Shown: in pieces, positions 1 through 64,000 of the stretch
Layout of the letters: every line of letters starts with the position of its first letter
How positions within the stretch are numbered: the first letter of the stretch is position 1
DNA from: a virus
Lineage: Duplodnaviria > Heunggongvirae > Uroviricota > Caudoviricetes
IMG/VR virus record: IMGVR_UViG_3300043410_000715
Coordinates: 25,711-89,710 of that record
DNA: 64,000 nt
Strand: one strand, 5' to 3'
Notes under the pieces: model-generated
What the model was told of the DNA's origin: nothing
The model's database searches: none
The model's input: only the letters and a program-made list of their open reading frames with translations
Made by a program: the position numbers and the translations under genes

Positions 1-373
1 ACATTTTGTCAGACTCTACAAAGTCGTAATCACTTTTTCCATGATGATATAACTGGTCATAATCATCTTTTAATATTTGTTCAAAAGACCAAATCATTTT
101 ATCTAAAATTTCGTCCCAACGTCCACATGCAACATCAAATGCTTCATTGCGTGTGTCTTTGTAAAAATCAAATGAATCCTGTGCCTCATAATCTTCTCCA
201 CCAACATTGGTTAATTCACTCGGCACACCGTGCTTAGTTTCTTTTAACTGTAATAGTGCTGGGTAAATTATTAGTGCAAGGGTGTGATCCAAACTCCAAG
301 TATCAAACCCGTCGATCTGAACGTCAATTTTTCTACGAGAATGTTTAGGAAATTTTCCTATTTTTGCTTTCAT
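1..373 (-). CDS. hypothetical protein, 5' portion only (gene continues beyond window start)
   Basis: Minus-strand ATG at 373-371 opens a frame with no stop through position 1 (124+ codons, MKAKIGKFPKHSRRK...). Not in the ORF track because it is truncated by the window edge. Confidence 0.45.
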   Translation of the reverse strand, partial: MKAKIGKFPKHSRRKIDVQIDGFDTWSLDHTLALIIYPALLQLKETKHGVPSELTNVGGEDYEAQDSFDFYKDTRNEAFDVACGRWDEILDKMIWSFEQILKDDYDQLYHHGKSDYDFVESDKM

Positions 374-750
374 TGAACTTTGTATTCTTCTGATTGCCCG
401 TCAGTAAAAGTAAACACGCGGTCACCGTCAATCACAACTGCACCGATGATGTTTTTATATTCTTTGGCTAACTTAGCAAGTTCTTGCATTGATGAACCTT
501 GACAAATGAAATCTCTAGTTTCTTTGTCATATAGATATAACATATCATTTACTTTTTCAATTTCAAGTCTGCGAACTTTAAGTATCTTTGTTTCTCTCTG
601 TTCTTGTAACTCTGCTAGGTCTTTGTCTAAATCCATACCCAAACTTTTTGCAATTTGTCGTATATTCTTCCTCACACGCCAAATAGCAACTGATTCACCT
701 AAGTGAAAACCCACTAATAGGGCAATACTGCAAATAATAATAATATCCAT
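370..750 (-). CDS. hypothetical protein with N-terminal transmembrane helix
   Basis: 126-aa ORF with hydrophobic N-terminus (IIIICSIALLVGFHLG) followed by a charged coiled-coil-like region. ATGA overlap with the downstream gene. Confidence 0.5.
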   Translation of the reverse strand: MDIIIICSIALLVGFHLGESVAIWRVRKNIRQIAKSLGMDLDKDLAELQEQRETKILKVRRLEIEKVNDMLYLYDKETRDFICQGSSMQELAKLAKEYKNIIGAVVIDGDRVFTFTDGQSEEYKVQ

Positions 751-754
751 AGAA

Positions 755-1060
755 TTATTTATCGATAGTTAAGTTAGACCATTGTTTGAGTTTTTCAAAC
801 TTCTTCATTTTGGCTTCAAACAAAGCCTGATCGTTGATACCAACTTTCAAGTCAACAAGCAATTCAATCATCGCTTGAACATCTCCAAGCTCTTGCGTAA
901 GGCGATGTAAGTTCGTTGTGTCGGTGTTTGGAACAAGCTGGTCAGGACCGAATCTAAAACACTTGGAAATAACTTGTGCGGCTTCAATAAGCTCCTCTTG
1001 TAATATGATGAGAGTTTCTCGGAGGTCTTCATTCATTGTTGTACTTTCTTTCTGCGTCAT
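755..1060 (-). CDS. hypothetical protein, possibly MazG-like all-alpha NTP pyrophosphatase
   Basis: 101 aa with an EExxE ... ExxD acidic helix pattern (LQEELIEAAQ ... ELLVD) reminiscent of small MazG/HisE-type proteins. Weak call. Confidence 0.35.
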   Translation of the reverse strand: MTQKESTTMNEDLRETLIILQEELIEAAQVISKCFRFGPDQLVPNTDTTNLHRLTQELGDVQAMIELLVDLKVGINDQALFEAKMKKFEKLKQWSNLTIDK

Positions 1061-1151
1061 TGTAACCTAGTCTGTAACCAATTATTAATGCAATATACAT
1101 GCCAATCACTACTGATAGTAGTGTCACAATTACTGGTAATTGTTCAGTCAT
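1029..1151 (-). CDS. small hydrophobic peptide (about 40 aa)
   Basis: Internal Met of the 1029-1238 ORF sits immediately after the stop of 1148-1627 (ATGA-type coupling). Single TM segment LPVIVTLLSVVIGMYIALIIGY. Confidence 0.25.
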   Translation of the reverse strand: MTEQLPVIVTLLSVVIGMYIALIIGYRLGYNDAERKYNNE

Positions 1152-1627
1152 GCGGCTTTCTTTTCTTGTTGTTTTTTTGTCTTGCCTGACAAGTATTCTT
1201 GCCATTGCATCCATGTGTTGCCCTTCAAGAAACCCCAATCACGTTGTTGTGGTCCCATGAAGAAAAGGGTAGTAGCACTCTTGCCTTCTTCAAGTTCAAG
1301 CCAGTGAAACTCATTAGCACTACGCTTGATGATAGAGCCTGGGCCACGCCATTCTTGAAATTCAGCAATCTTTTTTCCTTGTCTATTAAAAACAGGAGTA
1401 TGTTCCCAGTAACCACCCCTGAGAACGATTGTCAAATAAGGCCAAGGGTGATCGTGTAGAATAGGTTCGTCACTCTTTACAATCTTGTGAAGTGTCACGT
1501 TGAAGGGTGCTACTTTGCGATCCTTAAACAATAGATAGTAACGATGCAAATAATCTTCGCCTGTAGTGCGATCGGGTACAAGTTTATATCTACCTAGCTT
1601 GACCATGAGATTGTGAAAGAAACCCAT
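1148..1627 (-). CDS. hypothetical protein
   Basis: 159-aa ORF in the same orientation as neighbours. No recognisable motif. Confidence 0.5.
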   Translation of the reverse strand: MGFFHNLMVKLGRYKLVPDRTTGEDYLHRYYLLFKDRKVAPFNVTLHKIVKSDEPILHDHPWPYLTIVLRGGYWEHTPVFNRQGKKIAEFQEWRGPGSIIKRSANEFHWLELEEGKSATTLFFMGPQQRDWGFLKGNTWMQWQEYLSGKTKKQQEKKAA

Positions 1628-1690
1628 TCATTACTCCTAAAAAATTTTTGATAGAACTATTATAACACAAAATTTATTTGTACATGTAGG

Positions 1691-1715
1691 AAAAGGGCAA
1701 CTCATTGCCCTTTTT
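1691..1715 (-). terminator. intrinsic terminator-like hairpin (AAAAGGGCAA-ctca-TTGCCCTTTT)
   Basis: Perfect 10-bp stem of which 6 are G/C, with A/T-tract arms. The U-tract is present in either orientation. Located between gene 1733-1984 and gene 1148-1627. Confidence 0.55.
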
Positions 1716-1732
1716 GCTCATCTCTCCCGAGA

Positions 1733-1984
1733 TTAGACTTGTGCCAATGCACGGTAGCCTGCGGCTACAACTTTACGGCTTGGACGACCCAATTCGTACT
1801 TAACAGTGATGTTACCTTTTGCATCTTTATGCTCATTAGCATAAACTGCATGGCCACCGCGCAAGCGCAAGTCACTGACAGTGGCAGTTGGGTTAGCAAT
1901 GCCAAAACGTGAAGCAATTTGTTTAGCGGTTAGCTTCTCACCGCTCTTTAGTGCCTCAACTAGGCGTTCGCTCTTTGTCATCAT
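1733..1984 (-). CDS. small basic putative DNA-binding protein (helix-turn-helix-like)
   Basis: ORF 1733-2083 trimmed to Met34 (MMTKSERLVEALKSGEKLTAKQIASRFGI...), which has an AAGGA Shine-Dalgarno 9 nt upstream. The AKQIASRFGI segment resembles the recognition helix of a wHTH. Confidence 0.45.
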   Translation of the reverse strand: MMTKSERLVEALKSGEKLTAKQIASRFGIANPTATVSDLRLRGGHAVYANEHKDAKGNITVKYELGRPSRKVVAAGYRALAQV

Positions 1985-2083
1985 TTTTGATTTCCTTTTG
2001 GTTAATTCGTTGCTCTCACAACGTATATAGATTATACGATAGTATTTTCTACTATACAACACGTATTGGACACCTTGTTTCAC

Positions 2084-2935
2084 TTAGATGTCCAAATACT
2101 TTAACTGAAACAAATCAGCGTGAGGATCCCATCCTGCGTAACCACGAGGATTGCACACAATGCGAGTTTCACCGATCATGTAGTCAAACGGATCATGTGT
2201 ATGACCGTGTGTCCATAACACAATCTCAGGGTGATCCATAATGAATTCACTCAAGTCACTACTATAACCACCGTTCATCAGGTAATCACTCTTGTATTTT
2301 GGATGCGTAGATTCTTTACTAGGAGCATGGTGTCCTACGAAAACAATTTTACGATCCTTCATATCAGGAAGTATTGCGTTTAGATAACCGATAGTTTGCT
2401 GGTGACGATACATTGCATGAGCAGGACGCAACTTAGTGTATCCATGTTCATCATTTTTGATGATACGGAAATCATTCATCATGTCATTGATGGCATGTAG
2501 AGTAAGAGGGTCACCCTTATTCATATCAGTCCACAATGTAGCACCGATGAACGTTACATCATTGATGACCTTTACATCACGTTCTAAAAAGTAAACGTTA
2601 TTGAATTGGGCACAAGTGTCACGTAGGTCTTGCAGACTTGCCTTCCACTTACCGTGATAGAATTCGTGATTACCCGCAACGTAAACAACATGCGGGAATC
2701 GTTCACTGCAACGTTGTAGGAAGCCACGAAATCTCATAGCCGCTTGTTGACGGGCACCTAAATTGATATAAGGTGCGTACGGATTAGTAACAGTTGGTGG
2801 ATCATTTGGATGCTGGTGCAAGTCCTCAGCAATCATAATGTCTCCACTAAGGATCAATACCTCTGCACCTTCTGTATTGTGAAGGTCAAGGTCTTGAAAT
2901 TCTAAGTGTAGGTCTGAACAAACTGCGACTTTCAT
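2084..2935 (-). CDS. calcineurin-like metallophosphoesterase
   Basis: 283 aa with motifs DLHLE (DxH), GDIM (GDxxD), GNHE, GHHA and GHTHD, typical of Ser/Thr phosphatase and phosphodiesterase families. Confidence 0.8.
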   Translation of the reverse strand: MKVAVCSDLHLEFQDLDLHNTEGAEVLILSGDIMIAEDLHQHPNDPPTVTNPYAPYINLGARQQAAMRFRGFLQRCSERFPHVVYVAGNHEFYHGKWKASLQDLRDTCAQFNNVYFLERDVKVINDVTFIGATLWTDMNKGDPLTLHAINDMMNDFRIIKNDEHGYTKLRPAHAMYRHQQTIGYLNAILPDMKDRKIVFVGHHAPSKESTHPKYKSDYLMNGGYSSDLSEFIMDHPEIVLWTHGHTHDPFDYMIGETRIVCNPRGYAGWDPHADLFQLKYLDI

Positions 2936-2938
2936 AAA

Positions 2939-3169
2939 TTACTTTACGTCAAAATGATTTTTTACATGTTCTATTGTTTTGCTAATCGTACACTCTACAA
3001 CACCCAAATCGTGTGTAGTAAATGCACAATGAATTGGTGTGGTCTTGATAGTGTTGATTACTTCTGCTAACAATAGATCGGAATACTTTTGCAAAAGTTC
3101 TCCGCCCACTTCTGGATAATGACTACCGCCCGCTTGTAGTGCTATCTCCTTGAATATTTCTCTTTTCAT
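2939..3169 (-). CDS. hypothetical protein
   Basis: 76-aa ORF tightly packed against the upstream gene. Confidence 0.4.
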   Translation of the reverse strand: MKREIFKEIALQAGGSHYPEVGGELLQKYSDLLLAEVINTIKTTPIHCAFTTHDLGVVECTISKTIEHVKNHFDVK

Positions 3170-3341
3170 TGATTTTTTCCATTCTTAATTTTCTACAACC
3201 CTGTTTTACTTCAATAGGAAAGTCAGGGGAAATTTCTACTAATTCACAATTATACACTATTTCATCCTTACGGGGAAGTGTAACATAGGAAAAAGAATAC
3301 CCAATAGTCAAACCTAAAACTATAATTATGATTTGTCTCAT
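3123..3341 (-). CDS. hypothetical small membrane protein
   Basis: 72 aa with an N-terminal hydrophobic segment (IIIIVLGLTIGYSF). ATGA overlap with 3338-3700. Confidence 0.4.
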   Translation of the reverse strand: MRQIIIIVLGLTIGYSFSYVTLPRKDEIVYNCELVEISPDFPIEVKQGCRKLRMEKINEKRNIQGDSTTSGR

Positions 3342-3700
3342 ATCTTTACTTCATTAATGTGTTTACATGTGTGACGAAATGTAAAACCAGGACACGTACA
3401 TGTATACTTATTGCCTACTTTAGTTAGGTAATACTTCTTTCCATTTGAACCCTGAACCTCGATAGCGTTATTCGGTTCTTCTTTCTTACCGAAATAAACA
3501 CTATCGGGTTCGCCTTTAGTTTTCAATAATTCAAACTTCCGACCGCGCATGTCGATGCGGATAGGATTTTTAAACTTGAATAGCTCTTTAGTACCTTGCT
3601 TGATGTACCCAACCATGAAGGACTTTTCATCATTGAGGTAATAAATGTGATTAGGTGCAGTATCACTACCCCAATTAGTTACCTCTTGATAGTATTTCAT
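3338..3700 (-). CDS. hypothetical protein with C-terminal Cys/His zinc-finger-like motif
   Basis: 120 aa. C-terminal CTCPGFTFRHTCKH resembles a SWIM-type CxC...CxH finger. Confidence 0.5.
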   Translation of the reverse strand: MKYYQEVTNWGSDTAPNHIYYLNDEKSFMVGYIKQGTKELFKFKNPIRIDMRGRKFELLKTKGEPDSVYFGKKEEPNNAIEVQGSNGKKYYLTKVGNKYTCTCPGFTFRHTCKHINEVKI

Positions 3701-3858
3701 CGTTCTTCCTTAACCCAAAACCAGCTGTAAATTAGAATAGCAACAGTTTGATTCCAACCTGTTTCCAACGCTTTCTCATAATTCGGAATATCATGCCATG
3801 ATTCAACTAAGAAGCAAGCCAGTATCATCGTCAATGAACAGATTATAGCACCTTTCAT
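3697..3858 (-). CDS. small membrane protein (53 aa, two predicted TM segments)
   Basis: Not in ORF track (below 60 aa). Its ATG overlaps the stop of 3855-4379 as ATGA. Its TGA overlaps the ATG of 3338-3700 as ATGA. Sequence MKGAIICSLTMILACFLVESW...VAILIYSWFWV. Confidence 0.45.
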   Translation of the reverse strand: MKGAIICSLTMILACFLVESWHDIPNYEKALETGWNQTVAILIYSWFWVKEER

Positions 3859-4379
3859 GCTGACTCCAACATGCCAATGAAACGAGTAACGCTAGGTGCC
3901 TTATAGCCGGGCTCGTCTTCTTCACGAATAGCATCACTCAAAACTTTCCACTCAGTGTCCGCACCTTGTGATACATACCAGACACCGTCTTGCATCAAGT
4001 AAAAGTATTCGCACCAAGGATACTGTTCGTACATTTCTTTGTCAGATTGACACACTTGGAATTCATTACCTTCCTCGTCACGGTCACGCTTATAGAATGT
4101 ACACCAGCCTTTATCTTTAGCGGCATTGTATTCGTCTTGGACACGCTTTTGTTCCAGAGGATCTTTGCTGTCACATTCGTGCGGGCTGAAGGGGTGCTTT
4201 TCACCGAGTTCTTTACCAAGACTAGACAAGCCGCCCATCGCAACCAGATGATTTGCTTTGCTAGAATTATAGTGCTCCAACAGGATGCGACCGTTGTGGT
4301 CAAGATAGCCGTCCCAATGACAGTAGACAGTTTTTGCTTTGTTGCCATGCATCACGCCGATAACTGAACGAGTACCCAT
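3855..4379 (-). CDS. hypothetical protein
   Basis: 174-aa ORF immediately downstream of a consensus sigma70-type promoter (4414-4442). Confidence 0.6.
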   Translation of the reverse strand: MGTRSVIGVMHGNKAKTVYCHWDGYLDHNGRILLEHYNSSKANHLVAMGGLSSLGKELGEKHPFSPHECDSKDPLEQKRVQDEYNAAKDKGWCTFYKRDRDEEGNEFQVCQSDKEMYEQYPWCEYFYLMQDGVWYVSQGADTEWKVLSDAIREEDEPGYKAPSVTRFIGMLESA

Positions 4380-4413
4380 TTTTAACTCCTGTTGTTTGAC
4401 TGTTTAAGATTCT

Positions 4414-4442
4414 ATTATATACCCGAAACGATTTATTGTCAA
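4414..4442 (-). promoter_or_regulatory. sigma70-type promoter TTGACA-N17-TATAAT (member of repeated family)
   Basis: Minus strand reads TTGACAATAAATCGTTTCGGGTATATAAT. The -35 is at 4437-4442 and the -10 at 4414-4419, about 35 nt upstream of the ATG at 4379. Confidence 0.7.
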
Positions 4443-4657
4443 ATTTTGGCGTACTCGGGAACCACAGATTCACGTGCGGACAAGATTATGTCACGGACAC
4501 GTTCACGGTCTATACTATCACCGCAAAATTCTTCGCCTTCAGGCAAGCGGCATTTATAAAGTTGGGTAGCGAGACTGATTTGGGTTGCAGTAAACCCATA
4601 CTCAGGATAGATACCATTTGGACCATAAAATTCAAGCATGTATTGTGTGAAACTCAT
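4439..4657 (-). CDS. hypothetical protein
   Basis: 72-aa ORF preceded by a consensus promoter copy. Confidence 0.5.
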   Translation of the reverse strand: MSFTQYMLEFYGPNGIYPEYGFTATQISLATQLYKCRLPEGEEFCGDSIDRERVRDIILSARESVVPEYAKI

Positions 4658-4685
4658 ACGAACCCTTTCAACTGAATAAGACTAT

Positions 4686-4714
4686 ATTATATGCCCAAAA
4701 TGATTTATTGTCAA
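4686..4714 (-). promoter_or_regulatory. sigma70-type promoter TTGACA-N17-TATAAT (repeat family)
   Basis: Minus strand reads TTGACAATAAATCATTTTGGGCATATAAT, upstream of the ATG at 4657. Confidence 0.7.
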
Positions 4715-4914
4715 CCTTTTCTGAGGATATCAAACACCTCATTCAAATAGATGGATGCTTCGTCATGCTCCAAATAGAAGTCGGTAGTAGGATCGTAGTA
4801 CTTTCCTTCCTTAGGATCGTAATACAAAACTTTACCCGAGGGGTATGCGAACGGGCCCTCAAGACCTTTGCGGGGTTTGTAGTCATGTTTTGGAATGAAA
4901 CTAATGTAACTCAT
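4711..4914 (-). CDS. hypothetical protein
   Basis: ORF 4711-4986 trimmed to internal Met (MSYISFIPKH...) so that it no longer overlaps 4926-5186. Confidence 0.4.
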   Translation of the reverse strand: MSYISFIPKHDYKPRKGLEGPFAYPSGKVLYYDPKEGKYYDPTTDFYLEHDEASIYLNEVFDILRKG

Positions 4915-4925
4915 AAGTATTACCT

Positions 4926-5186
4926 TTAAGCAATGTTGAGTTGAACTTGAAGACCTTCCCAAGTACCTACGAGACCCATAGCACACTGGTCTGCGGCACC
5001 TTTGCCCGAACGGGTGAATTCGAGGGCGTCAAGAGCCTTTTGTATTGCGGCGTTACAGGTCATAAAGTCACCGACACCGCTACGAATCTGTTTAGCAGTT
5101 GCGTAGAATGAGACACCGCTAGTGATAACACCACCACCGATGATAACACGAAAATTTTGGGATTGCTTGAAACGCTTGATAGACAT
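4926..5186 (-). CDS. hypothetical protein
   Basis: 86-aa ORF directly downstream of the promoter copy at 5214-5242. Confidence 0.5.
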   Translation of the reverse strand: MSIKRFKQSQNFRVIIGGGVITSGVSFYATAKQIRSGVGDFMTCNAAIQKALDALEFTRSGKGAADQCAMGLVGTWEGLQVQLNIA

Positions 5187-5213
5187 ACAAACTCCTTTTG
5201 ACTCAATAGAAGA

Positions 5214-5242
5214 ATTATATGCCCAAAACGATTTATTGTCAA
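5214..5242 (-). promoter_or_regulatory. sigma70-type promoter TTGACA-N17-TATAAT (repeat family)
   Basis: Minus strand reads TTGACAATAAATCGTTTTGGGCATATAAT, a perfect consensus -35 and -10 with 17-nt spacer. Confidence 0.7.
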
Positions 5243-5475
5243 CCGTTTTTTAAGATATGGAACGTGAGTTCAGGTCCACCTACAAGACAGCATTGTGTTG
5301 TATACTTTAGCATACCTTCTTCACGCCAGCGCCCTGCACCAATGGGAATGACACGAACCTGCTTAGGTGTCACTTTAATAACTTTCCCAACATATAGGCT
5401 ATTGTGATGACAAAATGCAACATAGTCATCAATTTTGACCTCACGTCCTAGTAAATCATTGTGGTCTGCGTTCAT
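5239..5475 (-). CDS. hypothetical protein
   Basis: 78-aa ORF. Confidence 0.45.
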   Translation of the reverse strand: MNADHNDLLGREVKIDDYVAFCHHNSLYVGKVIKVTPKQVRVIPIGAGRWREEGMLKYTTQCCLVGGPELTFHILKNG

Positions 5476-5476
5476 A

Positions 5477-6148
5477 TTAATATGTGTGTGAATAAACTAA
5501 AAACGGGGTCAATCCCAGACCATTTAAACGAATCTCAAGTCTACGCTTTGCGATATAGATATATGTTTTGCCGTACTCAGCATCAATCATGGGTATTGAA
5601 ATGCTACGCTTACCTTCTACTGTCATTTGAGAAACAAATTCAGCATCAGACAACGTGCTTTGTTCAACCTTCAACAAACAGTAGTAAACTTTTTTCGTTG
5701 TTTTCTCTCTAATGATTGCTAGCAAGTGTAAATTGTTTGTCCCCTTAGTTTTTTCAATCATAGGGTCAACAAACATTTCCTTCAACGCAACGAATTGTTT
5801 GCTCTCAAACAGTTTGCTAAAGCCATCATTTTCTTCTTTATTGTTTTGTAAAAAGCTAGCCTCAGTAGATTGCTTATCAGTAATCTTCCCTATACTAAGA
5901 CCCTTAACATCAAGATCGGCAATCGGGGCTTTAACATCAATCACATTCTTTCCAGCACCCATCCACTCTGCATTAGTGATGCTATCAGTAACAGCATATT
6001 CCCAAGTTTCTTTAGCTACCTGTATATCTCTATTCTTTGACAGAAAAGGAGCATAATACGATTGCATTTCTACGGCAAAGTTTTTGTTGAAGTCTTTACC
6101 GAGAATAGAATCATGGTCAGTGATGGGCACTGGTGTGAATTTAAGCAT
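5477..6148 (-). CDS. hypothetical protein
   Basis: 223-aa ORF. Its start overlaps the clpP stop by 8 nt. Confidence 0.55.
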
Positions 6149-6734
6149 TGCGTTTTGTTACGATTTCATCAATCAATCCGTACTCTAACGCCTCTTGTGC
6201 TGACATGAACTTATCACGATCCATGTCACGTTCAAAGTCCTCGTATGTTTTGCCCTTTGAATTGTGGCTAACATAGATTTCAGTTAGTCGCTTTTTCAAG
6301 TAAGTGATTTCCTTGTAACTGATTTCAATATCACTTTGCATACCACGAGCACCACCCGATGGCTGATGAATCATGTGTCGTGCATTGGGGAGCATAAACC
6401 TTTTGCCTGGCGCTCCCGCTTGTGCGAGGAGAGAACCCATACTACATGCCTGACCCATAACAATCGTCTGTACATCGGGACTAATAAACTGAATACAATC
6501 GTAGATCGCCATGCCTGCGGTAACACTACCACCGGGCGAGTTAATGTACATAGAAATGTCTTTTGTCGCATCTTCACTTTCCAAGAACAATAGTTGGGCA
6601 ACAATTAAGTTTGCCATGTGGTCATGAACTTCACCCTCTAGGAGAATGACACGGTCTTTTAGAAGGCGACTATAAATGTCATAACTACGCTCGCCTTTAC
6701 TTGTTGATTCAACAACGATTGGAACTAAACTCAT
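6141..6734 (-). CDS. clpP: ATP-dependent Clp protease proteolytic subunit ClpP
   Basis: 197 aa with ClpP signature blocks ([30 protein letters not shown]), the Ser/His/Asp triad context and an AAGGAG Shine-Dalgarno. Confidence 0.9.
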
Positions 6735-6760
6735 AACTCTCCTTAATTAGTGATACCTAT

Positions 6761-6790
6761 AGTATAACAGAGAGTTTTTATAACTACAAT
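6761..6790 (-). promoter_or_regulatory. candidate promoter TTGTAG-N18-TATACT upstream of clpP
   Basis: Minus strand reads ...TTGTAGTTATAAAAACTCTCTGTTATACT..., about 25 nt upstream of the clpP Shine-Dalgarno. Weaker match than the repeat family. Confidence 0.3.
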
Positions 6791-6802
6791 AGATTTGGTT
6801 AA

Positions 6803-8329
6803 TTATTTACGTGTGCTACGCATGCCACGTTCAGTGGGTTTATTTTGTGGATTAGTGATTTGTTGTGCGGCTTTTTCTAATCCACGGCGAGTTGATCTGC
6901 CACTTGATTTTGTAGCTTCACCCTTCTCACCTTCATCTTCATCTTTCGGAACTCCCTTACCTTTATCAATTTTGAATGTAAAGTTTCCTTTGATACCTGT
7001 ACTGTAATATGTTTTACCTGCTGATAGGTAAACACCTTTGATTGAGTCACCTGGGTAAACTGTGTCGAATTCACCTAGTGTCCATGAATCTTTATTTTCT
7101 TTTGCCGAAGTGTAAACTTGTACCAACGCACCGTTGTTTAAAATTTCGGCAGCTGCCTTACTAAAGTTTGTATGCTTGTTCACTTCGTCTGCGGCTTTGT
7201 GTGCTACAGCGGCAATCAAGTGATAGAATAAATTAACACTATCTGGGTTATCTGTACCACGCTGGTTAGCAAGTTTTTGTAAGTTCTTGCTTAGACCCAT
7301 AGTAGCAATGTGTGTTAAATTAACTGGACCCACACCTTTTAATTCTTCAATTGATTTTGCATCTTTCTCATCAATGATGCCATAACGCAAACCTAATAAT
7401 AAAGGTGATCCTGCTTGACCTGCATCTTTGATTTGTTGCAACATATCAATAACGTCTTTGTATTTGCTTAACAGTTTCTTGCCCTCTTTTGTTAGTTTCA
7501 ATTCTTCAATTGTATCTAACAAATTTTTAGCACTAGCTGTTGCACCCTTGCCACCTTTGGTACTAATTTTAATAAATTGTCCGCTATCATTAGTCAATAT
7601 ACTATCGCTTAAACCTGCTGTTTTGCTTTCGTCAAAAGAAATTAATGTGTTCTCAAATGAACCACCCATAAATTTCTCAGCGGCTTCACCTGCGTTACCT
7701 GTGTATTGACCTTTTTGTAATGCGATTGGTTGTAAAATTTCACAGAAGTAATCACGGAAAGCAGTAAAGCTATATCCTTCTGGTGTCGGGAACGTTACTG
7801 GTAATGGACTACCTGTCGCTAATCTATGTGCTACAGCGTATAGAGGGTTATCAGTACCCAAGCTCATTGCTAATTGGTTCATAACATCAGCGATAGTTAA
7901 ATCAATTCTATCACCTAATAAATCTTGCGGGCTTAAACCTGATTGAATTTTTTCTGCGGCTTTGCCTGCGTACTTGAAATCACCTACTTTATTTGCAATG
8001 TAATTATCCTTTATGTTTGGATTAATTTCTTGCAAATAACGACCTATAACCATATTACCTTGTGCGCCGGTGAATGTTGCTATACCGAATCCACCTGCTC
8101 GTGCAGTTTTTTGATTCTGCCAATCAATGTCGCCTACTTGTTGTTCAACGTCTGCAATTGCTTGGTCTAATTGTTCAGGCGTATATTTGCCACCACCTTC
8201 GGGGAAAAATTGAATACTCTGGAATACAATTTCATCACCGTGTGAGTTACGGAATAAGTCACCTGGTTTACGTCCTGCTAAACCGGTACTTTCTGTTAAT
8301 AGTTCTAGGTTGTTTAAAATATCACGCAT
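6803..8329 (-). CDS. hypothetical large protein with Lys/Arg-rich C-terminal tail
   Basis: 508 aa. The C-terminal 60 residues are highly basic and disordered (GKGVPKDEDEGEKGEATKSSGRSTRRG...RGMRSTRK). Confidence 0.6.
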   Translation of the reverse strand: MRDILNNLELLTESTGLAGRKPGDLFRNSHGDEIVFQSIQFFPEGGGKYTPEQLDQAIADVEQQVGDIDWQNQKTARAGGFGIATFTGAQGNMVIGRYLQEINPNIKDNYIANKVGDFKYAGKAAEKIQSGLSPQDLLGDRIDLTIADVMNQLAMSLGTDNPLYAVAHRLATGSPLPVTFPTPEGYSFTAFRDYFCEILQPIALQKGQYTGNAGEAAEKFMGGSFENTLISFDESKTAGLSDSILTNDSGQFIKISTKGGKGATASAKNLLDTIEELKLTKEGKKLLSKYKDVIDMLQQIKDAGQAGSPLLLGLRYGIIDEKDAKSIEELKGVGPVNLTHIATMGLSKNLQKLANQRGTDNPDSVNLFYHLIAAVAHKAADEVNKHTNFSKAAAEILNNGALVQVYTSAKENKDSWTLGEFDTVYPGDSIKGVYLSAGKTYYSTGIKGNFTFKIDKGKGVPKDEDEGEKGEATKSSGRSTRRGLEKAAQQITNPQNKPTERGMRSTRK

Positions 8330-8348
8330 AATGTGTATTTATGCGATT

Positions 8349-8840
8349 TTATGTTTTAAACAAATCTTGTGTCTTGAACCATTTGCGTTTACTGTGTGCG
8401 CTTTTTAGTGGAATGCCATGCTTCTTTAATTTTTCTCGGAAAACAAAGAAACTGGGACCATGACTCATAATAGGCTCTTTGCCCTTACTACGTCTTTGAG
8501 CACCCTGTATATCCCACTGATACTGGTGGCACATTTCATGTGCTAATGTTGATATTAACCAATGATGCGAATACCACTTGTCCATCAATCGTATTTTGCA
8601 ATAACTTCTACGACCGGGTAATCTTTCCCATGATGCATAGCACATACCCCAGTATTTCCTACATCTAGGAACTACCTCGATTTCTGGCATTTCTAGTGCA
8701 TTTTTGAAAACAGCTTTGTTTATCAGTCGGTATAGGTATATGACCTCATAGATATCAGTTCGATATCCAAGGCGTTTTTGATAACTAATGCTAGGGGGTT
8801 CTTCCTGCATCAAATCTAAAAGCACGTTTTTTCTGAGCAT
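8349..8840 (-). CDS. SprT-like zinc metallopeptidase domain protein
   Basis: 163 aa. HExxH motif in a SprT-like context (ISTLAHEMCHQYQW). Confidence 0.55.
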   Translation of the reverse strand: MLRKNVLLDLMQEEPPSISYQKRLGYRTDIYEVIYLYRLINKAVFKNALEMPEIEVVPRCRKYWGMCYASWERLPGRRSYCKIRLMDKWYSHHWLISTLAHEMCHQYQWDIQGAQRRSKGKEPIMSHGPSFFVFREKLKKHGIPLKSAHSKRKWFKTQDLFKT

Positions 8841-8907
8841 AATATTTTATTTAAAGATTAAAGTGACGTAATGTATGAGTAGATAAATAAACTGTAAGGA
8901 GAATAAC

Positions 8908-9228
8908 ATGTTAAACTATCTAAAGAAGTTGTTTGGTTTCGGTACATCTGAAACTGCACCTGAAGCACCATATAAAGTAGAAACGCCGGTTCAAGCTGGT
9001 CCTGCTAAATGTGGGTGTGGTCGCAGTCAGACAGGAAACTGTGTAGGTCTACACAAGTTGACCCCAGAAGAATGGGCTGTACACGCAGATAATCCAAACG
9101 CTACTAAAGCACCTGCGGCCGCAATGACAGCTAAGCCAAAGAAAGCTAAAGCACCTGCTAAGCCAAAAGCAGAAAAGACAGCAAAACCAAAGGCGCCTAA
9201 AAAGCCAAAAATGACCGTCGCAAAGTAA
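8908..9228 (+). CDS. Lys/Ala/Pro-rich histone H1-like DNA-binding protein
   Basis: 106 aa. AGGAG Shine-Dalgarno 7 nt upstream. The C-terminal half is AKPKKAKAPAKPKAEKTAKPKAPKKPK repeats. A CGCG motif sits near the N-terminus. Confidence 0.6.
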   Translation: MLNYLKKLFGFGTSETAPEAPYKVETPVQAGPAKCGCGRSQTGNCVGLHKLTPEEWAVHADNPNATKAPAAAMTAKPKKAKAPAKPKAEKTAKPKAPKKPKMTVAK

Positions 9229-9920
9229 TGAAAATAGGGTTTGATGTAATCAGCGATTTGAATCTATCCCCTGAGGATAGTTTCAATTGGGAGGGTAAAG
9301 CTACTAGTCTATACTGCATAATTGCAGGAAACATTAGTGACGAATTAAGAACGATTAGACAAACCCTACTTCATTTGTCAAAATTTTATCAAGGGGTATT
9401 TTATATCTCTGGATCTCTGGAATATAATAATGTAATTGACATAGATAAAAGAACTAGTGAATTACAGAAGATATGTAGAGGAGTAAAGAATACAGCGTAT
9501 CTACACCATCACGTTGTAATCATAGATGGTATAGCAATTGCAGGGGCAAACGGCTGGTACGGAAATACAGTACCTACAGATTTTGATTCTGAACAAGCAA
9601 TTGAAAACGCAAGACATGAGGATTTATCTTACCTCAAATCAACACTAGAAAGATTACAGAAACACTTGGACGTAAAAAGCGTTATCCTAGTTTCTAATAG
9701 TGTTCCAGGTCCAGTTCTGTATTTCGGTGAAGAGCCTGAAACAACAGTAACTCAACTTTCCCTAGACATGGTGTTACCAGTTGATACTGAAAAGAAAGTA
9801 ACACATTGGGTTTACGGGACGTATAGAAAAATAGTTGATACACATATCAACGGTATCAACTATATCAATAACTCTTATTTTGGAAGAAAGCCTTATTGGG
9901 CGAAACGAATAGAAGTTTAA
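9228..9920 (+). CDS. hypothetical protein, degenerate metallophosphoesterase-like
   Basis: 230 aa. TAATG coupling to the upstream gene. N-terminus (MKIGFDVISDLNL...IIAGNISDE) parallels the 2084-2935 phosphoesterase (MKVAVCSDLHLEF...ILSGDIMIAED) but has lost the His of DxH. Confidence 0.5.
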   Translation: MKIGFDVISDLNLSPEDSFNWEGKATSLYCIIAGNISDELRTIRQTLLHLSKFYQGVFYISGSLEYNNVIDIDKRTSELQKICRGVKNTAYLHHHVVIIDGIAIAGANGWYGNTVPTDFDSEQAIENARHEDLSYLKSTLERLQKHLDVKSVILVSNSVPGPVLYFGEEPETTVTQLSLDMVLPVDTEKKVTHWVYGTYRKIVDTHINGINYINNSYFGRKPYWAKRIEV

Positions 9921-10228
9921 CCTTCTGCTTCGATTTTGACTTGTAACGGATATCCCTGGCTACGTGCATCTAACGTAACTTCAATTCCCTTTTGTTCGGC
10001 AATTTCGTATGGTAGTACTGCAACGACCGCAGAACCCTGCTCGTGAATATTTACAGTGATATTCGAGGCTGTGTCTTCGGTGTAGTTGAAATAATCGATT
10101 AAGCTACCCACTACAAATTCCATACTAGTCACATCGTCATTCATATAAATGATTTTGTACAACGGTGGTTCTTGTAACGCTAGATTGGGTTTAATTTTGA
10201 TTTTTGTTTCTGTTTGCGTTTTAGACAT
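9917..10228 (-). CDS. clpS: ClpS-like ATP-dependent Clp protease adaptor
   Basis: 103 aa. The core PPLYKIIYMNDDVTSMEFVV...HEQGSAVVAVLPYEIAEQK aligns with bacterial ClpS ([20 protein letters not shown]...VH..G.A..G.....AE.K). Confidence 0.65.
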   Translation of the reverse strand: MSKTQTETKIKIKPNLALQEPPLYKIIYMNDDVTSMEFVVGSLIDYFNYTEDTASNITVNIHEQGSAVVAVLPYEIAEQKGIEVTLDARSQGYPLQVKIEAEG

Positions 10229-10253
10229 TTTAATATCACTTATCTAATAGTTG

Positions 10254-10282
10254 AAAAAGTGAGTAGCCTAACGACTACTCAC
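10254..10282 (-). terminator. rho-independent terminator downstream of hsp20
   Basis: Minus strand reads GTGAGTAG-tcgttagg-CTACTCAC followed by TTTTTCAA. 8-bp stem, located between 10293 (hsp20 stop) and 10228 (clpS start). Confidence 0.55.
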
Positions 10283-10292
10283 AGCTATTATA

Positions 10293-10730
10293 TTATTTAG
10301 TGTAATTAATAGCAATTGCTTTTGGCTTCTTTTCTTCTGGAACAACACGTTCTAGTTGAATAGTTAGAATGCCGTCTTTTTGTGAAGCATTGATAACTTC
10401 AACGTGCTCTGCTAGCGTAAACTCACGCACGAAATCACGTGTGCTAATACCCTTGTGTAGGTATTCGGCTACCAAGTCTTCCTTCTTCTGACCCTTAACA
10501 GTCAATACTCGGTTGTCAAGATTGACCTCAACTTCACCTTCACTGAAGCCAGATACAGCAATCTCAATATCGAAGGAGTCTTCGGTATTTTTGACGATGT
10601 TGTATGGGGGATAGTTTAGTGATTGTTGACTGTTTAATCGCATCAAATCGTCAAACATGTTATCGAAACCGATACCAAATTTGTGAATTGACGGAATGTC
10701 GAGGGAACGAAGGGATAGTGTTTTTGTCAT
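10293..10730 (-). CDS. small heat shock protein (Hsp20 / alpha-crystallin family, IbpA-like)
   Basis: 145 aa. Alpha-crystallin domain (FDIEIAVSGFSEGEVEVNLDNRVLTVKGQK...GILTIQLERVVPEE). GGAGAAAA Shine-Dalgarno. Confidence 0.85.
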   Translation of the reverse strand: MTKTLSLRSLDIPSIHKFGIGFDNMFDDLMRLNSQQSLNYPPYNIVKNTEDSFDIEIAVSGFSEGEVEVNLDNRVLTVKGQKKEDLVAEYLHKGISTRDFVREFTLAEHVEVINASQKDGILTIQLERVVPEEKKPKAIAINYTK

Positions 10731-10837
10731 TTGTTTTCTCCTTTAATAAGCAAGTATGACATGTTTCAGACCCGACCATCGGCATCTGAATACGTATTTA
10801 TTTTATAAAAAATACGCAAAAAAATCTAATATTTAGG

Positions 10838-11059
10838 TCAATATAGTTTCTTGGGCAAGCTCTGGTCACGCAAGTATTTTTGCCATCTACGCTTGGCTTG
10901 TCCTTTAGCAAGTTTTCGCTTGACAGTGGGTTTGACGAATTCTTGACGGTCGCGGACTTCCTGAATCAATCCTTGTTCAGTAATCTTCTTTTTGAATTTG
11001 CGTAATGCTTTTTCAACATTCCCGTCTTGTACTATTACTCGTCTACCCTTTATACTCAT
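10838..11059 (-). CDS. rpsU: ribosomal protein bS21 homologue
   Basis: 73 aa basic protein. ...VEKALRKFKKK...EVRDRQEFVKPTVKRK aligns with bacterial S21 (ALRRFKR...EVRRREFYEKPTTERKR). Overlaps the clpX stop as ATGA. Confidence 0.8.
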   Translation of the reverse strand: MSIKGRRVIVQDGNVEKALRKFKKKITEQGLIQEVRDRQEFVKPTVKRKLAKGQAKRRWQKYLRDQSLPKKLY

Positions 11060-12258
11060 ATCAATGCTTTTGGTTCTAAAACTTGCTCCTGATTAATATT
11101 TATCTTTTTGATTTTACTTTCACGATATTTCTGCAAATTGAACATATGGGGCATTAGGACCCTCTCGATTTCAGTGTGTAGACCACGGGCACCCGTTTTC
11201 AGTTTCAAGCAATTGTCAACAATCTGGCCAAGTCCGTCATCAGCAAACTCCAACTCAATTTCATCAATGCTGAACAGGTACTTGTATTGCTCAATGTAGT
11301 TGTTTTTCACATTGGTCAGGACATGTTTTAACTCGTCTTTGGACAGTTCTTTAATACTTACAGTAGTCGTGAATCTACCGATAAATTCAGGAATCATTCC
11401 AAATTTAGTTAGGTCGTCGGGGCTTACTTGTGCTAACTCACCCTCTTTGCGCTTATCTCTGATATTTGCCCCAAAGCCAATACTAGTTCCATGTTGTCTA
11501 TTTGTGATGATTTCCTTCAATCCAACGAATGCGCCACCAGCAATGAACAGAATATTCTTTGTGTTGATTTCTAGCATTTCACCACCTGGGTGTTTGCGAC
11601 CACCGCTTGCAGGAATACGACAGACTGTGCCCTCAACTAACTTGAGTAATGCTTGCTGAACGCCCTCACCCGACACGTCACGGGTAACGCTAGTTGATTC
11701 GCCCTTACGTGCAATTTTGTCAATCTCGTCAACAAACACAATTCCACGTTCTGCTAATTTAGCATCACCACCTGCGGCATTGACTAGCATACTAATCATT
11801 GATTCAACGTCATCACCTACATAACCAGCTTCGGTTAAACTTGTTGCGTCTGCTACGACAAAGGGCACCTTGAGATACTTGGCAACTGTCTTAGCAAGTA
11901 ATGTTTTACCACTACCAGTGGGCCCCACAATAAGAACATTACCCTTAGCTATTTCTAAGTCTTTGGGCGGGTGTGTGATTCGCTTATAGTGGTTAGCGAT
12001 AGCAACGCTCAATACAGTTTTAGCACTATCTTGTCCGATAACATGCTGGTCTAAGTACGCCTTGATAGCGATAGGGTCATACTTGACTTCTTCTTTCTTT
12101 TGGTCAGGATCGGCAACGGTAGCGTCATCTTCGATTAATTGTGTGCATAAATCGATACAGTCGCTACAAATAGCAACGTCCTCACCTACTATAAGTTTTT
12201 TAACTTTATCTTTATGATTTCCGCAAAATGAGCAATGGTTTAGTGATTCAAGTGACAT
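11056..12258 (-). CDS. clpX: ATP-dependent Clp protease ATP-binding subunit ClpX
   Basis: 400 aa. N-terminal C4 zinc-binding domain (CSFCGN...CSDC), Walker A GPTGSGKT, Walker B VFVDEIDK, and a ClpX-specific IGFG-type pore-2 loop (IGFGANI). Confidence 0.9.
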   Translation of the reverse strand: MSLESLNHCSFCGNHKDKVKKLIVGEDVAICSDCIDLCTQLIEDDATVADPDQKKEEVKYDPIAIKAYLDQHVIGQDSAKTVLSVAIANHYKRITHPPKDLEIAKGNVLIVGPTGSGKTLLAKTVAKYLKVPFVVADATSLTEAGYVGDDVESMISMLVNAAGGDAKLAERGIVFVDEIDKIARKGESTSVTRDVSGEGVQQALLKLVEGTVCRIPASGGRKHPGGEMLEINTKNILFIAGGAFVGLKEIITNRQHGTSIGFGANIRDKRKEGELAQVSPDDLTKFGMIPEFIGRFTTTVSIKELSKDELKHVLTNVKNNYIEQYKYLFSIDEIELEFADDGLGQIVDNCLKLKTGARGLHTEIERVLMPHMFNLQKYRESKIKKININQEQVLEPKALI

Positions 12259-12296
12259 ATTATTAATTTATCGTTTTTATTTTTTGTCAGTTATTT

Positions 12297-13274
12297 TTAG
12301 CACTTGATGCGTGGAACAACTGACACCTCTATGTTTCTAGATTTCTCTAATACTTGATTATACTCTGAATTGATAACTAATTGCAATATCCCCTCTTCTT
12401 TTGTGTTACCGTAAATCAATAAATTTCTAGGCTCACCCATAACATAAAATGTTGATTGTATCGGCCAGCAACCCTTGTACATAACTCGGTTGTCACTGTC
12501 TCGCAATGTCATCATCAATCTAATTTCACGATTGTCTGTCATCATACTTTTCATGTAGTCAAGTAATGGCACATCGTTGAATTTAAAATGTTTGCGTTCC
12601 CCTAATACAAAATCTTTGGGGTCTTTTGCCATGACGATAACATTACTAGGTGCTGGTTGCAAATAGCCAAATTTATTGTCTTGGATTAAGTTAAGTGCCT
12701 CGTTAAATGCAACGATGTAATCATAGTTCCAAGTTAGTTTATATGGAACTTGTAACACAATATTGCGATAGGCATTAACGCTCACGCTATAGTTTTTCTG
12801 TTGAACTATATAGGCAGACTCAGGATATGTCTTGAGTACTGAATTTAGTAATTTATCGCCACGTTGTTTTTGATCCATGAACGTGCGATAGTTTGTGTTG
12901 GCTCGGTCACCTTCGATTTGATTAGTAACTTTACCTGAGACTAGACGGTTGTTGACCAATTTACTGTCTGCAACCAAAACATCAAGTGTTATTTTGACTT
13001 TTCCATTTGTTCGTTCTACCGAAACAACTTTGTAATCGTCAACATAGCCTGCACTATAAACATTAATGTCATCACGTTCTAACTTACGCAATGAACTCTC
13101 ACGTTCACTAAGAACTACAGAACCTACACGTATCTGTACAGCTTCACGGAAGGCATTTTGTTTTGCTTGTTCTTGTGTTGCACCTTCACCGGTTACACGA
13201 ATATAACTATCGGTTTGTGTGCTTGCACAAGAAGTCAAGATTAAACATGCCACTATTGCTAGTAGCCGTAGCAT
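12297..13274 (-). CDS. lipoprotein (function unknown)
   Basis: 325 aa. Lipobox signal peptide MLRLLAIVACLILTSC. Confidence 0.6.
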   Translation of the reverse strand: MLRLLAIVACLILTSCASTQTDSYIRVTGEGATQEQAKQNAFREAVQIRVGSVVLSERESSLRKLERDDINVYSAGYVDDYKVVSVERTNGKVKITLDVLVADSKLVNNRLVSGKVTNQIEGDRANTNYRTFMDQKQRGDKLLNSVLKTYPESAYIVQQKNYSVSVNAYRNIVLQVPYKLTWNYDYIVAFNEALNLIQDNKFGYLQPAPSNVIVMAKDPKDFVLGERKHFKFNDVPLLDYMKSMMTDNREIRLMMTLRDSDNRVMYKGCWPIQSTFYVMGEPRNLLIYGNTKEEGILQLVINSEYNQVLEKSRNIEVSVVPRIKC

Positions 13275-13276
13275 GT

Positions 13277-13903
13277 TTAATTACCGAAACGTTTACGTAA
13301 TTGACTAGCAGTGCGGTCGCTATCCAAGTCCCAGCGAATAGTCACTGAAACTTCTTGTGGACCTGTTACTTCCTGCTTAATGACTCTAAAGCCACGCAAG
13401 ATACCCACAGCGTTTGCGCGGATAGTTTCTGTTACTTGATGGGCAGTGTCATTACTATTTTCACGGATAGCGTAGTTAGTATCCTTTTTAGCTTCGTCAT
13501 CGCTCATAGAAACACTGTCGCCTTCATTAATTTTAGTCTTAATGCGGTCGTTAGCTTTCTCTACGTTCTTTGCAATGGTGTTTGTAACACGTGAACTAGT
13601 GATTTCTTCTTGTAAGAAGTGACGAATGTTAGCACGTGCCCGCAAATCTGCACGTGTGAATGCAGTTTGACGGTTATTGATAGTGTTACCATTTGTAGGA
13701 GCAGTACCTACTGATTCAATGGAAACAATATTGCAATTTGATTTGTCGATTGTATACCACGCACAATCAGATTCAATTTTAATTCCTTCTGCCACAAATG
13801 AGGTAGAAAGTTTCTGATTGCGAATAGGCTCGTTGTCGTTGGTTTTGACAGTGCCGCAACCAACAAGCATTACCGTAGCAATACATGCGATAAGGGATTT
13901 CAT
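13277..13903 (-). CDS. lipoprotein, LPP20/FlgP-like size and signal (function unknown)
   Basis: 208 aa. Lipobox MKSLIACIATVMLVGC. Stop and start are 2 nt apart from the previous lipoprotein gene. Confidence 0.55.
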   Translation of the reverse strand: MKSLIACIATVMLVGCGTVKTNDNEPIRNQKLSTSFVAEGIKIESDCAWYTIDKSNCNIVSIESVGTAPTNGNTINNRQTAFTRADLRARANIRHFLQEEITSSRVTNTIAKNVEKANDRIKTKINEGDSVSMSDDEAKKDTNYAIRENSNDTAHQVTETIRANAVGILRGFRVIKQEVTGPQEVSVTIRWDLDSDRTASQLRKRFGN

Positions 13904-13957
13904 TTATTTCTCCGTTGAGTTAATGTTTATAGAGTGTAAAGCAAAACGGAAAAAAGA

Positions 13958-15523
13958 TCAACGCTTTTGGGTAAGATGCTGTTCTATTTCCGAACGTTCC
14001 TTGTCGGATAATAGGTCTATGTCGTACTGCCCATTTTCTATCATTTCGATAAGATATTTGATATATTCCTCATCGTGTAAATATGTGTCCGAAACCTGTT
14101 TGTTCACTTCAATCCAGCGTTTGCTGTCAAACTTGTAAACACGGTTTGGTAATACGTCAACACGAACGAAAGTATCACCTTTTTGTGCAACAGCAGGAAA
14201 TGCTGTTCCAAAATTAGTGTTAACTGATCTGCTAGAATCCGCAGTTAATTTGAATAACTCAGGATGCATTCCTTGCAATACATCTTTAGCCATGTGCTTA
14301 CCATCATAGACTACATAGCCGCCTTCTAGTTCTTTAAATGGTTTTTCTTTTGTAACACCTTCAGTTTGTATTTCAGTTGGAGCAGTTAGATAATCACCGG
14401 GACGTTCAATATCATCGATACCTGCGGCAAGTATTTTTTTGCCATCATCAGCTACTACTTCTGGCTCTGGCTCTGGTTCTTCTACGGGGGTTTCAACTAC
14501 ATCATCAATTGGTGTGGGTTCTGGTTGATAAACCATTGGTGTTGTGTTTTTAAAATGTGTGAATGGTTTAGTCAAATACGGATGCTTATCTAATATAGAT
14601 TCTTCTTTTGCGCTTTCTTGTATTTGCTCTAATTGGTCAGTTGTTAGTGGACCATCATCTGGTTCATATTTAGGTTCATCTTCTAATATAGTTTGAACTT
14701 CTTTTTCATGTTGAACTTTTTCACGTAGTTTGTTTTCTTCTTCAACATCATCGTTATCGTCCCAATCCTTACTTTGGTTAGCCGCAAGAACTAACGCAAT
14801 CGCAAGTGGATCGAACACCACAACTAACAAGATAATAACCCAACGAACAGCGGCTTCAAGCATGTTTTGGTCAGCATTGTCTCCATATATAAGAGCCGCA
14901 ATATATTTGATAGGACCTACTTCTGCTTCTACTTTACGATTCTCAGCCGCAATAGGAGCACGTTCTTCGTTTAGTTTACTGATTTCTTTTTGTGCGTTTG
15001 CAATATCATTTTGTAATAGAGTACGTTCTTTTGCTTGTTGTCTACGAATAGCAACAGCACGTTCTGCACCTTTATCATTGTCAGTTCGACCCAACATCTG
15101 GTCAACTTGTGCATCCATTTGTGTTAATGCTTTACGTGCAGTCTCAATGTTATCTTTTTGTGTCTTAATCTTTTCGTCATACAATGCAAGTTTGGCTTGA
15201 CTATCACCCGAAACAATACCTTGATCCATGTGTGCTTTTGATAGGAAACCAAAGATACCCATGCTTGTCAATAACGCAAGCAATACAACAGCGGGTACCA
15301 AGTACATCTTTAGTACCCAGCCACAACGATGCCAGTATTTACGTAACCAAACTGTCGTGGTGATTTTGCCTACTTCGAGGATAGAACCCATGACGATAAT
15401 AGGGATAACAGCTCCTGCAAAGATAGCAGTTAAGCCTATGATACTATAATAGGCAGCTACTGTACTCAATGACAGTGCTACCAATAAGGTAAGATTGGAA
15501 AGATTTATAATTTTTTTAAGCAT
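13958..15523 (-). CDS. integral membrane protein with long coiled-coil and acidic linker
   Basis: 521 aa. Three N-terminal TM helices, then about 120 aa of coiled coil. A fourth TM follows (WVIILLVVVFDPLAIALVLAA). Next comes a DD/EE-rich linker, and then a roughly 220-aa C-terminal domain. Confidence 0.6.
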   Translation of the reverse strand: MLKKIINLSNLTLLVALSLSTVAAYYSIIGLTAIFAGAVIPIIVMGSILEVGKITTTVWLRKYWHRCGWVLKMYLVPAVVLLALLTSMGIFGFLSKAHMDQGIVSGDSQAKLALYDEKIKTQKDNIETARKALTQMDAQVDQMLGRTDNDKGAERAVAIRRQQAKERTLLQNDIANAQKEISKLNEERAPIAAENRKVEAEVGPIKYIAALIYGDNADQNMLEAAVRWVIILLVVVFDPLAIALVLAANQSKDWDDNDDVEEENKLREKVQHEKEVQTILEDEPKYEPDDGPLTTDQLEQIQESAKEESILDKHPYLTKPFTHFKNTTPMVYQPEPTPIDDVVETPVEEPEPEPEVVADDGKKILAAGIDDIERPGDYLTAPTEIQTEGVTKEKPFKELEGGYVVYDGKHMAKDVLQGMHPELFKLTADSSRSVNTNFGTAFPAVAQKGDTFVRVDVLPNRVYKFDSKRWIEVNKQVSDTYLHDEEYIKYLIEMIENGQYDIDLLSDKERSEIEQHLTQKR

Positions 15524-15535
15524 AACATATATTTA

Positions 15536-16189
15536 TTAGGGTAGTAGTCCCTTATTTCTCTGTACATCTCCACGCATTCGGGCCATAAAATCTTGCCAGA
15601 ATTTACTGCTGTAAAACTCATAGAATTCTTTTTTAGCCCTATTTCTCGTATCATACCATTTCTTGTGTAAGATTGCGGCTTCATCATAATGATTTTCAAA
15701 ATCAAAAAAATCAACTATTTGTGTATAAAATTGCTTGTCTAACACCTCATTAAAAAACACATCTGATTTAATCACTAATTTATTTTCATCAATGACAATG
15801 AGTTTTGAAACCTTGCGGTCAAAATCTTTGAGAAAATTATAGTATAGATCATAGCTTCTTTTAGAAGAAAAGCAAGAAGTTAGGCAACTATAGTGTTCAA
15901 ATGGGATATTCCAATCATCATATGACAAGAACACTGACTTATATTCGGGTTTATCGTCTTTAGGTTCGTGTAGTATTTTAATGAATGATTCAAACTTATC
16001 ATCAAATCTCCATGTAGCTTCATACGGCAACCAATTATAAAAGGAACGCTGATCTGAATAGATTTTATTCAATACAAAATCTATTTTTTTATCCATGGAT
16101 AAATCGCTATCGATTGACTTATCTAAGTACAACAACCAACGCAAATGATTACCACCAGCACCACCTGGAAAAATAATGGCTCTACTCAT
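15536..16189 (-). CDS. hypothetical protein, member of a paralogous family with Gly-rich N-terminal loop (possible sulfotransferase-like fold)
   Basis: 217 aa. N-terminus AIIFPGGAGGNHLRWLL resembles a beta-strand / P-loop / helix start. Paralogues are at 16379-17128, 18462-19235 and 60118-60741. Confidence 0.5.
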   Translation of the reverse strand: MSRAIIFPGGAGGNHLRWLLYLDKSIDSDLSMDKKIDFVLNKIYSDQRSFYNWLPYEATWRFDDKFESFIKILHEPKDDKPEYKSVFLSYDDWNIPFEHYSCLTSCFSSKRSYDLYYNFLKDFDRKVSKLIVIDENKLVIKSDVFFNEVLDKQFYTQIVDFFDFENHYDEAAILHKKWYDTRNRAKKEFYEFYSSKFWQDFMARMRGDVQRNKGLLP

Positions 16190-16391
16190 TCTCTATGATT
16201 CCAAATAAATGCCCGAACGAGTTTACAAACTCATCTATGCCCATTACCAATTTACGAGGTAAATTAGGACCCTGTGATATTAAATATGTAACGAGAAACT
16301 TACCTCGGTTTTCATCTGTGAGTTTTATCTGTATGATTTCAATTTTACTGCCATCATCAAATGTGTATGATTTGCCTACTAAGTCGTGCAT
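16182..16391 (-). CDS. hypothetical small protein
   Basis: 69-aa ORF bridging two paralogue genes with short overlaps at both ends. Confidence 0.35.
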   Translation of the reverse strand: MHDLVGKSYTFDDGSKIEIIQIKLTDENRGKFLVTYLISQGPNLPRKLVMGIDEFVNSFGHLFGIIENE

Positions 16392-17128
16392 GTTATATCC
16401 ATTAATTTTTTGGGTAGATTTTGATACTGCAAATAACGGTCATAACTAGCAACTACATTTGCTGTGATGGTTTTACCAGTAATCTCACTTAATATATTTA
16501 AGATTTTTTCTTTGTTGTTTGTTATATCTGAAAAATTTATTCTATGAATTCTGTTTTGATATTGTTCTGGGATTGAACTTACAAAACTATCCCAATAGTC
16601 TGCTGAAAATTTCTTATTGAACTTGTTAATTCCATTATCCGTTTCCCAATATAATTCAATAAACTTTTTTAGTTCTTGGGAATCTAATTCTTTTAAATTA
16701 GCAATTTCTCTACTTAAAATATTTTTATTTTTTAGATAAAAAGCCCAATAGTAATTTGCAATGATTGGCTCGTCTTTGTAAAAGTTTTTGTAGATGTTTA
16801 ACACATCCACTGTTAACTTTTCTTCTGGTTCATATACAATATATAGTGCTTCCCAATCAGGATATACATTTGTAAATTTTTCAAACCCGATCAAATCTAA
16901 TGGAACACCCGAGACTAATCCAAAATTGTTATCAAATTGTAACTTTAAATAATTGTTTGGATATTCTTCATTTGCAATTTCGGTGATATCTAAAAACACT
17001 CGACCAGCAGTACCATATATAGGATCAATTTCTAGAATAGCTGTTGCATCGTCATTGAGCAGTAATCCCAATAAATCTGATATGAATGATCCACGTGACC
17101 CTTCTTGGTAGTTAACAATATAAATCAT
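16379..17128 (-). CDS. hypothetical protein, paralogue family (Gly-rich N-terminal loop)
   Basis: 249 aa. N-terminus IYIVNYQEGSRGSFISDLLGLL parallels the PRSGSTLL-type 5'-phosphosulfate-binding loop of sulfotransferases. Similarity is weak. Confidence 0.5.
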   Translation of the reverse strand: MIYIVNYQEGSRGSFISDLLGLLLNDDATAILEIDPIYGTAGRVFLDITEIANEEYPNNYLKLQFDNNFGLVSGVPLDLIGFEKFTNVYPDWEALYIVYEPEEKLTVDVLNIYKNFYKDEPIIANYYWAFYLKNKNILSREIANLKELDSQELKKFIELYWETDNGINKFNKKFSADYWDSFVSSIPEQYQNRIHRINFSDITNNKEKILNILSEITGKTITANVVASYDRYLQYQNLPKKLMDITCTT

Positions 17129-17850
17129 CTACTAATCGGGTTGAAAAATACTTTAGTAAAGTAATACAACAAATCAATATTGTATTTTGATGCAGAACCA
17201 AAGTTGGGATTACTAGGATCAATGTGATGATTTAAGTGTAAGTTCTCACCTGCAAAAATTGCATAGTTAGTCCATAGTGGCATGTTTACAGGTCCATTAT
17301 CGTCATGTGCATAGTAATTAAAAAATGATGAAAATACTATATCAGACAAGTTAAACAATGCAAAACTTAATAACGCAACTTGATAATCAATGATAAACAA
17401 TATCCCTAGATTGACAAAGTATAACAACCAATAATATTTGTTAACAAACATAACATCTGGTTTGCGTATGATATCTTTGATGGGTACAGTAAGTGAAATT
17501 TCATTATATTGCGATGTTAGCAATCTCCACAGTCCGATAGAGCGTGGATGGGGGTCTTTGTCTGTGTCAGAATATTTGTGGTGTGAACGATGCATCACAA
17601 CATAATCAACTGGCTTTGCTGTTCCCACAAAGACCATGGACCACAATAATACAATACGACCAAATATGTTGGGTTCTAGTTGTTTATGAGATAACCATCG
17701 ATGGTATCCTAAACCCGATAATCTACCTATGAATAAAAAGAAAATGAAATATGAAATGGCTTTTGCTAGTGTACCGTCATACATCAGTAATCCGATAACA
17801 CTAGCAATTGCAAAAAAGTAAAATCTTAACGTATACTTATTAATCCTCAT
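17125..17850 (-). CDS. membrane fatty-acid desaturase / hydroxylase family protein (His-box di-iron enzyme)
   Basis: 241 aa. Multiple TM segments. Three histidine boxes: HRWLSH, HRSHHKY, HLNHH. Confidence 0.6.
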   Translation of the reverse strand: MRINKYTLRFYFFAIASVIGLLMYDGTLAKAISYFIFFLFIGRLSGLGYHRWLSHKQLEPNIFGRIVLLWSMVFVGTAKPVDYVVMHRSHHKYSDTDKDPHPRSIGLWRLLTSQYNEISLTVPIKDIIRKPDVMFVNKYYWLLYFVNLGILFIIDYQVALLSFALFNLSDIVFSSFFNYYAHDDNGPVNMPLWTNYAIFAGENLHLNHHIDPSNPNFGSASKYNIDLLYYFTKVFFNPISR

Positions 17851-18403
17851 CCTCGCCAGCCGCCTCTAACTCAGCATCAAACTCAGCCATCAATTTGTTA
17901 TATCGTGCTTTTTCTTCTTTGCCGTGTTCTGTCATTTCAACATCACTGTCACACATTGGACAAACTTCTTTGTCATGGTGAGATTCTTCGTCACTGCTGT
18001 AATAATCTTCAATCACTGTACCATCTTCTCGGTAATACTGTGTAAGTGTTTCATATTTACCGCCCTGCCAACGACACTTCGTACATTTATGTGTTGGTTC
18101 TGGTTCCTTTTCAGGTTCTACCCAACTATCTTCATCACCCAACTCATAAGTAACATCATAACCGCCCTTGCGGTCAGTCCAGCAATCATCATATTGAAAG
18201 TCCCACTCAAGGTCAACATCATTGTCGTATGCGTCATTGATGACTTCCTCAAAGTCTACTTCACCATCTTCGATTTGTTTAAGCATGGTTGCAATTTCAT
18301 CTTCATCCAAATCAGGATAAATCTCACTCAACAATGCTTCATCAAGTTCAATAGCGTATTGGCGATCATGTTGATGCCATTCATGTTTAACGATTGTAAC
18401 CAT
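17840..18403 (-). CDS. acidic protein with zinc-ribbon (CxxC...CxxC)
   Basis: 187 aa. About 35% Asp/Glu. Motifs CTKCRWQ ... CPMCD. Confidence 0.5.
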   Translation of the reverse strand: MVTIVKHEWHQHDRQYAIELDEALLSEIYPDLDEDEIATMLKQIEDGEVDFEEVINDAYDNDVDLEWDFQYDDCWTDRKGGYDVTYELGDEDSWVEPEKEPEPTHKCTKCRWQGGKYETLTQYYREDGTVIEDYYSSDEESHHDKEVCPMCDSDVEMTEHGKEEKARYNKLMAEFDAELEAAGEDED

Positions 18404-18461
18404 AGTTTAAGCCCTCTGTATATTTAATAAATTGTAACAGTATTAATTCTAATAGCAATGT

Positions 18462-19235
18462 TTATGGGTTTTCTTGTAAAAACCAAGGACAATACTTTTG
18501 AAAAATGTCGTATTTGATATTGTCATAATGTTCAAAAGATTTTTCAACTGTATCGTTATACTCAATTTTTAACCATTTAGCCATCTTTTCCAATGTACGG
18601 TATTTACCGTTTTCTTTAGAAAACAAATGCTTGTATTTTAAATTTAAAATACGTTCACTGTCTTGTAGCGCAGTGCCATAAAATTGTGCATTAATTTTAG
18701 CCCTTAAATACCTATTGGTTAATCCTGTTTTGAGCAGGTATGTGATTCGTTCAGAATCAGATAATAGTTGTTTATCAAAAACTATACCATGAACTGAAAA
18801 CACTCTACGATATGCATATAATAATTGTAGTTCCTCGCTCTCAAGTGGCTTATCATTTACGAATGAATCAATTCTTGGAAAAATGTTTTTTATAATTTGA
18901 TTCAGTAAAATTTCATTGATATCTTCATCATCTACGTTAATAACAATAACTTTGTTATTCTGAAAATAAATATTTTTATCCCAAACAGGAATGTCAGGAA
19001 AGTCATGTGTTATAAATATAGGTACACATTCATACACCATATCAGATTGAGGTTTAAATATCAGTGGATCATCTATTTTTCTAATATATGATTTTTCTTG
19101 GTGAACGTGTGCGGAACCGTACTCAGTGTATTCTATTGGATCATCAATTTTATTGACCATGCCATTTAATACGTTAGCAATCAATCTTCCCCTAGCACCC
19201 GCTGGAAACGATATAGTAAATCCGTTATGATTCAT
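18462..19235 (-). CDS. hypothetical protein, paralogue family (Gly-rich N-terminal loop)
   Basis: 257 aa. N-terminus FTISFPAGARGRLIANVL. Paralogous to 15536-16189 and 16379-17128. Confidence 0.5.
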   Translation of the reverse strand: MNHNGFTISFPAGARGRLIANVLNGMVNKIDDPIEYTEYGSAHVHQEKSYIRKIDDPLIFKPQSDMVYECVPIFITHDFPDIPVWDKNIYFQNNKVIVINVDDEDINEILLNQIIKNIFPRIDSFVNDKPLESEELQLLYAYRRVFSVHGIVFDKQLLSDSERITYLLKTGLTNRYLRAKINAQFYGTALQDSERILNLKYKHLFSKENGKYRTLEKMAKWLKIEYNDTVEKSFEHYDNIKYDIFQKYCPWFLQENP

Positions 19236-19340
19236 TTATCTCTTATTACGCAATATTTGTGTAGGAACCACAAAACATAACCAAAGCCAACTGCGATAAT
19301 TGCCGCACACATATAATTTATAATAGGATCATTTGTCATT
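19232..19340 (-). CDS. small membrane protein (35 aa)
   Basis: Below ORF-track cutoff. Sequence MTNDPIINYMCAAIIAVGFGYVLWFLHKYCVIRDK. AGGAG Shine-Dalgarno 5 nt upstream. Stop overlaps the ATG of 18462-19235. Confidence 0.4.
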
Positions 19341-19348
19341 TTAACTCC

Positions 19349-19807
19349 TTACCAGCACCACCAAAATACAACAGGTTCATCATGGTTAAAATGTTCCGCT
19401 ACAACTTTACGCATAGCATCAACCAAATCATCTGTCCAGTTAGGATCAGTGTGATTGTAATTGCGATAGATATGATTAGCCCATTCACGCAAATGTCCTT
19501 TATACCAATCCCATTCCGTGTCATCAGTCGGGTCATTGAACCACACTGTTTGATAACTATCGTTGTGTAACTTCTCACCCCACAATTCGATGTAAGCATG
19601 CCAATAGTTTCGATAGTCGTTTGATTCTAATACACCTACCCACTTGCCATCTAAGAATGAACCGCCGTGAAGTTGGTCAAGTGGTTCAATACCTTTAGCG
19701 ACAAGTAATTCATTCAAATTGGCACGGAGAACAGGCTCAACATCTTGTTGCCAATCAAATGCTTCAACTGTTTTAGTTTTCATTTTTAACTCCGAAATGT
19801 TCTTCAA
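19349..19807 (-). CDS. hypothetical Trp-rich protein
   Basis: 152-aa ORF. Confidence 0.55.
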   Translation of the reverse strand: MKNISELKMKTKTVEAFDWQQDVEPVLRANLNELLVAKGIEPLDQLHGGSFLDGKWVGVLESNDYRNYWHAYIELWGEKLHNDSYQTVWFNDPTDDTEWDWYKGHLREWANHIYRNYNHTDPNWTDDLVDAMRKVVAEHFNHDEPVVFWWCW

Positions 19808-20003
19808 TCAAACTTGCCGCATAATGATATGGTTCACCTTCACCGGAAAAATAAGTTCCATGTTGAGTCAAAACCCTAGCACATTCCCTAACAATCAATT
19901 CGGCGAACTTTTCATTATAGGTTTCGATCCACTTGTCTACACTAATACCGTGTGGCACACTTTTCTTTGCCTTGTCTGAAAGTTCTTGGATTCGTTCATT
20001 CAT
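19773..20003 (-). CDS. hypothetical protein
   Basis: 76-aa ORF. Confidence 0.45.
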   Translation of the reverse strand: MNERIQELSDKAKKSVPHGISVDKWIETYNEKFAELIVRECARVLTQHGTYFSGEGEPYHYAASLIEEHFGVKNEN

Positions 20004-20093
20004 TTTTTAAATCCAAATAAGTTTCTAAGGTAAATACTGATAATATCAAAATATTTAATATGGCATAACATGTCATAATCACATAGAATAGAA

Positions 20094-21443
20094 TCATTTA
20101 TCGTCCCTAAATCTTACAAAGCGAGGGAATCGCAAACTGTAAGTACCGTCTTGATTCTGTGTAATCACATCGCACAAGATTTCAGCAGTACGACCAATGA
20201 CATAACGGCTATCACGCCAATAAGTATCTCTGTCAGCATCAGAAAAACCACTACCAACATTGACACTAATCTCCTTTCCGTCATCCACACCAGCACAAAC
20301 AAGTGCTCCCAAGCGTCCCTCATTACGTCCAGTACCTTCTTCAACACCGATCACCTCCAAATCTACAGTGATAACAGGCTTCCACTTCATCCAGTCTGTC
20401 GAACGTTTGCACTGATATGGTGCTTCCATTTCTTTAATCATAATGCCTTCAAAGCCTGCTTTGACATTATCTTGTGCATAACGTTCAAGTTGGTCACGAC
20501 CTGCGGCAGTGTCTAAGTCAACCATGATATGTGGCAACAATTCAACGTTGGTTAGATTGTCAACGACTGGTCGCATAGCATCAAGCAATGCAATACGCTT
20601 ACGCAACTGAGCATTCCAATGACCACGACGGAAGTCATCAAGAGGAACAATGTCAAACACATTGAGAACAGAATCCTCAGCTTGAACAGCAGTTTTGCGG
20701 CGTGCTTGTCGCATCAACTCTTGGAAGCTGTTGCCGATCACTTCACCGTCAAGTACGAAACCGTTAACGAGACTGCGACCTTGATCCACACCGTTGCAAG
20801 CACGAACAATCTTCACATAACTTTTCTGGAGTTGTTCTTCAATGTGAGTAAAGTTATCAAACACTTTACCATTGCGACTGAAACAAATTACAGTCACTTC
20901 ACCGTCATCAGCAGGGATGACCATGAACAACGCACGAACACCATCCAACTTAGGCTCAAGTCGTTTAGTGCCCTTCATTTCGGGGCGCCCTTCACTGTTA
21001 GTTGCTAGTTGACAACCAAAGACTGGAATCTCATAGTCAGTCTTTTTACAGATTTTATTGATTGTAGTAGAACTAATACCGCATCGCATGTCACGGCGTA
21101 GTACAGGGGCTAAGAATGTGTTCCATTCTTCACTATCAAACAATTCCATTGTTGCTTGAATAGCATCACGTGCGGCGTGACCTGTCAACTTACGTTGTGA
21201 CAAGTCTAACATTAACTCATTGAATTGATCCCAAGGATTCTCTGCACCAGTGATTCCAATTGATTCAGGGATTTGCTTAACACCAAATGTCACGTAGGGA
21301 TTGTAGCAGGCTTTGAGAAAGCCCAAGAAAATCTTAGCATTGATAGAGCCAAGAACAGTTGCCTCAAGTGCTTGTTTGAGCACATCTTCTTTATGAAGGC
21401 GACTGTCACTTTCATTCAACTTACGAATCCACGATGCCGACAT
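20094..21443 (-). CDS. ATP-dependent DNA ligase
   Basis: 449 aa. Adenylation motif I KLDGVRA (EPKLDGVRALFMV) plus nucleotidyltransferase motifs of the T4 gp30 / T7 ligase family downstream. Confidence 0.85.
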   Translation of the reverse strand: MSASWIRKLNESDSRLHKEDVLKQALEATVLGSINAKIFLGFLKACYNPYVTFGVKQIPESIGITGAENPWDQFNELMLDLSQRKLTGHAARDAIQATMELFDSEEWNTFLAPVLRRDMRCGISSTTINKICKKTDYEIPVFGCQLATNSEGRPEMKGTKRLEPKLDGVRALFMVIPADDGEVTVICFSRNGKVFDNFTHIEEQLQKSYVKIVRACNGVDQGRSLVNGFVLDGEVIGNSFQELMRQARRKTAVQAEDSVLNVFDIVPLDDFRRGHWNAQLRKRIALLDAMRPVVDNLTNVELLPHIMVDLDTAAGRDQLERYAQDNVKAGFEGIMIKEMEAPYQCKRSTDWMKWKPVITVDLEVIGVEEGTGRNEGRLGALVCAGVDDGKEISVNVGSGFSDADRDTYWRDSRYVIGRTAEILCDVITQNQDGTYSLRFPRFVRFRDDK

Positions 21444-21468
21444 TTTTACTCCTGTTAATTTAGCCTAT

Positions 21469-21497
21469 AGTATATCACGTTGAAAATTATTTGTCAA
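21469..21497 (-). promoter_or_regulatory. sigma70-type promoter TTGACA-N17-TATACT upstream of ligase
   Basis: Minus strand reads TTGACAAATAATTTTCAACGTGATATACT. The -35 is at 21492-21497 and the -10 at 21469-21474. Confidence 0.6.
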
Positions 21498-21705
21498 CGT
21501 TTTCCTGTGGTTCATCTTTGTTGCGACTTTTGCATTCCTCGGACACTTCAGGCGGCACGTTGTCGTATGCATCTAGGATAGAACAACGATATTCGATGGT
21601 AACACTATCAGGGTCAAAATCTTCTTCATCACCTTGTAACCAAAAAACAATAATTCCCAAAGTGAGAATAGTAATAATAATATTTTTAAACATATTCATG
21701 TACAT
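21487..21705 (-). CDS. small membrane protein with acidic C-terminal tail
   Basis: 72 aa. One TM helix (IIITILTLGIIVFWL). Confidence 0.45.
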   Translation of the reverse strand: MYMNMFKNIIITILTLGIIVFWLQGDEEDFDPDSVTIEYRCSILDAYDNVPPEVSEECKSRNKDEPQENVDK

Positions 21706-22217
21706 AACTTCTTAAATGTTTTTACTTCATAACCCCAAACTTCTGCGGTCGTTGTGCTACGATGCAATTGAGGCTTTCCCCCGTGCTTACTAAAACGAAT
21801 ACGTAATGCAGTTTCACGGCGCTTTTGAGAAACGCCTATGTAAAATTCGGGCGGAATACGGAAGTAAAAAACTTCACTGGTCATGGGTTCAACTACGACT
21901 ACACGTAATACACCTTTTTTGTTTTTTGTACTAAACCCTGCCCCTCGATTAGGTTTAAGTTTAGTACCTTGATTAACGACAGTGACCTTTTTACTGTCAC
22001 TACCATCTTCAAAATCCATGCCAGTGATATCAACACGTTTAATTTTACCTACACGTGCAATAGCATTTTCTACAAGACTTTCCATAGCAAGGTCACCACG
22101 CCGTACAGCCTTAAGAAGAATAGGTAGTTCATGCTTAGTGTAGCCAGCGTGGCTATAGATATGATTCAATAGAATCTCATCTGCCTTGAATGAATCGACT
22201 GAGAATTTAGATGCCAT
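21696..22217 (-). CDS. hypothetical protein
   Basis: 173-aa ORF. Confidence 0.55.
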   Translation of the reverse strand: MASKFSVDSFKADEILLNHIYSHAGYTKHELPILLKAVRRGDLAMESLVENAIARVGKIKRVDITGMDFEDGSDSKKVTVVNQGTKLKPNRGAGFSTKNKKGVLRVVVVEPMTSEVFYFRIPPEFYIGVSQKRRETALRIRFSKHGGKPQLHRSTTTAEVWGYEVKTFKKLCT

Positions 22218-22218
22218 A

Positions 22219-22689
22219 TTACCAACTTGAGTTATAAAATACTTTGAGTCCTAAAAAGATTTCTGCCTTAGCATCAGCACAGAATTTCAAATCTTCTTCA
22301 AAATAAACATTATCAGCAGGCTTACCAAAGAAAAAACCTTCAGTGAAGGGCAAGTTACCTGAACGTACAGCACGTTCTAAGTTATCAATATCTTCCCAAG
22401 TCAATTCAAGTTCAACACCATTGAACACTTTGTCAGTGCGTGTGTTATCACGATCTAGCCAAAGTTGTTCCATCCAACCATGTAAACTAGGATGCTTACG
22501 CCAGTATGCGATTTCAATAGGCTTACTTACACCACCTGCAGGTATAATCCAATCACCTGTCTTTGAATCATACTGAAGACCATCTTGGTCATAAAATTCA
22601 TCACGTTGACCCGGACGACCAACATAAGCGTACATATCTAAACCCATTTTATCCTCCAATTGCTTTCGTTTGAACTTCACTTGCCGCAC
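22219..22689 (-). CDS. hypothetical protein
   Basis: 156-aa ORF. Confidence 0.55.
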   Translation of the reverse strand: MRQVKFKRKQLEDKMGLDMYAYVGRPGQRDEFYDQDGLQYDSKTGDWIIPAGGVSKPIEIAYWRKHPSLHGWMEQLWLDRDNTRTDKVFNGVELELTWEDIDNLERAVRSGNLPFTEGFFFGKPADNVYFEEDLKFCADAKAEIFLGLKVFYNSSW

Positions 22690-22831
22690 AATTTGATAAT
22701 GTCATCAGCAGGCATACTTGCTTTGATGGCTTCTGTCTTACATGTACCTTTTGCGTTCTCGGACACTATGACAGGTGAGAACATACCTACAACAAGAACC
22801 ATGAGAAAAATCATTGCCCACTTATCCATTA
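22679..22831 (-). CDS. small membrane/secreted protein (50 aa)
   Basis: Below cutoff. Sequence MDKWAMIFLMVLVVGMFSPVIVSENAKGTCK.... AGGAG Shine-Dalgarno 7 nt upstream. Overlaps the downstream gene start. Confidence 0.4.
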
Positions 22832-22958
22832 CTTTGCTCCTTCAACTGCAATAGCTTTTGTTTTCTCTACGCCGTTGTCAAGCATTTTAGCAATACCTGA
22901 GAAGCCTACAGTAGACACAACGATACCAAAGATTGTACCAAGAATAAAATTACGCATT
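22831..22958 (-). CDS. small membrane protein (41 aa)
   Basis: Below cutoff. Sequence MRNFILGTIFGIVVSTVGFSGIAKML.... AAGGAGAT Shine-Dalgarno 6 nt upstream. Its stop overlaps the next ATG as TAATG. Confidence 0.4.
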
Positions 22959-23052
22959 TTCGATCTCCTTTACAGTAAAGCCTTGTTCAGCCAAAATGTC
23001 TGCCTCGTATCGGTCAGAGCAATTGAACAAGAATAAATCACCATCATAGATT

Positions 23053-23823
23053 TCAAACATTTTCAATTACCTTTACACGATTAAGTTGAGTTGCATTATC
23101 TCGGTGAGATTTAACCTTCCCCTCAATTGTAACATACTCTCCGATTTTTAACTCACCTTTGTGAGCAAAAAACAACACCTGATCTTCTTTAGTCAAACCA
23201 GTGTAGTACCAAGTGTTCCATTTCTCTGACCAAATGCGTTTAACAAGTTCGATGGTTTCATTAACCGTGTCACCTTCTGCACCGATTAGTCCACCTTGTG
23301 CCCATTTGATTTTACGTTCAACATTATCACGTTCGGTCATCTTTGCGTATGTTGCAGGTAAACTTGCAATCGTGCCGATGCCTAGATTGTTGGTAATCGT
23401 TTCATTACCCGCAATTTCCATTGTATTACGCAAGAAGGGACTGAGAGTTTGACCTTCAAGTAGTTTAAAAGTAATGCCCTTGAAGTATAAGCGCATCTTG
23501 CGACCTTCTTCAAGGTCAGCTTCAAGTAGTGGAACATTGTCTTGCAACAGTTGTTCCATCAATTGCCTATTAGTGCTTTGATTAGTGCCTGGTGCAATTG
23601 CTTTTACATAACCTTTGTTGGCACGAAACGCAACAACAGCCGCACCCCACACTCGGTCGGCATCATAGCTGAAAGCTGGTTTCTTGGGTGCGGCTCTACG
23701 ATACGCACTTTTGTTACGATAGAGGTAAGTCTTTTTATTAGTTTCCTCGTCATAGTCATCGGCGTGACCAAGACGGCGAACTTCTTCGCTAGTCATGTTT
23801 GATACGTCAATAAAACCAGGCAT
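23053..23823 (-). CDS. hypothetical protein
   Basis: 256-aa ORF. Confidence 0.55.
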   Translation of the reverse strand: MPGFIDVSNMTSEEVRRLGHADDYDEETNKKTYLYRNKSAYRRAAPKKPAFSYDADRVWGAAVVAFRANKGYVKAIAPGTNQSTNRQLMEQLLQDNVPLLEADLEEGRKMRLYFKGITFKLLEGQTLSPFLRNTMEIAGNETITNNLGIGTIASLPATYAKMTERDNVERKIKWAQGGLIGAEGDTVNETIELVKRIWSEKWNTWYYTGLTKEDQVLFFAHKGELKIGEYVTIEGKVKSHRDNATQLNRVKVIENV

Positions 23824-23832
23824 CTTATTTCC

Positions 23833-24048
23833 TTACAGATAGTGTTCGTAAGCCATTTCGTTGACTACATCCGGATTGTCTTCGGTGAGTTGTTCGAGTT
23901 CTTCATCGGACAATTCTTCTAGCGTATCTTTAAAGACAGCATGAGAAAAATATGCATCACAAAAATCTGGGTAATCACGGCTATCAACACCGTCAATCTC
24001 AACATCAACAACAACACGACCTTTTAACAACATATAATTCCTTTTCAT
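23833..24048 (-). CDS. hypothetical acidic protein
   Basis: 71-aa ORF downstream of the promoter copy at 24060-24088. Confidence 0.5.
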   Translation of the reverse strand: MKRNYMLLKGRVVVDVEIDGVDSRDYPDFCDAYFSHAVFKDTLEELSDEELEQLTEDNPDVVNEMAYEHYL

Positions 24049-24059
24049 TCAATACAAGT

Positions 24060-24088
24060 ATTATACGCCCAAAATGATTATTTGTCAA
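24060..24088 (-). promoter_or_regulatory. sigma70-type promoter TTGACA-N17-TATAAT (repeat family)
   Basis: Minus strand reads TTGACAAATAATCATTTTGGGCGTATAAT. Confidence 0.65.
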
Positions 24089-24089
24089 A

Positions 24090-24416
24090 TTATTTTACAC
24101 GATAAATGATAGCATCTTGCTTGGTTTGAACTTTTTCAATACCTTCCAAATGCCAATCTTGCTCAAGCAAACGCAAATTCTTACGGTCACGTATCATTGG
24201 CTTGTGAACTTTCACACGAATCCATTTTTGACAGTTATCAATAGTAACGGCTTCGCAAGCATAGACCATTTCAAGGGCTAGCTTGACACGTTCGGCTTTT
24301 AGTTTTTGACTATCAGTAAAACGACTTGCATTGACTGCGCTTTTCATACTTGCATCACGTGCGGCAAAGAATGCAAAACGACCAGCTGATTTGTGTTCTG
24401 TTTCAGTTACAACCAT
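24090..24416 (-). CDS. hypothetical protein
   Basis: 108-aa ORF. Confidence 0.5.
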   Translation of the reverse strand: MVVTETEHKSAGRFAFFAARDASMKSAVNASRFTDSQKLKAERVKLALEMVYACEAVTIDNCQKWIRVKVHKPMIRDRKNLRLLEQDWHLEGIEKVQTKQDAIIYRVK

Positions 24417-24427
24417 GTGATGCTCCT

Positions 24428-25054
24428 TTAATCAATCAATAAGTCAATTGTATAGCCAAAGTGATTTATTGTCAAGTTTCGGGAATTATTATTTTGTAGT
24501 ACTAAAGTATTCATCCAGGGAGCCATGATTTCCTTCTTGTTTTTCAACGCTGACAGGAAGAAGGAACGTACATCATCGGGTATTTCTTTGTTGAGAATTT
24601 GACTAATCTGTGACAAAACTTTCTCAGGGTCTGTTACGATATCTTCAAGTTTGATTTCATGTCTAGGGCAATTATCATTGTTGATTCGTTTTTCTAATTC
24701 AACAAACAACCCGTTCAATGGTTCTTTTGCACCAATATGTTTATGACTGACTAAAACATGTCTAGCCCAACGTTCGGGCGTGATATCTTCTTTACATGAT
24801 ATGTCACCTTCACCGACCCAATGTCTTTTCCAATCAGTGAAGTTAGAGGGTGTTAATTTACGAACGTGTGAAAGAAAATGTGAGGTCATCGTCCAAGCAA
24901 AACCTCCATGACCATATGAAACAATGATTGCAGTTTGATGGTCAGATAATGGTTTGCTCACGTTGTATGTAGCTGAAACTCCTAGCTTGTGAAATGTTTC
25001 AACTAGAAAAGGATCGACGGCACCACTGATACCTATTATTGAGTACTGTTCCAT
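24428..25054 (-). CDS. hypothetical protein
   Basis: 208-aa ORF. Confidence 0.5.
   Translation of the reverse strand: MEQYSIIGISGAVDPFLVETFHKLGVSATYNVSKPLSDHQTAIIVSYGHGGFAWTMTSHFLSHVRKLTPSNFTDWKRHWVGEGDISCKEDITPERWARHVLVSHKHIGAKEPLNGLFVELEKRINNDNCPRHEIKLEDIVTDPEKVLSQISQILNKEIPDDVRSFFLSALKNKKEIMAPWMNTLVLQNNNSRNLTINHFGYTIDLLID
24437..24465 (-). promoter_or_regulatory. sigma70-type promoter TTGACA-N17-TACAAT (repeat family)
   Basis: Minus strand reads TTGACAATAAATCACTTTGGCTATACAAT. Confidence 0.6.
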
Positions 25055-25057
25055 GCA

Positions 25058-26323
25058 TTATTTAGCGAACCAATATTTAACAATATTCTCAGCAGGCTTT
25101 CCTCTAATGCTTTGTGATAGATTAGGAAATCCCTCTGATCCAGCAGTCAATGTATCAGTATGCCAATATCCTGTACTGAAATTAACTCCATACGTTTTGA
25201 AATATGTTTGTTCTTTGATAGCTTGAAATGCACCTTCAACTGCTAATGCTTGAATACTAAAATCAGTTACGTAAGTATTCTGAATACAATTATTAACACA
25301 AAAGCCATCTTCAACCCAACCTTGACTTAATGCTTTATCTCGGCTTTGAATGTTAAAGTCCCAAATGACAGGGATATTAGCAGGAAGCATATTTGAGTAC
25401 AAACTAAAATCTAAATACTTCCCGATAATCGCATCACGGTATCTATCTTTCAATAGACTAACTGAGATATTACTATCGTCAACAAAACTCCAATTACTAG
25501 GACTCAATGGAATTACAATAGCATCAACTTTTTCAATGATGCGTCTGTCATAGAATCGAGGAGTACCCATGAATAGTTTTCCGTTGAATACTGTGCGAAT
25601 GTCATCAATGATACTGATAAACTCTAATGTAGCTGATTCAGTATATGTGGTGACGATAGGATAATGAAACGCACTCCATTGAATATACAAATTGTCAACA
25701 CTATTCGTATTACTGAATCTAGCCATGTCCATAATGATATTATGCCAGCCACGTAATACTCTGAGCATTTCAGCCTCGGTCGGGTTCGTTGTATTGATTT
25801 GATTACCGAGACTGTCATTCGGCCACAACTGCCATACTAATGTTACTTTAATATTTCTACTGTGAGCCTCTTGAATAAACCAAATCAATTCATTCTTGGG
25901 AATTTGCCAACTAGCTTCATTGCTAGTCCAAACAGCGTCATTGAAATTAGTTACCGGACCATATTGGTAAATCTCTACAGTATCGACATTATCAATTTGA
26001 AGTTTGTCTAGTGTTTTCTTGTAAAGTAAACGTGAATGTTCTGCTACTGTATTACATCCGTTATTATCACCAGGGTAATAATCTTTCACACCTATGCTAC
26101 GCATCACGTTATTAGCAAAACGTTGGGTGGGTGTGGGAATTAAATTTGACCCATTGTAGTCATTGGGATAAGTCGTTGAATATGTTTTAAGTGTGCAACT
26201 TACAACTGATGTTGCAACTGCACCTGAAGTGCCACCACCGCCTCCACCGCATGCTGAAAGTAATAGAGTAGCAATTAAAAATAATGTACGCATAGGAAAA
26301 CCCATAGTGTGTCTGTATTGCAT
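25058..26323 (-). CDS. secreted lipoprotein (function unknown)
   Basis: 421-aa ORF. The true start is probably Met7 or Met11 (MRTLFLIATLLLSACGGGGGG, lipobox LSAC), because a -10 element overlaps the first listed codons. Confidence 0.55.
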   Translation of the reverse strand: MQYRHTMGFPMRTLFLIATLLLSACGGGGGGTSGAVATSVVSCTLKTYSTTYPNDYNGSNLIPTPTQRFANNVMRSIGVKDYYPGDNNGCNTVAEHSRLLYKKTLDKLQIDNVDTVEIYQYGPVTNFNDAVWTSNEASWQIPKNELIWFIQEAHSRNIKVTLVWQLWPNDSLGNQINTTNPTEAEMLRVLRGWHNIIMDMARFSNTNSVDNLYIQWSAFHYPIVTTYTESATLEFISIIDDIRTVFNGKLFMGTPRFYDRRIIEKVDAIVIPLSPSNWSFVDDSNISVSLLKDRYRDAIIGKYLDFSLYSNMLPANIPVIWDFNIQSRDKALSQGWVEDGFCVNNCIQNTYVTDFSIQALAVEGAFQAIKEQTYFKTYGVNFSTGYWHTDTLTAGSEGFPNLSQSIRGKPAENIVKYWFAK

Positions 26324-26351
26324 TATGACACACTATGGGGTTTATTGTCAA
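26322..26351 (-). promoter_or_regulatory. sigma70-type promoter TTGACA-N18-CATAAT (repeat family)
   Basis: Minus strand reads TTGACAATAAACCCCATAGTGTGTCATAAT. Confidence 0.5.
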
Positions 26352-26364
26352 ATAATAAAAAGTA

Positions 26365-26634
26365 TTACTTTTTACTTTGTCCTTGGTTTACAAATGTATA
26401 CATTTTTTCAGCAGTTTCTAGGATCTTATCTAGACCAGGAAACTCTGGCATTGCAACTGTATTAACAATTTGACCTGTCTTTTCGTCACGTGTAGCAGTC
26501 ATTTCCCAACCTTGATACTTCATAGAGTATTCTGATTGAACCATGTCTTTAGCCATTGCTAGAATGTCTGTGCGGATTTCATATCCGTTTTTGTTGAATT
26601 TTACTTCTGGTAGTTTTGGTGTTAAGTCTGACAT
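26365..26634 (-). CDS. hypothetical protein
   Basis: 89-aa ORF. Confidence 0.5.
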   Translation of the reverse strand: MSDLTPKLPEVKFNKNGYEIRTDILAMAKDMVQSEYSMKYQGWEMTATRDEKTGQIVNTVAMPEFPGLDKILETAEKMYTFVNQGQSKK

Positions 26635-26651
26635 TTTTTTCTCCTGTGTGT

Positions 26652-26680
26652 AATTATGTCTGTTTTACGATTTTTAATCA
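26652..26680 (-). promoter_or_regulatory. sigma70-type promoter TTGATT-N17-CATAAT (diverged repeat family member)
   Basis: Minus strand reads TTGATTAAAAATCGTAAAACAGACATAAT. It shares the AAATCGT spacer core with the consensus family. Confidence 0.45.
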
Positions 26681-27256
26681 ATCGAAATGGTGAGAAGGAT
26701 TGATCCACAAACTTGCGAGTTTACCTCGTAGTCTATTAATCTCACTTACTATCTCAGCCTGCTCTTTGAACAACTGTGTGTTCACTTCTACAAAGTTAGG
26801 CTCTGGAACTTCAATAGCTGCCGTTCTTTCACCATCACCTTTGTCTCTAGTTTTCAACTCATGCTTTTGAGCAAGGTGTTGAATAACTCTGTTGTTCTCA
26901 ATACAGTGCATGTAAACTTCTGGTATTGAATGAAACTTAGACCATACAAGCATTTCTTTCATCAACATGTTTGCAACGCCTTGACGTTGATATTCAACAT
27001 CAACTGACACTGCAAGTTCCCATGAACCATCTTGATTCTTTGCCATGTGACCCCAGCCAACACGACTATCATCATTTCTAGCAAACCACAATTCGTGGTC
27101 TTTAGGATGATAACACATCTGTAAGATAAATTGGTCTATGTTATAGTCACTTGCGTGATAACCAAAGCGAGAATAACGATCCTCTTCACTAAGGTTCTTC
27201 AAGTGTCTAGCATAGTCACTAATCTTATAGATGTTGCCGTGCTGAACAGTAATCAT
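26678..27256 (-). CDS. GNAT family N-acetyltransferase
   Basis: 192 aa. Acetyl-CoA binding motif A (QRQGVANMLMKEM, Q/RxxGxG/A pattern). Confidence 0.6.
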   Translation of the reverse strand: MITVQHGNIYKISDYARHLKNLSEEDRYSRFGYHASDYNIDQFILQMCYHPKDHELWFARNDDSRVGWGHMAKNQDGSWELAVSVDVEYQRQGVANMLMKEMLVWSKFHSIPEVYMHCIENNRVIQHLAQKHELKTRDKGDGERTAAIEVPEPNFVEVNTQLFKEQAEIVSEINRLRGKLASLWINPSHHFD

Positions 27257-27514
27257 TTAAATTTCACCTCTAGAAACTTTGAGGTTGTATTCAGCAGTCA
27301 AACGGTCAACATCACCTGAATGTTGTGGATTGTTATCTGCGATATATTGCTCAAGGCTAGAACCATAAGAACTAGCCTTAGCAGACTTTGCCACATACAC
27401 CCCGGCTACTGCTAAGACTAGCATTAGTAGGATGATGAACATATTACTTAGCCTTCTTACTTGTTGGCTTAGCGCAAGCGGCTGTAGGGAAGTATGATTG
27501 CAATGTCTCAGCAA
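27257..27514 (-). CDS. small membrane protein
   Basis: 85 aa. One TM helix (FIILLMLVLAVAGVYVA). Confidence 0.45.
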   Translation of the reverse strand: MLRHCNHTSLQPLALSQQVRRLSNMFIILLMLVLAVAGVYVAKSAKASSYGSSLEQYIADNNPQHSGDVDRLTAEYNLKVSRGEI

Positions 27515-27728
27515 ACTTTACATAAGGTGTGCGGTCTGTGAAAACTTCAGTTACTTTAGTGAAAGCAACAGAGCCAGCAGTGATAGCGTCTTTTGTGTAT
27601 TGAGTTTGTGCGTCAACGAAACTGTTCAAAGCACTTTTGATTTGCTCTTGTGGAACGAAAGTGGAAACGAATTGCTTTTTAGCAGATTGAACGCCGTCTA
27701 CGGCTTGGAATGCGAATGAATTAAACAT
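27444..27728 (-). CDS. hypothetical protein
   Basis: 94-aa ORF. Its C-terminus overlaps 27257-27514 by 71 nt, so one of the two starts may be wrong. Confidence 0.4.
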   Translation of the reverse strand: MFNSFAFQAVDGVQSAKKQFVSTFVPQEQIKSALNSFVDAQTQYTKDAITAGSVAFTKVTEVFTDRTPYVKFAETLQSYFPTAACAKPTSKKAK

Positions 27729-28020
27729 AATTTTCTCCTGTGTTAATGTGTGTTTAAAAATCAGTTTTTACAGAACTGTAACTGACATAGTATTTAGTGC
27801 CTATGTAACTCTATTATAATATATTTCTTTATATTTTTTTAGAGCTTTGACTCTAGCCAAAAATAGTCGAAATTTAATCTCATCTGAGAGTTCCATATCG
27901 TCTATCTCATCTTCCAATTCATTGAATCGGTGTTCTCTGCGATAGAACGTTATTAGATCCTCGTCATCAATAGTGCTGTTTGGGTCAGCACCACTGATGA
28001 TTAGAGATTTTCTAAGAGGA

Positions 28021-28278
28021 TTACTTCTTAGGAGTTTCGGCTTGGGGACTTTTGGTAGCGTCTGCTTTAGTGGCAGACTTGTCCTCTTTCTTCTTAGCCA
28101 ATTTCATTTCTGTCTTTGGTGCTTCTGCTTTAGCGGGTGCTGGTGCAGTTGCTGGTGCGGCCGCAGGGGCAGTAACAGCAGGTTTGGCTTCTACTTTCTT
28201 TTCTTCCTTTTTAGCAGGTTCTGCGGCGAACGCTGATACTGCAACTAAAGAAGCGATTAGAGTAACGATTGATTTCAT
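28021..28278 (-). CDS. secreted Ala/Pro/Lys-rich low-complexity protein
   Basis: 85 aa. Signal peptide MKSIVTLIASLVAVSAFA. The remainder is EKKVEAKPAVTAPAAAPATAPAPAKAEAPK... repeats. Confidence 0.5.
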   Translation of the reverse strand: MKSIVTLIASLVAVSAFAAEPAKKEEKKVEAKPAVTAPAAAPATAPAPAKAEAPKTEMKLAKKKEDKSATKADATKSPQAETPKK

Positions 28279-28362
28279 GGTAATTTCCTTTTAAAAATAC
28301 TACAATTATCTGTAGTATATATTTAACGCTACAGGTATCGTTAGCGTTGACATAAATACTAG

Positions 28363-28845
28363 ATGTTATACATTTCTTATCAAGGTATTTTCGATGGTAC
28401 AAACTATGAAGATGCGAACACACCAAACCAAATCGGCAAAGCGTTCAATTCGGGTTATTCCTGCATGGTTGACGTATGGCGTGTAGATAATAAAGTGTAC
28501 TTAGGTTCTTATGAACCAACCATAGAGGTTACCGAACACTACATTCAAGGTAATAGATTTTGGTTAAACGCTAGAAACACTGACATGCAAGAATGGTTAT
28601 CTACACAACCTGCAAAATTATATCCACATTACTTTTGGTTCACTACACCAAATGAACCTACTACAGTTAGTAGTGGTCAGTTATGGACACCAGGTACGGT
28701 AGCAATTAACGAATCAAGTATTGTAGTATTACCAGAAATTGAAGACCGTGGAATGCTAAGTACAGTTCATTTACGATGCTATGGTGTTTGTAGTACATAC
28801 TTGAATTTCATCAAACGTATGCGTAATGAAGGTGCCTGGTATTAA
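28363..28845 (+). CDS. hypothetical protein
   Basis: 160-aa plus-strand ORF, divergent from 28021-28278. Confidence 0.5.
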   Translation: MLYISYQGIFDGTNYEDANTPNQIGKAFNSGYSCMVDVWRVDNKVYLGSYEPTIEVTEHYIQGNRFWLNARNTDMQEWLSTQPAKLYPHYFWFTTPNEPTTVSSGQLWTPGTVAINESSIVVLPEIEDRGMLSTVHLRCYGVCSTYLNFIKRMRNEGAWY

Positions 28846-29252
28846 TTCCTAGATTTTACTGATTCTAAGTAACTGTGAATGTCTCCGTAAATTTGCATTA
28901 GCATTGCAATTTTACTATCGTAAAGTCTAATGTATGCTTTACTCTTTTTTAGTTCGTCTTTGTTCACACCTATATAATATGGACATTTTATTTTCTTACT
29001 ACAGTCCATAATAAACTTGTGCCAGTTTGATTGAGTTACTGTGATTGGTAAATCAAAGTATTCTATCTCTGCTTGACGAAAACACAAGTCGCCCAATGGA
29101 CTTAACCTAAGCCCTTCGCTTGACTTAGTGAACCACCACTCGTTTATTATTCTTTCAATAGGCTCGTTTGTAGGCACTAGCTGTGCTAATACTGCCTCGG
29201 TAATAGTCTGTTTGACTGATTTTTTACTCATCTGGGTACACGACTGTACCAT
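28842..29252 (-). CDS. hypothetical protein
   Basis: 136-aa ORF. Confidence 0.5.
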   Translation of the reverse strand: MVQSCTQMSKKSVKQTITEAVLAQLVPTNEPIERIINEWWFTKSSEGLRLSPLGDLCFRQAEIEYFDLPITVTQSNWHKFIMDCSKKIKCPYYIGVNKDELKKSKAYIRLYDSKIAMLMQIYGDIHSYLESVKSRN

Positions 29253-29517
29253 TATTCATAAACACAACAGTGAACTTGTCTGTTTTAAACTGTCTGTTTA
29301 ATTTTCTACAGAGGTTTCTAGCATGACCTGGATTACTGAAACTTGTTTTCTTATACTTAGGTGTTGCTTCACTATCTAAGTAATGTTGGCTTTTTAGATT
29401 GATTGGTTGACCGTCATAGAACACTGCCCAAATACCTGACGCTTCAACAATTTGGTCACATTTGTATGTTTGCTTATCTACTATTTCTAGTAATACTTTT
29501 GGTTGTGTTCTACTCAT
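29224..29517 (-). CDS. hypothetical protein
   Basis: 97-aa ORF. Confidence 0.5.
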   Translation of the reverse strand: MSRTQPKVLLEIVDKQTYKCDQIVEASGIWAVFYDGQPINLKSQHYLDSEATPKYKKTSFSNPGHARNLCRKLNRQFKTDKFTVVFMNNGTVVYPDE

Positions 29518-29711
29518 TTAAACGTTCCCCCTGATACTGATATTTGTATTACCTCCTCAGGGGCATCTTTCATTGATTCTAACTGGTCTGCTAACAACTT
29601 AGCCAGTTCATCACGTAAGCCACGGGCATCAGACATAGGTATCACAACATCCTTACCTTGTCTAGTCTCAATATAGCTAACTTTATCGATGAACTTCTTT
29701 ATTTGAATCAT
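29514..29711 (-). CDS. hypothetical protein
   Basis: 65-aa ORF with ATGA overlaps at both ends. Confidence 0.45.
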   Translation of the reverse strand: MIQIKKFIDKVSYIETRQGKDVVIPMSDARGLRDELAKLLADQLESMKDAPEEVIQISVSGGTFK

Positions 29712-30169
29712 TACTTATTTATGCTATTTTTTGCTTCATTTTCGGTTTTAAAAGGCCCCTCGTATGGATAACGCTGGATAAAAATGTATTTTGGGCAAAA
29801 AACTACAGAAGGTTCAGTACCTTGTTGTAAAGAATACCAACCTGCCGCATGATAACATTTTGATTTGGGTGTTTTAGTGAATAAATGTATTTTGCGTTTA
29901 ATATCCAACACTGAGTTATAAACTTTCTTAGTTGTTGGAAATTCACTGAAAGGCGTGGCAGGAGTTACCTTTTCTTTCTTAGCTGTTTGAAATTCAATAT
30001 GAACTTGCTTTTGGATAGCGGATGTGTTCTTGTAATGAGACTTATTGCCGTTCAGTTTTACTTCAAAACCTGATCCATCAGCAATAACATTACCTACTTT
30101 TTCTTTTCCGTTTGTTACTATCCAAAACTGGTTTTTTACTACTGGTTTTGCTATTAGTGTGTTTGTCAT
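29711..30169 (-). CDS. hypothetical protein
   Basis: 152-aa ORF. Confidence 0.5.
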   Translation of the reverse strand: MTNTLIAKPVVKNQFWIVTNGKEKVGNVIADGSGFEVKLNGNKSHYKNTSAIQKQVHIEFQTAKKEKVTPATPFSEFPTTKKVYNSVLDIKRKIHLFTKTPKSKCYHAAGWYSLQQGTEPSVVFCPKYIFIQRYPYEGPFKTENEAKNSINK

Positions 30170-30425
30170 CTATTTCCTCTTTGTCGTATGACGTTAGTTT
30201 TTTAACGTCTTTGTGCTTTACAATTATAACTGTACGCACTTCATTTTCATACATGATTGGTAAATCCAAATGTATGCTGAGTCTAGGACCCTCCAATTCA
30301 CTTACAAGTGTGTCGTTGCCAACACTACCTATAAATGGAATTTTATTCCAATGACCAAATACTCTTTCACCGAATTCATATTTAGCATGGTATCTATTTT
30401 GGGCAAAATATTCTGTAAGTGTCAT
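30090..30425 (-). CDS. hypothetical protein with Lys/Arg-rich C-terminus
   Basis: 111-aa ORF. Confidence 0.45.
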   Translation of the reverse strand: MTLTEYFAQNRYHAKYEFGERVFGHWNKIPFIGSVGNDTLVSELEGPRLSIHLDLPIMYENEVRTVIIVKHKDVKKLTSYDKEEIDDKHTNSKTSSKKPVLDSNKRKRKSR

Positions 30426-30426
30426 G

Positions 30427-30732
30427 TTACATCCAGTTGTGGCAGGTATACTTGTTAAGGTATCTCATACTTGCATTGTCCGTACCAAAATGACGTTTGT
30501 AAAACATCTTATAGGCATTTGCCCATTGTTTTCTTATTGGGGCAGGAGCATGGCATGCAAGATAATGCAATCTAGTAAAACGTTTAGAAAGTTGTTGCTG
30601 GTGAGTAGACCAAATTGCCGGATACCATTCTACCCGTGTTTGCCAATTGTAGTTTTCTGAGCGCCCGGTCTTAAGGCGTTGCTTCATAACATACGTTTTT
30701 GACAAATCTTGTGGTCTAAATTTATTCAACAT
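30427..30732 (-). CDS. hypothetical protein
   Basis: 101-aa ORF. Confidence 0.5.
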   Translation of the reverse strand: MLNKFRPQDLSKTYVMKQRLKTGRSENYNWQTRVEWYPAIWSTHQQQLSKRFTRLHYLACHAPAPIRKQWANAYKMFYKRHFGTDNASMRYLNKYTCHNWM

Positions 30733-31009
30733 TTAATTTCTCTAGTTCAGATTTTAAGCGGTTGCGAAAAGAATCTTCTCCGTCATCTCCTGATACAAGC
30801 CAGTCAATGCGTTGAGCATAGATATGTGCTTGTCTTAAGATAAGTAAACCTTGCTTGAATTCTTTTATTGTTTCTGGAGAAAAATGACAGCCCTTAATAT
30901 CACCGTAACGGTCTTTTTCATCATTGTCATTATCAATGATTAACTGTTCAACTTCGTCAGCAATGTAACCTATTTCCCATTGCTTGTATTGAAAATGTCC
31001 ACCACTCAT
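30722..31009 (-). CDS. hypothetical protein
   Basis: 95-aa ORF. Confidence 0.5.
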   Translation of the reverse strand: MSGGHFQYKQWEIGYIADEVEQLIIDNDNDEKDRYGDIKGCHFSPETIKEFKQGLLILRQAHIYAQRIDWLVSGDDGEDSFRNRLKSELEKLNVE

Positions 31010-31380
31010 ACAACCATCCGTGCGATTAATAGATATGTTAAGTAATGTGCAAGTTGGTCAAGACCTAAATGATTCCAAAAAGCAGGGGTCTTAATATCAC
31101 GATTACCGTAATTCATTTTGATCCAATCAACATGATAATGAATAGTGAAATCTAAGAATCCTAGAGCCATTGCGTATGCAAAGTAGTTATAAGCAGAACC
31201 ACCAGTGATTGCGAGAATACACATAACAGTAGCAATACCATGTTTTGCTGAATGTCCGATTCCGATAGGATCACCATAAATGCCTTTGCTTGCTACTTCT
31301 TCGTTGGTTTGATCCACAAAGTCAATATACCAATGTTTAATAAAAAGCAGTGCTAGCAAAAACAAGATTGAATCAATCAT
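31006..31380 (-). CDS. integral membrane protein with His-rich motifs
   Basis: 124 aa. Three to four TM helices. HxxxH-type clusters (HSAKHG, HYHVDW). Confidence 0.5.
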   Translation of the reverse strand: MIDSILFLLALLFIKHWYIDFVDQTNEEVASKGIYGDPIGIGHSAKHGIATVMCILAITGGSAYNYFAYAMALGFLDFTIHYHVDWIKMNYGNRDIKTPAFWNHLGLDQLAHYLTYLLIARMVV

Positions 31381-31555
31381 TACTTTCTCCGAAAATATAC
31401 GCTTTCATTTTGCGTTCTGTTGTTTCTTCGTCCTTCATGGCGCAATCAAAACAAATTTCTTCGTTGTTTGGGCCATACGGACGACATTCTTCAATCACCC
31501 CACACATTTCACAACGTTGCGGGGATTCCTCTTGAATAATGCCTAGTCCGCTCAT
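31373..31555 (-). CDS. zinc-ribbon protein
   Basis: 60 aa. Motifs CEMC ... CFDC. Confidence 0.45.
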   Translation of the reverse strand: MSGLGIIQEESPQRCEMCGVIEECRPYGPNNEEICFDCAMKDEETTERKMKAYIFGESND

Positions 31556-31556
31556 T

Positions 31557-32408
31557 TTACTTACCTACGTTGAGCATCATACCTTGACTACCATTGACCA
31601 CTGTGTTGGGCATTTTGCCGTCCCACTTTTCGATCCATTGTAGTTGCACGTATTGTTGACCACCTTGACTTTGAATAGCACTTGCTTGAATTGCAATAGC
31701 TTTGGCTTCACCTTCAGCTTGTGCGATACGACTTGCGGCTTCAACTTTAATACGTTCCAAGTCTTGTTCAGCCTTTTGTTTTTGCTGTGTTGCAATAACT
31801 TTTTGCTCAATAGCTTCTTGGTAACTCTTACTAAAGCCAAAGTTAACTAGACTTACGTTATCAATTTGAATGTCAAACTGTGCAACCTTCACACGAACAT
31901 GTTCAAGGATTTTCTGTGATACTTCATCACGTTTTGTAATCAATTCCTCACTTGTATAGTGACCAGTGATAGACTTGAATGCTTCGTTCAAGCTAGGTGC
32001 AAGAACCTTGTCAACTACGTTAAGACCAAAGTCACGATAGATAACAGCTACCTTCTCTGGACTCAAGTGATAGTTGGTTGTGATATCAGTGTGAACTTGT
32101 TGCAAGTCTTTAGTACCTGCCGCCGCACCTTCATACGTTGCACGTTGAATTTGTACGTTCACGTTTTTAACACTTGAGATAGGGTTAACAAACTGCCAAC
32201 CACTTTCTAAAACAACTGGGTTAACAGTACCCATTGTTACTTGAACACCACGATGACCGGCTGGAACAACAGTGATTGATTCAAACGCAATTACAACAAT
32301 CATAAACAAAAGACCACCTGCAAAGCCAGGGCTCGCTTTTTGTAAAAACAATTTACTTGCTACTGTTGCGGCAATCAATACAAGAATGCTGATAAAAATT
32401 AAAAACAT
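31557..32408 (-). CDS. SPFH/band-7 (prohibitin/HflK/C-like) membrane protein
   Basis: 283 aa. N-terminal TM anchor, SPFH core and a C-terminal Ala/Gln/Glu-rich coiled coil (EQKVIATQQKQKAEQDLERIKVEAASRIAQAEGEAKA). Confidence 0.8.
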   Translation of the reverse strand: MFLIFISILVLIAATVASKLFLQKASPGFAGGLLFMIVVIAFESITVVPAGHRGVQVTMGTVNPVVLESGWQFVNPISSVKNVNVQIQRATYEGAAAGTKDLQQVHTDITTNYHLSPEKVAVIYRDFGLNVVDKVLAPSLNEAFKSITGHYTSEELITKRDEVSQKILEHVRVKVAQFDIQIDNVSLVNFGFSKSYQEAIEQKVIATQQKQKAEQDLERIKVEAASRIAQAEGEAKAIAIQASAIQSQGGQQYVQLQWIEKWDGKMPNTVVNGSQGMMLNVGK

Positions 32409-32434
32409 GAAAAATCCTTTTAAAGGTTGATAAT

Positions 32435-32463
32435 AAAGAAACTACAGTATACAACGGGGTGCG
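32435..32463 (-). promoter_or_regulatory. sigma70-type promoter TTGACA-N17-TATACT (repeat family)
   Basis: Minus strand reads TTGACAAATGCCGCACCCCGTTGTATACT, upstream of the SPFH gene. Confidence 0.6.
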
Positions 32464-32470
32464 GCATTTG

Positions 32471-32704
32471 TCAACCGCTTAGTTTTTCCCAAACGTAATC
32501 TTTTTCTTTGACACACGCTACTGTTTTAAGGTAACCATCAGTCATTGCTCTCTGAATAGCTAATTTAAGATTAGCAGGACACACATCTGAGATTTCAATG
32601 TATGCACGAGGTGACAACTTAGTACCGTCGGTTATGTAGAAGTCATAATCACCTTGACGAATCGCTCTAATCTTAGTGTCGTTTTCAACAAAGGTCATTA
32701 CCAA
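32471..32704 (-). CDS. hypothetical protein
   Basis: 77-aa ORF. Confidence 0.45.
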   Translation of the reverse strand: MVMTFVENDTKIRAIRQGDYDFYITDGTKLSPRAYIEISDVCPANLKLAIQRAMTDGYLKTVACVKEKDYVWEKLSG

Positions 32705-32904
32705 CTCTCCACATCAGTGATATCCACAGTTGTGGGCTTATTAAGCAATTCACATTTTACTTTGATGATAGGGCCGATACCACTTGAGTTATCTTGCTCA
32801 ATGGTAAATTCTTCCACTTCTTTAAAATGTAGAACAATATCAATTAAGTCTTGAACTTGTTTGCGATTAAGTGTGATTGATTTCATTTTTTTAATTCGTC
32901 CCAC
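32698..32904 (-). CDS. hypothetical protein
   Basis: 68-aa ORF. Confidence 0.45.
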   Translation of the reverse strand: MGRIKKMKSITLNRKQVQDLIDIVLHFKEVEEFTIEQDNSSGIGPIIKVKCELLNKPTTVDITDVESW

Positions 32905-33188
32905 ATTAACTTTTTAGCACGAGCATCTAACTCTTTTTTCTCAAGGTCAAGCATTTCCCATGCCATGACGTTCATCCATTTTGCTAATGCTTCTTTGCCT
33001 TTATCAGTTAAGTGGCTATAATCTCTACCAACAGCACTGTGATAGTACATTTCTCGGTCTTTGATAATCTCAAATAGCCCTGCGTAGATTTGTTTATGTA
33101 GTATGTGATTCATGTAATGCGCCTTCGTATGTGCAATTGAGCCACTTACTATAAGTTTGAGCATTTTCAGCAATTTTATTAAGGTCAT
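32883..33188 (-). CDS. hypothetical protein
   Basis: 101-aa ORF. Its start lies inside the RNase H ORF, so the true start may be further downstream. Confidence 0.4.
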   Translation of the reverse strand: MTLIKLLKMLKLIVSGSIAHTKAHYMNHILHKQIYAGLFEIIKDREMYYHSAVGRDYSHLTDKGKEALAKWMNVMAWEMLDLEKKELDARAKKLMWDELKK

Positions 33189-34110
33189 ATTTTCCGCAGA
33201 ATTTCATAAAGTGAATGCCTACTTGTGGTGTATTTTGTGTTCTAACAGAATCACGAATACGTTGGTCAACTTCAGCCTTAATGTCATCAGGCTGTGCAGT
33301 CAAATCAATTAACATTCTGTTGCGTTTGTAATCATCAAGAACCTTGTGTTGAACATTATTGTGGTCAACCCAAGTTTGCAACATGAAGTTATTCCAATTA
33401 AAACCTTGTTTGTTACGATCCTCAAATGCTTCTTTGATGCCAATTTTGTTTTTAGTACCAACCTCACGCACACCTGGATATGCACTGAATACGTTGTCGC
33501 CACCGTCGCCTCGAATAATCTTTTTAAACAAGAGATATTCAGGACTGTCTTCTAATAGTTTAGGATTCTTTTGTTTGTCTAATGCTGGTTTGCCGTTATC
33601 TTTGAAATATCCATTGAGCGTGATAAGTTCATTTGTGACTCCATTGTATTGGAACACCTTATCACTAACAAGCTGAACATAATCGGAATCAGTAGAAATA
33701 ATGTAATGCGTGTCATTTGGGTGTAAGTGAATAAAACGGGCAATCAAGTCATCTGCCTCAGCACGTTCGTGCCGAAGAACAGAAACGTTGGTTTTTTCTT
33801 TGAGAAAGGTAGTAAAAGCCTCGTATGTTTCCCAGAACATTTCATTTTCTTCTTTTTCAGCCTGGGTAACAGACATAGCATCAACGATACGATTTTTCTT
33901 GTAAGGTTCGTACACATCCTTACGCCATGAGCGACCCTCAAGACAGAATACAACGTGATCGATTCCATAGTTACGCACAGCCATGTTAACTGATGCGAAC
34001 GTTAGATGTAGTGCCATGCCAATCTTTTCCCAAGTATCACTGTTACGTGATGCAACGTGACGGGCACGAAAGAAAGTATTAGCAGTATCAATGAGAGCGT
34101 ATTTTTTCAT
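33094..34110 (-). CDS. rnh: RNase H / 5'-3' flap exonuclease (T4 rnh-like, FEN family)
   Basis: 338 aa. N-terminal segment ...VVFCLEGRSWRKDVYEPYKKNR... parallels T4 RNase H (...IVLCIDNAKSGYWRRDFAYYYKKNRG). Acidic metal-site clusters are typical of FEN enzymes. Confidence 0.75.
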   Translation of the reverse strand: MKKYALIDTANTFFRARHVASRNSDTWEKIGMALHLTFASVNMAVRNYGIDHVVFCLEGRSWRKDVYEPYKKNRIVDAMSVTQAEKEENEMFWETYEAFTTFLKEKTNVSVLRHERAEADDLIARFIHLHPNDTHYIISTDSDYVQLVSDKVFQYNGVTNELITLNGYFKDNGKPALDKQKNPKLLEDSPEYLLFKKIIRGDGGDNVFSAYPGVREVGTKNKIGIKEAFEDRNKQGFNWNNFMLQTWVDHNNVQHKVLDDYKRNRMLIDLTAQPDDIKAEVDQRIRDSVRTQNTPQVGIHFMKFCGKYDLNKIAENAQTYSKWLNCTYEGALHESHTT

Positions 34111-34116
34111 GCGTTA

Positions 34117-34145
34117 AGTATACTACTATTTTGATTTATTGTCAA
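34117..34145 (-). promoter_or_regulatory. sigma70-type promoter TTGACA-N17-TATACT (repeat family)
   Basis: Minus strand reads TTGACAATAAATCAAAATAGTAGTATACT. Confidence 0.65.
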
Positions 34146-34164
34146 ATGATTTTTGGGCAATAGA

Positions 34165-34575
34165 TTAGCTCACTTCCGTCCTACCATCGCCTATGTCTCT
34201 AGTCTGAACCACTCTCATTTCAGCACGATAACGGTTCTCTGGATCCGCTTGCTGTTGTTCATACATTTCAAGTGCAACATTGCGACATACCTGAGTCCAC
34301 CAGCGGTCTACTATCTCAGCATCCGTATCTTCCTTTTTCATCATGTAGCCTGCTTTAACCAATCGTGCTACAAAAATTTCATTGAAGTCAAGTTCAAACG
34401 CTCCTGAGTTAATATCACTAGGATCAATATCCATACTCACTACAGTGACGTATGGTTCACCTGCTTGTGTCGCTAACTCTTTAGGAGAAAGTTTCTTTTC
34501 TTTCTTGGGCGCTGGTGGGGTCTTCTGAGGATCAGGTAATGCCTTCTTTTTAAATAGTCTGTCAAATAATCCCAT
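34165..34575 (-). CDS. hypothetical protein with Lys/Pro-rich N-terminal segment
   Basis: ORF 34165-34644 trimmed to Met24 (MGLFDRLFKKKALPDPQKTPPAPKKEKK...) to limit overlap with uvdE. Confidence 0.45.
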   Translation of the reverse strand: MGLFDRLFKKKALPDPQKTPPAPKKEKKLSPKELATQAGEPYVTVVSMDIDPSDINSGAFELDFNEIFVARLVKAGYMMKKEDTDAEIVDRWWTQVCRNVALEMYEQQQADPENRYRAEMRVVQTRDIGDGRTEVS

Positions 34576-35596
34576 TTTGTTTTGCTCTTTCGTATACTTT
34601 ATAACTTGCAAGGTTCTTAGCCTTTGATTCGCACATGATATCAAAGTTATCTAAGAATGTCAAAGCCCAATCGTTAACACTGTCGTTCCAATAGTAATCA
34701 CTATGGGCACGTAGTTTTTGTTTGCTAAAACCTTCTAGAAGCAAAGACTCCATGACTGGGCTAGTGTTAGTGGCATGACCGACAAGTACATCTTCACGAC
34801 TAACACTATAATGGAGAGTAGGCCTAATACCGCGCCAACTATCCACCACACGCTGAACACTGTCATCAGATGATTGTATGTATGACCCTTCACGCACCCA
34901 AAAGTGATGTATGTCCAACACAGTAGGGACCAAGTCAGAAAGGCTAAGGCAATCATCGAGACCATATGTATATTCCTCGTTTTCTAGTGTCAATGAGTTT
35001 CGTGCTTCAGGCGATAAACGTCCAAATACATCTCTAATGCCTTGGGGGCCTTTACGACCTGAGATATGGACATTGATTTTAATATCCTGAAATTCTCTGC
35101 CGTATCCCATCCACTTAGCCATATCGACATGGTACTCAAACTCCTCAATACTCTTATTTACTACCTCAGGACGGTCGCTTGCAAGAACTACAAATTGGTC
35201 AGGGTGAAAGGACAAACGCACATTGTTTTGTCGTGCAGTCTCACCTAGCGGTGCAAACCAACGAGCTAGCATATCCTGTGTATTTTGACTTTGCCAGAAG
35301 TCAGTGTAATCTTCGTGTGTGTAAAAACTAAGCATATCACTAGTGATACGCAACATGCGTAGTTCGGTCGGTAGTGTTGCAACTTTTTTGATTAAGTTGT
35401 GTGTGTTGACAATGTTAGTTTTAGCAACATCGATAATTTTTTCTTCTACTACATTGTGATTGTTGCGCTTTGCCCATGCCATAGTAGTACCGCCAGTGTT
35501 GAGACCCTCAGTACTAGCGATTTCGCCCTTTTTGTTGATTTCGGCCCACTTGCAAGCGAAACCAATACGTTTGTGTGCAATGTCAAAAGAGTGCAT
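34562..35596 (-). CDS. uvdE: UV damage endonuclease (UvdE/UvsE family)
   Basis: Block-by-block match to Bacillus UvsE: RIGFACK ~ RFGFVSN, SFHPDQF ~ SFHPNQF, INVHISG ~ INIHIGG, LTLENEEYTYG ~ MTLENDDKTYT, DIHHFW ~ DFHHFY. Start set at Met14 (35596). Confidence 0.8.
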   Translation of the reverse strand: MHSFDIAHKRIGFACKWAEINKKGEIASTEGLNTGGTTMAWAKRNNHNVVEEKIIDVAKTNIVNTHNLIKKVATLPTELRMLRITSDMLSFYTHEDYTDFWQSQNTQDMLARWFAPLGETARQNNVRLSFHPDQFVVLASDRPEVVNKSIEEFEYHVDMAKWMGYGREFQDIKINVHISGRKGPQGIRDVFGRLSPEARNSLTLENEEYTYGLDDCLSLSDLVPTVLDIHHFWVREGSYIQSSDDSVQRVVDSWRGIRPTLHYSVSREDVLVGHATNTSPVMESLLLEGFSKQKLRAHSDYYWNDSVNDWALTFLDNFDIMCESKAKNLASYKVYERAKQNGII

Positions 35597-35625
35597 AAGA
35601 TAATGGAATGATAAATAATAGATAT

Positions 35626-35654
35626 AGTGTATCACAATTACGCAATAAAGTCAA
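35626..35654 (-). promoter_or_regulatory. sigma70-type promoter TTGACT-N17-TACACT upstream of uvdE
   Basis: Minus strand reads TTGACTTTATTGCGTAATTGTGATACACT, in the divergent intergenic region. Confidence 0.5.
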
Positions 35655-35673
35655 CTATTTACGGATTAACGAT

Positions 35674-37245
35674 ATGAAAATCAGACAATTAATGGAAGGC
35701 ACTGAGCCAAACATGCCAGGAGCCCCAAAAGGCATCCAAATTATGACACCTCAGCAATTCGTTGCTAAAGCTGGTGATATGCCCGGAGAAGAAAAGATAG
35801 ACGAATTTGCACCTCCTGGTGGCGATGACCGTGAACCTGACGAGGAAGAAGTATTACGCAAATTAGCCGCACAGTGGTGGAACGGTACCGAACAACAAAT
35901 GGATAAAGCCCAAAAAACATTAGAAGTAATGGGTTGGGAAATTGGCCCTGATGAGTCCGGTGATGATGATGCCGGAGTATATGTATATCGTATTGGGGAC
36001 GATGACGGTAGAGATACAATAGCATTTAGACATAGTGAATTAGATTTAGATGAAGGTCAACAACATCTATTAAGAATCCGCGAACTATCTGGCTTAGATG
36101 AAGCAACTAAACTACCAGCACAAAGTCGTGAATTTGGTGGTGATGAATTTCAAGACTACATGAAACGTATCGTTGGTACACCTGATCTTGACAAAGAAGG
36201 TAACGTTAAAGTAGATAAGAAGGGCATTGAAAAATATAAATCTGGTAAAACAAAATCAGACAGATATAAAATGCCTTATATCCATCGTTCAAGCGTAATT
36301 GAATACTTAGGACCAGATGGAAAGACATACAGTGAAGATAAAATCAAACAAGCATTAGCAGAACGTCCAAAGAAGTTACTAAAACAAAACGAAAAGATGA
36401 AGCACAGTAATGGAGAGTTTGAACAATTCTTCAACGTTGGCTTTGCGGCATTAACAGGTATTGCATTAGATGAAGATACAAACAAACTAATCATTGTTAA
36501 TACATGTCCTGGAGCTGGTTCATGTAAAGTTGATTGTTTCGCTATGAAGGGCGGTAAAGTTCAATTCAAAGCCGCTTGGTTAAGTGATGGTCGTATCTTA
36601 ACATATCTATTGAATGACCCAGACGGTTTCTTCAATCAATTAAGTAATGAGATTTCCGCGGAAGAAGCCGCAGGTAAAAAGGGTGATAAAAAGTTTCCTA
36701 ATGGTTGGCAAACAACAATTCGTTGGCATGACGCCGGTGACTTCTTTAGTCCAGAATATTTAGACTTAGCATTAAAGATGGCCGCAAAGCACCCTGATAC
36801 TAAGTTCTATGCGTACACAAAGATGGCCGGTGCCGCATTAGCTAAGAAGCCAGCCAACTTCATTATCAACTGGAGTGAAGGTGCCCACACTTCACAAGAG
36901 AAACAAGTTAAGGCACAAGATCCATCATTAGATACAACAAAGAACAGTCGCATCGTTCCAGATGAATTGTTCCAAGATTTATTAGTTAAGGACGCAAAGA
37001 AGAACTTGGTTAAGGGGCCAGAAGGCCAATGGCAAGTGCAACCTGACAAGTTACCTGAACTAAAACAACGTCTTGCTAAACAGTATGGATTGAGTGCTAA
37101 CTCTATATTGAGTTATGATGAGTACATGGCTAAACGTAAGTCAATACCTGCTGGTATGAAATACAACGTAATCGTAGCACCAGGTGAAGGTGATATCAGT
37201 GCTAACGATCCTAACATCATTGCGACACTATTATTGAAACACTAA
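35674..37245 (+). CDS. hypothetical large protein (acidic N-terminal region)
   Basis: ORF 35608-37245, 523 aa from Met at 35674. No recognisable catalytic motif. Confidence 0.55.
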   Translation: MKIRQLMEGTEPNMPGAPKGIQIMTPQQFVAKAGDMPGEEKIDEFAPPGGDDREPDEEEVLRKLAAQWWNGTEQQMDKAQKTLEVMGWEIGPDESGDDDAGVYVYRIGDDDGRDTIAFRHSELDLDEGQQHLLRIRELSGLDEATKLPAQSREFGGDEFQDYMKRIVGTPDLDKEGNVKVDKKGIEKYKSGKTKSDRYKMPYIHRSSVIEYLGPDGKTYSEDKIKQALAERPKKLLKQNEKMKHSNGEFEQFFNVGFAALTGIALDEDTNKLIIVNTCPGAGSCKVDCFAMKGGKVQFKAAWLSDGRILTYLLNDPDGFFNQLSNEISAEEAAGKKGDKKFPNGWQTTIRWHDAGDFFSPEYLDLALKMAAKHPDTKFYAYTKMAGAALAKKPANFIINWSEGAHTSQEKQVKAQDPSLDTTKNSRIVPDELFQDLLVKDAKKNLVKGPEGQWQVQPDKLPELKQRLAKQYGLSANSILSYDEYMAKRKSIPAGMKYNVIVAPGEGDISANDPNIIATLLLKH

Positions 37246-37799
37246 TGCGTGATATTATTCAGTTACTTGAGGATAAAAGTAAACCTCAAGATATAGAAAT
37301 CATTGCTCTGAACTTTGAGCCAAAAGAAGTAAGTCCGGTTATGTCTAAAGACACACTTGATTTGCACTATGGCAAGTTAGCGCATGGTTATGCTGAACGA
37401 TATAACAAAAAAGAAGGCGACAGAGAATTTAATTATGCAGGAGCATTCTTACATAATACATTGTTCCCTCAATTCCGCGAGTTAAGAAACAACAACAAAC
37501 CAAACGGTCCTATCGAAGGATTTATTAAAAGACATTTTGGTTCATGGGAAGATTTCAAAGACAAATTTGAAGAAGAAGCAATGAAAATTGAAGGTAGTGG
37601 TTGGGTCTACTTAGCATACGACGGTTCAATCAAGACCATTAAAAACCATGAAGTTCGCAACGACATACTACTTTTAGTTGATTGGTGGGAACATGCTTGG
37701 ATACTTGATTATGGCTCAGACAAGAAAAAGTATCTGAAAGAACAGTGGAAGATTATTAACTGGAACGTTGTCAACACACGATGGGGTAAGAGTTTATAA
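37245..37799 (+). CDS. Fe/Mn superoxide dismutase-like protein
   Basis: 184 aa. C-terminal LLLVDWWEHAWILDYGSDKKKYLKEQWKIINWNVVNTRW matches the SOD signature DxWEHAYY...NWdeVakR. N-terminal His ligands (LHYGK..H, AFLHNTLF) are conserved. Confidence 0.7.
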   Translation: MRDIIQLLEDKSKPQDIEIIALNFEPKEVSPVMSKDTLDLHYGKLAHGYAERYNKKEGDREFNYAGAFLHNTLFPQFRELRNNNKPNGPIEGFIKRHFGSWEDFKDKFEEEAMKIEGSGWVYLAYDGSIKTIKNHEVRNDILLLVDWWEHAWILDYGSDKKKYLKEQWKIINWNVVNTRWGKSL

Positions 37800-37829
37800 A
37801 ATAGTAATTTATCCGCAATAAATAATTTT

Positions 37830-39125
37830 ATGAATAAATTATCAATTTCGGAAGATGACTGTAATTTAATAACCAATAGCGAATATTTCTGCCCAGCCCC
37901 GTTCTCAAATAAACACATAAACACAGATGGCACTGTTAGCCCATGTTGTGTAATAAATAGAACCCAACCTCTACTACATTATTCAGACCCGAATTCTTAT
38001 AATTCTAATCAGATAAAACAGATGAGGGAAAATATAATTAACATCAAACCATCTGTAGAGTGCAAAAGATGCTACGAAACAGAACGCACTGGAATTAGGT
38101 CTTACCGTCAAGGTATGGTAGAACAATTCAAAAAAGATTTTATAAAAAATACCAAAGATAATATCAACCTTGATTATTCTTTAGACAATCCAAAAATATT
38201 ATATTTGGATTTAATGATTGATAATACATGTAATCTCAGATGTAGATACTGTAGCAGTGTGTTTAGTTCTAGTTGGAGTAATGAGACAGCATCACTATTC
38301 AAAGAAATACCTGTTTTTAAAAAAATAATGCGTAGACCTATTCATATGAAAAGGTTAACTGGTTTAGAAAATATTGAATCAATCAAAAACGACTTACGAA
38401 CTGTTGAAAAAATATACTTTGCAGGTGGTGAACCGCTTGTAAATGACGTTCATTATCAAATTTTGGAATATTTAATTGACAACGGAAAAACTGATGTAGA
38501 AATAAACTATTCTACAAATTTTACAAATATCAAAAGAGTAATAAATTATTGGAGTAAATTTACAAATTTACGTGTGGGTGCTAGTTTAGATGCTAATTAC
38601 AAGCGAGGAGAATACATACGAAAAAATCTAGTATGGAATGATATTGTAAAAAACAGAGAACTTATGATTGAAAAACTACCTAATGTAAAATTTTCAATAA
38701 ATTCTACTATAAACATATTCAACGCATATAACATAGTTGATTTCCATCGTGAATGGATAGATAAAAAATTAATAGGACCTTATGATTTTTTCATATATTC
38801 TATTGTGTCTAACCCTGAACATTACGATATTAAAAATCTACCAAAACATCATAAAGATAATTTGTCTAAAATATACAAAGACCATATTGAATACTTACGT
38901 ACATTACCCAGTGCCAATACTAATTGGTATTTTCCTGAATTTAATAGTAATACACACCCGGACTTTACGATACAGTCATTTAATGGTATTTTAGGTAGAT
39001 TGAACCTTGATGCAGAAGATTTTACTAGTTACTGGGAAGTAGATAAATGGCTCGATGCGAATAGGAACGAGTCCTTCGTTGAAATTTTTCCTGAATATTC
39101 GGACTTTGAAACGTTTTTTAGATAA
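37830..39125 (+). CDS. radical SAM domain protein
   Basis: 431 aa. CxxxCxxC motif (DNTCNLRCRYC). An additional N-terminal Cys cluster (CPAPF...SPCC...CKRC) suggests an auxiliary Fe-S cluster. Confidence 0.65.
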   Translation: MNKLSISEDDCNLITNSEYFCPAPFSNKHINTDGTVSPCCVINRTQPLLHYSDPNSYNSNQIKQMRENIINIKPSVECKRCYETERTGIRSYRQGMVEQFKKDFIKNTKDNINLDYSLDNPKILYLDLMIDNTCNLRCRYCSSVFSSSWSNETASLFKEIPVFKKIMRRPIHMKRLTGLENIESIKNDLRTVEKIYFAGGEPLVNDVHYQILEYLIDNGKTDVEINYSTNFTNIKRVINYWSKFTNLRVGASLDANYKRGEYIRKNLVWNDIVKNRELMIEKLPNVKFSINSTINIFNAYNIVDFHREWIDKKLIGPYDFFIYSIVSNPEHYDIKNLPKHHKDNLSKIYKDHIEYLRTLPSANTNWYFPEFNSNTHPDFTIQSFNGILGRLNLDAEDFTSYWEVDKWLDANRNESFVEIFPEYSDFETFFR

Positions 39126-39132
39126 ATACTAG

Positions 39133-39825
39133 ATGAGAGCAAGTGAGTTTATCAAAGAAGAAGCTAGAATTATCGATGAGATGCCGCTACCTGCGGATTG
39201 GGATCCTGCATCAATGCGTCAGCAAGCTACTACGTTCAAAAGTCGTTTAGCCTATGCGTTAGAACGTGCTAAAAAATTAGGCACCGGATCAAGTCGTGTT
39301 GCTACTGTTATTGAGTATGAAGGTCGTCCTACTGTATTAAAGATTGCTAAGAATCAAAAAGGTCTAGCACAGAACAGTGTTGAGGCAGATATTCTTAGTG
39401 ATGGATATGCAAAACAGTTAGGTATACTAATACCAATCATTGACTATGATGAAGAAAATCGTGAACCTAGTTGGATTCACACTGAAATGGCCACTAAAGC
39501 TAGTGAGAAACAATTGTGTAACATAATGAAATGTTATGGTCTTGTTGATTTAGTTATGGCCGCACAAGCTCAATTAAATGAATATGGACAACGTTCACGT
39601 AGTGTACTGGACGACATTCTTGAAAAAAATCAGTTCTATGGTAACAGTGAAGATGACAATGAAATCTTCCTGCAATATGTTAACGACTTCGCTGACTTGA
39701 AGAATTCGTTTGATGTTGAATTGGGTGATTTTAACAGAGCCGCTAATTGGGGCATGTATCAAGGTAAACCAGTTGTAGTTGATGTGGGATTCAACAGCAA
39801 TGTTATGAATCAATATTATCGTTAA
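39133..39825 (+). CDS. hypothetical protein
   Basis: 230-aa ORF, last gene of the plus-strand island. Confidence 0.5.
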   Translation: MRASEFIKEEARIIDEMPLPADWDPASMRQQATTFKSRLAYALERAKKLGTGSSRVATVIEYEGRPTVLKIAKNQKGLAQNSVEADILSDGYAKQLGILIPIIDYDEENREPSWIHTEMATKASEKQLCNIMKCYGLVDLVMAAQAQLNEYGQRSRSVLDDILEKNQFYGNSEDDNEIFLQYVNDFADLKNSFDVELGDFNRAANWGMYQGKPVVVDVGFNSNVMNQYYR

Positions 39826-40646
39826 ACTTTTAACAACTCTTCCATCGTATACAAGTTACGCATATAAGGTGAAACATCTTCTAATACAGAAACAGCAAGA
39901 TCACCTTTTCTTCTAGGTCCATACTTTACATCAAAGTCACAATCGTTTACTTCCATAAATTTATTGACAATTTCACGAACAGTATATCCAACACCATGTC
40001 CCAATGATTCAACACTATTACTTGGTTTCTCTATTGCTTGCTTTAATGCATCACAAATCTCATTGACATGTACATAGTCACGAATACAAGTTCCATCAGG
40101 ACTTGCATCATAGTCCTTACCGAAAATAGTGAATTCTCCTGTTTCTCGGGCCTTCATTAAATTGTACATTAATCCATCGGGGTTAGTGGGAGCCACGACG
40201 GTGCTTCCAATAACATTATAAAATCTAAAGATTGTATATGGTGTCGGGCGATGGGTTGTACAATATTCTCCAACTACATCTTCTGCGGCTCTTTTGCTAA
40301 TACCGTATGCACTCTCACATCCAACTGCGGCACCTGTACTAGCAAAGATAAAGTTCTTTGTCTTGATTTTGTTAATCACATTCATTGTACCATTCAAGTT
40401 TGTGATGTAATACTGAATGGGTATTTGTTCGCTCTCACCCACATTAACTAATGCGGCTAAGTGAATAACGGCATCATATTCTTCTTCAATATTAAACAAT
40501 TTACGAATGTCAATCGTGTGATGCGTCTTGGGGAGTAGTTGCGGTGGATTAATGTCAAGCCCATGAACTTCATATTCATCTTGTAACATCTTAGTCAGAT
40601 GACTACCGATATATCCCGAGTTGCCTGTAATTAAAATCTTTTTCAT
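39822..40646 (-). CDS. NAD-dependent epimerase/dehydratase (short SDR-type sugar-nucleotide epimerase)
   Basis: 274 aa. N-terminal Rossmann motif ILITGNSGYIGSHL. Catalytic YxxxK (YGISKRA). Confidence 0.75.
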   Translation of the reverse strand: MKKILITGNSGYIGSHLTKMLQDEYEVHGLDINPPQLLPKTHHTIDIRKLFNIEEEYDAVIHLAALVNVGESEQIPIQYYITNLNGTMNVINKIKTKNFIFASTGAAVGCESAYGISKRAAEDVVGEYCTTHRPTPYTIFRFYNVIGSTVVAPTNPDGLMYNLMKARETGEFTIFGKDYDASPDGTCIRDYVHVNEICDALKQAIEKPSNSVESLGHGVGYTVREIVNKFMEVNDCDFDVKYGPRRKGDLAVSVLEDVSPYMRNLYTMEELLKV

Positions 40647-41998
40647 AGTCCCTCAAATAAGTTAGTTTCTTCTTCGTCTGGTACAAAGGTAGCATCTTTT
40701 GATAGATAAGTGTGATTGTCCGTATAAATGACGTTGAATTTATGTCTATTGGTTAACACACTTTCAAAATCTTCTCTCGCTAAATGTTTACGATTTAACT
40801 CTTTGATATAGTCAGCGTATTTCACTGTTTCGTATTCATTGATTTTAGCTTGATTAGATTTTGCTTTTCTACCTTCATACCCGTCAATAAAATCAATCCA
40901 AGACTGAACAGTATCAGTGTCAATAGACTTGACATATTCTAACGCTCCTGTTTTGTAATATTTTTCTGGATTAGATGTGTCGTGTAATCTTTTTAACGTG
41001 TCAGAAACTTCATCCATGTTAGTTCTATAATAGTAGATGTGTAGGAAATTCTCAGACCAATCTTGTGTGTCTAACACTACGCTAGGCATGTGTCCTAAAC
41101 ATTCATAGAATGCGAACGGAAAGTTTTCACGCAAGCTAGGCATAAAAAATACTGCACAACTTTTAATAAAGTCTACTTTCTCTTGTCCAGTAATCCCTGC
41201 TTTGATTTCGTAGTCAGTGATACCATTCTCTGCAAAAGCCTTCTCGAACTTCTTTTGTCCGTTACTGTTAGTCATAACTTTGCAGGGTAATCCTGATTCT
41301 TTCATCGCTTTGATATATGCTTCTGGGTTCTTACCTTCTTCCCATCGACCAATAAACAATACACCCCTGCGTTTCTTATAACTAGGCTCTAGTAACCCAC
41401 GCTCACTCAATGGCATCTGTAAAATACTTACATATTTTGAACCATGACTTTCTAATTCTATTTTGTTTTTCAGTGATTGAGTGCCGATAAAGATATCAGG
41501 AAATTCCATATGTTTGTTGTAGAAGTTGTGATAACTATCTAAGAACACATCACTACCTTGACCTGAACGGAAAATCATACTGTGTAAATGAGTATAGAAA
41601 ATCACAGGGATATCTTTATTCAAAGTCATCGCATAAGCCGCACTCATTGCTTCCTGCGTGTTGCACAAAATCATGTCATAGAGATTTTCTTCAAATGCTT
41701 CTAAGATGCTGTTACGGAAATTAATAATCTTTTCAAAGTTGATTGTATCACTAAACGCAAATGTAGCAGTGTGGTCACTATAACGTAGTGGTTCTAGTGG
41801 CCAAATAATGTTGGCACCAGCAGCCTCAATCACTTTATCAAACCCACCTGTAGGAGCCTTGTCTAAAAGAATATCTACTTTCCAACCAATCCGACCACAC
41901 ATTTCTGTAAAACTCTTACAGAAACTACCAATGCCACCATGCGGGATAAAATGTTGGTCACTAATTAAAAACGCAATTCTTTTCTTATATGTTTTCAT
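40643..41998 (-). CDS. glycosyltransferase (GT-B fold, GT4-like)
   Basis: 451 aa. Start overlaps the epimerase stop. Confidence 0.6.
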   Translation of the reverse strand: MKTYKKRIAFLISDQHFIPHGGIGSFCKSFTEMCGRIGWKVDILLDKAPTGGFDKVIEAAGANIIWPLEPLRYSDHTATFAFSDTINFEKIINFRNSILEAFEENLYDMILCNTQEAMSAAYAMTLNKDIPVIFYTHLHSMIFRSGQGSDVFLDSYHNFYNKHMEFPDIFIGTQSLKNKIELESHGSKYVSILQMPLSERGLLEPSYKKRRGVLFIGRWEEGKNPEAYIKAMKESGLPCKVMTNSNGQKKFEKAFAENGITDYEIKAGITGQEKVDFIKSCAVFFMPSLRENFPFAFYECLGHMPSVVLDTQDWSENFLHIYYYRTNMDEVSDTLKRLHDTSNPEKYYKTGALEYVKSIDTDTVQSWIDFIDGYEGRKAKSNQAKINEYETVKYADYIKELNRKHLAREDFESVLTNRHKFNVIYTDNHTYLSKDATFVPDEEETNLFEGL

Positions 41999-42234
41999 AC
42001 CTCACCTTTTAATCTCAAAATAATAAATTCTTCTTTGCACATCCATTTATACGAATCGATAATTTGCGTATCATATCTACGAGCCTTATAACCACGATAA
42101 GCAAACTGTAGCCACATAACCTGCATTGTTTCAATACAACGTTGTGGTAACCAACAGAACTTCAGTTCCCAAGCACGAGTTTTGCGTTCGTACTCATTAA
42201 GGTCGATTTCTTGATATTCTGGAACATCGATCAT
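41995..42234 (-). CDS. hypothetical protein
   Basis: 79-aa ORF. Confidence 0.45.
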   Translation of the reverse strand: MIDVPEYQEIDLNEYERKTRAWELKFCWLPQRCIETMQVMWLQFAYRGYKARRYDTQIIDSYKWMCKEEFIILRLKGEV

Positions 42235-42449
42235 TCAATTTTACCCCATTTAACTTTGAGCCATATGCGTTCGTGTATATAGTAATCTATACTTAGAAGT
42301 ATGTGAATCAGAACTGAACTCCCGATTGATTCTTCTAAGTTACCAGTAAGCCAATACATTATTGGTATTGTGAGTAACCACGCTGATAAGCGATAGGTAA
42401 TCATTCTAACTACTGTTCGTTTGTGTGTCTCTGCCATCATGTTCCCCAT
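42231..42449 (-). CDS. small membrane protein
   Basis: 72 aa with two TM helices. Confidence 0.45.
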   Translation of the reverse strand: MGNMMAETHKRTVVRMITYRLSAWLLTIPIMYWLTGNLEESIGSSVLIHILLSIDYYIHERIWLKVKWGKIE

Positions 42450-43279
42450 TCATTTTTAAATAATGGCACTTGCAATCTATCACTATAACGCCAGCCACGT
42501 TTCATTGCTGCCAATGCTACATTCTTTGCGTTCATTTCGTAAACACTTTCAACACCACCAACGGGCATCAAGTAGACTGGACCTTTGAATCCGCAGTTTT
42601 TGTATTCTTGTGTAGCTTTTTCAGCTTCCAATACATCTTCTTCTGAAGCCACCACGAACTTAAGGTATACAAAACCCACATCTTGGTATTGACGTATAAC
42701 ATTAGGCAAAATTGCTTCATTATACTTTTCTCCACTTACTGATAATTTAGGACTTACACTAAAAGTTAGTGCATTCTTTTCTCTATTTCTTTTCCAAAGT
42801 TGCAAGAATTCTTTAAATTCTTCACTCAAATGTTGTGTTCCGTTAGTCTCAAATGTTAACTCTTTGAGAGCCCTCATTTTTTCGTTCGAAAGTAATTCAG
42901 GATAGCTTCTTTGCCATCCAAGAAGTGGCTCACCCCCAGTAATAACCAAGTGTTCATCCATCCAACGACCATGAGGAAGTAAATCAATAATGCTATCGGC
43001 AATAGTATTAACATTGAGCATAGGACTAAGATGCTTGAAACGAGGGTCCCATGAAGCATATGAATCACAGCCCGTAGACACCAACGGTAAATTTTTATAC
43101 TCTGTAATACTATCTGCATCAATTGTAAACCTTTCATTACTAGTTTGACCTCTAGGCATACCGAAGCCTTCACATTTGAAGTTGCACCCAAATGTTCTCA
43201 AAAACACAGAAGGAACGCCCATATAACGTCCTTCACCTTGAATGCTATAAAATAATTCAGCTATTTTTAACTCTGCCAT
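42437..43279 (-). CDS. queE: 7-carboxy-7-deazaguanine synthase QueE (radical SAM)
   Basis: 280 aa. N-terminus FYSIQGEGRYMGVPSVFLRTFGCNFKC matches QueE (FQTLQGEGYFTGVPAIFIRLQGCPVGC). Confidence 0.85.
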   Translation of the reverse strand: MAELKIAELFYSIQGEGRYMGVPSVFLRTFGCNFKCEGFGMPRGQTSNERFTIDADSITEYKNLPLVSTGCDSYASWDPRFKHLSPMLNVNTIADSIIDLLPHGRWMDEHLVITGGEPLLGWQRSYPELLSNEKMRALKELTFETNGTQHLSEEFKEFLQLWKRNREKNALTFSVSPKLSVSGEKYNEAILPNVIRQYQDVGFVYLKFVVASEEDVLEAEKATQEYKNCGFKGPVYLMPVGGVESVYEMNAKNVALAAMKRGWRYSDRLQVPLFKNEWGT

Positions 43280-43298
43280 TTCTTTCTTTCATAATTCT

Positions 43299-43853
43299 TT
43301 ATGATAAATCAATAACCATTTCTTGTAAATAGAACTCGGAAAAATCTTCAATATATGGTACTATTGTTTTTACCAGTGTACTTACTTTCATTCTATCAGT
43401 TGGATTTTCGCCAGACGTATCTGCGGCTTTTGTATCAATCCATCCTGGAAAAACTGACATTATCAATGGTGTCTTTTTGGTGTTAGCATGTTGTCTAGCG
43501 AAAACCATTTGATTCATTTTTTCCGTATAATATTTTGATTCTTGTGTGCCCGGAACAATCAATGAAGGATCCTTTAACACCTTTTTACTATTCATGTTTA
43601 CTATTAACTTTTTAAAACCCAACCAAGATGCTGTTGCCTTCTTTAATAATTCAAGTTGTGATTCACCATAAACATTATTAATAAACACATCGCACGATTT
43701 TAACTGTTCAAGTATTAAATCTTGCGTGTGACTGTCAACTACATTATAGCCATTTAGCAAATCATAACCATGTATCACATGACCTGCATTTCTTAACTGA
43801 GTGGCAAATTCTAAACCAATACCACCCATATGCCCTGTAATTACTATATTCAT
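43299..43853 (-). CDS. short-chain dehydrogenase/reductase-like protein (truncated SDR)
   Basis: 184 aa. TGxxGGIG dinucleotide motif (ITGHMGGIG), YxxxK (YYTEK) and PGxIxT (PGWIDT). Confidence 0.6.
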   Translation of the reverse strand: MNIVITGHMGGIGLEFATQLRNAGHVIHGYDLLNGYNVVDSHTQDLILEQLKSCDVFINNVYGESQLELLKKATASWLGFKKLIVNMNSKKVLKDPSLIVPGTQESKYYTEKMNQMVFARQHANTKKTPLIMSVFPGWIDTKAADTSGENPTDRMKVSTLVKTIVPYIEDFSEFYLQEMVIDLS

Positions 43854-44002
43854 TTACCAATGCCTTATAACGCCTGCAACAATAAAAATATTTGTGACTA
43901 TATATGTTAGCACAATGCAGGTTCTAATCAAAGCGATACGGTCAGCTTCCTGATCCGTATCACCTGATTTTTCGCCAAGGGCTTTCGCCCATAAACGCCA
44001 AA
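43854..44002 (-). CDS. small membrane protein (49 aa)
   Basis: Below cutoff. MKNIWRLWAKALGEKSGDTDQEADRIALIRTCIVLTYIVTNIFIVAGVIRHW. Stop overlaps the ATG of the SDR gene as TAAATG. Confidence 0.3.
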
Positions 44003-44011
44003 TGTTCTTCA

Positions 44012-44632
44012 TTATCCTTGGTCAGTATCGTGTATACGCTTCTTTAAGAAGTTCAATAGAACACCATATGCTGGTAAGAACACAATAATACCTACTGCAA
44101 TCTTTAGGATAGTTTGACTCAATGCAATTTCACTCCAGTTAGCCGCCATGTATTCGTCTGCACTTTGATAGAATGCAACACTGAAGAATGTGTAACTATC
44201 AATAAAGTTTGCGGCAATCATTGATAATGCAGGAGCCGCCCACCATTGCTTAGTGAACTTCTCACGGACATATTGGAATACATATACATCAAGTAGTGTA
44301 CCTACTAAGTATGCTGTTGCACTAGCAAAACCAATACGCAATGCTACTGATTGAGGTGCTCCCTCTAACAATACAACTGCAATACTACCTAAGATAGCAA
44401 ATGGATATGCTGCCGCAATAGTTGCCCGTGCAATACCTTTACCTAGTAAACGGACTGTCAAGTCTGTTGCCAAAATAACTAATGGGAAGGTAAATGCCGC
44501 CCAAGTTAATTTAACACCTAAGATTTCAACTGGGATTGAAACCAATGCGTTTGAAATTATAATAACAATAACGTGCAATACTGCAAGCATTGCCATCATT
44601 TTCTTATCTACGTCTTTAAATAATGAAAACAT
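44012..44632 (-). CDS. yhhQ: queuosine-precursor (preQ0/preQ1) transporter, YhhQ/Vut (DUF165) family
   Basis: 206 aa, six TM helices. Size and topology match YhhQ. Sits within the que gene cluster. Confidence 0.7.
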   Translation of the reverse strand: MFSLFKDVDKKMMAMLAVLHVIVIIISNALVSIPVEILGVKLTWAAFTFPLVILATDLTVRLLGKGIARATIAAAYPFAILGSIAVVLLEGAPQSVALRIGFASATAYLVGTLLDVYVFQYVREKFTKQWWAAPALSMIAANFIDSYTFFSVAFYQSADEYMAANWSEIALSQTILKIAVGIIVFLPAYGVLLNFLKKRIHDTDQG

Positions 44633-44634
44633 TT

Positions 44635-45138
44635 TTACTCCTTAAATAAATCTTCATTCCACTCTCTATGACCTTCTCTGAAAGCCATATTGCTTTGAGT
44701 CTCCCGTACTTCTACACGGTAGCACCAAAGTCTTTTTGCTTCTCCCTCACCCCACATCTCAGGAATGTAAACACCATTGACATACTTGTATAGCATATCA
44801 CTTAGTGCTTCACAACCTAACGCAGGCAAGACGATGATTTTAGCCATCTTCTTTTCTTGTAATAGTTTGAATGTTTCCATTTCTGGATCATCTTGTGCTA
44901 CGATAAGTGTGTGGTCGAATTGATCTTCCAAGAACTTCTTCAATTCTTTTAGACCACCATAGTCGGCAGCCCAGTTACGGGCATCTAAATCGTTTGTACC
45001 GAAATAGAATTTCATACTGAAACTGTAACCATGAATTGTGTTGCAATGGCTGTCTGCACGCCATTGACGATAAGCACACGGAAACGCATCGTGGTATTCT
45101 TTTGTGCTTGTGTATTTGTATGTAATTGGATTATGCAT
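44635..45138 (-). CDS. queD: 6-carboxy-5,6,7,8-tetrahydropterin synthase QueD / PTPS-like
   Basis: Start moved to Met21 (AGGAGAAAAT Shine-Dalgarno). CNTIHGYSF matches the QueD zinc motif CGRLHGHSF. T-fold size. Confidence 0.75.
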   Translation of the reverse strand: MHNPITYKYTSTKEYHDAFPCAYRQWRADSHCNTIHGYSFSMKFYFGTNDLDARNWAADYGGLKELKKFLEDQFDHTLIVAQDDPEMETFKLLQEKKMAKIIVLPALGCEALSDMLYKYVNGVYIPEMWGEGEAKRLWCYRVEVRETQSNMAFREGHREWNEDLFKE

Positions 45139-45212
45139 ATTTTCTCCTATGTTAATTTTAGCATAGGACGCAGAATTTATATACCGGGGTGAGCCCATAA
45201 GACCGGTTTATG

Positions 45213-45674
45213 TTATTTACCATTTTCAGATTCAGCTACTCTTTTTCTCAAACTAGAACTTGAGAAACTATGGTCACGAGAGTTAAACACGTGTTCTATA
45301 CCTTTTTCGGTCCCTTCTTTTCTACCAGTAAAGTCCTGACTTTGATATTCGACACCGAGTATTCTAACGTCAACTGGAAGGATGAGGAGAAGGTCGATGA
45401 GGTCTTGTTCGGTTGAGTATACAACAACTTCATCAACAAAACGACACGATGCCAATTGTATTTGTCGCTCCACAATTGACTGTACAGGTTTATTCTTCGT
45501 ATCTGGTCTGTCGATAGTGGGGTCAGTTTGGAGTCCTGCAATAAGGTAGTCACAATGATTTTTAGCCTCAGCCAACATAGCAATGTGCCCTGCGTGAAGT
45601 AAGTCAAAAGTTGAGAATGTAATGCCAATCTTTTTGCCTGCTTCTTTAAGTTGTTTTATCTTGTTGAATATCAT
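45213..45674 (-). CDS. nucleotidyltransferase (cytidylyl/adenylyltransferase, TagD / RfaE domain II-like)
   Basis: 153 aa. HxGH motif (FDLLHAGH). Confidence 0.75.
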   Translation of the reverse strand: MIFNKIKQLKEAGKKIGITFSTFDLLHAGHIAMLAEAKNHCDYLIAGLQTDPTIDRPDTKNKPVQSIVERQIQLASCRFVDEVVVYSTEQDLIDLLLILPVDVRILGVEYQSQDFTGRKEGTEKGIEHVFNSRDHSFSSSSLRKRVAESENGK

Positions 45675-45969
45675 CTGGTAGTATTTCTTCTATTTCTGTT
45701 TCATCTTCAAAGTAATGAACATGATAAGTTTTACCTGCATGTTCATATACATCTGTCCATGATCTTTGATTGTTACTTGATTCAATTGGTTCTACTAAAG
45801 CAAATACAGTTAACATGTGGTCATGTTCTTGACCTGTGATTTTCCTACGATTAGGACCTAGAATATGTCGCATGAACTTTTTAAGTTCTACTGGATCATT
45901 TATGATTCTTTCAGCAGCCTCTTGTATTAGTTCAACGCTTGTTTTAGTCATAACTTTAAAGTCTTCCAC
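45646..45969 (-). CDS. hypothetical protein
   Basis: 107-aa ORF. Confidence 0.45.
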   Translation of the reverse strand: MEDFKVMTKTSVELIQEAAERIINDPVELKKFMRHILGPNRRKITGQEHDHMLTVFALVEPIESSNNQRSWTDVYEHAGKTYHVHYFEDETEIEEILPDDIQQDKTT

Positions 45970-46241
45970 ATTACACGCTGTTCATTCTCTTTTAAGAATT
46001 GTTCTTCATCAGCGAATGTAGGACTATCTTTCATAATCTGATCCAACATCCATTTGAGTTTATACAAATCTTTTTTGATTTCCCATTGAGTGAAACCGTC
46101 ATTGTATTTGCTACTCATTTCTACACCTGCCATATAGATTTGATGATGCACTTGATTGTAGTCCATTGGTTTACGAAATCCCATCTTTCTTCTCCTTGCA
46201 GTTACAGTTACGACCTTGATTGCAGTTACCTGTACAAGCAC
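45948..46241 (-). CDS. hypothetical protein
   Basis: 97-aa ORF. Confidence 0.45.
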   Translation of the reverse strand: MLVQVTAIKVVTVTARRRKMGFRKPMDYNQVHHQIYMAGVEMSSKYNDGFTQWEIKKDLYKLKWMLDQIMKDSPTFADEEQFLKENEQRVMWKTLKL

Positions 46242-46371
46242 TATCTGGTGTGTTCTTTATAGTATAAAACATGAACAAGCCCGCCACACAAAATAAAAAT
46301 ATGTAAACTGCTTGTTCAATAATCATTCCAAGTAATAAACTCATGTTTGAAAGAAATTCAATCATTTGCAT
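46171..46371 (-). CDS. small membrane protein with Cys-rich C-terminus
   Basis: 66 aa. One TM helix. CTGNCNQGRNCNCKEKK tail. Confidence 0.4.
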   Translation of the reverse strand: MQMIEFLSNMSLLLGMIIEQAVYIFLFCVAGLFMFYTIKNTPDSACTGNCNQGRNCNCKEKKDGIS

Positions 46372-47042
46372 CCTTTGTTAGCAATTTGTAAGAACTCACC
46401 ACGTGCAGATGGATCTGTTTTGAAACCGCCACCCAATCGGCATGTAACTGTGCTGGATCCCGTATCTTCAACACCTCTTGATTTAACACAATAGTGTTGT
46501 GCGTCAATGAGGACTGCAACATCTTCAGTTTCAAGAATGAACTGAAGTGTGTGGAAGATTTGCTCGGTAAGACGTTCTTGGATCTGAGGTCGTTTACTAA
46601 AATACTCGACAATTCGATTAATCTTCGATAAGCCAAGGACTTTCTGCTTAGGAACATAAGCAACTGTAGCCAAGCCATCAATAACGACAAAGTGATGTTC
46701 GCAGTTACTTTGGACTGAAACGTTTCGTTCAACGACCATTTCGTTGTAGTGCATTTTGTTATCAACTGTAGTACACTTTGGAAATGCTTCATAATCTAGA
46801 CCCCAGAAAATTTCATTAACATACATTTTAGCAACACGCTTAGGTGTTTCAGTTAAACTATCATCAGTTAAGTCTAATCCTAAGATACGCATGATTTCAG
46901 TGAAGTGACCTTCGATGCCTGCAATTTGATCCTTGCGGTCGATGTTGCGTTTGTTGATTGGTGTTTCTACACCCATTTTGACTAAGTGCTCATGCACTTG
47001 TTGACCCAACTCAGGGTCGGTTTTTGTTTTGTTATAACTCAT
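46362..47042 (-). CDS. folE: GTP cyclohydrolase I FolE
   Basis: Start moved to MSYNKTKT (AAGGAAGGA Shine-Dalgarno). Aligns along its full length to E. coli FolE, including the CEHH zinc motif and the SKINR block. Confidence 0.9.
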   Translation of the reverse strand: MSYNKTKTDPELGQQVHEHLVKMGVETPINKRNIDRKDQIAGIEGHFTEIMRILGLDLTDDSLTETPKRVAKMYVNEIFWGLDYEAFPKCTTVDNKMHYNEMVVERNVSVQSNCEHHFVVIDGLATVAYVPKQKVLGLSKINRIVEYFSKRPQIQERLTEQIFHTLQFILETEDVAVLIDAQHYCVKSRGVEDTGSSTVTCRLGGGFKTDPSARGEFLQIANKGCK

Positions 47043-47077
47043 AGAATCCTTCCTTACGCGGATATGAAAATTGAAAT

Positions 47078-47097
47078 GTGCTACCGTTGTGTAGCAC
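47078..47097 (-). terminator. hairpin GTGCTAC-n6-GTAGCAC upstream of folE (possible terminator or attenuator)
   Basis: 7-bp perfect inverted repeat followed on the minus strand by ATTTCAATTTTCA. Confidence 0.3.
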
Positions 47098-47109
47098 ATG
47101 TATTTATAC

Positions 47110-47352
47110 TCAGTTGTCGAGTTCTTTAGAATTCCACTCTTTGATTACGGCGATCATTTCTTCTTCCGTGTTGCAAAGAATTTTACAATTCTTCCAATCT
47201 GAATCTGAATCACGACCTCCGATTTCTACCATAAAACCGTTATCATACCGATTGACACTGATAGATTCATTTACTTTTGCGAGTTTGTTTAGTTTTGACA
47301 TTTTATTTTGCCTTTGCTTCAGCACGTTCGTTTTTAGTTGCTGTAATTTCAT
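47110..47352 (-). CDS. hypothetical protein
   Basis: 80-aa ORF. Confidence 0.45.
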   Translation of the reverse strand: MKLQQLKTNVLKQRQNKMSKLNKLAKVNESISVNRYDNGFMVEIGGRDSDSDWKNCKILCNTEEEMIAVIKEWNSKELDN

Positions 47353-47494
47353 TACGGCGAGCCTTAACTGCCTTCGCTAATTCTGCTAGTGCTTTACGGG
47401 CACGTGTGCCTGCGGCATTGTTGCCCTTTTCAAATTTTTCACTCTCTGCTAAATATGCTTCCAAGTGTGTGTTGATATCGTTATGTGCGCTCAT
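47303..47494 (-). CDS. small basic histone-like DNA-binding protein
   Basis: 63 aa. KGNNAAGTRARKALAELAKAVKARRNEITATKNERAEAKAK. Confidence 0.45.
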   Translation of the reverse strand: MSAHNDINTHLEAYLAESEKFEKGNNAAGTRARKALAELAKAVKARRNEITATKNERAEAKAK

Positions 47495-47718
47495 TTTTTC
47501 TCCTTTGATTTACGCTTTGGTTTTGGTTTTGCTTTCGCTTCTTCTGTTTCTACAGAGGCAATTGCTTCTCTTACTGCTTCCAATAATGCTTCATCGTCCC
47601 AAACAAGTTCAGTTGAACCATCTTCAAAAGTCTTTACGGTCAGGTGTTGACCTTGACTAATTACGGGCCAACCACCTGATGGTTCGTTAGCCAATACTTC
47701 TTTTTTCTTTCGTGCCAT
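47491..47718 (-). CDS. hypothetical protein with Lys-rich C-terminal tail
   Basis: 75 aa. Ends in EEAKAKPKPKRKSKEKK. Confidence 0.45.
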   Translation of the reverse strand: MARKKKEVLANEPSGGWPVISQGQHLTVKTFEDGSTELVWDDEALLEAVREAIASVETEEAKAKPKPKRKSKEKK

Positions 47719-48224
47719 TATTCTTCCTCCTTAGTGCCTTCTTGTGGTCTAGTGAAGGGCCATTTTGCTCTTTCTTCTACAATAGGTGCAAGTTCAGGTA
47801 AGACTTCTTCTTCTGGTTGACCAGTGTGAATAATTTGTTCTTCGTCACCGTCGATGCGTTCAATGATTAAGTCGCAATCAATAATCATTTCAGTATCATT
47901 GCTATACCAACCGTGTTCTTCCAAATCAAATACAGAATTTTCTTCTAGGAATTCTTCTAGCCACGCTTGTGTTTCTTCATCACAACCGTCGAAATCATAA
48001 TCGTCCCAGCATCCATCAAATGTTTCTACAAGTTCAGTTTCATAGTCACAGTTATAGATATCTACACCTGCTTCAATGTCTGGGGGATTGTCATCATCTG
48101 TGTATACAGTAAACTCACCACCGCGCCAACCTGTTTCATAGATGAATGATTGTCCATCTTTAGTCCATTCTTGGCGCTCAATAATTGATTTCTTCCACTG
48201 GGGTTTTACGCTCCACTCAGCCAT
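47718..48224 (-). CDS. hypothetical highly acidic protein
   Basis: 168-aa ORF. Confidence 0.5.
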   Translation of the reverse strand: MAEWSVKPQWKKSIIERQEWTKDGQSFIYETGWRGGEFTVYTDDDNPPDIEAGVDIYNCDYETELVETFDGCWDDYDFDGCDEETQAWLEEFLEENSVFDLEEHGWYSNDTEMIIDCDLIIERIDGDEEQIIHTGQPEEEVLPELAPIVEERAKWPFTRPQEGTKEEE

Positions 48225-49134
48225 TTGTTGTCTCCTCTAAATCTGGATCGATACTAATTCCCTGCCACTCTTTAATTTTCACTTCTTCATCATTCCATGT
48301 CTTGATCCACTTATCACCAGTCCACTTTGCTTGATATGTATAACTATTCTTACCAGCAGTCTTTACATTATATATACCTTCACGGACTGGTTTGATTTTT
48401 TTAGGGAACCAGTCAGTCAATGGATAAACAATGTCATCCATGTTTGAATACTTCTCGTATCCCTTACCATCGTGCTTGTTAGAGCCTGCAATGTAGAAAC
48501 CAAAGTCTGAACTCTTGCCACTAGTGTCACCACCGTAGTTGTCAATTTGTTCATCGTTATAGTACACACCGGTGATGATTTCGTTACAATCAATCTCTGA
48601 ATATTCGAGTGAAAGTTTAGTGATATCGAAAGGAGATTTTAGTTCTAAGTGACCTTCATAGAACGTACCTTTCTCACTGCTTACTCCTAAGAATACAACA
48701 GTGCCTGGATCTTTCATGTCAATCCATATCTCGTCACCACCACGCCATTCAGGGCTATCTTCACTGTAACCATCAATGTTATCAGTACTGGCTTCATAAA
48801 CTACATTGTCGTTTTCGTCTAAGATTTGCAACGTGCCTGCGCCTCTGTCAACACCCCAGTGATGACCCATATCATCACAGTCATGCCATTGACCTGGATA
48901 GAATGGTTGCATATCTTCAGGAATTTGATTGTCATTAGCATAGTCACTATCCCAGGCATAGTCACTTATGTCAAGACGGCGTCTTTTGAAATAGTCGTAT
49001 ATTTTGCGGTCTACTGTACCCATCACATATTCACCACCATATCCCCACAATTGAATCTTGTAAGTACACGGAGTGAACTTTAAAATCTCAATGAGTTTTT
49101 CATGCTCAGGGTTTTTAACTACTTCTGTTGACAT
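48217..49134 (-). CDS. hypothetical protein
   Basis: ORF 48217-49230 trimmed to Met33, which sits 1 nt after the stop of the upstream glycosyltransferase (TAA-T-ATG). Confidence 0.5.
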   Translation of the reverse strand: MSTEVVKNPEHEKLIEILKFTPCTYKIQLWGYGGEYVMGTVDRKIYDYFKRRRLDISDYAWDSDYANDNQIPEDMQPFYPGQWHDCDDMGHHWGVDRGAGTLQILDENDNVVYEASTDNIDGYSEDSPEWRGGDEIWIDMKDPGTVVFLGVSSEKGTFYEGHLELKSPFDITKLSLEYSEIDCNEIITGVYYNDEQIDNYGGDTSGKSSDFGFYIAGSNKHDGKGYEKYSNMDDIVYPLTDWFPKKIKPVREGIYNVKTAGKNSYTYQAKWTGDKWIKTWNDEEVKIKEWQGISIDPDLEETTNG

Positions 49135-49135
49135 A

Positions 49136-50323
49136 TTAGTATTTGCTTTCTCTAGAATGTTTACGATAATCGGTTGACATACGAAGGTATTGTTCACCCT
49201 TCCCCTCAATGATATCACAGATACGGTCAATAGTCAAGTCAGTCCAGTCACTGATTTTACCCATGTTATCACTGGGCTTCTTCAATAACTTTTCAAGTTT
49301 GTCCAAAGCATCATCAATAGACCATGGTACGTAAAGTCTGGTATAATCATTTGCAAAAGTTTCTGGGAAACTCCTATAAGCAGGATACAACACATTGCAA
49401 CCAAGAGCGTCCGCTTCGGAAACTGTGTTACTAACCCAATCTTGTAAAGCACAGTTAAAAACAACACGACTATCATTGACAATATTATAGTAATCATTTT
49501 TGTTTAAATCCTCATGTAAAGTTAAGGTTCCTGCAGCCTGCATATTTCGGGTGCGTTGCATATAACTATCGTTGTTACTTTTTAATTTTGCACCTGAACA
49601 AATTGCAAACTCTACACCACTTCCAGGATGACGTTTGTGCCAAGCATCAATTAAATCCATATAGAAGTCTGGTTGTTTTTCTTGATCCCATCGTGCTGAG
49701 AACACGACACGATGTTTGCGTTCATTGAATGGTTTGATTGTACCAACTCGTTCAATTACTTCTTGTTTACCAAATGCTAGACCACTGATATTGTAGATTG
49801 GAACTTCCCAACCTGCAATCTTCATGTTCATGACCATTTCTTCGTTAGACGCAAGGATAGCACCCCCACTTTGACTGACAGCCTCACACACCATCTGTTC
49901 ATATAGCCCCATCCACTTGGACATCCCCCATACATGCACAAAGTCATCAGGGTCGATTGACTGAGCCAAGCATCTAACAAAAATCTTTGGACGATGCGAC
50001 TGAGGGACCTGATTAAGAATATAAGGCAAACTCTCAAAGCCTGGTTGAAACATATCTTCAAAGTAGATAACATCTTCACTTGTAACAATTCCTTCTTTCA
50101 TCCACTTGACCAATGTCATTAATTGACTCATGCCAAAATAACTACGACCATGTGCATCTAATACTTGACCTGTTACGATTTGTTGGTCTGTAGATAATGT
50201 TTCACCGGGTACTACTACATAGTCAATACCTCTACGCTTAAAGACACGCTCATTCCACTCTGTGAGTTGTAGAGTGTATCTTGCTTTGTAGGGTTCTAGA
50301 CCCATGTAATATAGTGTTCTCAT
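49136..50323 (-). CDS. glycosyltransferase (GT-B fold)
   Basis: 395 aa with two Rossmann-like halves. Overlaps the upstream nucleotidyltransferase by ATGA. Confidence 0.6.
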   Translation of the reverse strand: MRTLYYMGLEPYKARYTLQLTEWNERVFKRRGIDYVVVPGETLSTDQQIVTGQVLDAHGRSYFGMSQLMTLVKWMKEGIVTSEDVIYFEDMFQPGFESLPYILNQVPQSHRPKIFVRCLAQSIDPDDFVHVWGMSKWMGLYEQMVCEAVSQSGGAILASNEEMVMNMKIAGWEVPIYNISGLAFGKQEVIERVGTIKPFNERKHRVVFSARWDQEKQPDFYMDLIDAWHKRHPGSGVEFAICSGAKLKSNNDSYMQRTRNMQAAGTLTLHEDLNKNDYYNIVNDSRVVFNCALQDWVSNTVSEADALGCNVLYPAYRSFPETFANDYTRLYVPWSIDDALDKLEKLLKKPSDNMGKISDWTDLTIDRICDIIEGKGEQYLRMSTDYRKHSRESKY

Positions 50324-51096
50324 TCTTTTCTCTCAATATCTTCTTCTACACATTCTTCACCGTATTGTATTTCTACAATACGACAAGGAATTTCATATGG
50401 GTTAATTAACTGATGCCAATCACCTTTAGGAATATGTTTACTATGATGTTCATTTAATAACGTTACTGGCAAAACATAACCATTTGGCATCATGCTATTG
50501 ACATGACACATACCATGTGTAACTAGCCAATATTCATTACGCTTAAAATGTTTTTGCATACTAAGACGTTGACCAGGTTCAATTGTTAGTTCTTTAACTT
50601 TGCATCCTGATACTTCGTGTAGTATACGATAATATCCCCATGGTCGCATTATTTTAGGTTGCTTCCATTCTTGCAATATCCAAGAACTGGAATTCATTTT
50701 GTTTTCACCACCGACGCCGAAAACAAAATTAACATCATCAAATACCATTTCTGGAATGTTGTTTTTATTTCTATCGCCACCGTTAGCAAAAATGATTTCA
50801 TCATTTGGATACATCATTTTTACATTACGAATAGCTTCGATGCTAGAACCATCGTCATCGTTATAGATAACACAATGATCTACCATTTTTAAATTCTCAA
50901 TGATTGACATACGTTCAGCAATAGGCATAAAAGGTTGGCCCTTTTTACGAGCCAACCATGCGTCACTGTTTACGCCAACAACTAACTTGTCGCCTAACTG
51001 TTTTGCGGCTTTGAAATATTCAATATGACCGCTATGTAGTGGATCAAATCCACCAGTGACTAAAACTATTTTCATGGACGTGCGTGTTCCACCCAT
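50320..51096 (-). CDS. sugar-phosphate nucleotidyltransferase (RfaE domain II-like) fused to C-terminal cupin
   Basis: 258 aa. N-terminal TGGFDPLHSGHIEYFKAAKQLGDKLVVGVNSDAWLARKKG matches the RfaE II motif [40 protein letters not shown]. C-terminal cupin motifs (QKHFKRNEYWLVTHG). Confidence 0.7.
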   Translation of the reverse strand: MGGTRTSMKIVLVTGGFDPLHSGHIEYFKAAKQLGDKLVVGVNSDAWLARKKGQPFMPIAERMSIIENLKMVDHCVIYNDDDGSSIEAIRNVKMMYPNDEIIFANGGDRNKNNIPEMVFDDVNFVFGVGGENKMNSSSWILQEWKQPKIMRPWGYYRILHEVSGCKVKELTIEPGQRLSMQKHFKRNEYWLVTHGMCHVNSMMPNGYVLPVTLLNEHHSKHIPKGDWHQLINPYEIPCRIVEIQYGEECVEEDIERKE

Positions 51097-51278
51097 TGAT
51101 TTTTTACTGGTCTGCTAGTAGCAAACTTAGTAAATTGACGATACACATAACTCCGCTGATTGTATAAATCTGCTTCGTCATACTTATAACCATACTCTTG
51201 GCAAAAATCTAAATATTTGTCTAAATCGTCAAAGATTTGATTGACTTTTGCGTTGGGTTTGATTTGCGGTTTTGCCAT
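51072..51278 (-). CDS. hypothetical protein
   Basis: 68-aa ORF. Confidence 0.45.
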   Translation of the reverse strand: MAKPQIKPNAKVNQIFDDLDKYLDFCQEYGYKYDEADLYNQRSYVYRQFTKFATSRPVKNQWVEHARP

Positions 51279-51289
51279 TTTATTTTCCT

Positions 51290-51745
51290 TTAAATAGCGA
51301 GTTGTTGATAAGGTTTAGTTCTATTGTAATAAATCGTAGCGCCGTTCTCACCATCTTCGGAGACAGTAATCTCAATGTCACGATCGGGATATCGTTGTGC
51401 GATTTGATTGTATAAATCATCGCTCAACATTTCACAACTTTTGTAATCCAACTCTAGTGTGCCTTGAGAATATAACTTCTCTAGCCAACGCTTGAATTGA
51501 ATAAACTCAATATCCCTGTCGTTGTGAAATACTTCAATCGCTACATTAAAATGAAAGATGTGACGATGTGGAGTTCCTAAAAAGCTAACATCATATTCAT
51601 CACCTGTTGCAAGTGCTGGATCTGTTGCTGCCGCTGGGTACTTATGAATACCCTCTTTTTGAAATGTTACAAAAATCATACGTTTAGCCTGATGACTAAT
51701 GCGTTGCATTTGTTCAAATAATGCTTGTTCTCTTTGAATGTCCAT
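51290..51745 (-). CDS. hypothetical protein
   Basis: 151-aa ORF. Confidence 0.5.
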   Translation of the reverse strand: MDIQREQALFEQMQRISHQAKRMIFVTFQKEGIHKYPAAATDPALATGDEYDVSFLGTPHRHIFHFNVAIEVFHNDRDIEFIQFKRWLEKLYSQGTLELDYKSCEMLSDDLYNQIAQRYPDRDIEITVSEDGENGATIYYNRTKPYQQLAI

Positions 51746-51987
51746 TAATAATTCCTATTAAGTGTTGCCCATGTTAACCACTGATGAAATGCATTATACA
51801 CTCTTTCAGCTTCTTTTTCATCTTGAGGTACCTTAATACCTCTTACATAAAATCCGTCTTTATCAATACGCAGTTGTTCACCGGTACCCATATGAAACGT
51901 AATATTACTTTCGGAATCTACTGATAAAGCTCTGTCAATCATATTCATTTCCAATAAGGTCCCCATGCCCAACCAATTAATGACCAA
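51745..51987 (-). CDS. hypothetical protein
   Basis: 80-aa ORF. Confidence 0.45.
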   Translation of the reverse strand: MVINWLGMGTLLEMNMIDRALSVDSESNITFHMGTGEQLRIDKDGFYVRGIKVPQDEKEAERVYNAFHQWLTWATLNRNY

Positions 51988-52511
51988 CGTGTGCCTGACA
52001 CAATCGGTGTAATTTCGTGTGGGAAAAAAGTAGGAAATGAAATTACACTACCCTTTTTCAATTTATGTTTTATTCCCAAAACGTTAAATTCTCCACCTTC
52101 GTATTCGTCATCGTTCGTTAATTGTACACTTAACGTAATCTTCCTGTCTATACTTCCGGTTAAACTGTAATAATTATCTGTATGTCTACCGAAATAATCA
52201 CCTGATGTATAACGTTTTAATTCATATGGCTCAACAAAATCAATATCAACTTCAAAATGATTTCTTATTTCTTGCCAAACATCTTGTAAATTCTTATGCG
52301 CTTCGTTTTCTAACGGTAGCAAACAGGTATGAAAACTTACATCAAATAACTGAGTATACTTGTTTATGCCTTGTTTAACATTATCAGTGCCGAATTTAAT
52401 GATATCATCACACAGTGATGCATCAATCACATTTTCTTTAACAAAGATGCGTTTTTCTATATCCCAACTTATGTCAGGTTTAGGACTGTTTGGTATATTA
52501 TCTGTCATCAA
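51945..52511 (-). CDS. 2OG-Fe(II) oxygenase (prolyl-4-hydroxylase-like)
   Basis: 188 aa. HxD...H facial triad (HTDNYY ... FPHEITP). RxS-type 2OG contact (RWS). Confidence 0.6.
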   Translation of the reverse strand: MMTDNIPNSPKPDISWDIEKRIFVKENVIDASLCDDIIKFGTDNVKQGINKYTQLFDVSFHTCLLPLENEAHKNLQDVWQEIRNHFEVDIDFVEPYELKRYTSGDYFGRHTDNYYSLTGSIDRKITLSVQLTNDDEYEGGEFNVLGIKHKLKKGSVISFPTFFPHEITPIVSGTRWSLIGWAWGPYWK

Positions 52512-52707
52512 AATCTACTGTTTGGCTATCTTCATACTGCGCCCTACGTAGCAAACGCAATTGGTCAAGGTACTTATCTCTTGCTTCTAGTAATTTAGAT
52601 AATTTCTTAGTATCAACATCATCTGCTTTTTCTAGATTTGCAATTTGAATTTCAACTAAACGATATGATTCTTCTAACGTTTTAATTCGATTTTCATACA
52701 TAATCAA
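52498..52707 (-). CDS. hypothetical coiled-coil protein
   Basis: 69-aa ORF. Confidence 0.45.
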   Translation of the reverse strand: MIMYENRIKTLEESYRLVEIQIANLEKADDVDTKKLSKLLEARDKYLDQLRLLRRAQYEDSQTVDFDDR

Positions 52708-54275
52708 TTCTCCAATACATTTGCCATTTCATCATCACTATCTTCAATGATTTCATCTATCTCTGGATCATTGTTTTCAACTTCAAACAATTTATCAAAC
52801 ATAGTCATAGCATTGATAGTTTTCTTACCGCTGAACCCTTGACTACCTGATTGCATTTGTGTCCAGAAGTTAGTATGTTTCTCAATAATTGCAATACTAT
52901 CTTGTTTTGTTTTTTGTGAGAAGATTTCGTCTACGAGTTGACCAAATGTTTCGCCTGTGAATTTATCACGAACCATCTTAGGAACAATTCCTTGTTCATA
53001 TCTACGATTAGCTTCTTGCACTGCATTCATATGCATCCACACATTGTGAGATTGAATCAATGTGTAGCTTAATGTATCCCAGCTTGTTTTAGTTTCTTTA
53101 CCATGTTGACCAATAAAGCCTTTACCACGATAACACAAGTCCTTCATAACCATCATATCAGTGACTGGACTATCAGTAAACATTGTGTGGATGTTATCAG
53201 CTAAACATGCATCACGGTATTTACGCATGTCACCTGCATATGTTGTTGTCACGCCATAGTTTTTGTTTTCTGCTGTCTTTTCCATACTATATGACCACTT
53301 TTTATCGTGCTCAATGCTAGTGTTAAAATAAGCAAGACCTTTAGCCGCACTAAAGAAAGGACTAGCACAGTCAAATGTAATTTGTAATTTGGGATTGTGA
53401 TATTTACGAATTGCTTTTTGAATATCAGTAAACAACACAGCATACTCTAAAATTGACACACCCAAACAGTGAATCAAGTCATGTTTACCTTCTTGTAACA
53501 AGCCGTCATAAATGATATCTACTAGTCTAGTTAGCATCAAGTGAACGTCAATCTTATTTTGACCACCGAATGCCCAGCCATTAAAATGAGTATCAGGATA
53601 GATGTTTGGATCACAATACTTCTTCATCTCTGCATACCAATCTTCTGATTGTGTATGACTGCGACCTTGTAACACATTTAAGAACTTGCATTTACCATTG
53701 CGATTATTGATAAAATATTCATTGTTGATATGTGTAGCTTTAACAGCATCTTCAATAAATTGAATGCCGTGTGCTGATTTACCTGTCTTAGGATCCTTGA
53801 TATGATAAGTTGTCAATGATTGCGAAGGGATATCTAAACACATACCATAGTCCATGTATGTATCCATCCATGTTAACACTTCCTTGCGCTTTTTCATAGC
53901 ACGAGGGCAGTTGGGGTCTTTCCAATCAGCGGGCCATTGACATTTTAAAATTTGAAATCCACCTGAGTCTCCCAACATGAAAGTACCTTCTTCACGTTCT
54001 CTAATGATAGATTCATTGGGATCGTCTTTGGTAACATCTAAGTTAGCGTGACCAGCAGAATACAAGCCCCACTTGTATGTGTACAATCCTTCTTTGCTGT
54101 TTAAGAAGTTAAGTTTCTCAACGTCACCATTGAAACTGGCGGGAATACGTTCTTTAGGAAAATATTCCTCACCTTTACGTTGTTTACCTAAGCCAGCAAT
54201 ATAAAAACTACTGACTGCTGGTAAGAATAATGCCCAATCTGGATTTTGTTTTGCTGATAAATTATCTTGATTCAT
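52704..54275 (-). CDS. dpdA: DpdA-like DNA/tRNA-guanine transglycosylase family protein (oversized)
   Basis: 523 aa. Contains the TGT catalytic signature DSGGFQ (FMLGDSGGFQILKC). Lies in the cluster with folE, queD, queE and yhhQ. About 150-200 aa longer than typical DpdA. Confidence 0.65.
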   Translation of the reverse strand: MNQDNLSAKQNPDWALFLPAVSSFYIAGLGKQRKGEEYFPKERIPASFNGDVEKLNFLNSKEGLYTYKWGLYSAGHANLDVTKDDPNESIIREREEGTFMLGDSGGFQILKCQWPADWKDPNCPRAMKKRKEVLTWMDTYMDYGMCLDIPSQSLTTYHIKDPKTGKSAHGIQFIEDAVKATHINNEYFINNRNGKCKFLNVLQGRSHTQSEDWYAEMKKYCDPNIYPDTHFNGWAFGGQNKIDVHLMLTRLVDIIYDGLLQEGKHDLIHCLGVSILEYAVLFTDIQKAIRKYHNPKLQITFDCASPFFSAAKGLAYFNTSIEHDKKWSYSMEKTAENKNYGVTTTYAGDMRKYRDACLADNIHTMFTDSPVTDMMVMKDLCYRGKGFIGQHGKETKTSWDTLSYTLIQSHNVWMHMNAVQEANRRYEQGIVPKMVRDKFTGETFGQLVDEIFSQKTKQDSIAIIEKHTNFWTQMQSGSQGFSGKKTINAMTMFDKLFEVENNDPEIDEIIEDSDDEMANVLEN

Positions 54276-54673
54276 TAAGGTACCATTGATGGTTTATATT
54301 GCTCACCTTCGTTACCAGAACTTTTCAACAGAGTTGTTACCATTTTGATTTGGTCTTCTTTCTGCTTAATTTGTTCTACTAAGTCTTTGATAGCAGGATT
54401 CTTTTCGGCAAGTTGCTCACGTTCTATTTCTTCATTACGTTTCTGGCGAGCCCAGTTTAATAGTGATTCAACTTCCGGAGATAGACCAATGCTCATTGAA
54501 CCCATGTTTAATTGAATCCAAGTAGTACCATCAAATACTTCAGTCCTTTGACTTGTAGTATTGTATCTCATATTACCTACACCCTGAGCACCACTGTACC
54601 CATTCACATAAGTACTACCTGGGGCACCAGATACAACGACTGAGCTAGAAGATGAAAAGATATTACCTATCAT
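54275..54673 (-). CDS. hypothetical protein
   Basis: 132-aa ORF. Confidence 0.5.
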   Translation of the reverse strand: MIGNIFSSSSSVVVSGAPGSTYVNGYSGAQGVGNMRYNTTSQRTEVFDGTTWIQLNMGSMSIGLSPEVESLLNWARQKRNEEIEREQLAEKNPAIKDLVEQIKQKEDQIKMVTTLLKSSGNEGEQYKPSMVP

Positions 54674-55401
54674 TTTGCCTGTGCAGGGAGTAAGTAACGA
54701 TATGTTGCAATACCGCTGTTAACTGTGATTTCTGTAGCGCCAGCATCGCTAATGCGAACAGTTTTATCACCGACTAAGTCCATAATACTAATAAACTGTT
54801 TAACAGGCCACATCCATGCTTTGTTTAATGTTCCAGTAACACCTGGTTGAAACACAAAATTACCACTGTGTGTGCTTGGATCTCCGAAATAAATCTTTAA
54901 GTCAGAACCATCAGTTTTTGTAGTGAAGTGCGCTTCTTCGCTGTTTGCACTTGCTTGTTTCTTTAGACGCTGAATACCTGCAACAGTTGGTTCAAACTCA
55001 ACGTTCCATGCGGCACCTTTAAATACAACAACCTTCACTTTTTCTTCAACGATGTTTTTGTTCATCAATCGATAGTCGTTAACGAAACTACCGTCTTTAG
55101 TTTCAAAGTGAATTGTAGTTGGTACGTCTTCATTATCACGTTTTGTTTTAACAACATTAACAATAGATGTATCGTCATAATCATCAAAGCTGATGATAGT
55201 CTTAAGTTTGCTCAAGTTGGGCATACCGAAGGTACCTTCAAAGTCAATGATGGGAGTACTAAATGTACCAGAAACGATTACAGATTTATCTTCTGCAATT
55301 GCGTTGATGGTTGTTTCAGTTTGTGTACCAGTAACCTTGATTAGTTCGATACAGCCTAGACCAAATGTATGGTCGATTAAATCTTTTAAATAGTCTTTCA
55401 T
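54670..55401 (-). CDS. putative sliding clamp (gp45-like)
   Basis: 243-aa ORF immediately downstream of the DNA polymerase gene. Call rests on T4-type synteny and protein size. No strong motif. Confidence 0.4.
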   Translation of the reverse strand: MKDYLKDLIDHTFGLGCIELIKVTGTQTETTINAIAEDKSVIVSGTFSTPIIDFEGTFGMPNLSKLKTIISFDDYDDTSIVNVVKTKRDNEDVPTTIHFETKDGSFVNDYRLMNKNIVEEKVKVVVFKGAAWNVEFEPTVAGIQRLKKQASANSEEAHFTTKTDGSDLKIYFGDPSTHSGNFVFQPGVTGTLNKAWMWPVKQFISIMDLVGDKTVRISDAGATEITVNSGIATYRYLLPAQAK

Positions 55402-55432
55402 GTTTGTCCTTTGTGTTAAGTATTTAGGAAAG

Positions 55433-55461
55433 TATAGTGTGTATTATGATGGAATATATTG
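55433..55461 (-). promoter_or_regulatory. sigma70-type promoter TTGACT-N17-CATAAT
   Basis: Minus strand reads TTGACTTTCGCAATATATTCCATCATAAT, upstream of the clamp gene. Confidence 0.5.
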
Positions 55462-55479
55462 CGAAAGTCAACAGTTCAT

Positions 55480-58194
55480 TTAACCGAATGAGAATAAATC
55501 ATCAAATGTTGACTTAACATCAATGTTGTTTTTGATTTCCCAATCAAGTACACCTAATAAGTTTTCAATTTTTTCATCTACTAATGTTTGTTCCATTGCT
55601 TCGTCATCGAATGGCAAATCAATGAACCATTGTGGTAGTCGTAATTCGTCAGTTGGATATGCGATACTAGTAAATCCTAACGCATTGTTCTTCAACTTAC
55701 ATACAACTACCTTCATACCGTCAACGATTTTTTGACTGTATTGATCTCCGTTTACTCTGCGTAAATAGTTGTAATTCAATGCCGCACGAACGTGCCCGGG
55801 CATGTTCTCACGACCTTTTTTACTATTGGCTTCTAAGTCACCATAGTATGTAAGTTTGTTAACTGACTTGGGTGAACCTTTAGTCCAACTGTCTTGTGCT
55901 GATAATACTCGCTTAAAGTCTTTAACGACCTCAATGACCTCGTCACGTCCTTTACCTTCTTGTATTACCATACCCAATACTTGCATTAAGAAATCTTGTA
56001 CTTGTTTTGGAGTATCAGCACGTTTCAAGTCAAGACCCATAGCCTTGATATCACCGGCTTTACCGTCTTTGTCTTTACGCTTACCTTCTTTGTCAAAGAT
56101 GTTAATTGCATAACGCTTCTTTGTGATGAAGATACTGCGATCACCGATCAATTCACGACCAGCTTTAATAATCTCACCATTCCTGCGAGGAGCATGAAAT
56201 GCTTTCTCCATGAATGCTGGGAAACTATTGTTTGCTTCATCAGCAATTGAATCATACAAGCCGATGCAAGTTTCTTTATCCCATGCCATTTCACCATTTT
56301 GTATTTGTGTTCTGAGAGCAGGATATGCAGAGAAATAACACGAGTCAGTGTCACCATATACAATTGCTTCACCTTCGTGTGTATACTCTCCGGTAACTAC
56401 ACTATTGATTTGGCTCATCATGTGTCTAACAATTTGACGACCTGACAATGTAACTGACTGACCAATACGCTTGTCATAGAAACGACAGTGTTCGTTCAAC
56501 AATGCACCATAAGCACTGTTCAATAAAATCTTACGAACCAATTGACGCTTATCGTAATATTCACGATCCTGATCGGTTGTCGCTTCCTTCACTTGTTTCT
56601 GAATAGATTTACGTTCAGTGTACCAACGTGAAAGCAGTCCAGGAATGACACCTTCTTTTTCATAAGTAAAGATTGTGCCGTTTGCTGACAGCATCCATGG
56701 GCGATGACTATCAAATACCATCTTCCATATTTCTGCCGCAGACATTTCTTCACTATGACCATCTTCATAGTCAACATAAAGCATAGTGCCACGCTCTTGG
56801 TTCATAATTGCTGTGTACTCTAAAGCACCAAACAAGTTTTCCCATAGAATCGCACCCCACACTTCATCACCTTCTTTAGCACGTTTCTTTGCGGCACCTA
56901 ATCGTTGTGCCTTTTCTTTCATGTACTTGTCGGTGAGTGTTTGTCTGACTTGGGCAACAATAGTTTCGCCCGCCATGTTGAGCGCCCGGATGACTGAGGG
57001 GTAGAGTGAGTTAATATCGACTGCCCCGACCCATTCGTGCATTCCTCTTTTCGGCGTAGCAACATAGGCACCTGCCGCTTGTTGTTCATCATCGTCATTT
57101 TCAACCTTTCTTTTCTTATCAGGAACTACTAAACCTCTTGCATGTGCTTCGTTGTAGATTGCCATTTCAATCATAGCAACAGAGCCCATAACTGTTGGCA
57201 AGAGAACTGTGTTCTCATGCGCCAATGCGTTTGCTAAATCTAAGAATTTAAGTTTGTTGTGAATTTTAACCAACAACATCGTATCTTGTCTGTTATACTC
57301 TAAGAACTTGAGCCAGTCCTTGTTGTATAGTTGATCCAACGTACCTTCGTATTGTGTCTTGTTCTCACCGACTTCCATTTCACCAATGAAGTCTAGTTTA
57401 TAACTATGGCGTGATTCATAGTTGTACTTTTTATACAACTGTAAATAGTCCATGTGAATGCGACCAACCAAATCGTATGTTTGTTCTTCTTTACCGAAAC
57501 GTTCATACATTCTTGGTTTAGGAAGTTGACCCATTAAACAAAATCTGCGTGTGTCATCTTTGCTCATTACTCGTGTAACACGATTGACCATGTATGGAAT
57601 ATCATAGCCTTCTGAGTTCCAACCCGTCAACACATCTGCATCTTCAATCAGCATAAAGAATGTATCAAACATATCTTTTTCAGTATCAAAGATTAAACAA
57701 TTTTCAAACTGACTTGCAATTTCTTGTGCTGTTTCTTTACTCATGTGCTTAGGTGGAATACACAATGTTACCAATGTGTCTTGCCAATCCAAATACAATG
57801 AGATAGCAGTTACTGGGTTGAATGGGTCGTTCGTAGGACTAAAGCCTTTATCAGGGTCAAAGTCTACCTCAATGTCAAAGAAGCATGTGTGTAACTTAGG
57901 TGGTTCAACACCTAAATAGTTATCACTTAAGCAACGAAATACTACGTTAATGTCACTCTCATAAAGAGGTTTACTATTGTAGATACGTCTTTCTTTTTCA
58001 AATTCACTACGCTTGCGTGTACTGAAACGAGAAACAGGTTCGCCGTAGATACTACGTTGCTTACCCTTTGAATCGGGATAATAAAAAACATAATTAGCAG
58101 GGTAATCTTTATATTGTCGTTTACCATTAGGATCACGTTCGACTACGTATACACGATCCTCGTCCCTGCTGTGAACAGCATCAACGTAACTCAT
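55480..58194 (-). CDS. family B DNA polymerase (T4 gp43-like) with 3'-5' exonuclease domain
   Basis: 904 aa. Exo motifs FDIE (Exo I) and YNRQD (Exo III). Pol motifs DINSLYPS (motif A), KILLNSAYG (motif B) and YGDTDS (motif C). Confidence 0.9.
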   Translation of the reverse strand: MSYVDAVHSRDEDRVYVVERDPNGKRQYKDYPANYVFYYPDSKGKQRSIYGEPVSRFSTRKRSEFEKERRIYNSKPLYESDINVVFRCLSDNYLGVEPPKLHTCFFDIEVDFDPDKGFSPTNDPFNPVTAISLYLDWQDTLVTLCIPPKHMSKETAQEIASQFENCLIFDTEKDMFDTFFMLIEDADVLTGWNSEGYDIPYMVNRVTRVMSKDDTRRFCLMGQLPKPRMYERFGKEEQTYDLVGRIHMDYLQLYKKYNYESRHSYKLDFIGEMEVGENKTQYEGTLDQLYNKDWLKFLEYNRQDTMLLVKIHNKLKFLDLANALAHENTVLLPTVMGSVAMIEMAIYNEAHARGLVVPDKKRKVENDDDEQQAAGAYVATPKRGMHEWVGAVDINSLYPSVIRALNMAGETIVAQVRQTLTDKYMKEKAQRLGAAKKRAKEGDEVWGAILWENLFGALEYTAIMNQERGTMLYVDYEDGHSEEMSAAEIWKMVFDSHRPWMLSANGTIFTYEKEGVIPGLLSRWYTERKSIQKQVKEATTDQDREYYDKRQLVRKILLNSAYGALLNEHCRFYDKRIGQSVTLSGRQIVRHMMSQINSVVTGEYTHEGEAIVYGDTDSCYFSAYPALRTQIQNGEMAWDKETCIGLYDSIADEANNSFPAFMEKAFHAPRRNGEIIKAGRELIGDRSIFITKKRYAINIFDKEGKRKDKDGKAGDIKAMGLDLKRADTPKQVQDFLMQVLGMVIQEGKGRDEVIEVVKDFKRVLSAQDSWTKGSPKSVNKLTYYGDLEANSKKGRENMPGHVRAALNYNYLRRVNGDQYSQKIVDGMKVVVCKLKNNALGFTSIAYPTDELRLPQWFIDLPFDDEAMEQTLVDEKIENLLGVLDWEIKNNIDVKSTFDDLFSFG

Positions 58195-58454
58195 TAAACA
58201 GTTTTACCAACGGTTTCTAAAATTGTGTTAAGTTCTTCGTTTTCTGCGTTTGTTTGTGTTAGGCTTGCTTTGTGTGCAACACGAATAGCCTTTTTGAGTA
58301 CAGAAGGTTTGACTTCTAGTTCTTCTGCGATTGCTTTAATTGTATCGTTTAGACCTTCATTCAACGTATCAATCTCATGTAATACGGTCATGCCTTCATT
58401 AACAAGTTGTGTTAATTTGATTTTCTGGTCACCACTAAACATTTTTGCTGTCAT
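58194..58454 (-). CDS. hypothetical protein
   Basis: 86-aa ORF. ATGA overlap with the polymerase start. Confidence 0.5.
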   Translation of the reverse strand: MTAKMFSGDQKIKLTQLVNEGMTVLHEIDTLNEGLNDTIKAIAEELEVKPSVLKKAIRVAHKASLTQTNAENEELNTILETVGKTV

Positions 58455-58476
58455 AAATATCTCCTAAAGAAGTAGT

Positions 58477-58506
58477 TAGTATATATGAGCAACGCAACAA
58501 AGTCAA
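58477..58506 (-). promoter_or_regulatory. sigma70-type promoter TTGACT-N18-TATACT
   Basis: Minus strand reads TTGACTTTGTTGCGTTGCTCATATATACT, upstream of 58194-58454 and the polymerase gene. Confidence 0.45.
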
Positions 58507-58530
58507 ACTTTTTACGTAAGTTATTTGACC

Positions 58531-59109
58531 TTATTGAAAGATTTCTGGGTGTTCTTTACCAAATATTTTCATGTACTTGCCTGCCATCATGTCGGCTTCG
58601 GCTTCAATGGGTGAGCCAGGATAGCTGTCACCATGTTGAATCATATTCAATTCACCTTGACGAACGTGTACTAGTTCGTGGAATACGGTACGCATGATAT
58701 CTACCATATTTCGGTTCTTTGCGTAAACCCAAACTTTGTTATCCCCATCAGTATGACGACCAGTGTGGTGTCCTTCTTGTGCTTCTTCTGTGTCGTAGCT
58801 GAATTCAATTTCGGGATTAGTTTTTAAATGTAGAATGCTTGATGACCATTTAATGAATTTCTGCATTAGTGGGTCATTGTTTAAATCTTTTTCACCTGCT
58901 TCATCTAATTTAGATTTAATCCATGAATCTGGATTTGTACCATACTTACGAACAAATATATCATGTAATGCTTTACCCGTGATGCGATGTTTTTTAGCAA
59001 TCTGTTGCATCAACTTATCAATGGTATTATAGTCGTGTTTAGTAAGCGAAGGTAATTTTTTCGCTAATTCACTGGCTGCAGATTCGGGTACAAAATTTTC
59101 AGATAGCAT
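58531..59109 (-). CDS. putative zinc metallopeptidase (HExxH)
   Basis: 192 aa. VFHELVHVRQ motif. Confidence 0.5.
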   Translation of the reverse strand: MLSENFVPESAASELAKKLPSLTKHDYNTIDKLMQQIAKKHRITGKALHDIFVRKYGTNPDSWIKSKLDEAGEKDLNNDPLMQKFIKWSSSILHLKTNPEIEFSYDTEEAQEGHHTGRHTDGDNKVWVYAKNRNMVDIMRTVFHELVHVRQGELNMIQHGDSYPGSPIEAEADMMAGKYMKIFGKEHPEIFQ

Positions 59110-59330
59110 TAGAATGTTTCCGTAAAAATTTCAACACCATCTTCCAGATAAGTGCGTGAGGTGATTTGTTCTTCTACGATCCAGCGTGAATACAATTCTA
59201 GTTTTTCAGGAGTCAATTCTTCAACCATATAAATGTCTAATTCTTCTTCAGATAATTTGGTCATGGCCCAATCATGCCATGATAAAAAATTCTCTGCGTT
59301 TGATGTATAGATGTGTTCTTTTGTTTCCAT
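59109..59330 (-). CDS. hypothetical protein
   Basis: 73-aa ORF. Confidence 0.45.
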   Translation of the reverse strand: METKEHIYTSNAENFLSWHDWAMTKLSEEELDIYMVEELTPEKLELYSRWIVEEQITSRTYLEDGVEIFTETF

Positions 59331-59434
59331 AAATAGTCTCCGATAGAGTATTTATCAGAAATGCTCACTTTGGCAACATGGGTAGCGAATCCTGTTACTC
59401 CGCCAGCAGCCGGCGACACGGCCCTAAGGTGTGT

Positions 59435-60121
59435 TCAGAACCAAGATTTCTCAGTCAACTCAAGCTCGTGACTGCCAAATCTTTTCAATCTATTTAAAAA
59501 CTCTGTAGTTTTAGGAGTAATTACACCCGTCATTTGAAACGTAACTCTAGGATTGTGTCCTGCGTTTGCAGTACTATGTGGTAGATTTTGCCAATCAAAT
59601 GTTGTCAAATCACCAGCATGCCACTGCTGATGTAGATAATTACCATAACTCCAGAAATGCCCTGGCTCCCAGTCAGTCAATGCTAATTGAATTCGCATAA
59701 CTGTGTACGGCGCCTCAGGTGCCCACTTTTCTAACTTATCTAAATGTAAGTTCCATACTTCGCCAGGCATCTGAACGTGGATACGATTCATACAATCTTG
59801 CAATCCAAACAAGTCACTAATCTTTTGTAATTTTTCAGGTATAGTCCAATTTAAATGAGTGATTGTATAATCTTTACCATAACCCGAACGTTCTAAGTCA
59901 TAATCTTCTGCGGCTAGTTCTTCTTCAGGTCTAACTTTGCCTACAGCACCTCTAGTACGCCACGTTGCTGGTTTTGCATTTTCAATGATTGCTTCTAGTT
60001 CAGGTTTAAAGTCTGCAATAATCTTACCTAACTTAATAACCTTGTCTTGTTCAGGATCATTTTTGAAACTATCAAAGTGATAGTTGCTACGAATTTTAGT
60101 AGAGTCCCAACTTGATTTCAT
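59435..60121 (-). CDS. hypothetical protein, possible cupin/2OG-oxygenase-like (HxD ... HxxR)
   Basis: 228 aa. NLHLDK and AGHNPRVTF spaced like an AspH-type facial triad. Weak. Confidence 0.45.
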   Translation of the reverse strand: MKSSWDSTKIRSNYHFDSFKNDPEQDKVIKLGKIIADFKPELEAIIENAKPATWRTRGAVGKVRPEEELAAEDYDLERSGYGKDYTITHLNWTIPEKLQKISDLFGLQDCMNRIHVQMPGEVWNLHLDKLEKWAPEAPYTVMRIQLALTDWEPGHFWSYGNYLHQQWHAGDLTTFDWQNLPHSTANAGHNPRVTFQMTGVITPKTTEFLNRLKRFGSHELELTEKSWF

Positions 60122-60741
60122 ATTACTTTTACCTCTATATCTTGTTCTGTGTAATTTTGATTATATTCGACTGGCGGACTACTGATCCCTAGATTCAATG
60201 CAAGTCTTTGGTTTGAATAAACAATGAAGCCATCATGTTTTTCCCATGCTGTTTCGATACCTGCATTTTGTCTAGCGATGATTTTAGCCATCATTTTCAA
60301 ATCAATATAGTACTTATCATAACTGGGATATGTAATGTTAAAATGACCGCACTTAACCCACCAGCCAAGGCATGAATCATCACTGCGATGAACTAATACT
60401 ATAGGACATTCAGGCCACAACTCTTTTAGATATTGAATGTTTTCATAATAACTAAAGATGTGGCTCTTAATGATACGAACACCCTCACCTGAGAATGGTT
60501 TATCAAAAAGTTCTTCTGCTTGTTTTTTAGTCAATGTAGACATTGATTCAGGCAAATCAAATTCCATGCCTGGATCAAAGTATGCACCTAAATGCATTAA
60601 CTGCATAGTACCACTAGCATCATGGTAGTATGTGCGCTCGTCACTATAATCACTACGGTCGATGCTAGGGCTGTAGTAAATGTTCTTTACTACACTTGAC
60701 CACTTACTACCCGGGGCACCTGCTACAAATATGTATTTCAT
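60118..60741 (-). CDS. P-loop-like protein, paralogue family (possible sulfotransferase fold)
   Basis: 207 aa. N-terminus IFVAGAPGSKWSSVVKNI. Confidence 0.5.
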   Translation of the reverse strand: MKYIFVAGAPGSKWSSVVKNIYYSPSIDRSDYSDERTYYHDASGTMQLMHLGAYFDPGMEFDLPESMSTLTKKQAEELFDKPFSGEGVRIIKSHIFSYYENIQYLKELWPECPIVLVHRSDDSCLGWWVKCGHFNITYPSYDKYYIDLKMMAKIIARQNAGIETAWEKHDGFIVYSNQRLALNLGISSPPVEYNQNYTEQDIEVKVI

Positions 60742-61313
60742 AAGTCCTCAATTAAGTCTAATATGTATTGTCGTGTATGTATGTTGACTTCACGTTCTGG
60801 ATGCCAACCGATACCCAACATTCTATTTGACTTATTTAACGCCAATTCTACGATACCATTTTTATCTTGCTGTAATATTTCAAATCCAGGAGCAACTGTA
60901 TCAAGTTGAATAGTATGATGACAAGTAACTTCAAACTGTGGTAACTCTACTTTAACATTGTCGTATGGATTATCCATTAACTTATGTGTGCCACCCATAA
61001 CATGATTAATGAAATGAGCACCACGACAGATACCCATAACAGGAGTATTAGTCAATAAACATTGTTGAATCAAGCTATGTTCATAGTGGTCACGCAATGG
61101 GTAATGATTGTCACGCCATGTTTTAATGCCGGGCATATCATTACCACCTGCTAATATGATTAAGTCAAACTCATCTGTTTGTGGCACAACACCATGACAG
61201 CATAACGGAACAATTTCATGTCCTGCTAGAAAGTCATACCATTCGTAATTAATAGCCGCATGCCACGTATCACGTAACTTGCGGGTCATTTCCATTGATA
61301 AACCTATTTTCAT
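60738..61313 (-). CDS. class I glutamine amidotransferase-like / gamma-glutamyl hydrolase family protein
   Basis: 191 aa. Nucleophile elbow GICRGAH. His (CHHT) and Glu (WHPE) follow downstream in the arrangement of peptidase C26 / PuuD-type enzymes. Confidence 0.65.
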   Translation of the reverse strand: MKIGLSMEMTRKLRDTWHAAINYEWYDFLAGHEIVPLCCHGVVPQTDEFDLIILAGGNDMPGIKTWRDNHYPLRDHYEHSLIQQCLLTNTPVMGICRGAHFINHVMGGTHKLMDNPYDNVKVELPQFEVTCHHTIQLDTVAPGFEILQQDKNGIVELALNKSNRMLGIGWHPEREVNIHTRQYILDLIEDL

Positions 61314-62269
61314 TCTGGTTTAATCTTTCGTGCAAATGGTTGCCATTGTTGACGCAATCGTGTCATACTAGCACGAATACCTTCAGGGCTATGTTCATCT
61401 GGGCTAATAAAAATAAAGTTCTTATCAAATTGTTCTTTAACTTCTTTACTGCGTATGGCAGGGACAAAGTTATTACGATACCAATCTTGTATTTCTTGTG
61501 GTGTACCTTTTGGTAGCATCAAGTTCCAGCAAGCATAAACATTTAAACCCGGAACATAATCTTTCATTAGTGGTGTCTTTTCGAATCCCGCAATAGGCAC
61601 TTCGCTTGCTAATCCTATTAGTTTTAGTTTACCTGCTTGTACCATTGGTGCACCCACAGCAATTGGAAACACCCCAAACTCCATATGCCCAGCTAACACA
61701 TCGGTCATCGCTTGTGCTGGACCTTTGTACAAGCTGGTTTCTACTGTGTCTTTAACGGGCTTTACACCTGCTACAAAGTATTCAACTGCTAGTTTGTGTG
61801 CCGCGCCACCTACAGCAAATGTAATTGGACGCTTGCCTGCACGAACCTCATCAATCAGTTTCTTTGGTGTATCAATGTCACTTTTAATTCTAGCGTAGAA
61901 TGCTAGTGGTGCTTTACCAATGTTAGCTACACCTTCCCAAGCCATAGCATCAAATTTAACACTATCAGCATACCAAATCTCTGCTGTTACAAACGTTGAT
62001 TGACAGCTTGGCATAGCAACATGATGACCATCTGCCGGCAGTGTGTTAAAATAATTCATGCCGATATTGCCGTCAGCTCCAGGTTTGTATTCCGGTGCCC
62101 ATTTAAATGATGGGTTTTTTTCTTCTACAATTTTTGCTACGATACGATAACTGATTTCGTTACCTGCTCCCGGTCCATTTGGAAATACAACTGTTACGGG
62201 TTTTGTTGGTTGCCATGCGAATGATGACAGAGTGAATAGTGTGAGTAGTGTGCCTAATATTTTTTTCAT
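61310..62269 (-). CDS. tctC: TctC/Bug-family periplasmic substrate-binding protein (tripartite tricarboxylate transporter component)
   Basis: 319 aa with signal peptide. Bug-family blocks (PNGPGAGNEI...VAKIVEE, GAAHKLAVEYF, GKLKLIG). Confidence 0.7.
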   Translation of the reverse strand: MKKILGTLLTLFTLSSFAWQPTKPVTVVFPNGPGAGNEISYRIVAKIVEEKNPSFKWAPEYKPGADGNIGMNYFNTLPADGHHVAMPSCQSTFVTAEIWYADSVKFDAMAWEGVANIGKAPLAFYARIKSDIDTPKKLIDEVRAGKRPITFAVGGAAHKLAVEYFVAGVKPVKDTVETSLYKGPAQAMTDVLAGHMEFGVFPIAVGAPMVQAGKLKLIGLASEVPIAGFEKTPLMKDYVPGLNVYACWNLMLPKGTPQEIQDWYRNNFVPAIRSKEVKEQFDKNFIFISPDEHSPEGIRASMTRLRQQWQPFARKIKPE

Positions 62270-62282
62270 TTGTTCCTCGTTT

Positions 62283-62306
62283 AAAAAGGGGAGTGATTAG
62301 CTCCCC
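62283..62306 (-). terminator. rho-independent terminator (GGGGAG-n7-CTCCCC followed by U-tract on the minus strand)
   Basis: Minus strand reads GGGGAGCTAATCACTCCCCTTTTT, between the ferritin-like gene stop and the tctC start. Confidence 0.5.
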
Positions 62307-62314
62307 AAATAATA

Positions 62315-63013
62315 TTACCAACCGTATGCTTCGGTTACTAATTTCTTACCTTCTGCGTTTGCAGAAGTGTTCTTGCATGAAATCTCATACAAATCTTTAC
62401 GCATGTTAGCAACTAGTGCCTCAATACGTGCCTGTGTCTCAGCATCGCCAACAAACTTCTCTAGTGAGCGAGCACCGATGTTAGCGTGGAAACCTTCATC
62501 TTTGGCAATCTTACGATATGCACTACTGATGAAACTATCTTCAATGCAATCAGCCATTTGATTCCAAACTGCTTCAGCACGACCTTCAGCAACTAACTGA
62601 TATGCGGCTAATGCGGCTGCATCTGTTTCTGCTTCGTACTTAGCTAATAGTGATGCACCCTTCGCTGTATTAGCTTTTGCTTCGTCAGCAATTGCTTTTT
62701 CAACGTCTAGTTTTTCACCACTGATGTGCTCAATAACTTCCTTAACTAAACGGAAGTGTACAGCTTCATCGTGTGCTTGTTGTGTCAACAACTGTAGTTC
62801 TACTGGGTCTGTGTCTGCTGGTAAATTTGCGATTGTTTGGCTGATTTCAACCATGTTCATACGCTCGTTAACCATACGACCAACGAAGTGGTCTACCAAT
62901 TCTTGTTGGCTTGGCTTGCTGTCAAAGTAGTCTTTAACGTTAAGTTGTGAAGCCTTGAATAGAGCTTGGTTGTCGTCAACAATCTTCTGAACGAATTGTT
63001 TTGATGTTAGCAT
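62315..63013 (-). CDS. ferritin-like / heme-oxygenase-like di-iron protein (function unknown)
   Basis: 232 aa, all-alpha. Paired E...H motifs (DEAVHF, DEGFHA) are spaced like di-iron carboxylate sites. Confidence 0.5.
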   Translation of the reverse strand: MLTSKQFVQKIVDDNQALFKASQLNVKDYFDSKPSQQELVDHFVGRMVNERMNMVEISQTIANLPADTDPVELQLLTQQAHDEAVHFRLVKEVIEHISGEKLDVEKAIADEAKANTAKGASLLAKYEAETDAAALAAYQLVAEGRAEAVWNQMADCIEDSFISSAYRKIAKDEGFHANIGARSLEKFVGDAETQARIEALVANMRKDLYEISCKNTSANAEGKKLVTEAYGW

Positions 63014-63113
63014 CGGGATCTCCTTTTATTTTAATGCTGTTAAGTAGAGATAAGTATATTTATAAAAATTTGTTATCCATACAAATTATTTATCAAAATA
63101 ATGAAATTTTTCT

Positions 63114-63833
63114 ATGAACACTAAAATTTTTAACCTACTAGTGAAAAATTTGCAACAGTCGTTTAATTTACCAAAGTATGCAAGTATTTCAATTGACGAA
63201 AACACCGTGGTAGATCAACTACCATGGACTCCTGCACGTTATCGCAAGTTCAAAGATGCTGTAGAAGCTGAATTGAGCTTACCATGTGATTATGTGGGAA
63301 CTATAAAAGAGATTACACACGATTTAAGTGAACGATACATTAATCGCTTTTTCGGGGAAATCTGGAAACCTAGGACTAATGATTATGATTACACTGGCTG
63401 GCAACTTGCTGAAGAAATTAATGCGCTTTCTCCGAGGTCCGTCCTCGATGTGGGATGCGGATACCATCCATTTAAGGGCAGAATACACAATTTGGTCGGC
63501 ATCGATCCTTATAACAACTGTGCTGACTACATGGTGGATATTCTTGATTACGTGGGAAGTCACGATGTTGTGGTGGCACTCGGATCTATCAACTTTAATT
63601 CACGTGATGAAATCGAATCTCGCTTCGCAAGGTGTGTAGAATTACTAGACAAAGGTGGAAAGTTCTATCTACGTGCTAATCCTGGAATCACACATAAAAC
63701 AGGACCATACGTTGATATCTTCCCGTGGTCGTTTGAAGTTGTAAAAGAGTTTGCTGACAAGTACAATCTAAAACTAGAAACGTTTAAGAAAGACGCTAAC
63801 GATAGATTATACTTTGTCTACACTAAACTTTAA
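63114..63833 (+). CDS. class I SAM-dependent methyltransferase
   Basis: 239 aa. Motif I VLDVGCGYHPF. Acidic residue after beta-2 (GIDPY). Rossmann-fold MTase topology. Confidence 0.65.
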   Translation: MNTKIFNLLVKNLQQSFNLPKYASISIDENTVVDQLPWTPARYRKFKDAVEAELSLPCDYVGTIKEITHDLSERYINRFFGEIWKPRTNDYDYTGWQLAEEINALSPRSVLDVGCGYHPFKGRIHNLVGIDPYNNCADYMVDILDYVGSHDVVVALGSINFNSRDEIESRFARCVELLDKGGKFYLRANPGITHKTGPYVDIFPWSFEVVKEFADKYNLKLETFKKDANDRLYFVYTKL

Positions 63834-64000
63834 TCTTGTGCGTTTGCACCGCACTTAGCACGTTTTGCTTTTGTGAGTGCGCCATAGTCAACGGGCCATT
63901 CTTGGCCCGGTCCTATTTCTTTTGCATTAGCAGGGTATGCAAACTTAACTCCTGCATATTCTTGTATCTGTTGAATAGGTGCTCTGAACTTTGTTAAGTC
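63830..64000 (-). CDS. hypothetical protein, 3' portion only (gene continues beyond window end)
   Basis: Open minus-strand frame from the window edge to a TAA at 63830-63832. It is convergent with the methyltransferase and shares its stop (TTAA). Confidence 0.4.
   Translation of the reverse strand, partial: DLTKFRAPIQQIQEYAGVKFAYPANAKEIGPGQEWPVDYGALTKAKRAKCGANAQD

Follow-up and report, generated by a model that had tools for sequence, protein, structure and literature searches.

The fatty-acid desaturase gene and the four genes for proteins with an N-terminal glycine-rich loop (pA, pB, pC, and pD) considered here are best explained as separately acquired accessory genes that form neither one expanded family nor a conserved lipid-modification pathway. 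They lie in a window of 64,000 nucleotides (the whole stretch of DNA that was analyzed) from an uncultivated, aquatic phage that is related to the T4 superfamily and belongs to a jumbo-phage-related lineage. Taken as a whole, the account that we find fairly probable is one of an AT-rich island of independent cargo, with a desaturase that keeps its metal ligands and the two paralogues pB and pC, and with pD as a separate family. The ORF list confirmed the ORFs at 15536-19235 as well as pD at the coordinates given by an earlier, sequence-only reading, and all are on the minus strand. As that reading described, the N terminus of each of pA to pD is a short hydrophobic stretch that leads into a glycine-rich segment. 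The features discussed below are as follows.

pA, 15536..16189, minus strand: 217-aa orphan with the loop FPGGAGGNH after the N-terminal strand
p69, 16182..16391, minus strand: small conserved ORF (69 aa) that overlaps both pB and pA
pB, 16379..17128, minus strand: 249 aa, putative remote paralogue of pC
Desaturase, 17125..17850, minus strand: 241 aa, predicted membrane di-iron enzyme, a short acyl desaturase of stearoyl-CoA/DesC (delta-9) type
Zinc-ribbon protein, 17840..18403, minus strand: acidic, 187 aa, CxxC...CxxC, encoded by a backbone gene that is conserved in this phage lineage
pC, 18462..19235, minus strand: 257 aa, predicted sulfotransferase fold, noncanonical loop FPAGARGR, conserved His77
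pD, 60118..60741, minus strand: 207 aa, predicted sulfotransferase fold, loop GAPGSxWS, invariant His94, majority Arg119
C26 hydrolase (Peptidase_C26/GATase), 60738-61313, minus strand: upstream of pD, Pfam Peptidase_C26 E value of 2e-18
TctC-type solute-binding protein, 61310-62269, minus strand: upstream of pD, Pfam TctC E value of 3.9e-16
Methyltransferase-like gene, 63114..63833, plus strand: candidate partner of pD, similar to a Methyltransf_23 domain fused to a pD homologue

The island at 15.5 to 19.2 kb is flanked by a DNA ligase gene and the gene for a conserved 521-aa membrane protein. The GC content of pA, pB, pC, and the desaturase gene is 29 to 34%, versus 38 to 45% in the conserved flanking genes, and a DNA search of GenBank phages returned no near-identical DNA to the block. 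The acidic zinc-ribbon protein, which the sequence-only reading had also picked out, has homologues of 63 to 74% identity in the related phages L001 and L003, where they carry additional C-terminal zinc ribbons, and another in L005. Similarly, p69 has homologues of 55% identity in L001 and L003 and one, found by eye, in L005, and its position in the relatives is always immediately upstream of the pA site. The cargo genes themselves are distributed differently from phage to phage: L001 has the zinc-ribbon gene, pB (36% identical to the copy in the window), p66, and pA, with desaturase and pC absent; L003 has only pA among the cargo genes; L005 and L006 have only pC; and L009, whose core genes are 67 to 93% identical to those of the window, has a desaturase at another site that is just 53% identical. 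Given these differing gene combinations and the relocation of the desaturase in one relative, we read the block as an AT-rich variable island and not as a pathway, that is, as genes that would have been acquired as independent cargo.

In the window, the zinc-ribbon gene, the desaturase gene, pB, p69, and pA are tightly packed, with overlaps of 4 to 13 nt, so they are almost certainly cotranscribed and a local functional link is conceivable. The likely cotranscription of desaturase, pB, p69, and pA would suit the alternative that the four glycine-loop proteins are one lineage-specific sulfotransferase family which, together with the desaturase, modifies host lipids or glycans. We consider this alternative unlikely, however, as the related phages hold different subsets of these genes and the desaturase of L009 sits at another locus; the desaturase-sulfotransferase module that had been proposed thus dissolves into genes carried independently.

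The desaturase assignment, in turn, was borne out. The protein scores 35.6 bits against the Pfam family FA_desaturase (PF00487; cutoff, 29.7 bits; E = 1.1e-8; residues 37 to 214), and its three histidine boxes follow in the order HX4H, HX2HH, HX2HH (HRWLSH at 50-55, HRSHH at 87-91, and HLNHH at 205-209). An NxxxH motif (N178 and H182) precedes box 3; by sequence position only, and in light of the SCD1 structures, we take these two residues to correspond to SCD1 metal ligands. As anticipated from the sequence-only reading, the spacing of the boxes is conserved, and when the protein is aligned with its homologues from L009 (53% identity) and Pelagibacter phage Mosig, neither the boxes nor N178 and H182 vary. 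Among PDB entries, those of human and mouse SCD1 match best, with an alignment that covers boxes 1 and 2. The other identities that had been offered for this enzyme, a fatty-acid hydroxylase, sterol desaturase, or carotene hydroxylase, were rejected, as the protein scores only 14.7 bits for PF04116 (cutoff, 31 bits; E = 0.043). Such desaturases have four transmembrane helices in two hairpins; here, a Kyte-Doolittle scan showed clear hydrophobicity for residues 10-29 and 141-177, while a stretch at about 33-45 stayed under the cutoff used. The relatives from cells are FA_desaturase proteins that are likewise short (215 to 250 aa), the nearest of which share at most 32% identity and stem from metagenome-assembled genomes of Bdellovibrionales, Actinomycetota, Planctomycetota, and Bacteroidota, with no cyanobacteria among them. 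The match to the NCBIfam DesA-family equivalog (32 bits; cutoff, 400) allows no equivalog assignment. A homing endonuclease suspected by eye next to the L009 desaturase was without Pfam support.

From these motifs and matches, we predict that the histidine-box protein is a fatty-acid desaturase of the membrane-bound stearoyl-CoA/DesC (delta-9) kind; its delta-9 regiospecificity and acyl substrate are inferred. With all expected metal ligands kept, it would most likely add a cis double bond to host acyl chains during infection, which experiments have established for cyanophage desaturases. Since it scores barely above the Pfam threshold and is at most 32% identical to the cellular relatives found, it might alternatively carry out another oxidative chemistry or act on another substrate.

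The four glycine-loop proteins had been taken for a lineage-specific family, a grouping that shrinks to a single pair. Pairwise BLASTP among pA, pB, pC, and pD gave no match. Comparison of the pB and pC families by hhalign yielded a probability of 85.5% (P = 5.7e-6; score of 45.3 over 216 columns), with a maximum score of 22.4 in a control of 20 column shuffles; pA scored 20.4 against pB or pC, within the range of shuffle noise, and pD reached probabilities below 1% against each of the other three. By these profile comparisons, pB and pC are the only detectably related proteins of the four, and the pD family, with at least 263 clusters from aquatic phages, is distinct from pA, pB, and pC; both observations speak against a common sulfotransferase family. 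A loose pattern for the N-terminal strand and glycine-rich loop matched 8 of the 95 ORFs in the window, among them an NAD-dependent epimerase and a lipoprotein signal peptide, and picked up pA and pD while missing pB and pC. The motif is therefore nonspecific, and a common N-terminal glycine-rich loop is not evidence of shared ancestry.

This applies in particular to pA, whose sequence resembles those of pB, pC, and pD in the N-terminal motif alone. It had no match in Pfam, PHROGs, NCBIfam, or PDB, and its 13 homologues, all at least 49% identical, contain no Pfam domain; the invariant residues include F7, P8, G9, G10, G13, N14, H15, R17, W18, H74, E75, P76, and H167. Two candidate explanations for pA were dismissed: its GGAGG loop as that of an SDR/Rossmann protein or SAM methyltransferase, for which both a conserved YxxxK and a downstream acidic strand end were missing by eye, and a viral ORF (L014:181-1080) as a bridge to other families, which has a pA-like N terminus yet reached just 13% in hhalign. 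pB has three database homologues in addition to the L001 copy. None of pA, pB, and pC had a tblastn match in 50,697 GenBank phage records. In viral contigs, alignment-based scans found two loci each for pA and pC, single-protein scans with pA and pC found nothing, and the pB scan found none; in metagenomes, searching with the alignment of pC and with that of pB confirmed no relatives among the matches listed.

Structure models, for which only database proteins served as input, predict a sulfotransferase alpha/beta fold for pC (from a model built on only 8 sequences) and for pD, and the same fold is inferred for pB from its homology to pC. The sulfotransferase fold suggested by the sequence-only reading thus holds, at the level of models and homology, for these three, and that three of the four proteins have or inherit it is the other point in favor of a single sulfotransferase family. 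Searches of PDB with sequence profiles of pA, pB plus pC, and pD gave no matches or chance-level ones (e.g., serpin and phycobilisome linker). pA, pB, and pC had no Pfam sulfotransferase match at an E value of 1 or lower, and the best such score of pD was 16.4 bits for Sulfotransfer_3, against a cutoff of 27; weak Sulfotransfer_3 matches occur in 12 of 76 pD-family members (best E = 3.6e-4).

The canonical 5'-phosphosulfate-binding loop of sulfotransferases reads P-(K/R)-S-G-(T/S)-T. The loops found here (PGGAGGN in pA, QEGSRGS in pB, PAGARGR in pC, and the consensus PGSxWS in the pD family) are all noncanonical: where Lys or Arg is expected after the loop proline, the residue is Gly or Ala, or the proline itself is absent. 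Likewise, the Arg...Ser site for the 3'-phosphate after the central strand, which was mapped by eye on the sequences with the models' secondary structure as a guide, lacks the arginine in pA (VFLSYDDW), pB (YIVYEPEE), and pC (VIVINVDDED), whereas pD (VLVHRSDD) has R119, the majority residue of its family, albeit conserved in less than 90% of members. The PAPS-binding loop seen at first sight is thus not a canonical one in the alignments, and the missing PAPS motifs count further against a shared sulfotransferase family; because all four proteins are without the canonical PAPS-binding residues, sulfotransferase activity is no more than putative. The other idea of that reading, a degenerate P-loop, fares no better, as no GK[ST] of the Walker A motif GxxxxGK[ST] is present in the four N-terminal loops or the family consensus sequences. 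We consider it very unlikely that these proteins are degenerate P-loop kinases acting on nucleotides or nucleosides and not sulfotransferase-like.

The altered donor site could also mean that at least pB, and perhaps pA and pC as well, derive from the sulfotransferase fold but have lost catalysis and act as binding proteins during takeover, for example by sequestering a nucleotide or metabolite of the host or by inhibiting a host enzyme or defense system. Consistent with this, the 5'-phosphosulfate loop is without its catalytic Lys/Arg and the 3'-phosphate site without its Arg, pB is without the His conserved in pC, and the pA, pB, and pC families are tiny and restricted to one phage clade. 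Their genes moreover lie in an AT-rich region with fast turnover, and such phage regions generally house host-takeover genes. However, G13, R15, G16, and K116-N117 are kept in the joint alignment of pB and pC, which suggests a maintained ligand site, and we regard loss of catalysis as possible but rather doubtful. In our main reading, the N-terminal strand-loop-helix predicted for pB, pC, and pD would probably accommodate a nucleotide-activated donor, with donor-binding residues unlike those of PAPS sulfotransferases. pC and pD, in which the next strand is followed by a conserved His, would probably transfer a group to an acceptor.

It is conceivable, if very unlikely, that the sulfotransferase-fold proteins form a new class of group-transferases in phages whose activated donor is not PAPS. 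pD would be the foremost candidate; its family is fused or adjacent to a methyltransferase, and its gene is part of an overlapping string with those of the C26 hydrolase and the TctC-type protein. pD lies 41 kb from pB and pC and is chained to these two upstream genes by 4-nt overlaps. The product of the methyltransferase-like gene at 63114-63833 is 38% identical (E = 6e-43) to a Methyltransf_23 domain fused to the pD homologue of contig L014 and 34% identical to the product of a gene two positions past the pD homologue of L012, so that gene fusion and neighborhood tie the pD family to a putative SAM methyltransferase. This recurrent fusion is a concrete, testable lead. The best NCBIfam match of the C26 hydrolase is gamma-glutamyl-CDP-amidate hydrolase, at 71 bits far under the 250-bit cutoff. 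The latter enzyme belongs to the O-methyl-phosphoramidate pathway of Campylobacter, in which CDP-phosphoramidate 3'-phosphate, a PAPS look-alike, is the final donor (PMC11800397). If a non-PAPS donor were indeed used, such chemistry could serve to decorate the envelope of the host or components of the phage itself. The sole match of pD in GenBank phages is to uncultured Marine virus AG-345-D19, and further pD relatives that were looked up lay only on contigs of about 1.5 kb.

Compared with PAPS-dependent sulfotransferases (cytosolic SULTs, tyrosylprotein sulfotransferases, and bacterial Sulfotransfer_3 proteins), none of the four proteins reaches the Pfam threshold, the Lys/Arg-Ser-Gly-Thr-Thr signature is absent from their loops, and of the 3'-phosphate Arg...Ser, pD has a part (R119) and pA, pB, and pC have nothing. 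Published Sulfotransfer_3 genes of marine phages include those of OM43 phage genomes and of Synechococcus phage S-SRM01 (PMC10580990). Like the genes in the window, these belong to aquatic phages and to the sulfotransferase superfamily, but they are directly recognized by Pfam PF13469, unlike pA, pB, and pC. As the sulfotransferase-fold proteins of the window illustrate, sequence orphans in variable regions of phages can conceal a recognizable enzyme fold with an altered cofactor site, and the identity of donor and acceptor could uncover new host-modification or antidefense chemistry.

Delta-9 desaturases, too, are known auxiliary genes, in this case of cyanomyophages, where the DesC-like vFAD-I and vFAD-II (Roitman et al. 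2017, PMC5776448) are experimentally delta-9 enzymes. With phage desaturases of this kind and phage sulfotransferase-family genes (PMC10580990) both already on record, the functions considered here are not foreign to T4-like phages, contrary to what had been supposed. SCD1 (PDB 4ZYO and 4YMK) and the desaturase in the window share HRxxSH, HRxHHK(Y/F)S(D/E)T..DPH, the third box HxxHH, and NxxxH before box 3, although the match is weak (E = 0.007 to 0.03) and the phage protein, with about 100 residues fewer, has none of the eukaryotic N- and C-terminal extensions. vFAD-I, vFAD-II, and the Mosig FA_desaturase are likewise membrane proteins of the FA_desaturase family with three His boxes, encoded by auxiliary genes of T4-related aquatic myophages. 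Yet the window enzyme shares no more than 26.5% identity with the Mosig protein, has no cyanophage match at an E value of 1e-3 in GenBank phages, and differs from the cyanophage enzymes in being short (241 aa) and in having noncyanobacterial relatives. If active, it would extend the manipulation of host membrane lipids by phages, so far shown for cyanomyophages only, to another aquatic lineage, one that is related to jumbo phages and carries a noncyanobacterial type of enzyme.

The genes of the sequence-only reading all lie on the minus strand, at the coordinates it gave; they are listed here with their neighbours in transcription order, with the distant pD last.

Genes of the block, and pD
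20094-21443, minus: DNA ligase, first in transcription order
two small ORFs, minus: between DNA ligase and pC
18462-19235, minus: pC, 257 aa
17840-18403, minus: acidic zinc-ribbon protein, 187 aa, after pC
17125-17850, minus: His-box enzyme (desaturase), 241 aa
16379-17128, minus: pB, 249 aa
16182-16391, minus: 69-aa ORF, between pB and pA
15536-16189, minus: pA, 217 aa
13958-15523, minus: 521-aa membrane/coiled-coil protein, last in order, after pA
60118-60741, minus: pD, 207 aa, 41 kb from the block

Overlaps of 4-13 nt link the zinc-ribbon gene, the desaturase gene, pB, the 69-aa ORF and pA. No close relative of the phage is present in GenBank; the DNA polymerase it encodes shares 42-48% identity with the enzymes of jumbo phages (e.g., Atu_ph07, Phosso and RaK2) and has more distant matches in T4-like phages and cyanomyophages. 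A ClpX-like AAA+ ATPase with a ClpX zinc finger is encoded at 11056-12258, and on a related contig (L001:12015-15050) ribosomal protein S21, HSP20 and ClpS are encoded beside such an ATPase.

pA to pD had been proposed to form a four-member, lineage-specific expansion. Pairwise BLASTP gave no match among the four, and database searches returned 13 homologues of pA (all at least 49% identical), three of pB and five of pC, none with a Pfam domain; unlike these very small families, that of pD comprises 263 cluster representatives at E<=1e-3. Initial hhalign comparisons among the families yielded probabilities of 1-14%. Once the alignments had been enlarged by one relative of pB (from L001) and two of pC (from contigs L005 and L006), pB matched pC over 216 columns with 85.5% probability (P 5.7e-6, score 45.3), compared with scores of 13.3 for the reversed control and at most 22.4 for column-shuffled ones (n=20). 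The score of pA versus pB or pC, 20.4, is within the noise range, and pD reached probabilities below 1% with each of the others. With a profile match above controls for pB-pC and the other pairs at noise, pB and pC are remote paralogues and no other pair is detectably related; the proposed four-member expansion is not supported, and pD falls into a separate family. A loose pattern of N-terminal strand plus Gly-rich loop matches 8 of the 95 ORFs in the window, including an NAD-dependent epimerase and a lipoprotein; this feature is a mark of nucleotide-binding folds generally, not of one family. Resemblances between pA and pC, judged by eye only, comprise the N-terminal motif, a strand-His element (ILHEP vs ITHDFP) and a late strand-helix element. 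Elsewhere, L014:181-1080 encodes a 299-aa protein with a pA-like N terminus (VRFKGGCGGATYSWFL), adjoining TctA, a TctC-like gene and a pD-methyltransferase fusion; its hhalign match to the pA family (13%, score 28.3) is suggestive, not significant.

The idea that these proteins are sulfotransferase-like survives at the level of the fold: pC and pD are predicted to adopt a sulfotransferase fold, which pB would share by homology. It does not extend to the cofactor site: all four proteins lack P-(K/R)-S-G-T-T, the canonical 5'-phosphosulfate loop. None of them passes a Pfam sulfotransferase model or carries a Walker A motif. The loop residue after Pro is Gly or Ala, with pB lacking the Pro. Past the central strand, pA, pB and pC have no 3'-phosphate Arg, and pD has it only as the majority residue (R119). 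An invariant His is kept in pC (H77) and pD (H94) after the strand that bears the catalytic His in SULTs, a position occupied by Asn, Lys or Thr in the pB family. The departures in loop and Arg make the cofactor site non-canonical. Judging from these residues, the four proteins could handle PAPS in another manner, depend on a different activated donor or bind a ligand without catalysis; true PAPS-dependent sulfotransfer is unproven and, on balance, doubtful.

pD lies in a gene string with 4-nt overlaps (within 59435-63833) that also encodes a 228-aa protein without assigned function.

Partners of pD
61310-62269: TctC-type solute-binding protein, pD gene string
60738-61313: Peptidase_C26/GATase hydrolase, pD gene string
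63114-63833, plus: methyltransferase-like gene, homologous to the domain fused to pD homologues

Several proteins homologous to pD carry a fused Methyltransf_23 domain, and the 63114-63833 product shares 38% identity with that domain (E 6e-43). On contig L012, the second gene after a pD homologue encodes a methyltransferase homologous to this product, and one fusion gene adjoins TctA and a TctC-like gene. The uncultured, psbA-carrying Marine virus AG-345-D19 has three pD-like genes (L098:6228-7756, L097:6962-7804), of which two stand in tandem and immediately follow a 1615-aa tail-fibre-like ORF, so at least one cyanophage-like genome has several copies from the pD family. On another contig, a pD homologue overlaps by 4 nt with the next gene (L011:4015-4695), whose 226-aa product has an N-terminal strand and loop of its own (FIYISFVSDTLGH); this product matches the pD family at 12% in hhalign and has no similarity to the 228-aa protein after pD in the window. 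The best NCBIfam match of the C26 hydrolase, at 71 bits far under the cutoff of 250, is gamma-glutamyl-CDP-amidate hydrolase, which belongs to the methyl-phosphoramidate pathway of Campylobacter. As its last donor this pathway has a nucleotide that is phosphorylated at the 3' position and resembles PAPS (PMC11800397). A tie of pD and the C26 hydrolase to such a donor is a lead, not a result.

Does the block then form a functional module? The 75-kb contig L001, from a related phage, has the ligase, the zinc-ribbon protein, a homologue of pB (36%), the small ORF, pA and the 536-aa protein, but neither desaturase nor pC. Of the block genes, L003 has only the zinc-ribbon gene, the small ORF and pA, while L005 and L006 hold ligase, pC and the zinc-ribbon gene and lack pA, pB and desaturase. 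L009 comes from a related phage whose core genes share 67-93% identity with those at 29.2-40.2 kb of the window; its desaturase (only 53% identity) sits at another site, between homologues of 34168-34467 and 33097-34104. GC content is 29-34% in the accessory genes pA, pB, pC and desaturase (about 15300-19200) and 38-45% in the conserved neighbours, namely DNA ligase, the zinc-ribbon protein and the 521-aa membrane protein. The block is a variable island whose genes are gained or lost independently; their tight packing in this genome implies co-transcription but does not demonstrate a shared pathway. With relatives holding differing subsets and the L009 desaturase located elsewhere, the suggested desaturase-plus-sulfotransferase pathway of lipid or glycan modification loses its footing. 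Two ORFs (409 and 150 aa; L009:3322-4967) precede that desaturase, have neither a counterpart at the matching window site nor a Pfam match, and may have come in together with it. The zinc-ribbon protein, too, varies: in relatives it measures 285-290 aa (L001:6242-7099, L003:6927-7799) and bears additional C-terminal CxxC pairs, and L005 has a separate 181-aa acidic protein in place of the extra part.

The desaturase assignment itself was borne out. The 17125-17850 product scores above the Pfam threshold for FA_desaturase (35.6 bits vs 29.7) and fails the FA_hydroxylase (14.7 vs 31) and Lipid_desat models. Its His boxes, HRWLSH (50-55), HRSHH (87-91) and HLNHH (205-209), and an NxxxH motif (N178/H182) are invariant in an alignment with the L009 homologue, 53% identical, and the annotated FA_desaturase of Pelagibacter phage Mosig. 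The closest solved structures are human and mouse stearoyl-CoA desaturase, aligned across boxes 1 and 2, including HRxHHK(Y/F)S(D/E)T..DPH. The nearest cellular relatives found (<=32% identity) come from diverse bacterial MAGs and are likewise short, FA_desaturase proteins of ~215-250 aa, so the small size of the phage protein is nothing unusual within this subgroup. His boxes, Pfam score and SCD relatives together point to an SCD/DesC-type (delta-9-type) acyl desaturase, with regiospecificity and substrate beyond what sequence can tell.

Phage delta-9 desaturases have been described previously, and the delta-9 activity of DesC-like cyanomyophage enzymes was shown by experiment (PMC5776448), so that for a T4-related phage a lipid desaturase is an auxiliary gene of a familiar kind. 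Phage Sulfotransfer_3 genes have likewise been reported, without assigned function (PMC10580990; PMC8290583). What is new here is a divergent desaturase of non-cyanobacterial type in another phage lineage, the recognition that two or three families of orphan proteins combine a predicted sulfotransferase fold with an altered cofactor site, and the recurrent association of pD with a methyltransferase.

Follow-up and report, generated by a model that had tools for sequence, protein, structure and literature searches.

A four-gene island on the plus strand of an uncultured jumbo phage genome, kin of the RaK2/Atu_ph07 group, places the gene of a superoxide dismutase (SOD) homologue directly before that of a radical-SAM enzyme. 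Does this adjacency reflect a dedicated protective pair, as a first-pass annotation of the sequence proposed, or does it follow from the way the locus is built? From the 64-kb stretch of DNA that was analysed (the window) and its relatives, we consider it likely that the island is a conserved operon with a core of a GP88-family protein and a compact Fe/Mn-SOD, followed by a hypervariable cargo slot that here holds the radical-SAM gene, with no dedicated pair. The four plus-strand open reading frames are present at the coordinates first assigned to them, behind a leader motif:

35650 to 35664, plus strand: leader motif GTCAACTATTTACGG (inside GCAATAAAGTCAACTATTTACGGA), 9 nt 5' of the first start codon.
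35674 to 37245, plus strand: core gene for a GP88-family protein (PF17338) of 523 aa, Pfam score 82.5 bits.
37245 to 37799, plus strand: compact Fe/Mn-SOD homologue of 184 aa, from Pfam Sod_Fe_C and a ligand alignment.
37830 to 39125, plus strand: radical-SAM enzyme of the N-terminal-twitch family NF033640, 431 aa, NCBIfam score 311.7 bits.
39133 to 39825, plus strand: orf230 (phrog_4301), 230 aa, beginning MRASEFIKEE, a slot gene with an N-terminal tag.

By DNA polymerase, the nearest cultured relatives of the phage are Atu_ph07, Phosso, XaC1, Vibrio phage 2.275.O and the RaK2 group. The genes flanking the island lie on the minus strand, and both GC skew and AT skew change sign over 36 to 40 kb. 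The GP88 stop codon overlaps the SOD start by 1 nt (TAATG), the next two genes follow after 30 nt and 7 nt, and this spacing makes the suggested co-transcription of the four genes feasible. At the 3' end, the stop codon of orf230 overlaps that of a convergent epimerase gene (TTAA, 39822 to 39825). The exact leader motif occurs once in the window, and each of 15 related loci likewise has a single copy, in every case 7 to 9 nt 5' of the first plus-strand gene. Because the motif appears once per locus in this position and the genes are tightly spaced, we read the four genes as a single operon behind the motif, which probably serves as a promoter or as a translation-initiation element. The operon would thus begin at the leader motif, with the GP88-family protein and the compact SOD as its core and the cargo slot downstream.

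The SOD-like gene is found in at least 342 viral contigs at 77 to 90% identity, and the 80 loci most similar to that of the window were compared with 6 kb of flank each. The order UvdE, GP88, SOD, slot (0 to 3.3 kb), epimerase, glycosyltransferase (GT) and QueE is shared by 24 of the 80. The GP88 gene adjoins the SOD-like gene in 24 of the loci examined and is its conserved upstream partner. Its product had been called unknown, which still describes the function but not the family, since the GP88 model was matched. A longer ATG is available at 35608; the start at 35674 is favored because the conserved leader motif lies 9 nt upstream of it. More than 2,200 relatives of the protein were found, with a variable N-terminal third and a nearly invariant C-terminal portion of ∼390 aa that contains C278-x5-C284-x3-C288, RWHDAGDFF and FYAYTK motifs. 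The structure model of this protein is unreliable (pLDDT 49.9).

Downstream of the SOD gene, the slot yielded 26 ORFs from 19 loci, none of them a radical-SAM gene. Of the 26, 22 start MRAxEF. A large set of slot genes, orf230 among them, is otherwise unrelated and has in common the N-terminal tag M-R/K-A-x-E-F-I/L-x-E (MRAxEFIxE). Across all ORFs in the SOD loci the tag is present in 74 of 1,090, compared with 0 of 1,249 in bacterial control loci. The tag resembles the capsid-targeting sequence of T4 internal proteins, MKTYQEFIAE (PMC8442874, PMC3012670), and orf230 is accordingly a candidate for packaging in the head or for injection. The locus and that of T4 IPI, IPII and IPIII are both hypervariable and encode unrelated proteins that have only an N-terminal tag of ∼10 aa in common; however, T4 is only distant kin, packaging and cleavage are putative for the proteins with the MRA-x-EFI-x-E tag, and the locus described here also holds the SOD and a GP88-family enzyme.

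The likeness between the tags also speaks for a broader reading, in which the products of the entire operon are packaged in the head and ejected together with the DNA. On this view, the prohead would receive GP88, the SOD and the tagged slot proteins, each cleaved after an L/I-x-E site, and the SOD would be delivered at infection or would shield the packaged DNA. The T4 protease site is L/I-x-E, and it fits both the conserved 17-aa extension of the SOD (MRDIIQLLE-D) and the invariant L6-x-E8 of GP88. In addition, the Pseudomonas phage PA5oct homologue, which begins MNDSIKKYISIAEA, has a GenBank entry with an ESI-MS/MS note. However, that note is also attached to FolE, QueD, FtsH and a ligase of PA5oct, and the PA5oct paper counts seven virion-unrelated enzymes among 93 virion-linked products. 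Moreover, the N-termini of the SOD and GP88 do not fit the tag itself, and the radical-SAM protein is without it. Packaging of the whole operon is, in our judgment, unlikely, and we retain the reading of a core with a cargo slot.

The radical-SAM gene encodes an intact member of NF033640 (N_Twi_rSAM) and is accessory cargo in the slot of this one lineage. The match to the family is full-length and well over the cutoff of 170 bits, and the Pfam Radical_SAM model scores 40.7 bits. As the first-pass annotation noted, the CxxxCxxC motif (C134-x3-C138-x2-C141) is accompanied by extra N-terminal cysteines (C21, C39, C40, C78 and C81); none of these cysteines varies in an alignment of 69 sequences, and the protein keeps 37 of 37 invariant family columns, a count that follows from the construction of alignment A1. 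A twitch domain spans approximately residues 18 to 100, the core barrel with C134, C138, C141 and GGE 199-201 residues 125 to 330, and a helical C-terminal domain residues 331 to 431 (AF2 model, pLDDT 93.1). The earlier statement that the protein has no SPASM domain is correct for the C-terminus but wrong in spirit, because the cysteine cluster at the N-terminus constitutes a twitch (half-SPASM) domain; a weak Pfam SPASM match falls at residues 21 to 49. No sequence match for the protein was found in the PDB. In the predicted structure, the partial TIM-barrel and an auxiliary Fe-S domain are shared with BlsE (7vob), anSMEcpe (4k36), MoaA (1tv7), SkfB (6efn) and BtrN (4m7s), but the auxiliary domain is N-terminal here and C-terminal in the solved SPASM/twitch enzymes, and the window protein adds the helical C-terminal domain. 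C134, C138 and C141 would bind the SAM-cleaving cluster, the twitch cysteines would bind an auxiliary cluster, and the 5'-deoxyadenosyl radical would take a hydrogen from the substrate.

Identities as QueE, anaerobic RNR activase, viperin or MoaA were rejected on scores far below the NCBIfam cutoffs, so that the protein is not QueE, as had been said. The protein has a named family, but not a well-known one, as NF033640 is uncharacterised. The gene stands alone in the window; in phages and bacteria, by contrast, many members of the family are found as three to seven paralogues in tandem. The gene has a GC content of 29.9% (GC3 24.1%), compared with 36 to 41% for its neighbors, and is a recent insertion.

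As to the substrate, which the first-pass annotation rightly left open, our tentative guess, which we hold at somewhat less than even confidence, is a sugar-containing molecule, for example a nucleotide sugar, a sugar nucleoside or a glycan. It draws on phage radical-SAM arrays that adjoin genes for a DegT aminotransferase, a GFO/IDH/MocA oxidoreductase and an epimerase, and on other such arrays that adjoin a carbamoyltransferase or an Asp/Arg hydroxylase and a GT2 gene. Passages of Zaragoza-Solas et al. 2020 (PMC7029224) likewise place pelagimyophage radical-SAM cassettes in a glycosyltransferase-rich host-recognition cluster. Against a sugar, the genes near bacterial NF033640 members mostly encode further radical-SAM paralogues or PhyH dioxygenases; the 86 ORFs counted there include only a single epimerase and a single GT. 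The island itself adjoins a module of epimerase, GT and cytidylyltransferase genes, a position that was counted for a sugar; the epimerase and GT are core genes, also present where the radical-SAM gene is not, and this was counted against it. A peptide or protein substrate, as in RiPP-like or structural-protein maturation, appears improbable. A 33-aa ORF bears on this alternative, but it is also present in 22 of 22 LO-class loci without an upstream radical-SAM gene and lies directly 5' of a carbamoyltransferase gene about half the time, and thus shows no specific association with radical-SAM genes; it is also absent from the window.

The SOD-like protein scores 86.5 bits with Sod_Fe_C, over the cutoff, and 21 bits with Sod_Fe_N, under the cutoff of 27. 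A HMMER alignment to the cambialistic SOD of P. gingivalis (1ues/1qnn) bears out the conservation of all four metal ligands, as H41, H70, D146 and H150 correspond to His27, His74, Asp157 and His161. All 82 phage homologues compared carry these four residues, and the Tyr34 equivalent (Y49) and the bridging Glu are likewise invariant over 82 sequences. Compared with bacterial Fe/Mn SODs (E. coli SodB and SodA, and the P. gingivalis enzyme), the phage-encoded protein has the same C-terminal alpha/beta domain and D-x-W-E-H signature, and the ligands, Tyr34 and bridging Glu align. It differs in a helical hairpin shorter by ∼24 residues (in alignment with SodB), a 17-aa N-terminal extension, Leu45 in place of His30, Ala67 in place of FeSOD Gln69 and an invariant N134-H135-E motif at the position of MnSOD N-Q-D. 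With a dN/dS of ∼0.08, the gene is under strong purifying selection. PA5oct gp261, with its Callisto and MIJ3 counterparts (annotated sodB), and gp049 of Vibrio phage 2.275.O fall within the same short phage clade, at 41% and 36% identity to the window protein, respectively, and in them the ligands and the N-H-E motif are preserved. The genes near these cultured-phage SODs encode ClpS, ClpX, ribosomal protein S21 and IF-3, not GP88 or radical-SAM proteins, and no biochemical characterisation of cultured jumbo-phage SOD-like genes was found in the literature searched.

Judged from its sequence, the protein is probably an active, shortened Fe/Mn-SOD that most likely functions in the ordinary manner of an Fe- or Mn-SOD. 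His41, His70, Asp146 and His150 would hold the metal, Tyr49 would line the substrate funnel, His135 probably replaces the second-sphere Gln, and the enzyme would clear superoxide in the infected cell. A non-catalytic structural or regulatory fold, like FSD2/FSD3 of the plastid RNA polymerase, would account for the Leu and Ala substitutions, the N-terminal domain under the Pfam cutoff, a SodA/SodB equivalog score 5-fold under the cutoff (69.9 versus 348) and the PEP-associated PAP4 and PAP9 among the PDB matches. However, the invariant ligands, Tyr34 and bridging Glu, together with the strong purifying selection, make such a role quite unlikely, and active SODs are known in which His occupies the MnSOD Gln146 position.

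Synteny bears directly on the proposed pair. Among the 80 loci, the best of at least 342, the radical-SAM gene is never found within 6 kb of the SOD-like gene, and no Fe/Mn-SOD is encoded at 156 loci of N-twitch radical-SAM genes (1.77 Mb). The QueE gene (42437 to 43279, minus strand), which is encoded separately, as had been noted, belongs to a transcription unit on the other strand that is retained whether or not the radical-SAM gene is present; the suggestion that the SOD protects QueE is not supported. Radical-SAM clusters are sensitive to oxygen, and the two genes adjoin with a 30-nt gap that makes co-transcription probable, but a dedicated guardian of the radical-SAM enzyme and QueE is largely refuted by synteny and highly unlikely, as the SOD is a core gene of hundreds of contigs without this enzyme at the locus and the radical-SAM gene stands out in composition. 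On our reading, the adjacency is a by-product of the slot position.

The closest relatives of the radical-SAM gene (54 to 55% identity) lie directly 3' of a gene for the iron/ROS protein Dps, with an 8-nt overlap, a neighbor that counts for the guardian; they do so in the place that SOD has in sister phages, which counts against a dedicated pair. This Dps is 86 to 94% identical to the one preceding SOD in loci L035, L037 and L071, with which the downstream genes are syntenic. In three of three lineages of the closest clade, the radical-SAM gene thus directly follows an iron/oxidative-stress gene (SOD here, Dps in two), and it may have a functional link to iron or ROS handling.

What survives of the protective role is a weaker, general one. 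Neighbors of the SOD in relatives include IscA (PF01521), Dps (PF00210) and IF-1, with an IscA/ErpA-type Fe-S carrier directly 3' in 26 loci and Dps 5' of the SOD in 3. Because of these neighbors in sister phages, the SOD is best read as part of a general iron/oxidative-stress kit, and a general role in guarding iron-sulfur enzymes is plausible. Nishimura et al. 2017 (PMC5332604) describe T4-like marine viral genomes that encode A-type carriers and as many as 12 radical-SAM genes; in contrast, no A-type carrier was found within the 64-kb window. The phages of Nishimura et al. 2017 and Zaragoza-Solas et al. 2020 are large and aquatic, and combine A-type carriers with radical-SAM cassettes in variable regions; the passages searched in the latter paper hold no mention of superoxide. 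On a further phage contig (L228), a SodB-like gene unrelated to this SOD is situated close to an IscA gene.

The four plus-strand genes described in the first-pass annotation are present as it described them, and they form an island flanked by minus-strand genes for UvdE and a flap endonuclease on one side and for a NAD-epimerase, a glycosyltransferase (GT), and QueE on the other:

35650-35664, plus strand: leader motif GTCAACTATTTACGG, 15 nt, 9 nt before the ATG at 35674; single exact occurrence in the 64-kb window
35674-37245, plus strand: GP88-family gene (Pfam PF17338), 523 aa
36505-37242, plus strand: C-terminal region of the GP88-family protein (residues about 278-523), almost invariant, with the motifs C-x5-C-x3-C, RWHDAGDFF, and FYAYTK
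37245-37799, plus strand: superoxide dismutase (SOD)-like gene, 184 aa
37830-39125, plus strand: radical-SAM gene, 431 aa
39133-39825, plus strand: orf230, 230 aa
39133-39162, plus strand: N-terminal tag of orf230, MRASEFIKEE; orf230 is the sole tagged ORF in the window
39822-51096, minus strand: 7-deazaguanine genes interleaved with sugar-nucleotide genes, adjoining the island

The genes of the island are closely spaced, with a 1-nt overlap (TAATG), a 30-nt gap, and a 7-nt gap at successive junctions, and the stop codon of orf230 overlaps that of the convergent epimerase gene (TTAA). Across 36-40 kb of the window, the sign of the GC skew flips, and so does that of the AT skew. Fifteen related loci (within L011-L054) each contain a single copy of the leader motif GCAATAAAGTCAACTATTTACGGA, 7-9 nt before the first plus-strand gene. 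This recurrence identifies the motif as a conserved start point of the operon and favors the 523-aa version of the first gene. The motif probably serves this operon specifically, as a promoter or as a signal for translation; scans of the island with promoter and terminator consensus sequences gave counts that were not above those in shuffled sequence. At the DNA level, the window had no match among deposited or cultured phages. It encodes a DNA polymerase, a ligase, and a ClpX-like ATPase, and the polymerase, of family B, shares 42-48% identity with its counterparts in the jumbo phages Phosso (Sinorhizobium), Atu_ph07 (Agrobacterium), XaC1 (Xanthomonas), 2.275.O (Vibrio), and the RaK2/K64-1 group. 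Related contigs from metagenomes are up to 367 kb long, and the window corresponds to the part of a RaK2/Atu_ph07-related jumbo phage genome that serves replication and metabolism.

The C-terminal domain of the SOD-like protein (residues 87-179) matches Sod_Fe_C (PF02777) with 86.5 bits, well over the cutoff of 20.9, and Sod_Fe_N (PF00081) scores 21 bits, below the cutoff of 27, with profile positions 3-48 of 82 matched. A HMMER alignment confirmed that all four metal ligands are kept: H41, H70, D146, and H150 pair with His27, His74, Asp157, and His161 of the Porphyromonas gingivalis enzyme (1ues), which in Escherichia coli numbering are His26, His73/81, Asp156/167, and His160/171. None of the four varies among 82 phage homologues, and neither do Y49, the Tyr34 equivalent, and E149. 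In the second sphere, Leu45 occupies the position of His30 and Ala67 that of the FeSOD Gln69, and an invariant N-H-E motif stands where MnSOD has N-Q-D; we infer that its histidine, His135, is a His-for-Gln variant. The protein also has a conserved N-terminal extension of 17 residues and a helical hairpin ∼24 residues shorter than that of E. coli SodB. Its scores against the NCBIfam equivalog models are 69.9 for SodB (cutoff 348) and 49.3 for SodA (cutoff 363), which makes it a divergent homologue and not an orthologue of either. The median pairwise dN/dS against the window copy is 0.08. We conclude that the protein is a divergent, probably active Fe/Mn-SOD. Genes with 77-90% identity to it are found in at least 342 viral contigs, and hundreds of jumbo-phage contigs from the environment have a member of this short, little-studied Fe/Mn-SOD clade as a strongly conserved core gene. 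Searches of the literature returned no characterized phage Fe/Mn-SOD. In the Pseudomonas phage PA5oct, the SOD-like protein, gp261 (L001, 4956-5504), is annotated as hypothetical. Its GenBank entry bears an ESI-MS/MS note, which we read as detection in a virion preparation, and its N-terminus, ...YISIAEA, resembles the cleavage site of the T4 tag.

The attraction of the island had been a purpose-built pair, in which the SOD would act as the dedicated, co-transcribed protector of the radical-SAM enzyme and of QueE. Comparison with related loci argues against this pairing. The order UvdE, GP88, SOD, a variable stretch (the slot), epimerase, GT, QueE is common to 24 of the 80 SOD loci most similar to the window, and the radical-SAM gene is present in none of the 80. 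Likewise, no Fe/Mn-SOD was found in 156 phage and bacterial loci (1.77 Mb) that carry a radical-SAM gene of the same N-twitch family (NF033640), and a scan of viral contigs for radical-SAM relatives returned only five, at 32-36% identity. In the closest relatives of the radical-SAM gene (54-55% identity), it follows Dps with an 8-nt overlap. This Dps is 86-94% identical to the one directly preceding SOD in L035, L037, and L071, and the genes 3' of the Dps and radical-SAM genes are syntenic with those three SOD loci and with 58-63 kb of the window, which indicates that the radical-SAM gene in sister phages holds the position that SOD holds elsewhere. Each of the two genes is found without the other, and among the loci compared they occur together only in the window. 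The radical-SAM gene also stands apart in composition, with 29.9% GC and a GC3 of 24.1% (neighbors 36-41% GC, window 38%), consistent with recent acquisition. As judged from these comparisons, a functional SOD/radical-SAM pairing is not supported, and the island does not warrant description as a new system.

A weaker form of the protection proposal fares better. An IscA/ErpA-type Fe-S carrier (PF01521) lies directly 3' of SOD in 26 loci (within L020-L086; e.g., L029 6552-6878), and Dps lies directly 5' in three (e.g., L035 395-835). On an unrelated phage contig (L228), an IscA gene (2-307) lies close to a canonical SodB-like gene (2130-2693), and A-type carriers occur together with up to 12 radical-SAM genes in T4-like marine viral genomes (Nishimura et al., PMC5332604). 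Given these neighbors and genomes, it is plausible that phage SOD keeps iron-sulfur chemistry running in oxic water as a general role; what falls away is the specificity for this radical-SAM enzyme. An IF-1 homologue lies upstream of SOD in non-syntenic relatives, and the window itself has no detected homologue of IscA, Dps, or IF-1. A Mom-family protein is also among the genes that precede the SOD-like gene in relatives.

The constant operon members among relatives are SOD and the GP88-family gene. The latter, with more than 2,200 relatives, is an abundant enzyme-like core gene. The C-x5-C-x3-C motif had raised the idea of a second radical-SAM-like enzyme, which was dropped when hhalign assigned a probability of 1.5% to a match with the radical-SAM alignment. 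Neither sequence nor profile searches of the PDB with the GP88-family protein returned a match, and its AF2 model (pLDDT 49.9) was unusable because the alignment contained close relatives only.

In contrast to these constant members, the slot is highly variable. The space between SOD and the epimerase gene ranges from 0 to 3.3 kb, and 22 of the 26 ORFs that occupy it in 19 loci start with MRAxEF. Across the 80 SOD loci, 57 neighboring ORFs begin with M-R/K-A-x-E-F-I/L-x-E, yet they fall into 11 unrelated BLAST clusters; the tagged ORFs that flank the SOD-like gene in L008-L087 encode proteins of 107-595 aa. A stricter form of the tag pattern was found in 74 of 1,090 ORFs in SOD loci versus 0 of 1,249 in bacterial control loci. 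In T4, the capsid-targeting sequence MKTYQEFIAE is the sole feature common to the hypervariable internal proteins (PMC8442874; PMC3012670). The orf230 locus is similar in that it is hypervariable and encodes unrelated proteins that share an N-terminal tag close to MKTYQEFIAE. By this likeness, the slot is read as an internal-protein-like hyperplastic locus; it resembles the internal-protein locus of T4, here in a distant RaK2/Atu_ph07-like clade, with packaging of the tagged proteins predicted. The radical-SAM gene is untagged and landed in the slot as cargo. A broader reading is that the whole operon is an ejected-protein locus of this abundant uncultured jumbo-phage clade, whose heads would contain the compact SOD and the GP88-family protein as well and would deliver them together with the DNA. 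We regard this extension as improbable; if true, it would be the first phage known to carry SOD in its virion. The tagged hypervariable locus and the possible packaged SOD are the leads of most novelty, and the slot beside SOD could be a source of anti-defense proteins.

The radical-SAM enzyme belongs to a named, uncharacterized family. It matches NF033640 ("twitch domain-containing radical SAM protein") with 311.7 bits against a cutoff of 170, residues 18-425 covering profile positions 2-396 of 398. In an alignment of 69 sequences, C134, C138, C141, and the GGE motif (G199-G200-E201) are invariant, as are the N-terminal C21, C39, C40, C78, and C81. The protein had been described as having no SPASM domain and an extra N-terminal Cys cluster. 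This holds for the C-terminus, which is helical, has no invariant Cys, and differs from that of canonical maturases in lacking the seven-Cys SPASM domain. The N-terminal part matches SPASM (PF13186) with 18.4 bits against a cutoff of 21.5 (residues 21-49, profile positions 1-23 of 67). Based on the NF033640 match and the invariant cysteines, the extra cluster is an N-terminal twitch (half-SPASM) domain, that is, a putative auxiliary-cluster domain. In the AlphaFold model (pLDDT 93.1), the twitch region forms a beta-hairpin followed by helices. The enzyme is distinct from QueE (26.9 bits, cutoff 260), as had been proposed, and is not an anaerobic RNR activase (NrdG TIGR02495, 18 bits, cutoff 131). 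Scores for viperin (31, cutoff 180) and MoaA (36.9, cutoff 284) are also low, and the protein is far under the NCBIfam cutoffs of peptide maturases. Sequence searches of the PDB with the radical-SAM protein and orf230 returned no match. The family has at least 2,509 relatives at E≤1e-10, and our search found no paper that gives it a substrate. Aquatic phages very commonly carry it, frequently as arrays; on phage contigs, distant members (33-39% identity) are arranged in tandem, with three to seven paralogues per array:

L096, 180-9606: N-twitch array
L099, 1363-8410 and 11838-13139: N-twitch array
L102, 5680-10770: N-twitch array
L104, 7001-11209: N-twitch array

The neighbors of the phage arrays are of three types, namely an Asp/Arg hydroxylase with a GT2, a DegT aminotransferase with a GFO/IDH/MocA oxidoreductase and an epimerase, or a carbamoyltransferase. 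Tandem arrays are also present in Legionellales, Haliscomenobacter, and other bacterial MAGs, and bacterial neighbors are mainly radical-SAM paralogues and PhyH dioxygenases. In pelagimyophages, radical-SAM cassettes lie in a glycosyltransferase-rich host-recognition cluster (Zaragoza-Solas et al., PMC7029224). In the window, the adjoining 39822-51096 block interleaves QueE, QueD, FolE, and a YhhQ/Vut_1-like transporter with the NAD-epimerase, two GTs, two cytidylyltransferase-like proteins, and a mannose-6-phosphate-isomerase-type cupin, an arrangement that may indicate a joint pathway for DNA modification or for glycans. Our tentative proposal, held at less than even confidence, is that the enzyme carries out radical tailoring of a sugar-containing substrate. 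The main alternative, modification of a peptide, seems unlikely. A conserved 33-aa ORF (...KELRKRDPFIYK) was considered as the substrate peptide, and in one class of loci it is found with radical-SAM arrays (28 of 30 loci). In another class that has the ORF, arrays are present in 0 of 22 loci, a carbamoyltransferase lies directly 3' in about half of the loci, and the ORF was not found in the window. Since it is equally present without arrays and absent from the window, it provides no specific evidence for a peptide substrate, and it was rejected as a general partner of the carbamoyltransferase module instead.

Two further observations concern the wider family and this small ORF. The Elusimicrobia bin MJ-2014_bin-0981 carries the N-twitch family on at least 16 contigs. 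ORFs of 33-50 aa that end in ...[RK]K[RK][LI]KEL[RK]KRDPFIY(K) are present on at least 120 contigs from viruses, as well as in MAGs of bacteria, and had no Pfam, NCBIfam, or literature match:

L096, 14468-14569: 33-50-aa ORF
L104, 12233-12334: 33-50-aa ORF
L186-L305: further examples

They are often downstream of radical-SAM arrays, and the gene immediately 3' is, in about half, a NodU/CmcH-type carbamoyltransferase.

What the first reader, a model, noticed from the sequence alone, without database searches (positions are those of the whole stretch)
39822..52511. Sugar-nucleotide and glycosyltransferase module interleaved with the deazaguanine genes suggests a more complex hypermodification
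The same co-directional block encodes a short NAD-dependent epimerase (39822-40646) and two GT-B glycosyltransferases (40643-41998, 49136-50323). It also has two HxGH nucleotidyltransferases of the RfaE-domain-II/TagD type (45213-45674 and 50320-51096). The second is fused to a cupin. A P4H-type 2OG-Fe(II) oxygenase (51945-52511) and a short SDR (43299-43853) complete the set. The near-identity of the RfaE II signature (FDPLHSGH...LGDKLVVGVNSDAWL) implies activation of a heptose- or glycerol-phosphate-type substrate. All genes overlap by a few nt with que genes, implying co-expression. One possibility is sugar attachment to a modified base, making a glycosylated deazaguanine or an oxidised and then glycosylated pyrimidine, by analogy with hydroxylase-plus-glycosyltransferase systems such as 5-hmC glucosylation or base J. 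A second is decoration of virion proteins. A third is remodelling of host LPS or capsule, as in ADP-heptose-type chemistry. Co-clustering of glycosyl chemistry with dpdA/que genes has not, to my knowledge, been described as a defined system.
Basis: partly seen in the sequence, partly recalled or inferred. Interest (0 to 1): 0.8.

Follow-up and report, generated by a model that had tools for sequence, protein, structure and literature searches.

The report
Sugar-transferase genes wired into deazaguanine DNA-modification cluster
This uncultured large phage, like thousands of relatives and cultured phages such as PA5oct and ACP17, keeps a glycosyltransferase inside the gene cluster that replaces guanine in DNA with 7-deazaguanine, so its DNA may carry an undescribed sugar-decorated purine, though no chemistry has been done.

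Summary
All the listed ORFs exist on the minus strand and belong to the stated superfamilies. The fine assignments (RfaE-II/TagD/HldD) fail the curated cut-offs, and the SDR call is weak.

The deazaguanine context is a DpdA/DpdL-type system. It has FolE, QueD and QueE, and no QueC was found in the window. It also has a DpdL (LxxxHRHxF motif) and a 523-aa protein that no profile recognises but whose model matches TGT enzymes.

The key new result concerns the 395-aa GT-B enzyme, called GT2 here. It is not an incidental neighbour.
- DpdL and the TGT-like gene accompany it in 66 of 66 IMG/VR loci with enough flank.
- The same holds in every distant family member I sampled.
- The same holds in BUCT-ZZ01, ACP17, PA5oct, Phosso, BUDD and BCSR5.
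- GT2 is more conserved than the DNA polymerase.
- It is absent from isolate bacterial genomes.

An epimerase and a HIGH-type nucleotidyltransferase also recur in these clusters. The 2OG oxygenase, the SDR-like gene and the Vut_1 transporter are sporadic.

The best reading is a glycosylated 7-deazaguanine-derived base in DNA, with confidence about 0.45. The acceptor atom is unknown. Surface-glycan and pterin-glycoside roles remain possible. I found no published description. It can be tested directly by LC-MS on the cultured phages.

The parts
52704..54275 (-). X523: divergent TGT-fold transglycosylase (DpdA-like), next to the sliding clamp and DNA polymerase
   Evidence: No Pfam, NCBIfam or PDB sequence hit, even with a profile. 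Motifs GDSGGFQ (102-108), GWAFGGQ, HCLG and TFDCASPF (300-307). AF2 pLDDT 87.8. The top three Foldseek PDB hits are bacterial TGT at 1.5e-7, ArcTGT at 3.5e-6 and human QTRT1 at 4.4e-6. hhalign against ACP17/ZZ01/phiST DpdA-type proteins gives E 1.3e-4 and probability 54%. 34% identical to PA5oct gp168.
51290..51745 (-). DpdL: QueD-like T-fold protein, the proposed 7-carboxy-7-deazaguanine decarboxylase
   Evidence: Motif FLGTPHRHIF fits the LxxxHRHxF signature defined in PMC10516641. 34-35% identical to phiST CGPG_00067, 59% to ACP17 gp125 and 63% to PA5oct gp166. phrog_17812, E 2e-36.
51072..51278 (-). h68: conserved 68-aa protein of unknown function between DpdL and GT2
   Evidence: Present in 29 of 29 full-length related loci. 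No family hit.
50320..51096 (-). NTcup: HIGH-type (HxGH) nucleotidyltransferase fused to a PMI-type cupin
   Evidence: PF01467 E 1e-14 plus PF01050 E 1.8e-25. rfaE_dom_II scores 82 bits against a cut-off of 181.5. Present in 11 of 29 full loci.
49136..50323 (-). GT2: GT4-like GT-B glycosyltransferase, a core member of the cluster
   Evidence: AF2 and Foldseek. R211, K216 and E303 are invariant across the family, together with N-domain residues E10, R15, Y16, Q67, D90 and D127. More than 600 IMG/VR relatives. DpdL and X523 accompany it in 66 of 66 loci. 63% identical to the BUCT-ZZ01 copy.
46362..47099 (-). FolE, GTP cyclohydrolase I
   Evidence: PF01227, E 1.8e-60. Present in 29 of 29 loci.
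45213..45674 (-). NT153: stand-alone HIGH-type nucleotidyltransferase
   Evidence: PF01467, E 1.6e-10. rfaE_dom_II scores 83 bits against 181.5. Present in 24 of 29 loci. It recurs at different positions in distant clusters L096 and L098.
44635..45198 (-). QueD, 6-carboxytetrahydropterin synthase
   Evidence: PF01242, E 2.4e-16. Present in 29 of 29 loci.
44012..44632 (-). Vut_1/YhhQ-family membrane transporter (accessory)
   Evidence: PF02592, E 1e-22. Present in only 2 of 29 loci.
43299..43853 (-). Short Rossmann, SDR-like protein (accessory, weak call)
   Evidence: adh_short E 0.016 for the N-terminus only. Present in 1 of 29 loci.
42437..43279 (-). QueE, radical-SAM 7-carboxy-7-deazaguanine synthase
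   Evidence: NCBIfam QueE models, E 8e-17 and weaker, all below cut-off. 49% identical to the annotated QueE of BUCT-ZZ01. Present in 24 of 29 loci, the others probably beyond the flank.
40643..41998 (-). GT1: second GT-B (GT4-like) glycosyltransferase
   Evidence: PF00534 at 27.5 bits against 26.4. EX7E motif. 40% identical to the BUCT-ZZ01 copy, which lies between FolE and DpdA. Present in 19 of 29 loci. Distant homologues at 25% elsewhere lie outside que clusters.
39822..40646 (-). EPI: short GalE-like NAD-dependent sugar-nucleotide epimerase
   Evidence: PF01370, E 8e-32. GalE scores 159 bits against 262. Present in 24 of 29 loci. An extended-SDR epimerase also follows GT2 in L085, L086 and L095-L100.
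51945..52511 (-). P4H-type 2OG-Fe(II) oxygenase (accessory)
   Evidence: PF13640, E 1.6e-13. Present in 2 of 29 loci.
54670..58194 (-). Sliding-clamp-like protein (54670-55401) and family-B DNA polymerase (55480-58194), which head the conserved block
   Evidence: Homology to the PA5oct polymerase and gp170. The Pol-clamp-X523 order is conserved in all related loci.

Best explanation
The block is a DpdA/DpdL-type 7-deazaguanine DNA-modification system with a built-in glycosylation branch.

Shown or strongly inferred: FolE, QueD and QueE make 7-carboxy-7-deazaguanine from GTP. No QueC was found in the window. DpdL is the QueD paralogue proposed to decarboxylate CDG. The divergent TGT-fold protein X523 sits beside the polymerase and clamp, and is inferred to exchange guanine in phage DNA for the deazapurine.

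Inferred from conserved linkage only: GT2 is a retaining-type GT4-like enzyme with intact donor-binding residues. It acts on the product of this pathway, either the base already in DNA or the free base before insertion. In this clade GT1 adds a second sugar, or an alternative one. NT153, NTcup and the GalE-like epimerase would supply a phage-made NDP-hexose, probably of the mannose, glucose or galactose type, from host sugar phosphates.

The predicted result is a glycosylated 7-deazaguanine-derived nucleobase that shields DNA from restriction enzymes and from nucleases or glycosylases that sense modified bases. The acceptor atom is unknown, because plain 7-deazaguanine has no hydroxyl.
For: The pathway genes are identified. 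X523 has the TGT fold.

GT2 is linked to DpdL and the DpdA-like gene in several independent samples.
- 66 of 66 IMG/VR loci with at least 5 kb upstream, and 29 of 29 full-length loci together with FolE and QueD.
- Cultured phages with two different DpdA types: BUCT-ZZ01, ACP17 (gp123-124-125), PA5oct (gp168-167-166), Phosso, BUDD and BCSR5.
- Distant GT2-family members at 30-39% identity, including a PolA-type phage.
- All cultured-phage GT2 hits with E below 1e-13 are in phages that carry DpdL.

GT2 is more conserved than its neighbours. Between the window and L085 it is 56% identical, against 48% for the polymerase and 36% for X523. Its acceptor (N-terminal) domain is more conserved than its donor domain, and polar N-domain residues are invariant across the family.

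The family is phage-specific. Only 6 hits occur in 185,579 species genomes, all on MAG contigs, and the five long enough to judge carry phage polymerase, clamp and DpdA/DpdL genes.

The epimerase and NT153 persist in clusters whose gene order has been shuffled.

Experimental context from the literature: PA5oct DNA resists enzymes whose sites contain G, and its modification is unidentified (PMC12191111). [quoted passage not shown]
Against: - No chemistry exists for any GT2-carrying phage.
- Cellulophaga phage phiST has DpdL and DpdA3 without any GT, and its DNA carries plain dDG at 100% of G. The GT is therefore not needed for deazaguanine insertion.
- 7-deazaguanine has no OH or NH handle at C7, and no conserved hydroxylase or reductase is present. 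The 2OG oxygenase is in 2 of 29 loci and the SDR-like gene in 1 of 29.
- GT2's nearest structural neighbours are small-molecule and lipid GT4 enzymes, not the T4 alpha- or beta-glucosyltransferases.
- GT1 and NTcup are less conserved. Distant GT1 homologues lie outside que clusters.
- Similar sets of sugar, NTase and GTase genes in jumbo cyanophages have been read as surface-polysaccharide systems (PMC7824862).
Confidence: 0.45

Rival explanations
1. The sugar genes work independently of the DNA modification. They build or remodel a glycan on the host surface (LPS, capsule or S-layer) to block superinfection, or they glycosylate virion proteins. The phage DNA would carry only plain 7-deazaguanine, as in phiST.
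For: Iyer et al. 2021 describe jumbo and cyanophage clusters of epimerases, cupin isomerases, HIGH-type nucleotidyltransferases and GTases, and assign them to surface polysaccharide (PMC7824862). GT1, NTcup and EPI have a patchier distribution. Distant GT1 homologues sit in unrelated contexts. GT2's structural neighbours are generic GT4 enzymes. phiST makes dDG without a GT.
Against: The published argument for a surface role rests on sporadic, polymorphic distribution. GT2 shows the opposite pattern: it is universal next to DpdL and DpdA, and more conserved than the polymerase across phages of very different hosts. No priming transferase, flippase, polymerase or lipid-carrier enzyme is in the block. 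The family is absent from isolate bacterial genomes. The genes lie in the replication module, not the structural module.
Confidence: 0.22
2. DpdL, GT2, the SDR/epimerase and FolE form a pteridine-glycoside branch. FolE makes dihydroneopterin triphosphate, the PTPS-like DpdL makes a tetrahydropterin, and GT2 glycosylates it, as cyanobacterial pteridine glycosyltransferases do with tetrahydrobiopterin. This would run in parallel with the QueD/QueE/DpdA deazaguanine route.
For: DpdL is a PTPS/QueD paralogue that lacks the QueD catalytic Cys, and its decarboxylase role is unproven. The DpdL-GT2 pair is the tightest linkage, and an SDR-family gene and FolE often follow directly. Pteridine glycosyltransferases are GT-B proteins of about 359 aa that were modelled on GT4 structures such as 2JJM (PMC4133829), and 2JJM is among GT2's Foldseek hits.
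Against: QueE and a TGT-fold gene accompany the pair in every long locus. The pair occurs in phages of Pseudomonas, Acidovorax, Burkholderia, Xanthomonas and Sinorhizobium, where I know of no role for a pterin glycoside (my own knowledge, not checked). The SDR is of the extended NDP-sugar epimerase type with a GalE best hit, not the classical sepiapterin or pteridine reductase type. phiST needs a decarboxylase, and DpdL is the only candidate.
Confidence: 0.08
3. GT2 acts in the deazaguanine pathway but not by decorating the final DNA base. It might glycosylate or stabilise a biosynthetic intermediate, modify DpdA or another replisome protein, or modify a different nucleobase.
For: The linkage evidence shows a functional connection but not the acceptor. 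Another TGT-fold protein, Cap10, modifies a protein (PDB 9ntn, among the hits). No O-acceptor is obvious on 7-deazaguanine.
Against: No hydroxymethyl-pyrimidine pathway genes were found in the 64-kb window. The restriction pattern of PA5oct points to G. I know of no precedent for a transient glycosyl intermediate in deazapurine synthesis (my own knowledge).
Confidence: 0.15

Closest known systems
DpdA3/DpdL 7-deazaguanine (dDG) system of Cellulophaga phage phiST (Cui, Hutinet et al., NAR 2023, PMC10516641)
   Same: FolE, QueD and QueE without QueC. A DpdL with the LxxxHRHxF motif. A highly divergent TGT-like transglycosylase. Location next to replication genes.
   Different: phiST has no glycosyltransferase, nucleotidyltransferase or epimerase. 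Its DpdA3 is 259 aa, and X523 is 523 aa and only remotely alignable to it. The final base in the window's phage family is unknown.
Deazaguanine clusters of Pseudomonas phage PA5oct (gp162-gp168) and Acidovorax phage ACP17 (gp119-gp126)
   Same: The triad of DpdA-like gene, GT2-family GT and DpdL, plus QueE, next to the DNA polymerase. PA5oct shares the X523-type transglycosylase at 34% identity and DpdL at 63%.
   Different: They carry a short-form GT2 (342-353 aa, about 22% identical to the window's). No GT1, NT153, NTcup or epimerase was seen in the fetched regions. ACP17 uses a different DpdA type.
T4 hydroxymethylcytosine glucosylation (alpha- and beta-glucosyltransferases)
   Same: Phage GT-B enzymes that would decorate a non-canonical base after replication, using an NDP-sugar. 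Two GTs in one phage.
   Different: The base here is a purine analogue inserted by base exchange. No hydroxymethylase is present. GT2 is structurally nearer to GT4 than to AGT or BGT. The phage encodes its own sugar-nucleotide enzymes.
Mannosyl- and galactosyl-queuosine in eukaryotic tRNA (the QTMAN enzyme is a GT4-type protein; recalled from memory, not tested)
   Same: A GT-B/GT4-type enzyme glycosylating a 7-deazaguanine derivative in a nucleic acid.
   Different: The substrate there is tRNA, and the sugar goes onto the cyclopentenediol OH of queuosine. No such side-chain pathway (QueA, QueG or QueH) is present here.
Sugar, NTase and GTase clusters of jumbo cyanophages, assigned to surface polysaccharide (Iyer et al. 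2021, PMC7824862)
   Same: NAD-dependent epimerase, cupin isomerase, HIGH-superfamily nucleotidyltransferase and GT-B GTases in a large aquatic phage.
   Different: Here the genes are interleaved with deazaguanine genes, and GT2 is universally conserved rather than sporadic. No PfkB kinase and no polysaccharide export or polymerisation genes are present.

Membership tests
DpdA (DNA-guanine transglycosylase, TGT superfamily): X523 | TGT-type TIM-barrel fold | tested here: met
   AF2 pLDDT 87.8. The top three Foldseek PDB hits are TGT, ArcTGT and QTRT1, E 1.5e-7 to 4.4e-6.
DpdA (DNA-guanine transglycosylase, TGT superfamily): X523 | Sequence-profile match to TGT (PF01702) or to known DpdA subfamilies | tested here: not met
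   No Pfam, NCBIfam or PDB sequence hit even at E 10. Only hhalign E 1.3e-4 and probability 54% to an alignment of ACP17 gp123, its BUCT-ZZ01 homologue and phiST DpdA3.
DpdA (DNA-guanine transglycosylase, TGT superfamily): X523 | Catalytic Asp motifs (DSGGxQ, and an Asp nucleophile in an FDC/FDx motif) | tested here: met
   GDSGGFQ at 102-108 and TFDCASPF at 300-307. D103, S104, G106, Q108 and D302 are invariant in 65 homologues. The assignment to the TGT catalytic residues is by motif resemblance only.
DpdA (DNA-guanine transglycosylase, TGT superfamily): X523 | Inserts a deazaguanine into DNA | not testable with these tools
   Indirect only. It is adjacent to the polymerase and clamp, and DNA of PA5oct, which carries a homologue, resists enzymes whose sites contain G.
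DpdL (proposed CDG decarboxylase) | LxxxHRHxF in place of the QueD motif CxxxHGH | tested here: met
   FLGTPHRHIF.
DpdL (proposed CDG decarboxylase) | Homology to phiST CGPG_00067, and co-occurrence with DpdA, FolE, QueD and QueE but not QueC | tested here: met
   blastp and tblastn E 1.6e-14 to 1.8e-16. No QueC was found among the window ORFs scanned. The rest of the genome is unseen.
GT4-like retaining GT-B glycosyltransferase (GT2, GT1) | GT-B two-Rossmann fold | tested here: met
   Met for GT2: Foldseek hits MshA, GlgM, BshA and PimA at about 1e-8, TM 0.5-0.63. GT1 was not modelled.
GT4-like retaining GT-B glycosyltransferase (GT2, GT1) | Pfam Glycos_transf_1 above the gathering score | tested here: inconclusive
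   GT1 scores 27.5 against 26.4 and passes. GT2 scores 22.7 against 26.4 and fails, although close homologues carry precomputed PF00534.
GT4-like retaining GT-B glycosyltransferase (GT2, GT1) | EX7E motif and donor-phosphate Arg/Lys | tested here: met
   GT1 has RENFPFAFYE. GT2 has D295-x7-E303, and R211, K216 and E303 are invariant in 18 divergent members.
HldE/RfaE domain II (heptose-1-P adenylyltransferase) | Score above the TIGR02199 cut-off (181.5 bits) | tested here: not met
   83.1 and 82.3 bits. Only the general PF01467/TIGR00125 family is met.
TagD (glycerol-3-P cytidylyltransferase) | Score above the TIGR01518 cut-off (165.4 bits) | tested here: not met
   54.6 and 49.7 bits.
HldD (ADP-heptose 6-epimerase) or GalE | Equivalog score (TIGR02197 274.6, TIGR01179 262.3) | tested here: not met
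   52 bits for HldD. 159 bits for GalE, which is the best hit. GxxGxxG and YxxxK are present.
Type II phosphomannose isomerase cupin (C-terminus of NTcup) | PF01050 above cut-off, and the QxHxxRxExW motif | tested here: met
   89.8 bits against 23.6. The sequence reads SMQKHFKRNEYW.
Hydroxylase-plus-GT base systems (5-hmC glucosylation, base J) | A conserved hydroxylase or hydroxymethylase that creates the sugar acceptor | tested here: not met
   The 2OG oxygenase is in 2 of 29 related loci. No hydroxymethylase or thymidylate-synthase-like gene was found in the window.
Pteridine glycosyltransferase pathway | Sequence relationship of GT2 to BGluT/PGT enzymes | not tested
Only a shared GT-B/GT4-like fold class is known.

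The most novel reading that the evidence does not exclude
A very abundant group of aquatic large phages, together with cultured phages such as PA5oct, ACP17, BUCT-ZZ01, Phosso, BUDD and BCSR5, replaces guanine with a sugar-bearing 7-deazaguanine derivative. As far as I know, this would be the first glycosylated purine analogue in any DNA. It would be made by a phage-specific GT4-like enzyme family (GT2) that works with DpdL and a new, unrecognised DpdA subfamily. The sugar might be attached through unusual chemistry. One option is a C-glycoside on the electron-rich pyrrole ring. Another is an O-glycoside on a hydroxyalkyl side chain, if DpdL in fact feeds QueE an alternative pterin.
Probability: 0.4. 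Interest if true: 0.9.

Novelty: new variant of a known kind. Interest (0 to 1): 0.72.

Why it matters
Eight 7-deazaguanine derivatives are known in phage DNA, and none carries a sugar. The DpdL branch is the least understood: its decarboxylase role is unproven and reconstitution with the ACP17 genes failed.

A glycosyltransferase family that is obligately linked to DpdL and DpdA gives a concrete candidate for the missing enzyme. It also predicts a new class of DNA hypermodification. GT2 and the X523 transglycosylase each have thousands of homologues in public metagenomes.

The prediction can be tested at once, because PA5oct, ACP17, BUCT-ZZ01 and others are in culture. PA5oct is a phage-therapy candidate whose G modification is still unidentified.

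The work also defines a DpdA-like subfamily that current profiles miss, so deazaguanine systems are probably under-counted in viromes.

Tried and rejected
- Near relatives in INPHARED: none. The only DNA-level match covers 2% of the block.
- Sequence and profile searches of X523 against Pfam, NCBIfam and PDB found nothing. Only the structure resolved it.
- An HMM search of PDB sequences with the GT2 profile gave only chance hits.
- Looking for informative domain fusions in the GT2 family found none. There are 1003 representative clusters, and the single 655-aa member has a low-complexity tail.
- Isoelectric points as a clue to DNA binding were uninformative. Even the polymerase and X523 are acidic.
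- Promoter and terminator scans showed no excess over shuffled sequence.
- A look-up of the window's own contig by exact protein was not on record.
- A literature search on 'DpdL' alone returned mostly unrelated acronyms.
- The hydroxylate-then-glycosylate model built on the 2OG oxygenase, and a reductive model built on the SDR-like gene, were rejected because both genes are sporadic.
- The heptose and glycerol-phosphate assignment was rejected on curated cut-offs.
- Distant GT homologues in Erwinia and Xanthomonas jumbo phages (L093, L094, L105) lie in other contexts. They were judged to be outside the GT1 and GT2 families proper.

Full report
**1. What is in the window**

The region 39822-58194 is one co-directional, tightly packed minus-strand block. 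Read 5' to 3' on that strand, it runs as follows:
- family-B DNA polymerase (55480-58194);
- a clamp-like protein (54670-55401);
- a 132-aa ORF;
- a 523-aa protein, X523 (52704-54275);
- small ORFs and a 2OG-Fe(II) oxygenase (51945-52511);
- a 151-aa protein (51290-51745);
- a 68-aa ORF;
- a nucleotidyltransferase-cupin fusion, NTcup (50320-51096);
- a 395-aa glycosyltransferase, GT2 (49136-50323);
- two very acidic proteins;
- FolE (46362-47099);
- small ORFs;
- a 153-aa nucleotidyltransferase, NT153 (45213-45674);
- QueD (44635-45198);
- a Vut_1/YhhQ transporter (44012-44632);
- a 184-aa Rossmann protein (43299-43853);
- QueE (42437-43279);
- two small ORFs;
- a 451-aa glycosyltransferase, GT1 (40643-41998);
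- a 274-aa epimerase, EPI (39822-40646).

They do not confirm the fine ones. Both nucleotidyltransferases score about 83 bits on rfaE_dom_II against a cut-off of 181.5, and about 50-55 bits on TagD against 165. The epimerase is GalE-like (159 bits against 262) and not HldD-like (52 against 275). The 'SDR' has only a marginal N-terminal match (E 0.016). The cupin is a type II phosphomannose-isomerase domain (PF01050, 89.8 bits), which points to mannose-type rather than heptose or glycerol chemistry. That last step is inference.

The rest of the 64-kb window encodes ligase, exonuclease, ClpP/ClpX, HSP20, SOD and similar functions. It has no QueC and no hydroxymethyl-pyrimidine enzymes. There is no near relative among 50,697 deposited phage genomes.

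**2. The deazaguanine context is a DpdA/DpdL system**

The 151-aa protein carries FLGTPHRHIF. This is the LxxxHRHxF signature that Cui, Hutinet and colleagues used to define DpdL. DpdL is the QueD paralogue they proposed as the CDG decarboxylase of phages that have FolE, QueD and QueE but no QueC, and whose DNA (phiST) carries 2'-deoxy-7-deazaguanine in place of all G (PMC10516641). The window protein is 34-35% identical to phiST CGPG_00067, 59% to ACP17 gp125 and 63% to PA5oct gp166.

It does contain GDSGGFQ, GWAFGGQ, HCLG and TFDCASPF, and D103 and D302 are invariant in 65 homologues. An AlphaFold2 model built from an alignment spanning 33-91% identity is confident (pLDDT 87.8). Its three best PDB matches are bacterial TGT, archaeosine TGT and human QTRT1, at E 1.5e-7 to 4.4e-6. 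X523 is therefore a TGT-fold enzyme and very probably a new, unrecognised DpdA-type subfamily. It is only marginally alignable to an alignment of phiST DpdA3, ACP17 gp123 and its BUCT-ZZ01 homologue (hhalign E 1.3e-4).

Its homologue in Pseudomonas phage PA5oct (gp168, 34% identity) lies in the same Pol-clamp-X523 arrangement. PA5oct DNA resists restriction enzymes in a pattern that suggests modified G, and the modification is chemically unidentified (PMC12191111).

**3. The sugar genes are part of the conserved cluster, above all GT2**

GT2 has more than 600 relatives in IMG/VR and about 8000 in the protein collection. In the 80 fetched loci the gene order is conserved: Pol, clamp, X523, DpdL, h68, (NTcup), GT2..., FolE..., NT153, QueD, QueE..., GT1, EPI.

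Gene presence in the 29 loci with at least 9 kb on both sides of GT2:

| Gene | Loci with the gene |
|---|---|
| X523, DpdL, h68, FolE, QueD | 29 |
| QueE, NT153, EPI | 24 |
| GT1 | 19 |
| NTcup | 11 |
| 2OG oxygenase | 2 |
| Vut_1 | 2 |
| SDR-like | 1 |

Some of the missing genes probably lie beyond the flank. DpdL and X523 are present in 66 of 66 loci with at least 5 kb upstream of GT2.

The linkage extends far beyond this clade.
- **BUCT-ZZ01 (Synechococcus phage):** QueE, PRT, QueD, FolE, GT1 (40%), a DpdA of the ACP17 type, DpdL, GT2 (63%).
- **ACP17 (Acidovorax phage):** gp123 (DpdA type), gp124 (short-form GT2), gp125 (DpdL), QueE.
- **PA5oct:** gp168, gp167 (short-form GT2), gp166.
- **Phosso, BUDD and BCSR5:** the GT lies next to or near DpdL.
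- **Metagenomic phages with X523 only 32-36% identical:** they keep GT2, in two cases at 55-57% identity. That is more conserved than the polymerase (about 47%) or X523 itself.
- **Four GT2-family members at 30-39% identity:** all have DpdL immediately upstream. One is in a PolA-type phage. Two of the four also have FolE, QueD and QueE nearby; the other two contigs are only about 4 kb long.
- **Cultured phages:** every GT2 hit with E below 1e-13 is in a phage that carries DpdL.
- **The converse does not hold:** no GT2 was found in phiST, or within 12 kb of DpdL in RHph_I1_18 and Ahp1. GT2 therefore looks like an add-on downstream of DpdL.

An extended-SDR epimerase follows GT2 directly in L095 and L097-L100, and lies 1.7-2.8 kb downstream of it in L085 and L086. 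NT153 reappears at different positions in L096 and L098. Membership of the cluster thus survives rearrangement.

In a scan of one genome for each of 185,579 species, GT2 was found only on six MAG contigs. The five long enough to judge carry phage polymerase, clamp and DpdA/DpdL genes. GT2 is therefore a phage-specific family and not a recently captured host LPS gene.

**4. What GT2 is**

The AF2 model (pLDDT 81) is a GT-B fold. It is closest to retaining GT4 enzymes (MshA, GlgM, BshA, GumK, PimA, PglA) and not specifically to the T4 alpha- or beta-glucosyltransferases. In the viral structure library its second-best match is ACP17 gp124 (E 2e-12), which confirms that the long and short forms are one family.

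Across 18 divergent members the invariant residues are R211, K216, P218, K275 and E303 in the C-terminal domain. R211, K216 and E303 correspond to the usual GT4 donor-binding positions, within a D-x7-E variant of EX7E. E10, R15, Y16, Q67, D90, A120 and D127 are invariant in the N-terminal domain. Among long forms the N-terminal (acceptor) domain is more conserved (64-75%) than the C-terminal (donor) domain (54-66%), except in the closest relative, L095. This fits a catalytically competent transferase with one invariant acceptor. It fits poorly with host-specific surface glycans.

**5. Mechanism: shown versus inferred**

- **Shown by homology and structure:** a CDG-forming pathway, a DpdL, a TGT-fold enzyme, two GT-B transferases, two HIGH-type nucleotidyltransferases (one fused to a PMI cupin) and a GalE-like epimerase.
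- **Shown by comparative genomics:** GT2 is functionally tied to DpdL and DpdA.
- **Inferred:** X523 inserts the deazapurine into DNA. GT2 glycosylates that base or its precursor. GT1 adds a second sugar. The NTases and the epimerase provide the NDP-sugar.
- **Unknown:** the acceptor atom. Plain 7-deazaguanine has no hydroxyl, and no conserved hydroxylase or reductase is present.

Speculative options for the acceptor:
- a C-glycoside on the pyrrole ring;
- an acyl-glycoside on dCDG;
- a hydroxyalkyl-deazaguanine, if DpdL feeds QueE a different tetrahydropterin. PTPS paralogues that make 6-hydroxymethyl-pterins are known; this is from my own knowledge and was not tested.

**6. Rivals**

- **(a) Surface glycan or virion glycosylation.** This is the published reading of similar sugar, NTase and GTase clusters in jumbo cyanophages, and it rests on their sporadic, polymorphic distribution (PMC7824862). 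That reading fits GT1, NTcup and EPI better than GT2. It is weakened by the universal, highly conserved, replication-module location of GT2 and by the absence of any polysaccharide assembly genes.
- **(b) A pteridine-glycoside branch.** FolE, a PTPS-like protein, an SDR and a GT-B enzyme are the enzyme set for tetrahydrobiopterin glucoside. Pteridine glycosyltransferases are GT4-like proteins of about 359 aa (PMC4133829). I could not obtain a PGT sequence to compare. The extended-SDR, GalE-like nature of the reductase and the host range argue against this rival.
- **(c) GT2 acts in the pathway but on an intermediate or a protein.**

**7. Novelty**

Full-text searches found no paper that links glycosyltransferases to DpdA, DpdL or deazaguanine clusters. 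The Cui et al. paper never mentions a glycosyltransferase and explicitly leaves room for 'other unknown enzymes' in ACP17. Some database records already label the PA5oct-type or Phosso gene 'glycosyltransferase', but without interpretation.

The system is a new variant of the known 7-deazaguanine DNA-modification kind. It is not proven chemically.

**Verdict**

The interest is high because the prediction can be tested immediately on cultured phages.

Noticed in passing
window 47718-48224 and 48217-49230: Two very acidic proteins lie between FolE and GT2. One is 168 aa with pI 4.05 and 50 D+E residues. The other is 337 aa from a TTG start with pI 4.5; its likely real start is the ATG at 49134, just after the GT2 stop. 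Neither has a family hit. They could be DNA-mimic or anti-restriction proteins.
   Followed up: no
L001:10093-10554; L087:13805-14323; L097 about 12682-12990; L098 about 12769-13119: A phosphoribosyltransferase gene (annotated as xanthine-guanine PRT in BUCT-ZZ01) recurs inside related DpdA/DpdL/GT2 clusters but is absent from this window. It could salvage the guanine expelled by base exchange, or point to a nucleotide-level route.
   Followed up: partly
L083:7303-7701 (ACP17 gp122); L085 about 16713-17153; L086 about 15232-15666; L095-L100: A conserved protein of unknown function sits just upstream of DpdL (after DpdA, or after GT2 in L085 and L086) in many related clusters. It has no counterpart in the window, where h69, the 2OG oxygenase and h80b occupy that position.
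   Followed up: partly
window 6141-6734, 11056-12258, 10293-10730, 8349-8840: The phage encodes ClpP, a ClpX-like AAA+ ATPase with the ClpX zinc finger, an HSP20 small heat-shock protein and an SprT-like protease.
   Followed up: no
window 35608-39825 (+ strand): An oppositely oriented four-gene island abuts the epimerase gene. It holds a GP88-domain protein, an Fe/Mn superoxide dismutase (37245-37799), a 431-aa radical-SAM protein (37830-39125) and a 230-aa unknown protein.
   Followed up: no
window 17125-17850, 26678-27256, 31557-32408, 60738-61313, 61310-62269: Auxiliary-type genes are present: a fatty-acid-desaturase-like protein, a GNAT acetyltransferase, an SPFH/Band-7 protein, a class I glutamine amidotransferase/peptidase C26 and a TctC-like solute-binding protein.
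   Followed up: no
L104 (Logan SRR33371504 contig, 17 kb): A PolA-type phage, whose polymerase is fused to UDG, carries QueD, QueE, FolE, DpdL and GT2 plus a second radical-SAM gene directly after the GT. My reference sequences detected no recognisable DpdA there.
   Followed up: partly
L105 (Xanthomonas phage PhiXhv-15, 6747-9981): A distant GT4 relative lies next to GlmS and an LmbE/BshB-type deacetylase. This is a different phage sugar module and is not linked to deazaguanine genes.
   Followed up: no
window 52704-54275, residues 476-523: X523 ends in a low-confidence (pLDDT below 50), acidic C-terminal tail. The tail varies in length among homologues.
   Followed up: no
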